From: an uncultured Caulobacteraceae bacterium
Lineage (GTDB): Bacteria > Pseudomonadota > Alphaproteobacteria > Caulobacterales > Caulobacteraceae
Length of the DNA: 38,797 bases
Assembly: GCA_964249365.1 (NCBI GenBank)
Contig: CAXUCS010000003.1
Coordinates: 1-38,797 of the forward strand
Reading direction: 5' to 3'
Shown: positions 1 to 38,797 of the stretch, piece after piece
How the letters are laid out: every line of letters begins with the position of its first letter
Position numbering within the stretch: the stretch's first letter is position 1
Program-made: the position numbers and the translations under genes
The notes under the pieces: generated by a model
Seen by the model: only the letters and a program-made list of their open reading frames with translations
What the model was told of the DNA's origin: nothing
Databases searched by the model: none

Positions 1-1
1 T

Positions 2-802
2 GAAGCCCGCTATGGCCATCGCGGGGATGAGGTAAAGTTGCGAGCTGCAGTAGATGAGCGCGTCCCGGTCGGGCGTCGAGCCGAACTGGCCCAGGATGCG
101 GCCCACGTGACCGCCCGGCTCGCGGATGAACTCGACCTGACTCTCCTGAGGCGTGATCTTCTCGATATCGCCTGAGGCCAGCCGCCAAGCGCCGCTGAGC
201 GTCCCGAGCGGGACGAAATTCTGCAGCCACGCCTCTTCCTTCGGCGTGGGTCGCAGGCGAAAGCCGGTCCTGACCTCGACATGGCAGGCCGTGATCAACC
301 GCGGCTCGCGGCCGTGCGCTGCGTTATGCAGCCGCGGGCCCTGCATCTCCGGCGGCCAGCCGATCAGCCGTATGCAGGCGGGCCCTGACTGCCACGCGCA
401 GGTCAGGGTGTTCGGCTTGATCTCGATCTCGGCCGGCCCGAGAAACGTCGCCAGGTGCTTGGCCGTCGCCTCGACGTTGGCGCGAACATCGCCCGGCACA
501 TACGCCGCGCTGGAGAATCGTCCGGCAGGCAGGTTCGGGGCGAAGCCGTCGAAGGTCGACATCGACATGGGCCACATCAGGTTAGGCGCAAGCCGGCCAG
601 GGACTTCGACGCTATCCTGCTGATAGGCTGCGTTCCGGGTCACTCCGTACCTGCGCATCAAGGTCGCGCGGGTCTCCCGCCAGGGCAGGCCGATGGCGTC
701 CAGCAGCTCGAGCACGGGTGCGCCCTCGCGAGGTCCGGACACCCCGCTCGGGTTCGACGGCTCGTCGGCGGCCGAGCGTCGAGCGAAGAGACGCCCCAGC
801 AC
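2..802 (-). CDS. hypothetical protein, partial (runs off the left edge)
   Basis: Not in the ORF track. The frame is open from GTG at 802 (2 nt past the upstream gene's TGA) to the window edge and reads VLGRLFARR...LELLDAIGLPWRETRATLMRRYG...LYLIPAMAIAGF. Confidence 0.65.
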   Translation of the reverse strand, partial: MLGRLFARRSAADEPSNPSGVSGPREGAPVLELLDAIGLPWRETRATLMRRYGVTRNAAYQQDSVEVPGRLAPNLMWPMSMSTFDGFAPNLPAGRFSSAAYVPGDVRANVEATAKHLATFLGPAEIEIKPNTLTCAWQSGPACIRLIGWPPEMQGPRLHNAAHGREPRLITACHVEVRTGFRLRPTPKEEAWLQNFVPLGTLSGAWRLASGDIEKITPQESQVEFIREPGGHVGRILGQFGSTPDRDALIYCSSQLYLIPAMAIAGF

Positions 803-804
803 GT

Positions 805-1662
805 TCAGTCGCCCCCTCCTGGCGACCGCGCGCGTTCGCCGACAGGAAGAGGCTGCCGGGTCGGTCCCCGCGGTTCTCTCGTCGGCGTGTAGCGTGTTCC
901 GTTCCAGACATAGGTGCGGCCGCCCCGCGCGCCGGTCTTCGCCAGCACAAGGTCGTAGACGCCGCCTGTCATGTGGGAGGTGAACCGTACGGTGTGGCGG
1001 GTGGCCGTCTCCCGCGGGCGCGAACCGGTCTTGTCGGTGACCGAGTCCGCCGTCCCGGCCGAGAAGATCGGGACCAGCACGGCGCCGAGCCGCCGATAGA
1101 GGACCAGCGACGACGCCTCGGCCGTGGTCGAGGTGGTGGTCAGCGTCTCCGAGACATCGACCCCGATCGCAACCTCATGGGGCGAGATGCGGAACACCGC
1201 GCGATCAATCCCGACGTCAGGGACGGACGGCGTGATCGTGCGGCTGGGCTCGGGAGGGTCCGCGTCACGGTCGGAGGCGACGAGCTCAAAGTGATCACCC
1301 TGGCGTGTGACGAGGCCTACGCGCAATGCCCCGAGGGTTTCGGCGGAGTCGTTACCGGCCGTATCCTCCAACGCGGCGACGGCGAGCAGGCCCGGCGGCC
1401 CTCCGGGCCAAGGCGCCAGCGCGACGGGCGCCGCGTCCGTCGCATCCACGTCCGCCCCAGCCAGCGCCGTGAACGCCGCCGCCTTCTCCTTGTCGCCTTG
1501 TGCGTGCACGGCCCCTGGGGCTAGGAGCAGCAGAACCGTGGCCGCCAGGGCGGTCGACGCACCTGCAAGCCGCAAGCCTCGACCGGAGGTCGCCCACCAT
1601 GTGTGTGGCCTACCCAGGTGGCCGCCTCTGTCACGGCGGAGGGCGAAGGATGTCAGCCGCAT
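805..1662 (-). CDS. putative exported hypothetical protein
   Basis: Signal-peptide-like stretch (LAATVLLLLAPGAVHA-Q), beta-rich body, C-terminal YVWNGTRY. Start uncertain; the track ORF extends to 1839. Confidence 0.6.
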   Translation of the reverse strand: MRLTSFALRRDRGGHLGRPHTWWATSGRGLRLAGASTALAATVLLLLAPGAVHAQGDKEKAAAFTALAGADVDATDAAPVALAPWPGGPPGLLAVAALEDTAGNDSAETLGALRVGLVTRQGDHFELVASDRDADPPEPSRTITPSVPDVGIDRAVFRISPHEVAIGVDVSETLTTTSTTAEASSLVLYRRLGAVLVPIFSAGTADSVTDKTGSRPRETATRHTVRFTSHMTGGVYDLVLAKTGARGGRTYVWNGTRYTPTREPRGPTRQPLPVGERARSPGGGD

Positions 1663-2007
1663 GCAGGCCAGCTTAGCTCGGCTTTCCGGCTGCGCCACCC
1701 GCTGAGCGCGAGGCGGCTGCGGACGTGCAGGCGCCGGCGTACCCCTCCGGCATGGGGTGCGGGTCATGGGGATGCTTGCAGGTCTGCGCGCGGCGGCCTC
1801 GACCCCGGACGGCTCTGCTCTCGCCCAGCAGCCGGTCACGTCCGAAGCCGGCGCAGTCAGCGGCCGGTCGCCTCGTATTGTTCGACGAACGCTGCGAAGC
1901 TCGAGGCACCTCGATCAAGTGCAAGTCCATGATCGTTGCCCTTAGCATGGATGCGGGCCCGAACCGCAAAGCGGCATTGGAGGAAGAAGTTCTCCAAGGA
2001 GCACGCC

Positions 2008-2639
2008 ATGACACAACGCGACTTATTCCGTCCTACTCCACGGCCCTGGAACCGCGGTCGGATCATCGGGCCCAAACCGCCGTTCAAAGCCAAGCACGTC
2101 TGAGCTATACGCCAGCAGCTGAAAGTCGCCGGGCGCGTGCGGGACCTCGCCCTTTTCGACTGCGGGATCGACGCCAAGCTGCGGGGCTGTGACCTCGTCA
2201 AGCTCAGGGTCAGCGACGTCGTCGCACCGGGCGGCGCTTTGCGAGCACGTGCGACGGGTGATCCAGCAGAAGACGGGCAGGCCTGTGCCGTTCGAGATCA
2301 CCGACACGACGCGTGACGCGCTCTCGGCTTGGCTAAAGCTGCGCGGACCGCGACAGGACGACTGGCTTTTCCCAAGCCGCACTTGCGCGGGCGAGCACAT
2401 GAGCACGCGCCATCACGCCCGACTCGTGCAGGAGTGGCTCGCACTGATCGACCTCGAGCCGAAGGCCTACGGCACCCACAGCCTGCGCCGGACCAAGGTC
2501 GCCATGCTCTACAAGAAGACGGGCAACCTGCGCGCCTGCCAACTTCTGCTCGGGTCATCGCAAGCTGGAGAGCGCCGTGCGCTATCTCGGCATCGAGGTC
2601 GATGACGCGCTCGCTATGTCCGAACAGGTCGACCTCTGA
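2008..2639 (+). pseudogene. tyrosine recombinase/phage integrase family, disrupted
   Basis: Motifs PWNRGRIIGPKPP, RDLALF..IDAKLRGCDLVKL, YGTHSLRRTK and LLG(H)RKLESAVRYLGIEVDDAL. In-frame TGA at 2101 and frameshifts near 2257 and 2553. AGGAG precedes ATG 2008. Confidence 0.9.
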
Positions 2640-2646
2640 CCGTTAG

Positions 2647-2678
2647 GCCCGCAGCCCAAGAGCTGCGGGCTATCTTCT
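2647..2678 (+). terminator. putative intrinsic terminator hairpin
   Basis: GCCCGCAGC-ccaaga-GCTGCGGGC (9-bp perfect stem) followed by TATCTTCT, just after the integrase stop. Confidence 0.5.
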
Positions 2679-2798
2679 GACAGTCAAAACCGCAGGCCGT
2701 CGTCGTGGGCGCAACCGAGGGAGTGAGCCTCAAACTCGTCTTGAAGCTGCACCATAAGCACGAGCGGAAGGACCAGCAGCCGTCAGGGAAGAACGCCA

Positions 2799-3270
2799 GT
2801 GACCCCAAAAGCCCGGCGCCCGGGCGATCTCCACGGCACATCGCAGATGCAACGGTAAGCCGGATCCTTCACGGTAACGGAGAGCCGCTACGCGCCCGGA
2901 GTCACGATCGCTCGTCACGACCATGAGTTGGCGAGCCTGAACGTCGTTTTCACGGGCCGGTACGATGAGGGGTTCGGTCGTCATCGGCGAAGGGGCGATC
3001 CTGGAGTGGTGATCATCCATCCAGAAGGGGAACACCATGACGAGGTCCATGATCCCGTCGTCGTCACTGTACTCACGATGGAGATCGACAGCGGCTTCCT
3101 GCAGACGCTGCGGCCCACCACCCGCATGTTCGATGAACCATGGCATCGGATCGACTTCAGCTTCGTCACGGCCGCCTATCGCTTGCGATCTACTCTGACG
3201 CACGCCAACCAGCTATCCCCTCTCGTCATCGAGAGCACGATCCTTGACATGGTCGCCCGGCTCGACGTCG
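2799..3270 (+). pseudogene. AraC-family regulator N-terminal cupin domain, truncated by IS3
   Basis: One frame reads FTVTESRYAPGVTIARHDHELASLNVVFTGRYDE...VVIIHPEGEHH (cupin His motifs). In-frame TAA at 2856. The HTH domain is missing after the IS end at 3271. Confidence 0.7.
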
Positions 3271-4190
3271 TGGCCTGCCTCCATTGGGTGATCCGGTTGG
3301 AATGTTAGTGCAGGGTTGGTGTGGGCGCCACGTCTGAGTTGGCCGGGGGCGCGCCCTCCAGAGCTGGCGCACCCGGCCACAGCGCGACCTTTACGCTCCT
3401 GGGCAGGACCGCCTCCGGTGCGGGCGGGACATAGCCCAGGGAGCTATGCGGGCGCACGGTGTTGAAGTGCTGCCGCCAGCTCTCGATCAGGACCTCGGCT
3501 TCACGTAGGCTGGAGAAGACCTCGAGGTTGAGCAGCTCGTCGCGGAGCTTGCTATTAAGGCTTTCGCAGAAGCCGTTCTCCCAAGGACTACCCGGCTCAA
3601 TGTAGGCGGTTTGGGTACCGACGTCAGAAATCCACTTTCGCAATGTCAGGGCGATGAACTCTGGACCGTTGTCTGAACGTATATAGTTAGGCTTGCCTCT
3701 GACGATCATGACGTCGGCCAGTGTCTCCAGGACGTCGGTGGAGTTGAGCTTTCGCTTGATCCGTATGGCCAGAGCCTCGCGGGTGAACTCGTCGATCAGG
3801 CACAGCATCCTGAACTTCTTTCCTTCGTGGGTCCGACCTTCGACGAAGTCGTAAGACCACACGTGATTGGGCCAGCTCGCGCGCAGGCGCACGCACGAGC
3901 CGTCATTGAGCCAGAGATGGCCTCGCTTTGCTTGTTTCTGTGGGACGTTCAGCCCCTCTCGTCGCCAGATGCGCTGCACCCGCTCAGGCCGTTCACCGCC
4001 CAGCCTGCACTGCGCAGGAGGGCGGTGAACCGCCGATAGCCGTAACGGCCATAGGTCTTGGCCAGCTCGATGATGTCGGCGGTCAACGCTGCCTCATCAT
4101 CACGGGTGCGGGGCTTCTTGCGCTGAGTAGAGCGGTGCTGACCCAGGACCTGGCAGGCCCGACGTTCGGAAACGTCGTGCTCCTCCTGCA
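3271..4190 (-). mobile_element. IS3-family (IS407-group-like) remnant: one terminal IR plus frameshifted OrfB; OrfA and the other end lost
   Basis: End sequence TGGCCTGCCTCC at 3271. OrfB motifs VSERRAC.VLGQHRSTQR, YGRYGYRR, NHVWSYDF, IRSDNGPEF, PGSPWENG..ES.N, RPHSSLGY. Frameshift near 3990. Confidence 0.9.
3305..3979 (-). pseudogene. IS3 transposase OrfB integrase (DDE) core
   Basis: rve-type motifs WSYDF / SDNGPEF / ENGFCESLN. Confidence 0.85.
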
Positions 4191-4479
4191 GGTCCGCCCG
4201 GCGATTGCCCGCGCACTGGAGACTGCAGGTGATCGTATGCACGGCGAAGCGGGCCTTGAGATCCGCCAAGCTGAATTGGAGCTGCTTCTTCAGATTTCCG
4301 CCGACCCGCAGTCGATACGAGCCTTCGTTCAACTGCTGCACCTCGCCGTGAGTACGAACGTACAGGTCGTGCTGGTGTGTGATGAAGGCGTTCGCCAGCG
4401 TCGCCAAAGGCGGCTTGGTGTTCAGCGGCTGGTCGGAATGGACGATCTGGTTGGACTGAGGGTGCGCGATTGACGACAT
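4185..4479 (-). pseudogene. sulfite oxidase-family molybdoenzyme, N-terminal fragment
   Basis: PLNTKPP..L...FIT....YVRTHG and TITCSLQCAGNRR (Moco-ligating Cys motif), joined in frame to IS3 OrfB. Confidence 0.8.
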
Positions 4480-4604
4480 GCCAGATCAACGCATGCGACG
4501 ATGTCTGGAGCCGCCGGAACGTCGCGTCTCGGGCAGCAAGCTTTCGGCTGCTTTGAGCGCTCCTCACCATTGCAGGTGGGCTCGGCGAGCGGGTCGGCGC
4601 TGGA

Positions 4605-5537
4605 TCACGCCGCAAAGGCCGAGTTGCTCGCCTCCATGCGGGCGTAGCGGCGGGGCGGGCAGCCCATCACCCGCTTGAACGCCGTGTTGAAGGCGTTCTC
4701 GGACGCGTAGCCGAGGGACCGGGCGGCTTCGGCAAGGGAATAGCGCCCCTCCGCGAGGCGCTCGGCCGCCAGCATCATGCGCCAGCGCGTGAGATAGGCG
4801 ATGGGCGTCTCGCCGACCCGCTCCCGGAACCGTTGCGCGAAGACCGACCGCGACACGCCCGCCTTGCTCGCCAACTCGCCCAAGGTCCAGCGGTGGGCCG
4901 GATCGGCGTGGATGGCGCTCAGCGCCGCGCCGACCTGTGGATCGGCCAGCGCGTAGAACCAGCCGACCTGTCCGCCCGTCCCTTGCGCGAGGTGGAGCCG
5001 CAGCACCTGCAGCAGCATCAGGTGGGCCAGGTGGTGCGCGACGAGGGACAGGCCGGGCCGCTCCTCGCGCACCTCCGCCATCATCCGCTCCATGGACCAG
5101 CGTAGGGCCGCTTGGTCCTCCGCCGCCCGGAACTGCACCACCGGCGCGAGCGTCCCGAGCAGGGCCTGCGCCTTGCGCGCGTCCACCTCGAAGCGCGCGC
5201 CTACGAGCAGGGCGTCGCCCCCGCCGCCGTACAAGACCGTTGCGCCGTGTCGGGCGCTCGCCAGCACTTCGCCCGCCGCCGCCGGGGGCAGGTCCAGGTC
5301 GCTGGCCAGGGTGAAGGAGCGGCCGTTCGGCAGCATGAAGCCGTCGTGCTCCGCCAGCCGCACCGGATCGGCTACCCCGTCCACCTGCAGCCAGCAGGAC
5401 CCGCGCATCACCGCATAGCACTTGATCAGCCCGGGGCGGCCGGTGAACCGCATCGCCCAGCGCCCCCCCACGTCCAGGCCGGCGGTGAGGTAGCTCCGGG
5501 GCTTGAGCAGCGCGAGGACGTCGGAAAGCGGGTCCAT
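4605..5537 (-). CDS. AraC-family transcriptional regulator (cupin_6 + HTH)
   Basis: MDPLSDVLALLKPRS start; IHADPAHRWTLGELA...SRSVFAQRF...LGYASENAFNTAFKRVMGCPP. Divergent from the NmrA gene. Confidence 0.93.
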   Translation of the reverse strand: MDPLSDVLALLKPRSYLTAGLDVGGRWAMRFTGRPGLIKCYAVMRGSCWLQVDGVADPVRLAEHDGFMLPNGRSFTLASDLDLPPAAAGEVLASARHGATVLYGGGGDALLVGARFEVDARKAQALLGTLAPVVQFRAAEDQAALRWSMERMMAEVREERPGLSLVAHHLAHLMLLQVLRLHLAQGTGGQVGWFYALADPQVGAALSAIHADPAHRWTLGELASKAGVSRSVFAQRFRERVGETPIAYLTRWRMMLAAERLAEGRYSLAEAARSLGYASENAFNTAFKRVMGCPPRRYARMEASNSAFAA

Positions 5538-5640
5538 GGTCAGGGTCAGGACGATCGCGAAGAAACGAGGGACGATCGTGGATAGGCCGTACGGGTTGGG
5601 CTGTCTATCTCGTCCTCTCCAACGCCGGAAAGGTCCAGTC

Positions 5641-6518
5641 ATGATCGTCGTCACCACGCCTACCGGCAACATCGGCCGGTCTGTCGTTCAGCATTTGCTC
5701 GAGGCTGGCGAGACGATCCGCGTGGTGCGCGCGACCGGGCCAAGCTGTCGCCAGCCGTTCGCGACCACGTCGAGGTCGTGGAAGGCTCGCACGGGGATGC
5801 GGCGGTGCTGGAGCGGGCCTTCAAGGGCGCCGAGGCGGTGTTCTGGCTCTGCCCGCCCACTCCGTCCGCGACGCCCGAGGCGCAGACGGTGAAGTTCACG
5901 GGCCCGGCGGTCGAGGCGATCCGACGCTGCGAGGTCCCGCGCATCGTCGCGGCGACCACGCTCGGACGCGGCACGGCGTGGCAGGACCGCGCCGGCATGG
6001 CGAGCGCCTCGATCCGCATGGTCGACCGGCTGCGCGAGACGGGCGCGGCGGTCCGCGGCCTGGCCTTGCCGGCGTTCATGGACAACGCCCTGAAGCAGGT
6101 CGCGACGATCAGGGACGGCGTGATGACGGGCGCCATCGGCCCGGACAGGAAGCTTCCGCACACCGCCACGCGCGACGTGGGCGCGGCGGCGGCCAGACTG
6201 CTCTGCGACCGGACCTGGCAGGGGCAGGAGGACGTGGCGGTGCTCGGGCCCGAAGAGCTGTCCTACAGCAACCTCGCCGCCATCGTGTCGGACGTCCTCG
6301 GCCGGGAGGTCCGCTACCAGCCCGTCCCGTTCGAGGAGCTGGAGGCCCGGTTGCGCGAGCGCGGCATGAACCCGGCCTTCGCGCAGGCCTATGTCGAGAT
6401 GCTGCGGGCCAAGGACGAGGGCATGGACAACATAGCGCCGCGCGCCTCGGCCCTCATCGGCCCCACCAGCTTTCGCCTGTGGGCGCAGGATGAGCTTGCA
6501 CCGGTTGTACACGGCTGA
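5641..6518 (+). pseudogene. NmrA-family NAD(P)-binding oxidoreductase, single frameshift
   Basis: MIVVTTPTGNIG Rossmann start. A one-base shift near 5727 restores V(A)RDRAKL...VEVVEGSH; the C-terminal NmrA body is intact. Confidence 0.85.
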
Positions 6519-6782
6519 AAGCGCAGGGCCACGCTCATAGAAGTAAAGGCTGAACTGCTACGCAGCGCCTGGGGTCTGTTTTGGAACTCGCCATTGCGTC
6601 ATGTCCCCTGTGTGGCGTGCCGGTGATGTCCGCTTCACCCCAACTCGCGTCATCTCGGCCGCCATCAGGGCCGCCGATGACGCCTTCCTCGATGTCGCGA
6701 AGCTGGAGCAAGCGGCATGTCGGCCTCGGGCGCGTCTACCCCAGCGGTGGCGACAATGATGCGGTGCGGCTATGGGCCATCC

Positions 6783-7463
6783 ATGGACCTGCGCGCCGCC
6801 TTGCACAGCCGTCGCACCAGCGACATGGGGCTGAGCGTCGTCCTCGGCCTGCAGGTCCTGACCCTCTTCGTCGCCGCCCCGCTAGAGGCTACGGGCAAGC
6901 TGCCGCTCGAAGTGGTGGAGGTGCTCAGGCTCGGGCTCGCTGCCGCCGTGCTCGTCACCCGCGCGGCGCCTAGTGCGCTGGCGGTGACCCTGACCTTCCT
7001 GGCCTCCGCCGGACTGGCCCTCGTGGCGCGCTCCGGCATGGACGCGCCGGCTGTGACGCTGGAGCGGATCGCGGCAGGGGGCGCCTTCGATCTCGCCATC
7101 CTGGCCGTGACCGCGCGCTCCGTCTTCGGCGGCGGGGCGGTGAACGTCCACAAGATTCTGGGCGCGGTGATCGTCTACCTTTCGGTGGGCCTGGTCTTCG
7201 CCTCCGCCTACCGGGCGTGCGCGCTCCTGCTGCACCCCTCCTTCTCCGGCCTTCCCGCGCGGGGCGGGCGGGCGCTGAGCCAGCTCCTCTACTTCAGCCT
7301 CAGCACCCTCACGACCACCGGCTTCGGCGATATCACACCCGTGCACCCGTTCGTGCGGAGCCTGGCCAACCTGGAAGCCATCATCGGCCAGCTCTACCCC
7401 GCCACCTTGCTCGCCCGCCTGGTCACGCTGCACGCCGCGGGCGGCTCGGAGCGTAGCGGCTGA
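6783..7463 (+). CDS. potassium channel family (ion channel) membrane protein
   Basis: Several TM helices and pore motif LLYFSLSTLTTTGFGDITP...LANLEAIIGQLY. Start uncertain. Confidence 0.85.
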   Translation: MDLRAALHSRRTSDMGLSVVLGLQVLTLFVAAPLEATGKLPLEVVEVLRLGLAAAVLVTRAAPSALAVTLTFLASAGLALVARSGMDAPAVTLERIAAGGAFDLAILAVTARSVFGGGAVNVHKILGAVIVYLSVGLVFASAYRACALLLHPSFSGLPARGGRALSQLLYFSLSTLTTTGFGDITPVHPFVRSLANLEAIIGQLYPATLLARLVTLHAAGGSERSG

Positions 7464-7479
7464 GCCCTGCGATCGGGCG

Positions 7480-8709
7480 TTACGGCCGCCCGTCCGGACT
7501 AGACCCGCGGGCCGGCTGCGCCATCCCGGCTCTGCTGGTGAACTCCGTGGCGTAGAGGCCCAAGGCGAGCAGGCAGAAGGTAGCCACCAGGGCGTCGGCT
7601 GCGGGCCACCCGCCGAGCGCGTAGAGCGCCGCTCCTGCCGCGGAGCCGACAGCGCCGCCGAGGAACAGGAGTGCGATGTAGAGGCCGTTGAGGCGGCTGA
7701 GCGCCTCCCGGGCATGGCTGTAGATCGCCCGCTGCCCGACCACTTGGCTGGTCTGCACCCCGAGATCCAGGAGGAGCGCCGCCAGCACGAGCAACCACAG
7801 TCGGCCGGCGCCTCCGGCCAGCGCCGACAGGATGGCGCAAAGGGCGACCGCCGCAAAGGCCAACCCCGTGACGGGACGTGTCAGACCCCGGTCGGCCAAG
7901 CGCCCGGCCAATGGGGCGATCAGCGCTCCGGAGGCCCCAGCCAGGGCGAAGGCGGCGATGACGGTCTGGCCGTAGCGATAGGCCGGCCCCGCGAGCAGGA
8001 GCGGCGCCGTGGTCCAGAAGGCGCTGAACGCCCCGAACATGCAGGCCTGGTAGGCGGCCCGGCGCTGCAGCACGGGCGTGTTCCGCAGCAGCCCCGCCAT
8101 CGAACGTAGAAGTTGGCCGTAGGTGTGGTCCGCCTCCGGACGGCGGCGGGGCAGCCGGCGATGGAGCACGCCCGCCAGGACCAGCATGGCCGCCGCGGCC
8201 GCCGCGAACACCGCGCGCCCCCCAAGGGCGACGTCGATCAGGCTGGCCGCCGGCCGGGAGAGAAGGATGCCGGCCAGCAGGCCGCTCATCACCTCGCCCA
8301 CCACCCTTCCGCGCTCCGCTGGCGGCGCGAGATGGGCGGCCACCGGCACCAGCATCTGGGCCGCCACCGAGCCCAGCCCCACAAGGAGCGATGCAAGGAG
8401 GAAGACGGGAGCGTCGGGGGCCAGGGCCGCCAGGACGAGAGCCGCCGCGCCGCCCAGCACGGTTAGGACGATCAAGCGCCGGTTCTCCATCAGGTCTCCG
8501 AGCGGCACGACCAGGATCAGGCCCGCGACATAGCCGAGCTGGGCGAGGGTTACGGTAAGGCCGACGGCGGCCCGGCCGAGCCCGAGGCTCCGCCCGATGG
8601 GGCCGGCGAGAGGCTGGGCGTAGTAGAGGCCGGCCACCGACAGCCCGCAGGCGACGGCCATCAGAGCGATGAGGCCTCTTGGAACGTTCGGCTCTGCGTG
8701 TTCGGACAT
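7480..8709 (-). CDS. MFS transporter
   Basis: LYYAQPL, PLGDLMENRRL and AGRLADRG motifs; about 12 hydrophobic segments. Confidence 0.92.
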   Translation of the reverse strand: MSEHAEPNVPRGLIALMAVACGLSVAGLYYAQPLAGPIGRSLGLGRAAVGLTVTLAQLGYVAGLILVVPLGDLMENRRLIVLTVLGGAAALVLAALAPDAPVFLLASLLVGLGSVAAQMLVPVAAHLAPPAERGRVVGEVMSGLLAGILLSRPAASLIDVALGGRAVFAAAAAAMLVLAGVLHRRLPRRRPEADHTYGQLLRSMAGLLRNTPVLQRRAAYQACMFGAFSAFWTTAPLLLAGPAYRYGQTVIAAFALAGASGALIAPLAGRLADRGLTRPVTGLAFAAVALCAILSALAGGAGRLWLLVLAALLLDLGVQTSQVVGQRAIYSHAREALSRLNGLYIALLFLGGAVGSAAGAALYALGGWPAADALVATFCLLALGLYATEFTSRAGMAQPARGSSPDGRP

Positions 8710-8906
8710 GGTCGGCAACGCGCCTGTAGTCCGGGTGTTGCTAGCCGGTTCAGAGCTCCGGCAGGGACTTCTGGAGCCGCCAAGTCCCGAGCCGAACAGC
8801 GACCTATCGCGCCTCGACTGAAGAGGGCGGCAACGGCGTCGCCACCTCGGGTACAACTACAAGCCGCCGCCCCATCACTGCCGGAACGCAGACAGGTGGT
8901 GCAGCC

Positions 8907-9704
8907 TCAGCCACACCGGGCCTCCGCGATCTGGAAAGCGTCGCCGCATCCGGGCTGGTCGCTAAGGGCTGACAGGTCCGCCCGCGTCTGCGCGATGCGG
9001 TAGCCGCAGGGCATGAGGACGATTATGTCGGGAACGGCGGCCGCCAGAGCCTCCCACTTCAGCCAGGGCGAATGCTCGCCCGCGGTGGCGAACAGAGCCT
9101 CCCCGCCCGCGGCCTCCACCATCTCGGGGGCCCAGTTTCCGGCCGCCATCGGCGGGTCGATCCACTCGATGCAGGCCACGCGCGGACGCCAGCCCAGGCC
9201 CGCGCCCCGGGCGCGCAGGGTTTCGAACCGGCGCTGCAGCTCTTCAACGGCGGCCTCCGCCGCGTTCCGGGAGCCAATGGCCTAGCCCACCCGGCGCAGG
9301 GTGCCCCAGACCTCGTCCAGCGTCTCGGGCCCCAGGGACAGCAGCGTCGGCGGGGCGCCCACCCAGCTGGCGAGCGAGGCGTCCAGGTCGGCCGGCGTCA
9401 CTGCGCAGACCGCGCACTGCGTCTGGGTGACGATGACGTCCGGCTTCAGGGCGCGAAGGCGCTCCGCATGAACCTCGTAGACGGAGAGGCCCTGCCGCAC
9501 GATCTCCTGCACTCGGTTCTCCACCTGGCGGAACGTCAGGCCACGCTCCAGCTTGGTGGCCGTGCAGACCGGAAGCGCCTCCACGAAGGGGGGAAAGTCA
9601 CACTCGTGCGATCGCCCCACCAGCGCCTCGCCACGGCCGGCGGCGACCACCAGCTCTGTAGCGCTGGGGAGGAGCGAGACGACGCGGGGCGCGGCTCCAG
9701 GCAT
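8907..9704 (-). pseudogene. cobalamin/iron-siderophore-type ABC substrate-binding protein, disrupted
   Basis: RVVSLLPSATE, LVGRSHECDFP, LKPDVIVTQ, RVACIEWIDP..AAGNWAPEMV, PDIIVLMPCG. In-frame TAG at 9282-9284; the C-terminus appears truncated near 8950. Confidence 0.85.
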
Positions 9705-9730
9705 GGAAACCCCGGCTCCGGGCATGGCGC

Positions 9731-9850
9731 TCAGACCTCGTCCCACGGCGGCGGGAGCCGTCCCGCCTTGAATAGCACGGCCGGGTTCTCGTCGTAGTCG
9801 CCCATCTCCGTATCCGCCGAGACGCTGTAGGCGATCACGCCCTCGCCGCC
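9731..9850 (-). pseudogene. 3' fragment of an unknown gene
   Basis: Reads GGEGVIAYSVSADTEMGDYDENPAVLFKAGRLPPPWDEV* with no evident start; abuts a + strand fragment. Confidence 0.35.
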
Positions 9851-10105
9851 GAGCTGAAGAAGAACGGCTTCTACGAGCGCTTCCCGCCCGCGGGCGTCGA
9901 GGTGGTGAGCTGGTACGTGATGATGGGTCTTGGGCAGGTCGTGACCTTGCGCTTCCCGGCGGAGCGGCTGCGCGACGTCAACAGCGCCGTCGAGCAGACG
10001 GCCTGGGGCGGCTACCGCACCGAGTTCTACCCCACCTACGACGATCGCCAGTTGGCGGAGGAGGCGAAGGCGAAGGCCAAGGCCAAGGCAGGAGCTATCC
10101 CGTAG
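9842..10105 (+). pseudogene. C-terminal half of a conserved hypothetical protein
   Basis: LKKNGFYERFPPAGVEVVSWYVMMGLGQVVTLRFP...TAWGGYRTEFYPTYD is protein-like with strong GC3 bias; no start or RBS is evident. Confidence 0.55.
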
Positions 10106-10148
10106 GAGCGCTGGCCGCCCTTGCGATCAACTAGGTGGGCGCTGTGCG

Positions 10149-10481
10149 TCACTCGTGCGCGCCACGGCTGATCCGATACGGCCCTCTCCGCTCCTTAAGC
10201 TTCGTTCCTTTCCAGCTCAACTGCACTTGTCCTTCCGCCAACAGGGCGTCAACTGCGGCGTGGACCTGGGGCATCGCAACGCGCCAATCCCCGGGCTTTT
10301 CATCGGCTGACGTCGTGGCCAGGAGGCGAGCCACTTCGCTCGGACAGACCGTGGCCTCCGGCGCGCGGGCGGCGAGGAGCGTCAGCGTAGCATGGTGTGC
10401 ATCGAAGGCTGTCAGGTCTGCGTCTTCCCCGCTGATGACGGGTGCGGCGACGCGCGCTTGGTGCGGCCGAGCCTGTCTCAT
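10149..10481 (-). CDS. DUF3253 domain-containing protein
   Basis: LLAARAPEATVCPSEVAR...WRVAMPQVHAA...G.V.L..KG....RGPYRI pattern. Start uncertain. Confidence 0.8.
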   Translation of the reverse strand: MRQARPHQARVAAPVISGEDADLTAFDAHHATLTLLAARAPEATVCPSEVARLLATTSADEKPGDWRVAMPQVHAAVDALLAEGQVQLSWKGTKLKERRGPYRISRGAHE

Positions 10482-10820
10482 CGTTCTACGGCGCGCCGGT
10501 GGAAGACCGGCCATCGACTGGCCTCAGGGGTTCATGATGGCCACCGGCATTTAAACCGGACCGTCCGTGCTCCCCTATATCGGCACACACGTGACCCGTC
10601 TCGCATTGTGAGACACTGAAGATGAATGGTTTACAGTCGTGCCTCCTAACCTGAACGGGGTCAACTTCGAAAGCCGGTACACAGTAGGCCTTTCCATCGG
10701 CACCCTCCAGTACAGGTCGATGCCGCCGATCGCGCGCTGCGACCTGCTCAGCTTCAGCGAAGCCTTATGCAGCTCCGTCGGCGATGTCAGATTGCCCCGA
10801 CCTCGAGGGCTCGTCCCACC

Positions 10821-11006
10821 ATGCCGGCCAGCGACCTGCAGACCGATACCGCTGATCGCGACGGCCGGCCCAAAGTCCTGACCTTCGCCCCTGCCGGTTC
10901 AGCGGCGTCCCGACCTGAGCTGATCCAGATCGTCAGGCTGCTGGCCCGTCAGGCCGCTCGGAAGTATCACGAGAGCCAGCGTAACGGGGCGCCCGGCCCC
11001 GCATGA
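10821..11006 (+). CDS. small hypothetical protein of the kind found upstream of alphaproteobacterial large serine recombinases
   Basis: LIQIVRLLARQAARK motif; the stop overlaps (ATGA) the recombinase remnant start. Confidence 0.6.
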   Translation: MPASDLQTDTADRDGRPKVLTFAPAGSAASRPELIQIVRLLARQAARKYHESQRNGAPGPA

Positions 11007-11709
11007 TGATCTCCAAGGACCTGCTCGGCTGCGGGACGGCTCGCACCAAAGACACCTGCGCCAACCGGCTCAACATCCGCCGCGACGCTCTGGAAGCGTC
11101 GGTGCTGGACGGCCTACGCCACCACTTGATGGAGCCGGCGCTGTTCCGCGAGTTCTGCGAGGAGTCCACTCGCGAGGTGAACCGCTTGCGCATTTCGGAG
11201 ACGGCGTCGATCACAGCGGCGCAGTCGGAGTTCGTGCGTGTGAAGCGCGATATCGACCGCACTATCCAGGCGATCCTGGACGGGGTGCCGGGATCCACGG
11301 TGAAGGACAAGATGGGCCGCCTTGAGGCCGCAAGGAGGAGCTGACCGATCAGCTCGCCCGGGCGGAGCGTCTTTCTCCGCTGCTGCACTCCATCCTCGCC
11401 CAGGTCTACCGTGAGCGGATCAGCACGCTGGGCGAGGCGCTCGGCCGGGCGGACACCCGGTCCGAAGCGGCGGAGGCGACCCGCTCGCTGGTGAGCGGCA
11501 TCGAGCTGGCGCCAGAGGACGGCCGGCTCGCGATCGTGCTGCGCGGCGACTTGGCGGCGATGCTGTTGTTCGCGGACGGCCGGAAGCCCGGCGCTCCACC
11601 TTTGGAGGCCGGGCTTTTGGGTGCGGTGGTACCGCAAGAATCATTGGGTGCGGGGACGCGCAACCAACGATTCTTGCGCTTGGCGGAGTTCCGGCAAAAA
11701 GCTGCATAG
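11003..11709 (+). pseudogene. large serine recombinase, C-terminal remnant (Zn-ribbon/coiled coil)
   Basis: GCGTARTKDTCANRLNIRRDALEASVL.GLR..LM.P..F.EF, coiled coil, then RSLVSGIEL.P....L.I.LRGDLA.ML and terminal SLGAGTRNQR. Catalytic and recombinase domains absent; frameshift near 11330. Confidence 0.85.
11644..11667. other. att-like imperfect inverted repeat
   Basis: TTGGGTGCG-gggacg-CGCAACCAA (one mismatch) at the recombinase 3' end; the arm resembles a tRNA 3' end (CGCAACCA). Confidence 0.55.
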
Positions 11710-11878
11710 GCGGCTTTTGGACCGCGGTGCCCGACGGAGCGAAGTTGCCGGTTAAAGGCCAGCGCTCGTCCACACAGGACGGCCGTGTCCAAAGCAAGCT
11801 AGACTTCGAGTTGAGGGCCGGCAATCCAGGACCCAGACTGGCCGCCCGATCGCCGAAGCGCTAACCTTCGTGCTCGAA

Positions 11879-11922
11879 CTATGCAGCTTCGGAATAGAAC
11901 GCTTCCCCAAATGCATTGGACT
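11879..11922 (+). promoter_or_regulatory. LysR-type box plus conserved downstream element, upstream of the TonB receptor operon
   Basis: CTATGC-N7-GAATAG-N13-ATGCATTGGACT. Confidence 0.7.
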
Positions 11923-12048
11923 TGGGTGCACCGAGCGCCCTTCTAAGGCGTCAGCGGCAAACAGCCGACGTTACATGCAGCTCTGACCCAGGCAAAAAAC
12001 CTGGGCAGGTAAGCCAAAGAAAAACTAGAATGCCAGGCGGGGAGCGAA

Positions 12049-14541
12049 ATGCTGAAGTTAAAGTTGGCGCTACTAAGCAGTGTAGTCATCGTGACATCCC
12101 AATCGAATATTTGCTTCGCGCAGGACGTCGTACAGGCTCCAGGTGCCAACACTACCCCGGCTTCGACCTCGCCACCCTCCGCGAGCGTGCCTGAGGTCAT
12201 CGTCACGGCCCAGAAGCGTAGCGAGAACATCAACAAGGTGGGTCTGTCAGTCCAGGCTCTCAGCGGCGACCAGCTAATCCAGCTTGGCGCCAAAGACACC
12301 GCCCAGCTTTCGAAAGCTATATCAGGCTTCAATTTCACGCAGACTGAAAATGGAACGCCGATCTACACGATCCGAGGCGTAGGCTTCCAGGACCTGTCGC
12401 TAGCTTCCAATCCCACGGTGAGCGTCTACCGGGACGAGATACCGCTTCCGTACGCCATCGAGTCTGCTGGCGCGAGCCTTGATTTGCAGCGGGTCGAAGT
12501 TCTGAAAGGGCCTCAAGGCACCCTTTTCGGAGAGAACGCGACGGGAGGCGCCATCAACTACATCGTCAACAAGCCAACGGATCATTTCGTCGCTGGCTTG
12601 GACGCAAGCTATAGTCGCTTCAACAGGCTGGACGTTGAGGGCTACCTTGGTGGTCCGATTACCGACACCCTCGACTATCGGGCCGCCGTGCGCGTGGTGA
12701 ATAGCGACGACTGGCAGGTCAGCAACTACAACGGTGCGACCTCCGGCGCGGCACGCTTCTACGACGGACGTGTCAGCCTCCTGTGGAAGCCGACCTCAAG
12801 GCTGAAGGCTCTGTTCACCGTCGAGGGCTGGATCGACAACACCGATGACCAGCAGGCGCAGCTGTTCGGCTTCAACTATGTGCGCTCGGGCGGCAACAAC
12901 ATCACTCAAACCGGGGGCAAGATTGATCCACGCATCCTCGCCTACCCGCTGGCGCTTCAGAATGACCGCTCCGCCGGCTTTGGGGCTTGTGTGAACACCT
13001 CGCCGTTTGACACGCCACTGGACAATATTGCCAAGCCGTACGGGTATTCGCCGACACGGGCGGTGACGCCCAGCAACTGCACCGGTTTCGAGCGGGATAA
13101 CACCTTCTATTCCGGGTCAGCCCGGTTAGACTACGACATCGGCGGCGACATGACCCTGACGTCGCTGACGACCTACGAACTCTTCGACCGGTACCAGCCG
13201 GTGGACGATGACGGTACGGTCTACCAGAATTACGAGAACGTCTTTACCGGCCATTTGGCGACCGCCTATCAAGAACTGCGACTGGCCGGGAAGTTCTACG
13301 GGCGCGGCAGCTGGATCGTCGGCGGCAACTACGAGCACGACGGCACAGCGGATTCGTTCCTGAACAGCCTGAACGACTCGAGCACGTCGGTGGTGGACGG
13401 CATCCTGCTTGGTCCATCAGTGACGGCGAGCAAGCAGCAAAATAACACATACGCCGCCTTCGGCGACTTCCAGTACCCGGTCCTGCAGAAGCTCACCTTG
13501 GACGCCGGCGCACGCTTCACCCAGTCCGACCAGAGCTATAACGGTTGCGCCTACGACGGCGGCGACGGCTCCATCTCCAACCTGTTCTACCTCTTGCAGG
13601 TCGCGTCGGAAAAAGCGGGCAAAGATCCCGTCGTGGCGGTGAACCGCGGTCCGGGCGGCTGCGACACCCTCTCCGCCGCTCCGACCTTCGTCCCACCGGC
13701 CGGCGGCTACGATCTGAGGCTCGACCAAAACAACGTGTCCTGGCGGGTGGGACTGGACTACAACGCGACGCCGGGCACACTGCTCTACGTCGACGTTAGC
13801 CGCGGCTATAAGGCAGGCAGTTTCCCCACGCTCTCCGCCCTGACCTATTTGCAGCTGCAACCTGCGGTTCAAGAGAGCCTCCTGGCTTACGAGGTCGGCG
13901 AAAAATCGCGGCTTTTACACTCCACCCTGCAGCTGAATAGCGCCTTCTTCTACTATGACTATACAAATAAACAGGTTCTCGGCGACACGCCCACAATCTT
14001 CGGGTCGCTGCCGAGGCTCGTCAACGTGCCGACCTCGCACGTGATCGGGGTAGAGGCGTCGGCGGTTTGGCGCCCGATCCCGCCTCTGACGATCACGCCA
14101 TCCATCAGCTATGCGCACAGCGAAATCGACGGCGACTTCTCCAACTACACACCCTTCGGCCAAGTGGCCGACTTCAAGGGCGAGCCGTTTCCGAACGCGC
14201 CGGAGCTGACGGGCAACGTCGACGCGCAGTACACTTGGAGGCTAAGCGATCAACTTGAGGCGTATGTCGGCAGCAACGCCAATTACCAGTCAGGAACGAG
14301 CGCGGCGCTCTACGATCGAACGTCGACTATCGTGGCGCCGACCCAGCTCGACCTGCCACATTACTGGCTGGTGGATATGCGCGCCGGCGTCAACCGTGGG
14401 CCGGTCAGCTTGCAGATCTGGGGGCGAAACATAACCGACAAATACTATTGGAACAATGCACGGCCCATTAACGACGTCTTGGTGCGCTACGCCGGCCGGC
14501 CCGTTACCTATGGCGCCACCCTAACCTACCGCTATCAATGA
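12049..14541 (+). CDS. TonB-dependent receptor
   Basis: Signal peptide, EVIVTAQKRSE TonB-box/plug start, RVEVLKGPQGTLFGENATGGAIN, C-terminal YGATLTYRY. Confidence 0.97.
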   Translation: MLKLKLALLSSVVIVTSQSNICFAQDVVQAPGANTTPASTSPPSASVPEVIVTAQKRSENINKVGLSVQALSGDQLIQLGAKDTAQLSKAISGFNFTQTENGTPIYTIRGVGFQDLSLASNPTVSVYRDEIPLPYAIESAGASLDLQRVEVLKGPQGTLFGENATGGAINYIVNKPTDHFVAGLDASYSRFNRLDVEGYLGGPITDTLDYRAAVRVVNSDDWQVSNYNGATSGAARFYDGRVSLLWKPTSRLKALFTVEGWIDNTDDQQAQLFGFNYVRSGGNNITQTGGKIDPRILAYPLALQNDRSAGFGACVNTSPFDTPLDNIAKPYGYSPTRAVTPSNCTGFERDNTFYSGSARLDYDIGGDMTLTSLTTYELFDRYQPVDDDGTVYQNYENVFTGHLATAYQELRLAGKFYGRGSWIVGGNYEHDGTADSFLNSLNDSSTSVVDGILLGPSVTASKQQNNTYAAFGDFQYPVLQKLTLDAGARFTQSDQSYNGCAYDGGDGSISNLFYLLQVASEKAGKDPVVAVNRGPGGCDTLSAAPTFVPPAGGYDLRLDQNNVSWRVGLDYNATPGTLLYVDVSRGYKAGSFPTLSALTYLQLQPAVQESLLAYEVGEKSRLLHSTLQLNSAFFYYDYTNKQVLGDTPTIFGSLPRLVNVPTSHVIGVEASAVWRPIPPLTITPSISYAHSEIDGDFSNYTPFGQVADFKGEPFPNAPELTGNVDAQYTWRLSDQLEAYVGSNANYQSGTSAALYDRTSTIVAPTQLDLPHYWLVDMRAGVNRGPVSLQIWGRNITDKYYWNNARPINDVLVRYAGRPVTYGATLTYRYQ

Positions 14542-15032
14542 AGCCTGAGCCGCCCCTTGAACGCGCGACGGACGAGGTGGTGCGGGCGGTCACGCTCGCT
14601 CTCGTCCAGGACTACCTGCGACTCCTTTCGGCGCAGCAATGGGAGCCATGGATCGCGCTGTGGGCCGAGGACGGGGAGCTGGAGTTTCCATACGCGCCTA
14701 GCGGCCGACGACGCCTGTACCAGGGCAAGCCGCACATCCTAGCCTACATGCAAGGGACTTCGGGCAAGGTGGCGGTCGACGGGATCGCCTACTCCCGCGT
14801 CCTCCCAATGCTCGATCCTCGTTTGGCGTGCATGGAACTCGGCATCCAAGGACACGTGCCAACCAACGGCGTCCGCTACGACCAGACCTACGTCGCCATG
14901 TTCGAGACTAAGGGCGGACAGCTCTGGCGGTACCGAGAGTACTGGAACCCGCTGATCTCCATGGACGCCTTCGGCGGCCGGGAGGCCTGGACCAACGCCT
15001 TCGGCAACCCTGAGGAAGGACATACCACATGA
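14538..15032 (+). CDS. SnoaL-like / PhzA-B-like NTF2-fold protein
   Basis: LWAEDGELEFPYAP...YDQTYVAMFETKGG...YREYWNPL; ATGA overlap with the receptor. Confidence 0.85.
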   Translation: MKPEPPLERATDEVVRAVTLALVQDYLRLLSAQQWEPWIALWAEDGELEFPYAPSGRRRLYQGKPHILAYMQGTSGKVAVDGIAYSRVLPMLDPRLACMELGIQGHVPTNGVRYDQTYVAMFETKGGQLWRYREYWNPLISMDAFGGREAWTNAFGNPEEGHTT

Positions 15033-15865
15033 GTCGCAAAGTGCTGATCACGGGGGGAACGGGCAAGACCGGGCGAAGACTGGCCGAGCGGCTCGCCGAG
15101 GCAGGCGTCGCTCATCGCGTAGGCTCCAGGCGCGGCTCGCCGCCCTTTGACTGGGGCGTTCCCGCCACCTGGGATGCCGCGCTGGAGGGCATTGACGCCC
15201 TCTATCTCTTGGCCCCGCCGACTTTGCCTGACCCGGTCGGCCCGATGATCGCTTTCGCCAAGCTCGCGGCGGCTTTAGGCGTAAACCGCTTCGTGCTCCT
15301 CAGCTACTCGCCGATTCCCGCTGGCGGGCCGCAGCTCGGGCAGGTGCACCAGTGGCTAATGGGCAACGCCTCCGACTGGGCTGTTCTGCGGCCGACATGG
15401 TTCATGCAGAACTTCAGCGAAGGCCAGCACCTCGCGACCATCCGCGACGAGGACGCCATCTACTCGGCCACGGGCTCCGGGCGCACGCCCTTCATCAGCG
15501 CGGACGACATTGCGAGCGCGGCCTCGGCCGCGCTCCTGGCGGAGACGCCGCTTAACCAGGACTACATCCTGACCAACGACGCGCTCCTCTCCTACGATCA
15601 AGTCGCCGCGATCATCGGCGATGCGGTGGGCCGCTCCATCCGCCACCGGGCCATCTCCGCCGAGGCGTTGACCGAGCGCTTTCGGGCCCGCGGCCTACCG
15701 GACGCTTATGCCGCGACGGCCGCCCGCATGGACCAGATGATTGCGGGAGGCGCGGAGGACCGCACCACCGATGCGCTGAGGCAGCTGACCGGACAAGCGC
15801 CCGTGGACTTCGCAGCCTTCGCCAAGACGAATGCGGCAACCTGGGCCAAGAAGGGCCCAGCGTGA
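15029..15865 (+). CDS. NmrA-like NAD(P)H oxidoreductase (EasG/agroclavine dehydrogenase-like family)
   Basis: VLITGGTGKTGRR, FDW, WAVLRPTWFMQNFSEG.H..TIR....IYSATG.G..PFISADDIA. Confidence 0.88.
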   Translation: MSRKVLITGGTGKTGRRLAERLAEAGVAHRVGSRRGSPPFDWGVPATWDAALEGIDALYLLAPPTLPDPVGPMIAFAKLAAALGVNRFVLLSYSPIPAGGPQLGQVHQWLMGNASDWAVLRPTWFMQNFSEGQHLATIRDEDAIYSATGSGRTPFISADDIASAASAALLAETPLNQDYILTNDALLSYDQVAAIIGDAVGRSIRHRAISAEALTERFRARGLPDAYAATAARMDQMIAGGAEDRTTDALRQLTGQAPVDFAAFAKTNAATWAKKGPA

Positions 15866-17277
15866 ATCTGGCCATGCACTCGTTCGGTCCCGAGGCGCTG
15901 GAGTCTGCGCGGGTGCTAGAGGCGTCCGGCTCGCCCACACCGGAGCGCGTCGACCTAGACCGACTGCTGGATGAACATCCAGCAACCCCGCTACATCTCC
16001 TCATCACGCTTCTTGGCTTTGCCGTTCTCCTTGTTGACGGTTACGACCTTTTCGTCACAAGTCAGCTGCTGCCGCCTATCGCGAGCAGTTTCCATGTCCA
16101 CACCGCCGCCCTGACATCGAGCTATGCGGTTCAGCTGGTCGGCTCGGCGCTCGGAACCTTCGTAATCGGGCCGATAGCGGATCGTCTTGGCCGGCGGCCG
16201 GCTCTCCTGACCTCTCTCGGCCTCTTCGGGCTCGCAACACTCGCAAGCGTGGGCTGCTCTAACACCACGACCTTCAACGTCACCCGTTTCATGGCCGGTT
16301 TTCTGGGCGGCGGACTCATGCCGATCGCGGTCAGCCTCGTCGCTGACGTCGTGCCTCGGCGTTGGAGGGGCGCGCTCATCGGTGCCGTCTACGGCGGCCT
16401 TACGATAGGCCCGCTCGGCTCGGCTTTGGCGACCGGTCAACTCCTGGGTGTCTTCGGCTGGAGGAGCGCCTATTGGATCGGGGGCTTGATGCCGCTTATG
16501 CTGTGGCCTTTTGCTTTCGCGTTCGTAGCCGAGTCGCCGCGCCTGCTCGCCCGGCGCAACCCGGCCGATCCACGCATCCGGCGTGCACTCCGCGGCCTCG
16601 GTGTGCGCTCCATCGGAAAGGTGTTCCTCACCGAGCCGGCCCGACACGCGAACCCGGTCGTCGGTCTTTTTCGCGGCGGTCGAGGGGTTCTGACACTCGC
16701 CCTCTGGCTCGCTTCAGTCCTCAGCCTCATGGCGGTGACGCTGTACACACTCCTAGGCGCTTTCTACCATGAGTTCGACGGCATTCCGCTGGCGCATTTC
16801 GCCGGCTATCTCACCTTAGCGCTCATCGGCAGCGCGGCGGCCGTGTTCGGCGTAGGCCCCGTTATGGATCGCATCGGCGCCTACCGCAGCCTGTTTGTCC
16901 TGGCGCTCGGCGGCGCCATAGACGTTGTCGCGCTTGCCGGCCTGAAGGTCGGAACGCCAGCCTTCGACTTGACGATCTTCCTCGGCGGCTTCGCAGTGGC
17001 AGGCGCCCAGCAGTCGCTCAACATCCTTACGCCAGTGCTTTATCCGGCCGCCATGCGCGCCGCCGCCGTCGGCTGGAAGGGCGGCCTGAGTCGGCTCGCG
17101 AGCGCCGCCGCGCCCGCTCTCGGCGGCATGATTATGGCGCGCCGCGCGGGGCTCCCCGTCGCGCTCACCGTCACCGCTGTCCCGCTTGTGCTGCTGGCGC
17201 TCGGGACGCCGCTGCTGGCCCAAATTGCGCGCCGCACGGCGGAGCGAACGGCAGAACCTGACGCCGGCGCGACCTGA
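15862..17277 (+). CDS. MFS transporter, aromatic acid:H+ symporter (PcaK/BenK-like) type
   Basis: DGYDL in TM1, GPIADRLGRRP, GWRSAYWIGG, ESPRLL, LYPAAMRA..VGW. Confidence 0.9.
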   Translation: MNLAMHSFGPEALESARVLEASGSPTPERVDLDRLLDEHPATPLHLLITLLGFAVLLVDGYDLFVTSQLLPPIASSFHVHTAALTSSYAVQLVGSALGTFVIGPIADRLGRRPALLTSLGLFGLATLASVGCSNTTTFNVTRFMAGFLGGGLMPIAVSLVADVVPRRWRGALIGAVYGGLTIGPLGSALATGQLLGVFGWRSAYWIGGLMPLMLWPFAFAFVAESPRLLARRNPADPRIRRALRGLGVRSIGKVFLTEPARHANPVVGLFRGGRGVLTLALWLASVLSLMAVTLYTLLGAFYHEFDGIPLAHFAGYLTLALIGSAAAVFGVGPVMDRIGAYRSLFVLALGGAIDVVALAGLKVGTPAFDLTIFLGGFAVAGAQQSLNILTPVLYPAAMRAAAVGWKGGLSRLASAAAPALGGMIMARRAGLPVALTVTAVPLVLLALGTPLLAQIARRTAERTAEPDAGAT

Positions 17278-17375
17278 CCGGGGCCGCAGTGGCTGTGGTC
17301 GCACAAAACGCTGATGCGGGAAAGTACCTTGGCGGCCTGGGCACCGTCGAGGGCTGTAGATGAGGAGCGGCGCGC

Positions 17376-18533
17376 GTGTTCGAATTCTTTGAAGGCAACT
17401 ACCCTTGGAACATGGCGGTAGTAACTCTTGTGGAGGAGGTGGGCACGATTTCTGAGCCTTCCTCGGTCTTAGAGGCTTTAAAAGCCGTCGCTCGCCAGCC
17501 GCCGGAGATCGCGAGCCCCGCCTGGCGCGACGCAATGCAGGCGCTCGGCGAGCGCCTGGAGCGGGAGGCAGACGAGGACGAGGGCCGCGGCCACCTGCTC
17601 TCCGCGTCCCGCAAACATCACCGCGCCGCCATGTACTTCGTCCGGGCCGAGCGGATGGTGAGCCACACCGATCCGCTTCGCTTACCGCTCTACCGGCGCG
17701 CGCTGCACGCCTACCGCAAGGCGCGCGAGCTCAACCGTGACCCCATAAACTTCGTGGAGGTGGCCTACGGGGGCAGCGCGATCCCAGGGCTGTTCTTGCG
17801 CGGCGAGGGCGAGGGGCCGAGGCCGACCGTGCTCCACCTGCAGGGCTTCGACAGTCTGAAGGAGACTCAGTACCCCTACCTCGACGGCTACCGTCCGCGC
17901 GGCATGAACGCCCTGATCGTCGACCAGCCGGGCGCGGGCGAGGCGCTGAGGTTGAACGGCCTGGTGGGCGTGATCGAGACGGAGACCTACGTCGCAGCGC
18001 TCCTGGACTACCTCCAGGGCCGCCCAGACGTCGACGGCGAGTCGATCGGCCTCTGCGGCATGAGCATGGGCGGCTTCTTCGCGCCTCGTGCCGCAGCCCA
18101 CGAGCCGAGGGTCAAGGCCTGCGCGGCCTGGGGCGCGCTCTACGAGGCCGCGCCGCTCTACCGCGGCATCATCGAGAAGGCCAGGGGCGCGGAGGTCTCG
18201 CTGCCGGACACCATCGGGCACGCGCTCTGGACCTTCGGCTGCTCGACTCTCGAGGAGCTGGAGGCCTTTTTCGGCCGCATGACGCTGGAGCCGGTGATCG
18301 GCCGGCTCACCTGCCCGCTCCTCGTCACCCACGGGGAGAACGACCGCCAAGTGCCGCTCGCGCAGGCCCGGCGCACGGTGGAGGAGGCCGGGAGCACCGA
18401 CAAGGAGCTGAAGGTCTTCACCAAGGCCGAGGGCGGGGCCGAGCACTGCCAGCTCGATAACCGCTACCGCGGCGCCGACTACGTAGCCGACTGGTTCGCC
18501 GAGCGCCTCGGCGGCTCGACCAGTGGCGTCTGA
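17376..18533 (+). CDS. alpha/beta hydrolase (2,6-dihydroxypseudooxynicotine hydrolase/FrsA-like family)
   Basis: GFDSLKE, DQPGAGEALR, nucleophile GMSMGG, HGENDRQ, GGAEHCQLDN; GAGGAG before GTG. Confidence 0.88.
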   Translation: MFEFFEGNYPWNMAVVTLVEEVGTISEPSSVLEALKAVARQPPEIASPAWRDAMQALGERLEREADEDEGRGHLLSASRKHHRAAMYFVRAERMVSHTDPLRLPLYRRALHAYRKARELNRDPINFVEVAYGGSAIPGLFLRGEGEGPRPTVLHLQGFDSLKETQYPYLDGYRPRGMNALIVDQPGAGEALRLNGLVGVIETETYVAALLDYLQGRPDVDGESIGLCGMSMGGFFAPRAAAHEPRVKACAAWGALYEAAPLYRGIIEKARGAEVSLPDTIGHALWTFGCSTLEELEAFFGRMTLEPVIGRLTCPLLVTHGENDRQVPLAQARRTVEEAGSTDKELKVFTKAEGGAEHCQLDNRYRGADYVADWFAERLGGSTSGV

Positions 18534-18562
18534 CCCTTTCCGCCCTTCCAGGACCAGGACCC

Positions 18563-19435
18563 ATGAGCACCATCATAAGCTGCGCGGTAACCGGCAATCA
18601 GACCACCCGCGAGCACCATCCTGAACTGCCCGTTACACCGGAGGAGATCGCCACGTCGTGCCTGGAGGCCGCCGCGGTCGGCGCCAGCATCGCCCACATC
18701 CACGTCCGCGATCCGGCGACCGGCAAGCCCAGCATGGAGCTCAAGCTCTACCGCGAGGTGGTCGAGCGCATACGCGAGAAGAACAGCGAGATCATCGTCA
18801 ACCTGACCACGGGACCCGGCGGCCGCTTCATCCCCAGCGACGAAGACCCCAAGGTGGCCGCCCCGGGCTCCAGCCTCAGCCTGCCGCACGTGCGGGTGGA
18901 GCACGTGGTGGAGCTGAAGCCCGACATCTGCTCACTCGACCTCAACACCATGTTCTCCGGCAGCTCGGTCGTGATCAACACGCCGAAGAACGTCTCGGAG
19001 ATGGCGCGGCTGATCTACGCGTCCGGGGTGAAGCCCGAATTAGAGGTGTTCGATACGGGCGACATCCACATGGCCAGATATCTGCTCAAGCATAACGTGC
19101 TTAAGGCACCGCCGTTCTTCCAGATCGTGATGGGCGTGAAGTACGGTGCGTCTGCTACGCCTGCTACCCTCACCTACATGCACTCGCTGCTGCCGCCGGA
19201 CGCGGTGTGGTCGGCCTTTGGGATCGGGGCCACGGAGTTCCCCATGGTGGCGCAGAGCTTTCTCCTCGGCGGCCACGTTCGGGTGGGGCTGGAGGACAAC
19301 GTCTACTATTCAAAGGGGCGGCTCGCCCGCGGCAACGCCGAGTTGGTGGAGCGCGCCGCACGCATCATCACCGACCTCGGCGGCTCGGTCGCCACGCCCG
19401 CGGAGGCCCGCCAAATTCTCGGGCTGAAGAGCTGA
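18563..19435 (+). CDS. beta-keto acid cleavage enzyme (BKACE/Kce, DUF849)
   Basis: [49 protein letters not shown]. Confidence 0.95.
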
Positions 19436-20518
19436 GACGCGGGCAGTGTCGGGTCCCCTGCAGAGCCTACGCATCCTTGAGTTCGCAGGGCTAGGCCCAG
19501 CACCCTTCTGCACCATGCTCCTCGCCGACCTTGGCGCGGACGTGGTGCGTATCGACCGGGAAGCGGCGGCGGCCCCGCTCGACGCCATGCTCCACCGGGG
19601 ACGCCCGAGCTTGGCGCTCGACCTGAAGTCGAAGGCGGACCGCGCGGTGGTGCTGGACCTCGTCGCCGGCGCGGACGCGATCATCGAGGGCTTTCGCCCC
19701 GGTGTAATGGAACGCCTCGGCCTCGGCCCGGAGGTGCTGCTCCACGCCAACCCCAGGCTGGTCTATGGCCGCATGACCGGCTGGGGACAGACCGGCCCGT
19801 ACGCCCACACGGCCGGACACGACCTCAACTACATAGCCCTCAGCGGTGCGCTGCACGCAATCGGTCCGGCGGAGAAGCCCGTGCCGCCGCTCAATCTGGT
19901 CGGCGACTTCGGCGGCGGGGCGCTCTACCTCGCCATGGGCCTGCTCGCCGCCGTTCTGCACGCCCGTAAGGAGGGGCGCGGCCAGGTCGTCGACTGCGCC
20001 ATGACTGATGGCGCCGCCTCTCTGATGACCATGACGTACGGGCTGAAGGCGGCCGGGCGATGGACGGACGAGCGCGCTGCCAACCTCCTGGACGGCGGCG
20101 CGCCCTACTACGACACCTACCGATGCGCGTGCGGCGGCTGGATCGCGCTGGGAGCCATCGAACCCCAGTTCTACCGCGAGCTCCTCGACCGGCTCGGGCT
20201 GCACGACCTCCGGCCGGAGGAGCAGGAGGATCGGGCGAGCTGGCCCGAAACGCGCCGCCGCGTCGCCGAAGCCGTCGCCGCCAGGAGCCGGGCGGAGTGG
20301 ATGCAAGCGCTGGAGGGCTCCGACGCCTGCTTCGCCCCCGTGCTGTCGATGGAGGAGGCGCCCCGCCACCCGCACAACCGCGCGCGCGGGACCTTCACCG
20401 AGGTCGACGGCCGCCTCCAACCCGCGCCGGCGCCTCGGTTTTCCGAAACGCCGGGCGCGATCCGCTCGGAGCTGACCGCTGCGCGGCTGAGCCGCGACGA
20501 GGCGCGGGCGCGCTGGGA

Positions 20519-22062
<1,544 letters not shown>

Positions 22063-22063
<1 letters not shown>

Positions 22064-22137
22064 CAGCGCCCCCGAACGGGCGCGGAAACGCTGTCGGCGC
22101 GGCGCTCAGGATGTGATGGGTCGGTGATCGTCTTCAT
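22063..22137 (-). CDS. putative 24-aa leader/coupling peptide
   Basis: GGGAGGA RBS, ATG, MKTITDPSHPERRADSVSAPVRGR, then TGATG overlap with the ligase start. Confidence 0.35.
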
Positions 22138-22170
22138 GGCGTCCTCCCTCTCTTTTTTGTCTTACGGCAG

Positions 22171-23091
22171 CTATCCGGCGGCCTGGGGCTCAAAGGCCAG
22201 CCCGCGGCCGAGCCGCTCCTCGATGCCGGTCTTAGACTCGGTCAGCCGGGCGGCATGGCGGCTGTTTTCAAAGGAGGTCACCTCCTCCCATTTGTCCGCA
22301 AGGTCCTCGACGCTGAACTCGTCGCGGAAGAAGACGCCCTGCGTCTGCTCCCAACGGGTCTGGGAAACCCATCCGCCGCCCACCTCGAATAGCTTGCCCG
22401 TCTCCGTCGACTCCGGGCGGCTGAGATGGACCACGAGCGGGGTGACGTATTGGGGCCGGAGTACGTCGAGCACCTCAGGCGGCAGCACGCCCTTGGTCAG
22501 GCGCGAGGCGGCAGCAGGCGCGATCGTGTTGACTAGGATATTGCGGGGCGCGCCCTCCAGCGCCAGCGTCTGGGCGAAGCCGAAGAGGCCGAGCTTCGCG
22601 GCCGAGTAGTTGGCTTGGCCGAAGTTGCCGTAGATGCCGGCCACTGACGCTGTCACCACCACCCGCCCGAAGCGGGCCTCACGCATGTGGGTCCAAGCGG
22701 CGCGGGTGGTGCGGAAGGTCCCGAGCAGGTGGACCCGATAGATCAGCTCCCAATCCTCTTCCGTCATTTTGCCGAAAGCGGCGTCACGCAAGATGCCGGC
22801 GTTGTTAATCAGCACGTCCACGCGGCCGAAGGCGTCCATCGCCGTCTGAATAATGCGGCCTCCATCCTCCACGCTGTCGCCGTTGGCCACGGCCTCGCCC
22901 CCGGCGGCGTTGATCTCGTCCACCACCGCCTGTGCGACCGCGACCGAGGCGCCGCCGCCCGCCGTTCCGCCGCCCAGGTCGTTGACTACCACCCGGGCGC
23001 CGCGCCGGGCGAACTCCAGCGCATAGGAGCGACCGAGGCCGTGGCCGGCTCCGGTGACGACCACCACACGATCATCGAAACGATAGTGCAT
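22171..23091 (-). CDS. SDR oxidoreductase, peroxisomal MFE-2-like 3-hydroxyacyl-CoA dehydrogenase
   Basis: TGAGHGLGRSYA, VVVNDLGG, NNAGILRD, GNFGQANYSAAK, FEVGGGW....RW. Confidence 0.92.
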   Translation of the reverse strand: MHYRFDDRVVVVTGAGHGLGRSYALEFARRGARVVVNDLGGGTAGGGASVAVAQAVVDEINAAGGEAVANGDSVEDGGRIIQTAMDAFGRVDVLINNAGILRDAAFGKMTEEDWELIYRVHLLGTFRTTRAAWTHMREARFGRVVVTASVAGIYGNFGQANYSAAKLGLFGFAQTLALEGAPRNILVNTIAPAAASRLTKGVLPPEVLDVLRPQYVTPLVVHLSRPESTETGKLFEVGGGWVSQTRWEQTQGVFFRDEFSVEDLADKWEEVTSFENSRHAARLTESKTGIEERLGRGLAFEPQAAG

Positions 23092-23170
23092 ACTGACCTC
23101 CAGACGCCCTCCGGGCGCGGTCGAAGGCGGCCCGCGGGGTCGCCGAGACTTCGAAGAGTCGAGCGAGCCG

Positions 23171-24361
23171 TCAGGCCTGCCCGTACAGCGTCACCACACA
23201 GGCGCCGCCGAGGCCGAGGTTGTGCTGGAGGGCGTGCTGTACACCCTCCACTTGGCGACGCTCGGCGGAGCCGCGGAGCTGGTGGACCAGCTCGCAGCAC
23301 TGGGCGAGGCCCGTGGCGCCCAGCGGGTGGCCTTTGGAGAGGAGACCGCCCGAGGGGTTGGTTACAACCCGGCCGCCGTAGGTGTTGTCGCCGTCCGCAA
23401 TGAACTTGGCCGCCCCGCCTTCCGGGCAGAGCCCCAAGCCCTCATAGGTTATAAGTTCGTTGTGGGCGAAGCAGTCGTGCAGCTCCACTACCCTCAGCTC
23501 CTCGGGCCCCACGCCTGACGCCTCGTAGACGGCCTCCGCCGCGCGCTGAGTCATGTCGGCGCCGACAAGGTAGCGCATGTCCTTAGCCTCGAAGCTGTTC
23601 GGCGCATCAGTGGTCATCGCCTGGGCGGCGATGCGCACCGCGGCATGAAGACCTCTGGCGCGGGCGAAGTCGCGCGAGACCAGGACGGCGGCGGCGGCCC
23701 CGCAAGTCGGCGGGCAGGCCATGGGACGGGTCATGACGCCTGGCCAGAGGACGGGGGCGCCCAGCACCTCCTCCTCCGTCATCTCCTTCCTGAACACCGA
23801 CATGGGGTTGTTGGCGGCGTGGCGGCTCGCCTTGGCCCGGATGCGGGCGAAGTCGGCGAGCGTTGTGCCATACCGGCGCATGTGCTCCTGGCCGGCTCCG
23901 CCGAAGTAGCGCAGCGCCAGCGGCAGCTCCACGTCGACAAGAGCGTCACAGGCCTCGTCGAAGTCGGCGAAGGGGCTGGGGCGGTCGGTAAAGACCTCCC
24001 CGATCGCGCCCGGCCGCATCTGCTCGAAGCCGACCGCTAGCGCGCAGTCCACCACGCCGCTCTCTACCGCCTGGCGCGCGAGGTAGAGGGCGGTGGAGCC
24101 GGTGGAGCAGTTGTTGTTGACGTTGATGATCGGGATGCCCGTCATGCCCGCCTTGTAGATGACACGCTGTCCTGCACAGCTGTCTCCGTAGACAAAGCCG
24201 GCGTAAGCCTGCTGCACGTCCGTGAAGGCGAGGTCTGCGTCGGCCAGCGCCAGCTGCACTGTTTCCGCGCCCATCTCATCGTAGGGTACGTTCTCGCTCG
24301 GCTTGCGGAAGGGGACCATGCCCACGCCCGCGACCAGGACGTCGTTCCGGTTGGCAACCAT
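23171..24361 (-). CDS. SCP-x-type thiolase (lipid-transfer protein)
   Basis: NVNNNCSTGSTA, VVELHDCF, NPSGGLLSKGHPLGATG, LQHNLGLGG. Confidence 0.95.
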   Translation of the reverse strand: MVANRNDVLVAGVGMVPFRKPSENVPYDEMGAETVQLALADADLAFTDVQQAYAGFVYGDSCAGQRVIYKAGMTGIPIINVNNNCSTGSTALYLARQAVESGVVDCALAVGFEQMRPGAIGEVFTDRPSPFADFDEACDALVDVELPLALRYFGGAGQEHMRRYGTTLADFARIRAKASRHAANNPMSVFRKEMTEEEVLGAPVLWPGVMTRPMACPPTCGAAAAVLVSRDFARARGLHAAVRIAAQAMTTDAPNSFEAKDMRYLVGADMTQRAAEAVYEASGVGPEELRVVELHDCFAHNELITYEGLGLCPEGGAAKFIADGDNTYGGRVVTNPSGGLLSKGHPLGATGLAQCCELVHQLRGSAERRQVEGVQHALQHNLGLGGACVVTLYGQA

Positions 24362-24415
24362 TTTCCTCAACCTTTCCTGATCGTGTGAGGCGTGTGCGAC
24401 GCGCGTCGAGCGAGC

Positions 24416-25558
24416 TCAGAGCGCGCGGCCCACCACCTCGCGCATGATCTCCGAAGTTCCGCCGTAGATGCGCTGGGCTCGGGCGTCGCGCCAAAGCCTG
24501 GCGATGGTGTACTCGTTCATGTAACCTGCGCCGCCGTGCAGCTGCAGAGCGGCGTCCACCACCCGCCATTGCATTTCAGTGTGCCAGTACTTGGAGGCCG
24601 ATGCCTCCGCAGCCGTCAGCTTGCCATCGAGATGCCGGGCTAGCGCCCAGTCCAGGTGCGCCCAGCCGACCTGCAGCTGGGCGGCGAGGTCGGCCAGGGT
24701 GAAGCGAGTGTGCTGGAAGTCGAACACCGCCTTGCCGAAGCTCTTGCGGTCCTTGGTGAAGCTCACCGCTTCGTCGAAAGCGCGCTGGGCGGCGGCCTGA
24801 GCGGCGATGGAGATGGACAGTCTTTCCTGCGGCAGCCGGTCCATGAGGTAGCCGAAGCCGCGGTTCTCGCCGCCCAGGAGGTTGGCGGCCGGGACACGAA
24901 CCTCCTCGAAGAAGAGTTCGGCGGTGTCCCCCGACCACTGCCCAATCTTGTCGAGCTTGCGGCCCCGCGTGAAACCCGGCCGATCCGCTTCCACCACGAC
25001 GAGCGAAACGCCCTTGCTGCCGAGGTTCGCCTCGGTCTTGGCCACCACAATGACGACATCTGCGTTGCCGCCGTTGGTGATGTAGGTCTTGGAGCCGCTG
25101 ATCACGTAATGATCGCCGTCGCGGCTGGCGCTGGTGCGGATGCCCTGCAAGTCAGATCCCGCGCCGGGCTCGGTCATCGCGATGGCGCCGATCCATTCGC
25201 CGGAGACCAATTTCGGCAGCACCGCCGCCTTTATCTTCTCTGAACCGTAGTGGACGAAGTAGTCGGCCACGATGTCGGACTGAAGCGCCACGCCCGGCAG
25301 GATGCCGTAATAGCCGAACTCCTCGTCGATGATGGCATTGTAGCCGAAGTCGAGCTCTAGGCCCCCGTACTCCGCTGGCACAGTCGGGCAGAGCAGGCCT
25401 GCCTTGCCGCAGGTGCGCCAGAACGCACGCTCGACGAGGCCGTCGGCTTCCCACCGCGGCAGGTTCGGAGCGAATTCTCGCTCCAGAAACTTGCGGACGG
25501 TTGCGCGGAAGAGCTCCTGCTCTGGGTTGTCCGACGTGCGCTCCTTCAAACCCGACAT
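24416..25558 (-). CDS. acyl-CoA dehydrogenase (long-chain type)
   Basis: AIAMTEPGAGSDLQ, GSKTYITNG, LQLHGGAGYMNEY, IYGGTSEIM. Confidence 0.95.
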   Translation of the reverse strand: MSGLKERTSDNPEQELFRATVRKFLEREFAPNLPRWEADGLVERAFWRTCGKAGLLCPTVPAEYGGLELDFGYNAIIDEEFGYYGILPGVALQSDIVADYFVHYGSEKIKAAVLPKLVSGEWIGAIAMTEPGAGSDLQGIRTSASRDGDHYVISGSKTYITNGGNADVVIVVAKTEANLGSKGVSLVVVEADRPGFTRGRKLDKIGQWSGDTAELFFEEVRVPAANLLGGENRGFGYLMDRLPQERLSISIAAQAAAQRAFDEAVSFTKDRKSFGKAVFDFQHTRFTLADLAAQLQVGWAHLDWALARHLDGKLTAAEASASKYWHTEMQWRVVDAALQLHGGAGYMNEYTIARLWRDARAQRIYGGTSEIMREVVGRAL

Positions 25559-25625
25559 GAGCGCTCTACCCGACCCCTACGTTCTAATCCTGGGTCGGCG
25601 TTTTCGGCGGTGCTCTGCCCGAGAA

Positions 25626-25665
25626 CAATTTCATTGTGCGGCCCCCCTAGTCCGTGCGGGAATAG
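25626..25665 (-). promoter_or_regulatory. LysR-type box between the divergent ACAD operon and lysR
   Basis: On the - strand: CTATTC-N7-GACTAG-N12-ATGAAATTG; the box ends 4 nt before the lysR ATG. Confidence 0.7.
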
Positions 25666-25669
25666 GGCC

Positions 25670-26590
25670 ATGTTAGACTCTCGTCTCGCTCACGTTGTCG
25701 CGGTTAGCCGGGCCGGGTCGTTCACGGCCGGCGCCAAGATCGCCGGTGCCGGCCAATCCGCTTTGACCAAGAGCGTCGCTGACCTGGAACGCCAACTCGG
25801 TTACGCTCTTTTCCATCGCTCCTCGCGCGGCGTAACCGTCACCGAACGCGGACGCGAATTCATTGAGCGGACGGCACGGCTGCTCGACGAGGCTCGCGAA
25901 CTCCTAAGCGGGTCCAGCACGAATGACCCGTTCGCCGGATACCTTCGCATCGGCGTCTGCCCGGCCTCACTGGAGTGGCGTGTCGCTAACACCATGGTCG
26001 GGCTAATGAAGCGGCATCCGTCAGTTCGCTTTGAACTTAGCGCGTCGAGCGCCGAACGCATGCTGCCGCTTCTAAGGAACGGAGCAGTGGACGTGGCGAT
26101 CGGCTTCGACGCCGCCTTTGCGGAATGGCCGGACGTGAAGCGCGCCCCGATGGGCCCGCTGACCGGCCTCCTTTTCGTGCGGAACGGCCATCCCCTACTT
26201 GAGCGACCGTCCGCGGCGATTGCCGAGCTTGCCGCCTATGACTTCGTCTCGCCATCGGACTCGCGACCGTACGGGCAAGCGATCCGGGACATTTACGAAA
26301 GTCAGGGCGTTGACTGGCGCGGCCACGTTCACGTGGTGGACTACTTCCCGATCGTACGGCGGATCGTATCCGAGTCCGACGCCATCGGCATCGTGGCGCC
26401 CTCCTACAGCAGCTCTCCGTCGTTCAAGGCGCGCTACACGACCCTCGACCACCTAAAGCTCTTCCCACCGGCGCCACTCTGCTGCGCTTGGCGGGCGAGG
26501 TGGGAACCCAAGGCGGCCACCCGCGCCTTCGTTAGCTCCATTCGGGCGAGCCTTGCGGCCGAATTCAGCGGGTCCGACGCGCAGCCATGA
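25670..26590 (+). CDS. LysR-family transcriptional regulator
   Basis: GSFTAGA.....QSALTKSVADLE.QLG..LF.RSSRGV..T..G HTH, then substrate-binding domain. Confidence 0.95.
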   Translation: MLDSRLAHVVAVSRAGSFTAGAKIAGAGQSALTKSVADLERQLGYALFHRSSRGVTVTERGREFIERTARLLDEARELLSGSSTNDPFAGYLRIGVCPASLEWRVANTMVGLMKRHPSVRFELSASSAERMLPLLRNGAVDVAIGFDAAFAEWPDVKRAPMGPLTGLLFVRNGHPLLERPSAAIAELAAYDFVSPSDSRPYGQAIRDIYESQGVDWRGHVHVVDYFPIVRRIVSESDAIGIVAPSYSSSPSFKARYTTLDHLKLFPPAPLCCAWRARWEPKAATRAFVSSIRASLAAEFSGSDAQP

Positions 26591-26606
26591 ACGAGCGCCG
26601 CCAACT

Positions 26607-27071
26607 TCAGGCCGCGTCGCCCTCAAGCGGAGAGAAGCCGGCGGTCCAGGCCTCCCGGCCGCCGTGCGCGTCGATGGAAACCAGCGGATTCCAGTATTCG
26701 CGATAACGCGCTAGCTCGCCATCCCGCGTCTCGAAAAGAGCAATGTAACGTTGGTGGTAGGGTTCGCCAGTCTTCTCGACAGATCCCTTCACGCCATACT
26801 CAATGATCGCCAGAGTTGGGTCTAGCATGGGATTTAGGCGGAAATCTACCAAGCCCTCCACCTTAATCCTGCCTGCGACGTTCTGGATGTGAGCTAGAAT
26901 GGCGCTCCGACCCTGGTGAATGTTCTTCCTTCCGGCCGGCGCGTAGGGGAATTCCATGATGCCGTCCTCTGCCCAGAGGTCGATCCACTCGTCCCAGCGT
27001 TTCTGCGCGGCCAACGGCAGGAAGGCCTGCGCGATCTCCAAGGTGCGGGTGCGGGTGGCCTCAACGTCCAT
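26607..27071 (-). CDS. SnoaL-like / PhzA-B-like NTF2-fold protein (paralog of 14538-15032)
   Basis: WIDLWAEDGIMEFPYAP, PMLDP, YREYWNPLVSIDAHGGREAWT. Confidence 0.88.
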   Translation of the reverse strand: MDVEATRTRTLEIAQAFLPLAAQKRWDEWIDLWAEDGIMEFPYAPAGRKNIHQGRSAILAHIQNVAGRIKVEGLVDFRLNPMLDPTLAIIEYGVKGSVEKTGEPYHQRYIALFETRDGELARYREYWNPLVSIDAHGGREAWTAGFSPLEGDAA

Positions 27072-27082
27072 GATTTCCTCCT

Positions 27083-27988
27083 TCAGCGCGCCGGCCGGGT
27101 CAGCCGCATGGCTTCCCTAAGCTCCGGTATCCGCTTTTGCATGCCTTCCGGCAGCTTACTGGCGTCAATTAGAAAATCGTGCACCAGCATGTTCTGCAGA
27201 TGGCCGATCTGGTGCAGGGCGAACGCCTGGTCCATTGCGCTCCGGCGACCCATGGAGTCTTGGGCATGGTTGACCGCCTCCTTCAGAAGCTTCAGCACGA
27301 AGCGATCCGTTCGCGCCACGCGCCGGGCCAGGTCCAGCGTGAAGCCGGGAAGCTCCGAGCTCTCCACCACGTGGTTCACCATACCGCGCCGCTCTGCCTC
27401 GTCGGCCGACAGCCAATCGGAGGTGAAGAGGAACTCCTTGGCCTTGCGCACCCCCATCTCGTAGGCGTGCTGGAAGAACTCGATCCCGGGCACGCCCGTT
27501 TCGAGCGGTGTGGAGTCCCGGAAGCGCGCATCTCTGGAGCACACGATAAGGTCGCAGCACCAAGCCAGCGCCAGGCCGCCAGAGATCACCGCCCCCTGGA
27601 CCTCAGCGATGGTCGGCTTGGGTGCATTCCGCCAGCGCTCGGTCATTTCGAGGTAGGTCTCCTTCTCGCGTGAATAATGACCCTCCCAGCCCGGGCCGCC
27701 GTACTGGCCCCAGAGGCCAACCGCCTGTCCGGGCTCGGGCATCAGTCCGTCGGCGCTGGTAAAGTCGTGGCCTGCGTTGAAGTGGTCGCCCGCCCCGGCC
27801 AGGATGACGACGGAAACAGCGTCGTCATGGCAGGCTTTGCGGAATGCCGCGTCCAACTCGTAAGTTAGGGTGCGGCCTTGGGCGTTGCGCTTGTCCGGCC
27901 TGTTCATCACCATCCGCACCACGCCTGGCGCGGGTGTCTCGTAGATGAGCTGTTTGAACTCGCTCCGCGGGTCGGCGCCGTTCGTCAA
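27083..27988 (-). CDS. enoyl-CoA hydratase/crotonase family
   Basis: MNRPDKRNAQ, F.AGHD, PKPTIAEVQG..ISGGL.LAW.CDLIV; GGAGG before TTG. Confidence 0.92.
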   Translation of the reverse strand: MTNGADPRSEFKQLIYETPAPGVVRMVMNRPDKRNAQGRTLTYELDAAFRKACHDDAVSVVILAGAGDHFNAGHDFTSADGLMPEPGQAVGLWGQYGGPGWEGHYSREKETYLEMTERWRNAPKPTIAEVQGAVISGGLALAWCCDLIVCSRDARFRDSTPLETGVPGIEFFQHAYEMGVRKAKEFLFTSDWLSADEAERRGMVNHVVESSELPGFTLDLARRVARTDRFVLKLLKEAVNHAQDSMGRRSAMDQAFALHQIGHLQNMLVHDFLIDASKLPEGMQKRIPELREAMRLTRPAR

Positions 27989-28105
27989 GGCGGTATCCTC
28001 CAGCGCCGTTCTGTTCGACTGAGTCCCGAAACGCCCAGTATGCAGTGCCAGCCGGCGCAGCTGTTGGACCTGCGCGACAGGGGCGTCGCTCGCGCGTGAC
28101 TGACC

Positions 28106-28147
28106 GTCAAGTGCATTGCTGTCAGCTTCTATTCAGTTTGGGAATGG
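28106..28147 (-). promoter_or_regulatory. LysR-type box plus -35-like element for the crotonase/SnoaL unit
   Basis: On the - strand: CCATTC-N7-GAATAG-N12-ATGCACTTGAC. Confidence 0.7.
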
Positions 28148-28174
28148 CAGTGCCGCGACGGGTCCGATGGCACG

Positions 28175-28217
28175 CCATCCAGAAGCGGAATAGTGCGCGC
28201 CCGTTATGCATTGGACT
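28175..28217 (+). promoter_or_regulatory. LysR-type box plus conserved element for the MaoC operon
   Basis: CCATCC-N7-GAATAG-N12-ATGCATTGGACT (last 12 nt identical to 11911-11922). Confidence 0.7.
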
Positions 28218-28292
28218 CTCTCCACAACCACTCCCTACCAAGGATGCAAGCCGCGGCTCTTCCGGCGGCGCTAAAGGTTTCAGGGGAGTGGA

Positions 28293-28796
28293 GTGACAGA
28301 GGCGCAGGATACATCGACCAAGCCGCGGGGATTGTTCGACCGGCGCTCCAAAGGCCTACGCGTGACGTCGGTGAACGTGCAGGTCGAACGCGGCCGCGTG
28401 CGCTTTTTCACCCAGACGCTTGGCGAGACCGATCCGATCCACTTGGACGCGGAGGCCGCCCGGGCCGCCGGCCACCCCGACGTTGTAGCGCCGCCGTCCT
28501 TTTTCATGGTGCTTGAGGCTATCGCCAACGAGACGCTTCTCGCCCGCGGCGAGCCGTCGGCACGCGAACTGATCGCCTGCGATTACCGCTACCTGCTCCA
28601 TGGCGACGAGAGCTACGCCTACCACGGACTTCTCTACGCTGGCGATGAGGTCGAGATCTCCACTACCGTTTTAGACTTCTTTGAGAAGAAAGGCGGCGCG
28701 ATGGAATTCGTGGCCCTGGAGTCCACCGTCACTCACCCAACTCGCGGGCGGCTTATCAGCGCCCGCCGCACCCTCCTCCACAGACTTCCGGAATAG
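28293..28796 (+). CDS. MaoC dehydratase N-terminal-type hotdog subunit (HadA-like)
   Basis: VERGRVRFF...LGETDPIH.D..AA..AG.PDVVAPP.F, LLHGDESY.YH....AGD. Confidence 0.88.
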   Translation: MTEAQDTSTKPRGLFDRRSKGLRVTSVNVQVERGRVRFFTQTLGETDPIHLDAEAARAAGHPDVVAPPSFFMVLEAIANETLLARGEPSARELIACDYRYLLHGDESYAYHGLLYAGDEVEISTTVLDFFEKKGGAMEFVALESTVTHPTRGRLISARRTLLHRLPE

Positions 28797-28810
28797 GTGT
28801 TCCACCCGCG

Positions 28811-29230
28811 ATGGTGAACTTCAATCCCAAAACCATCGCCGTCGGCGAGAGCCTGCCGGAAATCGACTTCGGACCGATCACGCGCTCGACGCTGGCGCTC
28901 TACGCCGGCGCGTCCGGTGACCACAATCCGATCCACATCGACAGCGATTTTGCCAAGGCGACCGGCTTGCCGGACGTGTTCGCCCAGGGGATGCTTTCCT
29001 TCGGTGCGCTGGCCAGGGTGGTCACTGCCTGGGCTGGCGTCCGGAGGCTGCGCAGCTTCGGCTGCCGCTTCACCGCTGTCACCCAGGTACATGATAGGCT
29101 CACCCTAAGGGCGACGGTGGAGGAGCGGCTGGAGCTTGAGGGCGAGCCATGCGCGCGCCTGAGCCTAGTCGCCGTGACCCACGATGGCCGCGAGACCCTG
29201 AAGGGCGAGGCCCTCGTCGCGCTCGCCTGA
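28811..29230 (+). CDS. MaoC-family (R)-enoyl-CoA hydratase catalytic subunit (HadB-like)
   Basis: YAGASGDHNPIHID..FA...GLPDVFAQGM hydratase-2 motif. Confidence 0.92.
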   Translation: MVNFNPKTIAVGESLPEIDFGPITRSTLALYAGASGDHNPIHIDSDFAKATGLPDVFAQGMLSFGALARVVTAWAGVRRLRSFGCRFTAVTQVHDRLTLRATVEERLELEGEPCARLSLVAVTHDGRETLKGEALVALA

Positions 29231-29253
29231 CGACCGAAGGAGGGAATGTTCCC

Positions 29254-30804
29254 GTGCTGTTGTGCCTGTCTGTCGAGCGAGCCGCCCAGGTCAACGGCCG
29301 CGGCTGCGCCACCGCCTACCTTGGCCGCACCCGAACCTGGACAGAGTTCCGCAGCCGGGTCGCGAGGCTCGCGTCCGGGCTCAAGGCGCTGGGCTTGAAC
29401 GCCGGCGACCGGGTCGCGATCCTAGGCGCGAACTCCGACAGCTACCTGGAGGCGCTCTACGCCGTCTGGTGGTTCGGCGGCGTGGTCGTGCCCATGAACT
29501 TTCGCTGGTCGCCGCAGGAGCACCAGGGCTGCCTGGAGGACGCCGGGGTGGCAGCGCTCCTCTTCGACGCCGTCCACGAGGGGGTGGGCGTGCAGCTCGG
29601 AGCCGGGCTTCCCACCGGGCGCTCCGTTTTAATGCGGCTCGACAGCCCTCCGGCAGGGTCAACGGCGGCGGAGGCGCTGATCGCCGACGCCGAACCGCTC
29701 CCGCTCGCCAACGCCGATCCCAGCGCACTCGCTGGCCTCTACTACACGGGCGGGACCACCGGACGGCCAAAGGGCGTGATGCTGTCGGCCTCGGCCCTGT
29801 GGTCAAGCGCCATGTCGATGGCCCTAGAGCTGAAGCTTGATCGGCGGGACACCTACCTGCACGCCGCTCCGGTGTTCCACCTCGGGGACGGCCAGTTCAC
29901 CCTAGCGATCACCCTGGTGGCCGGCACCCACATCATCCTGCCGGCCTTCCGGCCGCAGGACGTCTTGGAGGCAGTGCGCGCTCACCGGGTTTCGGTGACG
30001 CTGCTGGTGCCGACCATGGTGCGCATGCTCCTGGACTGCGAAACCTTCGATCCAGCCGCGGTCGGCTCGCTGCGCTGCTTGGCTTACGGGGCTGCGGCCA
30101 TGCCGGAAGCGACGCGGCGGGACGCGGCTGCGGCGCTGCCTCGCGCCGAGCTAGTCCAGGTCTACGGCCAGACCGAGCTCGCGCCTTTGGCCGCCGCCTT
30201 CCACGAGAGCGAAGCGAAGACCAATGCGGACGAGGGAGGCCGGCCGAATGGTCGCGCCTCCTTTTCTGTACAGGTCAAGATCGCACGGGAGGACGGGCAG
30301 GAAGCACCGCGCGGCGTCGTCGGTGAAATCTGGGTCCGCGGCCCCAATGCGATGTTAGGCTACTGGAGGGCGCCGGAGCTCACGGCAGTTCAGATGCAGG
30401 ACGGCTGGGTCAAGACCGGGGATCTCGGTCATATGGACGAGGGCGGGTTCGTCTACATCTGCGACCGCGCCAAGGACATGATCATCTCCGGCGGCGAGAA
30501 CATCTTCTCCGTGGAGGTCGAGAACGCGCTCCTGCTGCATCCCGGAGTGAAGGAGGCCGCCGTCATCGGCCTTCCCGACCCGGTGTACGGCGAGAAGGTC
30601 CACGCGGTGGTGGTGGCCAAAGAGGCCGCCAGTCTGGAATGCAGCGGACTCGACCGTCACTGCCGCACCCTGATCGCCGGCTACAAGGTCCCCCGCTCCT
30701 TCGAGTTCCGCACGGCGTCACTGCCGCTCTCATCCACCGGCAAGCCGCTTAAGAGCGAACTCCGCCGGGCCTGGGCCGCCCGCCTCATCGCCGACGGTGG
30801 CTGA
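29254..30804 (+). CDS. acyl-CoA synthetase (AMP-binding)
   Basis: YYTGGTTGRPKGVM, YGQTE, KTGD, DRAKDMIISGGEN; GGAGGG before GTG 29254. Confidence 0.95.
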   Translation: MLLCLSVERAAQVNGRGCATAYLGRTRTWTEFRSRVARLASGLKALGLNAGDRVAILGANSDSYLEALYAVWWFGGVVVPMNFRWSPQEHQGCLEDAGVAALLFDAVHEGVGVQLGAGLPTGRSVLMRLDSPPAGSTAAEALIADAEPLPLANADPSALAGLYYTGGTTGRPKGVMLSASALWSSAMSMALELKLDRRDTYLHAAPVFHLGDGQFTLAITLVAGTHIILPAFRPQDVLEAVRAHRVSVTLLVPTMVRMLLDCETFDPAAVGSLRCLAYGAAAMPEATRRDAAAALPRAELVQVYGQTELAPLAAAFHESEAKTNADEGGRPNGRASFSVQVKIAREDGQEAPRGVVGEIWVRGPNAMLGYWRAPELTAVQMQDGWVKTGDLGHMDEGGFVYICDRAKDMIISGGENIFSVEVENALLLHPGVKEAAVIGLPDPVYGEKVHAVVVAKEAASLECSGLDRHCRTLIAGYKVPRSFEFRTASLPLSSTGKPLKSELRRAWAARLIADGG

Positions 30805-30855
30805 AGACTCCCACACCTTTCCCGAAAACCCCCACGACGCTTCAGGAAGACCACC

Positions 30856-31848
30856 ATGACGGACCTCACCAAAGGCGAGATCGACGCCACCCGCGCTTCA
30901 CTGACTCTCGACGACCTGCGCGCCTCGGCCGAGCGCAACCGGCAGTGGGGCCGCTGGGGCGAGGACGACGAAATTGGCACGCTGAACCACGTCACCCCGG
31001 AGATGATCGTGGAGGCCGCCAAGCTCGTGCGCAAAGGCAAGTGCTTCGGCCTGGCGCTGCCTTTCGACCTGAACGGGCCGCAGCGAACCGGCAGCGGCAC
31101 GCCCCGCTTCAACCCCGTCCACACCATGTTCCGCTCCGGCTGCGATGAGTACTCGCCCCACGCGGTGGATCGCGGCGGGTTCAAGGGCGCCGACGACATG
31201 GTCACCATGCCGCTGCAATGCGGCACGCAGTGGGACGGGCTCGGCCACGTCTTCTACGAAGGCAAGATGTGGAACGGCTACGACGCGCGGCTGGTGAGCG
31301 GCCTCGGCGCGGCCAAGAACGGCATCGAGAAGACGCGCGACCGCATGACCGGCCGAGGCGTTCTCCTCGACATACCTCGCCACCTCGGCCTGCCGTGGCT
31401 GCCGGACGGCTATGGCGTCGGCGTGGAGCTCATAGAGGCCTGCGCGAAGGCCGAAGGGATCAAGGTCGGCAAGGGCGACTTCGTGATGGTGCGCACCGGC
31501 CAACTCGACCGCTGCCTGGAGCAGGGCTCATGGGGCGAGTACGCCGGCGGCGACGCACCCGGTCTGCGATTCGACACCCTAGACTGGTTGAGGGAAAGCG
31601 ACATCGCCGCGCTGGCGACCGACACTTGGGGCTTCGAAGTGCGGCCCAACGAAGTCAAGAACGCGCGCCAGCCTATGCATTGGATCGTCATCCCGCTGAT
31701 CGGCTTGACGGTCGGCGAGATTTTCCGCTTCAAGGACTTGGCCGACGACTGCGCCGAGGACGGTGTGTACGAGTTTTTCTTCTGCGGCGCCTCGCTTCCG
31801 TTCACGGGTGCGGTCGGAACGCCGCTGAATCCGATGGCCATCAAGTAA
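30856..31848 (+). CDS. cyclase-family (kynurenine formamidase-like) metal-dependent hydrolase
   Basis: WGRWGEDDEIGTLN, QCGTQWDGLGH, GRGVLLD, VRTG, GEIF, G.PLNPMAIK. Confidence 0.92.
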   Translation: MTDLTKGEIDATRASLTLDDLRASAERNRQWGRWGEDDEIGTLNHVTPEMIVEAAKLVRKGKCFGLALPFDLNGPQRTGSGTPRFNPVHTMFRSGCDEYSPHAVDRGGFKGADDMVTMPLQCGTQWDGLGHVFYEGKMWNGYDARLVSGLGAAKNGIEKTRDRMTGRGVLLDIPRHLGLPWLPDGYGVGVELIEACAKAEGIKVGKGDFVMVRTGQLDRCLEQGSWGEYAGGDAPGLRFDTLDWLRESDIAALATDTWGFEVRPNEVKNARQPMHWIVIPLIGLTVGEIFRFKDLADDCAEDGVYEFFFCGASLPFTGAVGTPLNPMAIK

Positions 31849-31857
31849 AGAAATATC

Positions 31858-32412
31858 ATGATCGGCGTGGATTTGATCGCCTACAAGGGCAAGGTGCCGC
31901 AGATCGACCCTTCCGCCTGGATCGCGCCGGGCTGTCGGATCATCGGCGACGTGGAGATCGGGCCTCGCGCCAGCATTTGGTACAACTGCGTCCTGCGGGG
32001 GGACGTGAACCGGGTGGTGGTCGGCGCGGGCTCCAACATCCAGGACGGCAGCGTCATCCACTGCGACTCCGGCGGCTTACAAAGCGAGGGGCACCCCACG
32101 CTGATCGGCGAGGATGTCCTGATCGGCCACCTTGCGGTCGTGCACGGCTGCACGCTTGGCCGGGGCTCGGTCGTCGGCATGGGCTCGATCACAATGGACG
32201 GTGCCGTGGTGGAGGGGGGCGGCATGGTGGCCGCTGGCGCCATGCTGACGCCGTACAAGCGCATCGGTCCAAATGAACTCTGGGGCGGGCGCCCGGCCCG
32301 GCTAATGCGCATGCTTTCGGCTTCGGAACTGGCGTCCAACGCACAGAGCGTGGAACACTATCAGCAGCTCGCCGAGGCGCATCGGAGCGCCTTGGGCGAG
32401 GTCCGCCCGTGA
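31858..32412 (+). CDS. gamma carbonic anhydrase family (PaaY/CaiE/YrdA-like)
   Basis: IIGDVEIG..ASIWYNCVLRGD, SNIQDGSVIH, IGH.AVVHGC hexapeptide repeats. Confidence 0.93.
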   Translation: MIGVDLIAYKGKVPQIDPSAWIAPGCRIIGDVEIGPRASIWYNCVLRGDVNRVVVGAGSNIQDGSVIHCDSGGLQSEGHPTLIGEDVLIGHLAVVHGCTLGRGSVVGMGSITMDGAVVEGGGMVAAGAMLTPYKRIGPNELWGGRPARLMRMLSASELASNAQSVEHYQQLAEAHRSALGEVRP

Positions 32413-32463
32413 CCCGAACGCGGTTGTAGAGGCCGCTGGCGTCCGCGACCTCGTCGCTCGGCT

Positions 32464-33234
32464 TCAGGCCTCTCCCGCAGACTCCGGCGGCCGCTTTTCA
32501 AGCATCGCCATGATTAAGCTCCGCGCCTCTGGCGAGCATAGCCGATCGCCGAACACCGCCAACTCCTCGTCGATCCGGCGCTCGATTTCCGCGGCGTCGG
32601 CGCGCATTAGCCGTTTGGCCTCCCGCAAGGCTTCAGGCGGCTTGGCCGCCAGCCGACGTGCAAGGCTCATGGCCGCGACGTCCAGCTCTTCCGGCGTCGT
32701 CACTCTGTTCACCAAGCCCAAACGGAAGGCGGTCTGCGCGTCGAGGGTCTCGCCCAGGAGCAGAAGCTCAGCCGCCACGTGTCTACCGACCTGCTGCGGC
32801 AGGAGGAGCGTACTGGCGAACTCGGGCGTCAGGCCTAGGCTCACGAAGGGCATCTGCACCCGCGCACGGGTGCTGGCCACGACCAAATCGCAGTGCAGAA
32901 GCAGCGTTGCGCCGATACCGATGGCCACGCCGTCCACCGCGGCGACAACTGGCTTGTGCGCTTGACTCAACGCAGTCATGAACCGGCGCAAAGGCGATGT
33001 GCGCTCGCTGGAAAACGGCCGCCGCGTAACGTCTTTCAAGTCGTTCCCGGCCGTGAAGGCGCCGCGCTCACCGCCTATCAGGATAGCGTGAACGGAGCCG
33101 TCCGCCTCCGCCGTCATCAGCGCTTCCGCGAGAGCGGCGTACATCTCCTCTGTGATCGCGTTTTTCTTCCCCGGCCTGTTAAAGCGAATCTCCGCCACAG
33201 CCCCCGTTCCGCGATAGATCGCCAGCTCCATCAC
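32464..33234 (-). CDS. enoyl-CoA hydratase/isomerase
   Basis: FNRPGKKNAIT, FTAGNDL, KPVVAAVDG.AIGIG.TLLLHCD, PFVSLGLTPEFAST. Confidence 0.93.
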   Translation of the reverse strand: MMELAIYRGTGAVAEIRFNRPGKKNAITEEMYAALAEALMTAEADGSVHAILIGGERGAFTAGNDLKDVTRRPFSSERTSPLRRFMTALSQAHKPVVAAVDGVAIGIGATLLLHCDLVVASTRARVQMPFVSLGLTPEFASTLLLPQQVGRHVAAELLLLGETLDAQTAFRLGLVNRVTTPEELDVAAMSLARRLAAKPPEALREAKRLMRADAAEIERRIDEELAVFGDRLCSPEARSLIMAMLEKRPPESAGEA

Positions 33235-33275
33235 GAGATGGCCTTCTCCGGGCTCCTGAAAGCTAGGCTCATCGA

Positions 33276-35678
33276 CTACTTGGAGCAGACCACCGCTGAG
33301 CCGATCACGTCTCTGAGGACCTCGTTGGTCCCGGCGAAGATCGTCCAGGACCGGGTGTTCAGGTACTTGGCGGTCGGCTTCGCGGCGTAGTCGGGTCCTA
33401 TCGGCGGCGCGTTGCTGGTCAGCGTCAGCGAAGCGCGCTGATCGGCAAGCGCGTAGTCACCGAGCGCCTCCATCCCGAGTTCGGCGGAGCGCTGGTACAA
33501 TTCGCTGCCGGTGACCTTCAGCATCGCCGCCAGGACCTGCCCCACACTCTCACCGGCCGCGAAGCCGGCGGCGATTCTGTTCTCCGTCGCCTCCAGCGCC
33601 AGGACGTCGATTTCGTGCTCCACGAAGCGGAGCCGATAATACGGGTCGTTCCAGAAGGCGTCCCCGCCGTCGCCGGCTTCGTCCCGGGCGATCGCCTCGG
33701 CCTCCTGGAGAAGACCCGAGCACATGGCGGCGAACGCCTGACCACCCCGCTCGTGCTCCAGGAGGTACTTGGTGACGGTCCAACCCTCGTTCTCCTCACC
33801 AACGCGATTTGTCACAGGCACTCGGACATCGTCGAAGAAGACCTGGTTGACCTCGTGTTCGCCCGACATAGAGAGGATGGGCCGTACGGTCATCCCCGGC
33901 GTGTCCATCGGCACGAGGAGGAAGCTGATGCCGGCCTGCGGCTTGCCGTCCGCCCTGGTGCGCGCCAGCAGGAAGATCCAGTTGGCGTTTTGGGCGTGGG
34001 TGGTCCAAATCTTGGAGCCGTTAATAACGTAGTCGTCGCCGTCACGCACCGCCCGCGTGCTGAGGGAGGCAAGGTCCGAGCCCGATGCCGGCTCGGAGAA
34101 ACCCTGGCAGAAGTAGATGTCGAAGGAAAGGATTCCTGGAAGGAAGTAGGCCTTCTGCTCGGGCGTGCCAAACTTCATCAACGCGGGAGCAGCGAGGCCC
34201 AGGCCCATCTTCGCCGGCATCGGCGCATTGGCCAAATTGCACTCGCTGGCGAAGATCTGGCGCTCGATGGGATCCCAGCCCGTGCCGCCATGCTCCACCG
34301 GCCAGGATGGAGCGCCCCAGCCCTTTTTCAGGAGCTCGCGCTGCCACCATACGCCGAGCTCCGGTTCGGCGAACAGCCCGGCCTGGCGGGCGTTGAGCGC
34401 CCGCTTCCCCGCCGGGTAGGCCTCGTCGATGAAGGCCCGCACGTCCTCACGGAAGCCTTGGTAATTCTTGGTGTTCTCAACGTCCGACGCAGGCGCATCG
34501 TCGGCTTTCCCAACGTAAGCGTCACGGAATGTTGCGAAGCGTTCGAGGTGGTAGCCGACCGTGCCGAACTGGCGCTCGATCTCCGTGGCGCGCTTGAAGA
34601 GGCGCCCGACGAAGAGCTCGTCGGTGGTTCCCATGCCTCCGTGCAGCTGCACGGCGTGCTGGGCGACGAACCGCAGCGCTTTGCCGACGTAGGCCTTGGT
34701 GGCGGAAACGCGTTGCATGCGCGCACCGCGCCCCAACCCTGCGAGCGCCCCCAAGGTCTCCTCGACGAAGGAGACGGCGTGCTCTCTGAGGATCGACATG
34801 TCGGCAAGGCGGTGCCGTACGACCTGGAAGTCGGCGAGCGGCCGTCCGAACTGCCGCCGCTGGCGCACATAGGCCGTGGTGTCGTCGATCAGCCGCGACA
34901 TGACGCCGAGCCCTTCGGCGCAGACCAGCGCACATGCCTCGTCCAGCAGCGCTTCCAGCAACGGCAGCGCACGCCCTTCCGCCAGGAGGAGACGGTCCGC
35001 CGGAACGCTGACCGCCTCAAAAGCGAGGTCGGAGGCGGGTCGGCCCGAGATGGTACGATAGTCCCGGCGGGTCAGGCCCGGCGCCGTTGCGTCCACCAGG
35101 AACAGGGACACGCCGTCCCGATCGCCCGCCGCTCCGGCCGTGCGCGCGGGAACGAGCAGGTGGGTGGCGCGCGGCGCATCGAGCACCACGACTTTACGAC
35201 CGCTCAAGCGGTAGGCCTCGCCCCGGCGGTGCGCCTGCATCGAGACTTGCGCGGGATCATAGCGCCCGGCTCTCTCACCATGTGCCAGCGCGGCGAGGAG
35301 GCTGCCTGCGACCACCTCCCCGAGGAGTTGGTCGGCGTCGGCCATCTCCGATGCCAGAAGTGCTCGCCCCGTCATCAAAGCGGTGAGGTAAGGCTCCAGT
35401 ACGAGAGCGCGGCCGAATTGCGCCAGGATCATGCCCTGGTTCCGGAAGCCGCCGCCGACGCCGCCCACATCTTCCGGTAGTCCGAGCCCAGCCAAGCCGA
35501 GCGCGTCGACGAACGCCGCCCAACGTCCGCCCGCGTTCGTCAGTTCGTCGTCGGACTGGCGGCGCTGCTCCGCCTCGTCGTAGTGGCTCCTAAGGTAGCT
35601 CTCGACAGAGCGTCGCAGTTGCTCGGCGTCTTCGGCTTGCAGCTCGCGCATCGGGTCGGCGGGCGTTCGCTGCAACAT
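33276..35678 (-). CDS. tandem-fused double acyl-CoA dehydrogenase (PimD-like + PimC-like halves)
   Basis: N half: RRQFGRPLADFQ...AVQLHGGMG. C half: FCQGFSEPASGSDLASL, GSKIWTT, NQVFFDDVRVP, TIFAGTNEV. Start set at ATG 35678 (GGAGG RBS); the track ORF starts at 35732. Confidence 0.92.
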   Translation of the reverse strand: MLQRTPADPMRELQAEDAEQLRRSVESYLRSHYDEAEQRRQSDDELTNAGGRWAAFVDALGLAGLGLPEDVGGVGGGFRNQGMILAQFGRALVLEPYLTALMTGRALLASEMADADQLLGEVVAGSLLAALAHGERAGRYDPAQVSMQAHRRGEAYRLSGRKVVVLDAPRATHLLVPARTAGAAGDRDGVSLFLVDATAPGLTRRDYRTISGRPASDLAFEAVSVPADRLLLAEGRALPLLEALLDEACALVCAEGLGVMSRLIDDTTAYVRQRRQFGRPLADFQVVRHRLADMSILREHAVSFVEETLGALAGLGRGARMQRVSATKAYVGKALRFVAQHAVQLHGGMGTTDELFVGRLFKRATEIERQFGTVGYHLERFATFRDAYVGKADDAPASDVENTKNYQGFREDVRAFIDEAYPAGKRALNARQAGLFAEPELGVWWQRELLKKGWGAPSWPVEHGGTGWDPIERQIFASECNLANAPMPAKMGLGLAAPALMKFGTPEQKAYFLPGILSFDIYFCQGFSEPASGSDLASLSTRAVRDGDDYVINGSKIWTTHAQNANWIFLLARTRADGKPQAGISFLLVPMDTPGMTVRPILSMSGEHEVNQVFFDDVRVPVTNRVGEENEGWTVTKYLLEHERGGQAFAAMCSGLLQEAEAIARDEAGDGGDAFWNDPYYRLRFVEHEIDVLALEATENRIAAGFAAGESVGQVLAAMLKVTGSELYQRSAELGMEALGDYALADQRASLTLTSNAPPIGPDYAAKPTAKYLNTRSWTIFAGTNEVLRDVIGSAVVCSK

Positions 35679-35777
35679 CGGTCTCGCCTCCAAACGCCAT
35701 TCGCCCGCCTGACGACGGTTAGTCGAGGACATTAGCGTATGCAGATGGCGCGTCGACCATAGAGCCCTTTTGGCCTC

Positions 35778-35815
35778 GATGCATTAAGCGGCAGCACAAT
35801 TCCCAGCAGGACTTG
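35778..35815 (-). promoter_or_regulatory. LysR-type box plus conserved element for the fused-ACAD unit
   Basis: On the - strand: CAAGTC-N7-GAATTG-N12-ATGCATC. Confidence 0.55.
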
Positions 35816-35826
35816 CCGCGGGCTGA

Positions 35827-36951
35827 TCAAAGATTGCGTGCAATCAGCAGGCGCTGGATGTCGGACGTGCCTTCATAGATCTGGCACACGCGAACATCGC
35901 GATAGATTTTGGCTAGCCCGTAATCCTCCAAATAGCCATAGCCGCCCAGCGTCTGAATGGCGCCGGAGCACACCGCCTCGGCGGTCTCGGATGCAACCAG
36001 CTTGGCCATGGATGCCTCCGTCAGGCAGGGATGGCCCGCATCCTTCAGATTGGCAGCATGAAGGACGAGCTGGCGCGCCGCTTCCAGGCGGGCGGCAAGG
36101 TCGGCCAGGCGGAAACCGACAGCCTGATGGCTAATGATGGGCGTTCCGAAGCTGGAGCGATCCTTGGCGTAGGCAACAGCTCGCTCCAGGGCGGCTTGCG
36201 CCATGCCCACGCTCTGGGCGGCGATGCCGATGCGGCCGGTCTCCAGGTTGGCAAGCGCGATGCGGTAACCCTGCCCTTCATCACCAAGGCGCAGCGCCGC
36301 AGGCACACGCATTGAGTCGAAGACCAGCGCACAGGTGTCTGACGCTTGTTGTCCGAGCTTGTGCTCTACCTTGGCAACCCCGAAGCCGGGAGTGTCGGTC
36401 GGCACCAAGAAGGCAGATAGACCTCTTTTGCCCGCCTCCGCATCTGTGACGGCGAACACGATGCACAAGCCAGCGATACGGCCGGAGGTGATAAATTGCT
36501 TGGAGCCATCGATTACGTACTGCTCGCCGTCGCGTCTCGCCCGGGTGCGGAGTGCCGAAGCATCCGAGCCCGCCCCTGCCTCCGTCAACCCGAACGCCCC
36601 GATCATGCGCCCGGCGCACAGTTCGGGCAGAAAGCGCGCCTTCTGTTCGGGAGAGCCTTGCTGCAAGAGAGCGGCGATGACCGGCGCGTTATGCACGCTG
36701 ACCACCGTTGACAGTCCTCCATCACCCGCCGCCAACTCCATCAGCGCAAGCGCATATGAAACGTAGTCAGCCTCCGCACCGCCATAGTGCGCTGGTGCGG
36801 TCATGCCCAAAAGTCCGAGATCTGCAAGTTCAGCAAAGATTGCGGACGGGAAGCAACCCCGCCGTTCCCATTCCTGCGCATGAGGCGAAACGCGATTTTG
36901 CGTCCAATCACGGACCGCATCCCGAATAGCAGATTGTGTCTCGCTCAGCAT
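35827..36951 (-). CDS. acyl-CoA dehydrogenase (short/branched-chain type)
   Basis: AFGLTEAGAGSDA, GSKQFITSG, AIQTLGGYGY, IYEGTSDIQR. Confidence 0.95.
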   Translation of the reverse strand: MLSETQSAIRDAVRDWTQNRVSPHAQEWERRGCFPSAIFAELADLGLLGMTAPAHYGGAEADYVSYALALMELAAGDGGLSTVVSVHNAPVIAALLQQGSPEQKARFLPELCAGRMIGAFGLTEAGAGSDASALRTRARRDGEQYVIDGSKQFITSGRIAGLCIVFAVTDAEAGKRGLSAFLVPTDTPGFGVAKVEHKLGQQASDTCALVFDSMRVPAALRLGDEGQGYRIALANLETGRIGIAAQSVGMAQAALERAVAYAKDRSSFGTPIISHQAVGFRLADLAARLEAARQLVLHAANLKDAGHPCLTEASMAKLVASETAEAVCSGAIQTLGGYGYLEDYGLAKIYRDVRVCQIYEGTSDIQRLLIARNL

Positions 36952-37342
36952 TGCCTTGAGGCCTCCGGAGCGCTCGCCCCGTATTCAACCTGCCCTCTCA
37001 ACTTAGTCGTTCGAAGGTGAGAGCACTTATGATCTACTAGATACCTAGACGCAATGCTTCTGGCGAAAGGGTTATGAGCTGTAATGCTCGGCGAGCAATG
37101 AGAATTTCGATTAATCGCCTAGCGCGGGTAGCGCAACATGACGGTCACTCATAGTAGGTCATCTGAGGGAATTAGGTAGCCGCCAAGCGCCGCGGTAAGG
37201 AGCTAGGCTAAACCCTCAGGAGAGAGACGAGCCCAGAGGTGATCCTGACGTGTGGATCTTGGCGAAGGTCCCCACCGCCTTCCATACGGTTGCAACTACG
37301 CCGAACCCCAGCAGTCATCGTCAGAGTAAAACGGTGGACGCT

Positions 37343-38245
37343 ATGGAGATTAAAGCTCTCCAGTTTATCATTCGTCTGGCTGAGATCGGCAGCGTTACTC
37401 GTGCCGCGCGTGATCTCGGCATCGCCACTTCCACCCTCAGCCGCCATGTTGGGGCGCTGGAAAGCGAGATCGGCGTACTCCTTTTTGAACGCCAGCCTGG
37501 AGGCATGAGGGTCACCTCGGCTGGTCTGAGCGTTGTTCGGCTTGCTCGCAGAGTGGTCGGGGATGTTGACGCTATCCGGTGCGTCGCGGCAAGGTCTAGT
37601 CGTGCGCTAGCTGGAGAACTGCGCTTAGCCACTCAAACTCTGAGCATTGGCCCACAACTGCGGGCAGCGCTGACGGCATGGCGAGCAGCGCATCCGGGCA
37701 TCGCACTGGAGTTGCTCGACATAGATGGCAACGAGACGCTCGCAGGCCTGCAGAGTCGGCGTTTCGACGCGGCCATTATCCACTCTCAAGCCACGCCCGA
37801 GCTGGCTCAACTTGAGCTCTGGTCTGAGCCATTCATCTTAGCTGTTCCTGAGACACACCCGCTTGCTAAGCAGACTAAAGTAGCTTGGGCTGATGTTCGA
37901 GCGGAGACTGTTCTCATACGCAGCGCCAAAGGGGGCGATGCGCTTAGCAGCCTACAAGTTGGCTTACTCGGACCTGGAGTGGACGTTCGCGCCCACCGTG
38001 CCGGATTGTTAGATCTGTTGAACCTGGTAGTTATGGGAGAAGGCGTCGGGCTTACTTGCAGCGACAATCGGGAAATTACAATTCCAGGCGTTTGCTACAT
38101 AGACGTCAACGATGTAAATGCTCACATCGGGATCGCGCTTGCTTGGTGGAGCGAACTAGAAGATCCTGTCGTTGGCAGCTTCGTCGCGTTCATGCGCGAT
38201 TGGGTCAGGGCTCGCGCGTCGACGGCAATCGCTGCGCTCGCGTGA
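37343..38245 (+). CDS. LysR-family transcriptional regulator (ICE-end type)
   Basis: AEIGSVTRAARDLGIATSTLSRHV..LE..IGV.LFER HTH; convergent with and overlapping DUF2274. Confidence 0.92.
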   Translation: MEIKALQFIIRLAEIGSVTRAARDLGIATSTLSRHVGALESEIGVLLFERQPGGMRVTSAGLSVVRLARRVVGDVDAIRCVAARSSRALAGELRLATQTLSIGPQLRAALTAWRAAHPGIALELLDIDGNETLAGLQSRRFDAAIIHSQATPELAQLELWSEPFILAVPETHPLAKQTKVAWADVRAETVLIRSAKGGDALSSLQVGLLGPGVDVRAHRAGLLDLLNLVVMGEGVGLTCSDNREITIPGVCYIDVNDVNAHIGIALAWWSELEDPVVGSFVAFMRDWVRARASTAIAALA

Positions 38246-38438
38246 AAGCACGATCTGAGGCTATAAACTTCGCGATGATGGGCCCAATCAATTTACCTGC
38301 CTTAATTGCATCGGTTCCGGCCTCACGGCCGATCGCCTCTCCGTAAGCTACGAGGTCTCGGTGCAAGTTTGCTGGAAGTTCTACGGTCAGCCGCACCGGC
38401 TTGTCGTCCGTGATGGGCCCGAGCTTCAGCTTCGCCAT
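38205..38438 (-). CDS. DUF2274 domain-containing protein
   Basis: MAKLKLGPITDDKPVRLTVELPA.LHRDL..Y...LI......F...DRAF; lies directly after trbI. Confidence 0.92.
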   Translation of the reverse strand: MAKLKLGPITDDKPVRLTVELPANLHRDLVAYGEAIGREAGTDAIKAGKLIGPIIAKFIASDRAFTRAQRLPSTREP

Positions 38439-38447
38439 CTCTTTCCC

Positions 38448-38744
38448 TCAGCCTTGGTAGGGCTTGAGCACGAGGTCGCGCGTGACGATCACGCGGACCG
38501 GGAACCCTGGCCGGATCGTCAGCGTCGGTGGGATGCCGAGCGAGCGACCGACCACCTGTGAGCCCACCTGGGAGAGCGCGTTGGACGCGCCCTCCCGGAT
38601 GGCCTGCACTAGGCTGTTTTCGGTGTTGGACGTCCCAGATTCCGTGCCGACGCTGAGAAGCGTGGAGAGCATAGCCGAGCGGAATAGCTGGCCCCAGTGG
38701 TTGTCCACCTGATCGGACAGGCCCGCATAGCCCTGCGGGTCTGC
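38448..38744 (-). pseudogene. trbI: conjugal transfer protein TrbI/VirB10, C-terminal part, interrupted by an IS
   Basis: ADPQGYAGLSDQVDNHWGQLF...IPPTLTIRPGFPVRVIVTRDLVLKPY; homology stops at the IS end at 38745. Confidence 0.9.
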
Positions 38745-38797
38745 TGTTGATTTCCGCTGAGAGCTGACCCGGGAGGCGGCAAGTTTCCACTGAGAAG
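38745..38797. mobile_element. IS21-family element terminus (partial)
   Basis: TGTTGATTTCCGCTGAGAGCTGACCC followed by internal repeat TTTCCACTGAGAAG, the reiterated-end pattern of IS21 elements. Confidence 0.75.

What the first reader, a model, noticed from the sequence alone, without database searches (positions are those of the whole stretch)
11879..36951. Self-contained ~25 kb uptake-plus-catabolism island for an unidentified natural product
Seen: outer- and inner-membrane uptake, unusual upper-pathway enzymes (two SnoaL-like, EasG-like reductase, DHPON-type hydrolase, cyclase, BKACE) and a full CoA activation/beta-oxidation set. All appear intact and lie between a recombinase remnant and an ICE end. 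No ring-cleaving oxygenase is present. I do not recognise this combination as a described pathway (not paa, box, pim, cai, or steroid/nicotine clusters). Inference: oxygenase-independent, hydrolytic/reductive breakdown of a cyclic or heterocyclic compound carrying an acyl chain (polyketide, lactone or alkaloid-like), mobilised as ICE cargo.
Basis: partly seen in the sequence, partly recalled or inferred. Interest (0 to 1): 0.82.

Follow-up and report, generated by a model that had tools for sequence, protein, structure and literature searches.

The report
Orphan oxygenase-free catabolic regulon on island
A 25 kb block of 22 intact-looking uptake and breakdown genes, stitched together from parts that occur separately in other bacteria, carries the same regulator-type DNA signal in front of four (weakly five) of its operons, and so likely forms one pathway, predicted to dismantle an unknown ring-shaped, acyl-chain-bearing natural product by hydrolysis instead of oxygenases.

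Summary
The inventory is confirmed: 22 full-length genes (12049-36951), no oxygenase, between a broken serine-recombinase tail and a Tn4371-type ICE end whose trbI is cut by an IS. The block was not found whole in any genome searched; it is a mosaic of (A) a DHPON/FdeB-family Ser hydrolase of a separate clade that travels with a BsfD-like BKACE, (B) a usually stand-alone SnoaL+EasG-like pair, (C) a recurrent TBDR/LysR/SCP2-thiolase/MaoC/acyl-CoA dehydrogenase kit, plus an esterase/lactonase-type cyclase. New here: a bipartite LysR-type promoter motif, trained on relatives, gives four strong sites (24.6-32.1 bits; none that high in the other 3.02 Mb) and one weak site, each facing an island operon. 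So the parts are likely one regulon. Best mechanism (inferred): retro-Claisen removal of a C-acyl chain, lactone opening, BKACE cleavage of the 3-oxo acid, then peroxisome-like R-specific beta-oxidation of a branched chain. It is not a member of fde/ifc or phloroglucinol pathways, though it borrows their logic. Substrate unknown; current self-mobility not supported. New variant of a known kind; interest 0.52.

The parts
10985..11709 (+). Frameshifted C-terminal remnant of a large serine recombinase; att-like junction at about 11657
   Evidence: 71-75% to a host copy with a Resolvase N-terminus; matches the C-terminus of a 495-aa recombinase in G009 (121); a related contig in run X2 leaves the window at 11657 into a tRNA-like sequence (tRNA reading is recalled)
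11881..11921 (+). LysR-type promoter motif, site 1 (32.1 bits, 14-nt spacer), 127 nt before the TBDR operon
12049..14541 (+). TonB-dependent receptor, 830 aa
   Evidence: Pfam; 45-48% relatives sit in sibling LysR/SCP2-thiolase loci
14538..15032 (+). SnoaL1, YesE-like; start overlaps the receptor's stop
15029..15865 (+). EasG-like NmrA-family NAD(P) oxidoreductase
   Evidence: pair with SnoaL in 13 of 14 family loci
15862..17277 (+). MFS transporter closest to aromatic acid/H+ symporters
17376..18533 (+). DHPON/FdeB-family alpha/beta hydrolase, triad Ser230-Asp323-His357
18563..19435 (+). BKACE (DUF849), BsfD-like: His45/His47/Glu244 metal site, Arg88 loop, Phe163
19446..20552 (+). Alpha-methylacyl-CoA racemase-like (CoA-transferase III)
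   Evidence: E 1.5e-117 to MCR 1x74 (109)
20519..22063 (-). Acyl-CoA ligase FadD1
22171..23091 (-). MFE-2-like (3R)-hydroxyacyl-CoA dehydrogenase
   Evidence: E 2.8e-103 to 1zbq
23171..24370 (-). SCP2-thiolase type 1 (PRK08256, over cut-off)
24416..25558 (-). Acyl-CoA dehydrogenase ACAD1
25624..25663 (-). LysR-type promoter motif, site 3 (26.7 bits), facing ACAD1, beside the lysR start
25670..26590 (+). LysR1 regulator, likely master regulator
   Evidence: 48-58% relatives in 5 of 15 sibling loci
26607..27071 (-). SnoaL2, YesE-like
27083..27988 (-). Crotonase ECH1 (PRK08290, over cut-off)
28106..28145 (-). LysR-type promoter motif, site 2 (30.7 bits), facing ECH1
28177..28216 (+). LysR-type promoter motif, site 4 (24.6 bits), facing MaoC1
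28293..28796 (+). MaoC1 (HadA-like hot-dog subunit)
28811..29230 (+). MaoC2 (HadB-like hot-dog subunit)
29254..30804 (+). Acyl-CoA ligase FadD2 (start chosen by ribosome-binding site; ORF open from 29149)
30856..31848 (+). PF04199 cyclase-family metallohydrolase with the modified Gln121-x3-Gln125-x-Asp127-x3-His131 motif (esterase/lactonase type)
31858..32412 (+). Gamma-carbonic-anhydrase/PaaY/CaiE-like protein
32464..33234 (-). Crotonase ECH2
33276..35732 (-). Fused small+large subunit acyl-CoA dehydrogenase (PimD-like then PimC-like), 818 aa
35774..35813 (-). LysR-type promoter motif, weak site 5 (17.2 bits; 12.3 with the second training set), facing the fused dehydrogenase
35827..36951 (-). 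Acyl-CoA dehydrogenase ACAD3; no good motif site, lowest GC3 (0.69); may be outside the regulon
37343..38245 (+). LysR2 of the ICE end
38205..38447 (-). DUF2274 of the ICE end
38448..38744 (-). trbI 3' remnant
38745..38797 (.). End of a multi-copy insertion sequence inserted in trbI
   Evidence: identical 53 nt at the ends of four other contigs with different flanks

Best explanation
The island is a mosaic gene block that likely works as one LysR1-controlled catabolic regulon, predicted to break down a C-acylated cyclic beta-dicarbonyl lactone (3-acyl-4-hydroxy-2-pyrone or acyl-tetronate type) without oxygenases. Shown: the genes, their operon layout, the shared promoter motif, the enzyme subfamilies and active-site residues, and the separate occurrence of the modules elsewhere. 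Inferred steps: (1) the TonB receptor and MFS import the compound; (2) the Ser230 hydrolase cuts off the C-acyl chain by retro-Claisen hydrolysis, as DHPON hydrolase, Ayg1p and AntI do; (3) the Mn-type cyclase-family hydrolase opens the remaining lactone to a 3-oxo acid; (4) BKACE turns the 3-oxo acid plus acetyl-CoA into an acyl-CoA and acetoacetate; (5) the freed acid is activated by FadD1/FadD2 and shortened by a peroxisome-like spiral able to take 2-methyl branches (racemase, dehydrogenases, MaoC R-hydratase, 3R-dehydrogenase, SCP2-thiolase); (6) the SnoaL/EasG-like proteins would isomerise or reduce an enone before or between these steps (weakest step). The block was likely gathered as cargo at a Tn4371-type ICE end that has since decayed.
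For: Motif: trained on 4 relatives' sites, the five best window sites each face the first gene of an island operon; four score 24.6-32.1 bits against 0 sites that high and 1 at 20 or more in the other 3.02 Mb; with a second set of 9 relatives' sites the top three still beat the genome maximum of 21.9 and the best of 792 upstream regions (17.9). Hydrolase, BKACE and SnoaL/EasG lie in the TBDR operon, cyclase in the MaoC operon. Hydrolase fold and triad match C-C hydrolases (PMC6601290 passages). Hydrolase-BKACE pairing: 8 of 119 hydrolase hits share a longest-contig length with a BKACE hit, 7 over 5 kb versus 0.08 by chance; L032 holds cyclase-BKACE-hydrolase as a three-gene operon; all paired hydrolases fall in one clade (SH-aLRT 100) apart from the oxygenase-linked fde clade. 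Cyclase keeps every residue of the esterase/trans-dienelactone-hydrolase subtype (PMC5341072 passages). Cyclase plus BKACE is a proven pairing in phloroglucinol breakdown (PMC10470551 passages). Racemase, 3R-dehydrogenase and SCP2-thiolase are closest to the peroxisomal/MCR enzymes. All 5 sibling LysR1 loci carry a hydrolase of their own (carboxylesterase, SMP-30 lactonase, esterase, amidohydrolase).
Against: No substrate, expression or binding data. The whole block was found in no other genome searched. The cyclase's 118 nearest relatives with a contig length share no contig over 5 kb with the hydrolase or BKACE hits, so the three-enzyme link rests on the window and L032. Hydrolase relatives at 47-51% identity in family f133 have no BKACE nearby, and 14 BKACE relatives at 52-60% have no such hydrolase within 1.5 kb. 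The closest solved BKACE, BsfD, does non-canonical decarboxylative acetylation, and the window enzyme shares its Arg91 and Phe166 equivalents, which suggests a substrate with a distal anion rather than a plain alkyl 3-oxo acid. Deleting the related hydrolase of the ifc cluster did not affect daidzein breakdown. The motif was first noticed by eye with the window's own ACAD1 site in view, 2 of 6 relatives' regions were dropped, and the 14-nt spacer was allowed after seeing site 1; the de novo Gibbs run was only slightly above shuffles (91.5 versus 83.9-87.8); one of 100 Markov simulations reached 25.7 bits.
Confidence: 0.5

Rival explanations
1. Lower pathway only: an aromatic or flavonoid-like compound is first opened by oxygenases encoded elsewhere (or by neighbouring cells), and the island handles the acyl-pyrone or dicarboxylic ring-cleavage products, as FdeB-type hydrolases are thought to in the fde/ifc route.
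For: Hydrolase family includes FdeB-like enzymes and one 53% hit is machine-named FdeB; the ifc route yields a hydroxypyranone after meta-cleavage; MFS is aromatic-acid-symporter-like and the fused dehydrogenase pimeloyl-CoA-like; BsfD-type Arg88 fits a distal carboxylate; the genome is only 74.6% complete and has other aromatic clusters.
Against: The window hydrolase is outside the fde clade, where 11 of 12 distinct loci carry a flavin monooxygenase and/or VOC dioxygenase; none of the 4 visible loci of its own clade does. Best host matches to fde oxygenases are 26% (FMO) and 27-35% (VOC). An outer-membrane receptor heads the same operon.
Confidence: 0.2
2. One regulon but not one pathway: a broad scavenging toolkit for several lipid-like esters, lactones and branched acids, with passengers (SnoaL/EasG pair, cyclase, ACAD3) accreted behind an ICE end and merely caught under the same promoters.
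For: Each module occurs alone elsewhere; redundant ligases, crotonases and dehydrogenases; cyclase relatives unlinked to the hydrolase-BKACE pair; hydrolase and cyclase relatives are themselves ICE cargo in L029 and L073; codon indices vary from 0.41 to 0.67.
Against: A single receptor and a single MFS; overlapping stop-start junctions across receptor-SnoaL-EasG-MFS; two YesE-like paralogues in separate motif-bearing operons; all ORFs intact while both mobility flanks have decayed.
Confidence: 0.22
3. A biosynthetic or tailoring cluster: AntI-like hydrolase, SnoaL and cyclase folds, an NmrA reductase and a BsfD-like diketone-forming enzyme build or modify a small polyketide-like product.
For: These folds all occur in polyketide tailoring; BsfD makes a beta-diketone; AntI shortens polyketides.
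Against: No ketosynthase, carrier protein or NRPS among the 22 genes; importer-type receptor and symporter; the regulator and motif belong to loci dominated by beta-oxidation genes.
Confidence: 0.05

Closest known systems
fde (naringenin, Herbaspirillum) and ifc (isoflavone, Variovorax) clusters
   Same: DHPON-type alpha/beta hydrolase; hydroxypyranone intermediates in ifc (PMC11069340, parts 2-4 read); a cyclase-family gene in some fde-like loci. FdeB's proposed C-C cleavage of an acyl-pyrone is recalled, the paper was not held.
   Different: No FdeE/IfcA monooxygenase, FdeC/IfcB dioxygenase, cupin or FAH gene; hydrolase is in another clade (36-39% identity); the fde-type cyclase is the short HxGTHxD form with no BLAST match to the island's; BKACE and full beta-oxidation added.
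Anaerobic phloroglucinol pathway (PGR, DPGC, TfD, TAL) of Clostridium scatologenes
   Same: Oxygen-free logic: cyclase-family hydrolase opens a cyclic 1,3-dicarbonyl, BKACE-family enzyme cleaves the 3-oxo acid, thiolase finishes (PMC10470551 passages).
   Different: DPGC is described as isatin-hydrolase-like with a conserved metal site, the island's is the Gln-modified subtype; no 3-hydroxyacyl-CoA-dehydrogenase-family TfD; only SDR is MFE-2-like; extra C-acyl hydrolase, uptake and branched-chain spiral.
DHPON hydrolase / Ayg1p / AntI C-C hydrolases
   Same: Two-domain fold (TM 0.69-0.80), Ser-Asp-His triad.
   Different: 17-26% identity; no nicotine or PKS genes; substrate pocket untested.
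BsfD (flavophos) and other BKACEs
   Same: Closest solved structure (E 7.6e-103); Zn ligands, beta3-loop Arg, Phe at the canonical Tyr position, Tyr248/Lys251 kept.
   Different: No phosphonate genes; Arg226 equivalent is Ala223; reaction type unknown.
MGS0169 esterase (5IBZ) and P. reinekei trans-dienelactone hydrolase
   Same: Gln-x3-Gln-x-Asp-x3-His motif and Arg/His/Glu ligand residues invariant in 25 aligned relatives.
   Different: About 40% similar level only (E 1e-60); physiological substrate of MGS0169 unknown; no chloroaromatic genes.
Peroxisomal AMACR / MFE-2 / SCPx branched-chain beta-oxidation and its bacterial LysR1 sibling loci
   Same: Racemase, 3R-dehydrogenase, MaoC hydratase, SCP2-thiolase (108-110); same regulator family and motif in relatives.
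   Different: 0 of 15 sibling SCP2-thiolase loci carry the hydrolase, BKACE, cyclase, SnoaL or EasG-like genes.
Tn4371-family ICE cargo region
   Same: trbI-DUF2274-LysR followed by catabolic cargo, as in L073 and L029; naming this layout Tn4371-type is recalled.
   Different: trbI truncated by an IS; no relaxase DUF3363 found in the incomplete assembly (74, control silent); far boundary undefined.

Membership tests
fde/ifc flavonoid A-ring cleavage cluster | Flavin monooxygenase (FdeE/IfcA) in the cluster | tested here: not met
   No such Pfam hit among island ORFs; best host match 26% on another contig (112)
fde/ifc flavonoid A-ring cleavage cluster | VOC extradiol dioxygenase (FdeC/IfcB) and cupin | tested here: not met
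   Absent from island
fde/ifc flavonoid A-ring cleavage cluster | Hydrolase inside the FdeB clade | tested here: not met
   Separate starred branches, quick IQ-TREE of 97 rows
Phloroglucinol pathway (PGR-DPGC-TfD-TAL) | Cyclase-family hydrolase and BKACE co-located | tested here: met
   Both in island, in different operons sharing the motif
Phloroglucinol pathway (PGR-DPGC-TfD-TAL) | TfD-type 3-hydroxyacyl-CoA dehydrogenase-family gene and a phloroglucinol reductase | tested here: not met
   No 3HCDH hit; the only SDR is MFE-2-like
Phloroglucinol pathway (PGR-DPGC-TfD-TAL) | Orthology of the cyclase to DPGC | not testable with these tools
   DPGC sequence not obtainable; profile search of PDB finds only 5IBZ
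DHPON/Ayg1p/AntI C-C hydrolases | Helical N-domain plus alpha/beta-hydrolase fold with Ser-Asp-His triad | tested here: met
DHPON/Ayg1p/AntI C-C hydrolases | Retro-Claisen activity on a C-acyl 1,3-dicarbonyl | not testable with these tools
   needs assay
BKACE (DUF849) | His-His-Glu Zn site and TIM-barrel family membership | tested here: met
   PF05853 336 bits; H45, H47, E244
BKACE (DUF849) | Canonical Tyr near the CoA sulfur | tested here: not met
   Phe163, as in BsfD and RaKce; meaning unresolved in that paper
MGS0169/trans-dienelactone hydrolase subtype of PF04199 | Gln-x3-Gln-x-Asp-x3-His motif, Arg87/His286/Glu299 equivalents | tested here: met
   Q121, Q125, D127, H131, R84, H275, E288 invariant
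paa / box / cai / steroid ring / nicotine clusters | Signature genes (PaaABCDE, BoxAB, CaiT/CaiD set, KstD/Hsa, Ndh/Kdh) | tested here: not met
   No island protein reaches such an NCBIfam cut-off; only below-cut-off relatives such as PaaY, PimC/D, CaiE
Autonomous Tn4371-type ICE | Intact trb mating-pair genes next to the cargo | tested here: not met
   trbI cut by IS end at 38745; trbE/trbL piece on a different small contig (73, 75)
Autonomous Tn4371-type ICE | Integrase, relaxase and both att ends | tested here: inconclusive
   Contig ends in the IS; DUF3363 not found but control silent and genome 74.6% complete
Single LysR regulon | Shared operator/promoter motif upstream of each operon | tested here: met
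   four strong and one weak site; none for ACAD3
Single LysR regulon | LysR1 binding and co-induction | not testable with these tools
   no RNA holder listed; needs EMSA or RNA-seq

The most novel reading that the evidence does not exclude
An undescribed aerobic but oxygenase-free route that destroys 3-acyl-4-hydroxy-2-pyrone, acyl-tetronate or beta-triketone natural products (many are fungal or plant antimicrobials) by three successive hydrolytic/retro-Claisen cuts, carried by a new hydrolase-BKACE clade that spreads as ICE cargo and has been plugged into a branched-chain beta-oxidation regulon.
Probability: 0.27. Interest if true: 0.75.

Novelty: new variant of a known kind. Interest (0 to 1): 0.52.

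Why it matters
Catabolic islands with unknown substrate are common, but this one is unusually tractable: a predicted operator gives a ready biosensor for finding the inducer, and three enzyme subfamilies with unassigned function (a separate clade of C-C hydrolases, BsfD-like BKACEs, Gln-motif cyclases) get a testable shared role. If right, it would give genes for oxygenase-free breakdown of acyl-pyrone/tetronate antimicrobials and show how a beta-oxidation regulon gains a new substrate by inserting stand-alone modules behind its own promoters. It would also correct automated FdeB labels on this hydrolase clade.

Tried and rejected
Scan of genome contigs with the single hydrolase gave only 27-34% fragments. 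Viral contigs: none. Whole-block DNA search: no plasmid record covers more than 4%; none of 9 same-genus genomes holds more than single-gene matches of at most 1.2 kb. Hydrolase profile: 14 of 400 family and 12 of 400 class genomes at E<=1e-60, none fetched belongs to the window's clade; family f133 (32 of 46 genomes) gave sister clades without BKACE. Long direct or inverted repeats marking island ends: none beyond paralogue matches. Sigma-70/terminator scan: no excess over shuffles. ARAGORN tRNA-Pro at 34237-34311 rejected: inside the fused dehydrogenase ORF, and a canonical copy lies elsewhere. Sequencing runs: no RNA holder listed; three DNA runs of one study hold scattered 92-100% pieces of the island and may be the source habitat, so not independent. 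Protein atlas was unavailable, so no language-model look-alikes were seen. Profile search of 50% representatives (741 hits at E<=1e-30) carries no context and added nothing. Four look-ups of earlier findings returned nothing. Literature: ten searches listed no paper on this gene combination; 72 (yesE/yesF) and 114 (dehydroacetic acid breakdown) gave nothing useful, 20 and 138 gave zero papers; subscription journals are not covered. Alkaloid substrate ranked lower because no deaminase, aminotransferase or amine oxidase is among the 22 genes. Steroid ring, nicotine, paa and box pathways rejected for lack of signature genes.

Full report
Setting. The window is the whole of contig C3 of an unnamed, 74.6% complete, 69.6% GC genome. 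Pfam and NCBIfam scans of 43 chosen ORFs confirm 22 genes from 12049 to 36951 in six transcription units: TBDR-SnoaL1-EasG-MFS-hydrolase-BKACE-racemase (+); ACAD1-thiolase-SDR-FadD1 (-); lysR1 (+); ECH1-SnoaL2 (-); MaoC1-MaoC2-FadD2-cyclase-gamma-CA (+); ACAD3 / fused ACAD-ECH2 (-). The first four genes overlap stop on start. No oxygenase family was hit and no gap exceeds 304 nt. All 22 genes lie at or below the 20th percentile of codon adaptation among 467 host genes, in line with foreign origin.

Flanks. At 10985-11709 two frames give the zinc-ribbon and coiled-coil tail of a large serine recombinase: 71-75% identical to a host copy on C262 that has a Resolvase N-terminus and matching the end of a 495-aa recombinase in G009. 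The catalytic half is missing. A related contig in run X2 parts from the window at 11657 into a sequence I recall as a tRNA T-arm, so this is an att-like junction. On the right, LysR2, DUF2274 and the last ~100 codons of trbI form the layout I recall as the Tn4371 cargo end; the same layout precedes catabolic cargo in L073 and L029. trbI is cut at 38745 by 53 nt that also end four other contigs with different flanks, i.e. an insertion sequence. A trbE-trbL piece lies on another small contig. Past ICE carriage is likely; present self-mobility is not supported, and the left 11 kb holds further integrase and IS3 fragments, so the true left border is open.

Does the set co-occur elsewhere? Not as a whole in what was searched: no plasmid covers more than 4% and 9 of 9 same-genus genomes give only single-gene matches. 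It splits into modules. (C) The SCP2-thiolase occurs in 16 of 300 family genomes; I fetched 15 of the 18 places (three near contig ends left out). They show shuffled sets of ligases, dehydrogenases, crotonases, MaoC pairs (4 of 15), LysR1 relatives at 48-58% (5 of 15) and receptors up to 45-48%, and 0 of 15 carry the hydrolase, BKACE, cyclase, SnoaL, EasG-like, MFS or gamma-CA genes. (B) The EasG-like gene occurs in 12 of 300 family genomes; in 13 of 14 places a SnoaL gene lies just upstream, with a divergent TetR or HxlR regulator in the 4 checked, and none of the other distinctive island genes. (A) The hydrolase's 119 nearest relatives and the BKACE's 119 share 8 longest-contig lengths, 7 above 5 kb against 0.08 expected (maximum 1 in 400 shifts); this is indirect, the contigs were not seen. 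L032, one of 27 metagenome loci, shows TetR then cyclase-BKACE-hydrolase as a compact operon at 57, 61 and 52% identity. Against a fixed trio, the cyclase's nearest relatives share no contig above 5 kb with either list. A quick IQ-TREE of 97 rows (careful run unfinished) puts the window, L032 and the 8 paired proteins in a 46-row branch (SH-aLRT 100), apart from a 13-row fde-like branch in which 11 of 12 distinct loci carry a flavin monooxygenase and/or VOC dioxygenase; none of the 4 other visible loci of the window's branch does. A further branch from family f133 sits with a ligase and, in 6 of 7 loci, a 55-59% cyclase, without BKACE; the 47-51% sister branch has neither. Fourteen BKACE relatives at 52-60% from 400 class genomes have no such hydrolase within 1.5 kb.

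One regulon. Comparing the 170 nt before lysR1 and six relatives showed by eye a dyad (ATTCC-N5-GGAAT, T-N11-A type) followed after 13 nt by an AATGCATTGGAC box ending in a -35-like hexamer; the blind Gibbs run was only slightly above shuffles. A matrix from four relatives (L169, L170, L173, L181; L168 and L175 dropped as poor matches), spacer 13 or 14, ranks five window sites first, each facing the first gene of an operon: 11881 (TBDR, 32.1 bits), 28145 (ECH1, 30.7), 25663 (ACAD1, 26.7), 28177 (MaoC1, 24.6), 35813 (fused ACAD, 17.2). In the other 3.02 Mb, 0 sites reach 24.6, 1 reaches 20 and 4 reach 16; 100 Markov simulations of the island averaged a best score of 13.0, one reaching 25.7. A second matrix from 9 other sites in relatives (found with the first matrix, so only partly independent) keeps three sites above the genome maximum of 21.9, ACAD1 at 20.2 and the fifth at 12.3; the best of 792 host upstream regions scores 17.9. 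With spacer 13 alone the TBDR site drops out of the list. ACAD3 has no good site. The same motif recurs several times in sibling loci L173 and L181, and each of the 5 sibling LysR1 loci carries its own hydrolase: carboxylesterase, SMP-30 lactonase plus esterase (two loci), alpha/beta hydrolase, amidohydrolase. I infer that LysR1 regulons pair a substrate-specific hydrolase with a beta-oxidation kit, and that here the hydrolase-BKACE, SnoaL-EasG and cyclase modules were inserted behind those promoters.

Chemistry. The hydrolase model (pLDDT 86) matches DHPON hydrolase, an uncharacterised streptococcal protein, Ayg1p/Wdyg1p, FrsA and AntI; Ser230, Asp323 and His357 are invariant in 20 sequences. 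DHPON hydrolase cleaves a C-C bond and AntI shortens a polyketide by retro-Claisen reaction (PMC6601290, passages). The cyclase's only solved relative is 5IBZ, MGS0169, a Mn-dependent esterase whose Gln-x3-Gln-x-Asp-x3-His motif is shared with trans-dienelactone hydrolase (PMC5341072, passages); those residues are invariant in 25 aligned relatives. The BKACE is closest to BsfD, which acetylates and decarboxylates a 3-oxo acid instead of cleaving it (bioRxiv 10.64898/2026.01.15.699783, abstract, passages and section 8); Arg91 and Phe166 equivalents are kept, but also in all 110 other close relatives, so they mark the subfamily, not the reaction. A cyclase-family ring opener followed by a BKACE is established for phloroglucinol (PMC10470551, passages). 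The racemase, SDR and thiolase are closest to MCR, MFE-2 3R-dehydrogenase and SCP2-thiolase, the set that by established knowledge handles 2-methyl-branched acyl-CoAs. In the ifc pathway a hydroxypyranone arises after oxygenase steps, and loss of the DHPON-like gene had no effect on daidzein loss (PMC11069340, parts 2-4); PMC11303751 (passages) and the NetSyn preprint (passages) gave background only. That FdeB cleaves an acyl-pyrone is recalled, the paper was not held. Supplements were not read; the BsfD and phloroglucinol alignments there could bear on substrate calls.

Verdict. Most likely one LysR1-controlled, oxygenase-free pathway for a C-acylated cyclic beta-dicarbonyl lactone (0.5), against a broad toolkit with passengers (0.22), a lower pathway fed by outside oxygenases (0.2) and biosynthesis (0.05). 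My separate estimates: catabolic 0.9, one regulon 0.8, this substrate class about 0.3. It works like the lower fde route and the phloroglucinol route but is a member of neither. Ten literature searches listed no description of the combination, within an open-access library.

Noticed in passing
window 33276-35732: Natural in-frame fusion of a PimD-like small and PimC-like large acyl-CoA dehydrogenase subunit with no start codon at the junction; in L173 the related genes are separate ORFs.
   Followed up: partly
window 3305-4479: IS3-family transposase remnant whose upstream frame is fused to a fragment of a molybdopterin (SorA-like) oxidoreductase.
   Followed up: no
window 2189-2605 and 4605-6518: Tyrosine integrase fragment, and an AraC regulator with a divergent NmrA gene that has 70-74% DNA relatives in G009; typical cargo debris left of the island.
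   Followed up: no
G000 C96 and C23: Two more DHPON-type hydrolases in the same genome; C96 again has TBDR, hydrolase, two SDRs and a distant (33%) BKACE, an independent hydrolase-BKACE neighbourhood.
   Followed up: partly
L094, L096, L098, L145-L148 (family f133): Conserved oxygenase-free unit: enolase-superfamily gene, DHPON-type hydrolase, TetR, Gln-motif cyclase, TRAP transporter and acyl-CoA ligase; another orphan pathway.
   Followed up: partly
L072 9998-11723 and L073 9971-16492: TetR-cyclase-SDR with molybdenum hydroxylase genes on Rhizobium pRL8 and an Ancylobacter plasmid, the latter as cargo behind DUF2274-trbI; cyclase 52-53% to the window's.
   Followed up: no
G000 C31 4488-7884: A second decayed ICE end (trbJ-like, frameshifted trbI, DUF2274, LysR, SDR cargo) in the same genome.
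   Followed up: no
P0028: Protein machine-named FdeB falls in the BKACE-linked branch, not the fde branch; the label is probably over-extended.
   Followed up: partly
window 29001-36000 in run X1: Pieces only 92-97% identical, one bridging FadD2 and the cyclase, suggest a diverged copy of the right arm in the same habitat.
   Followed up: no
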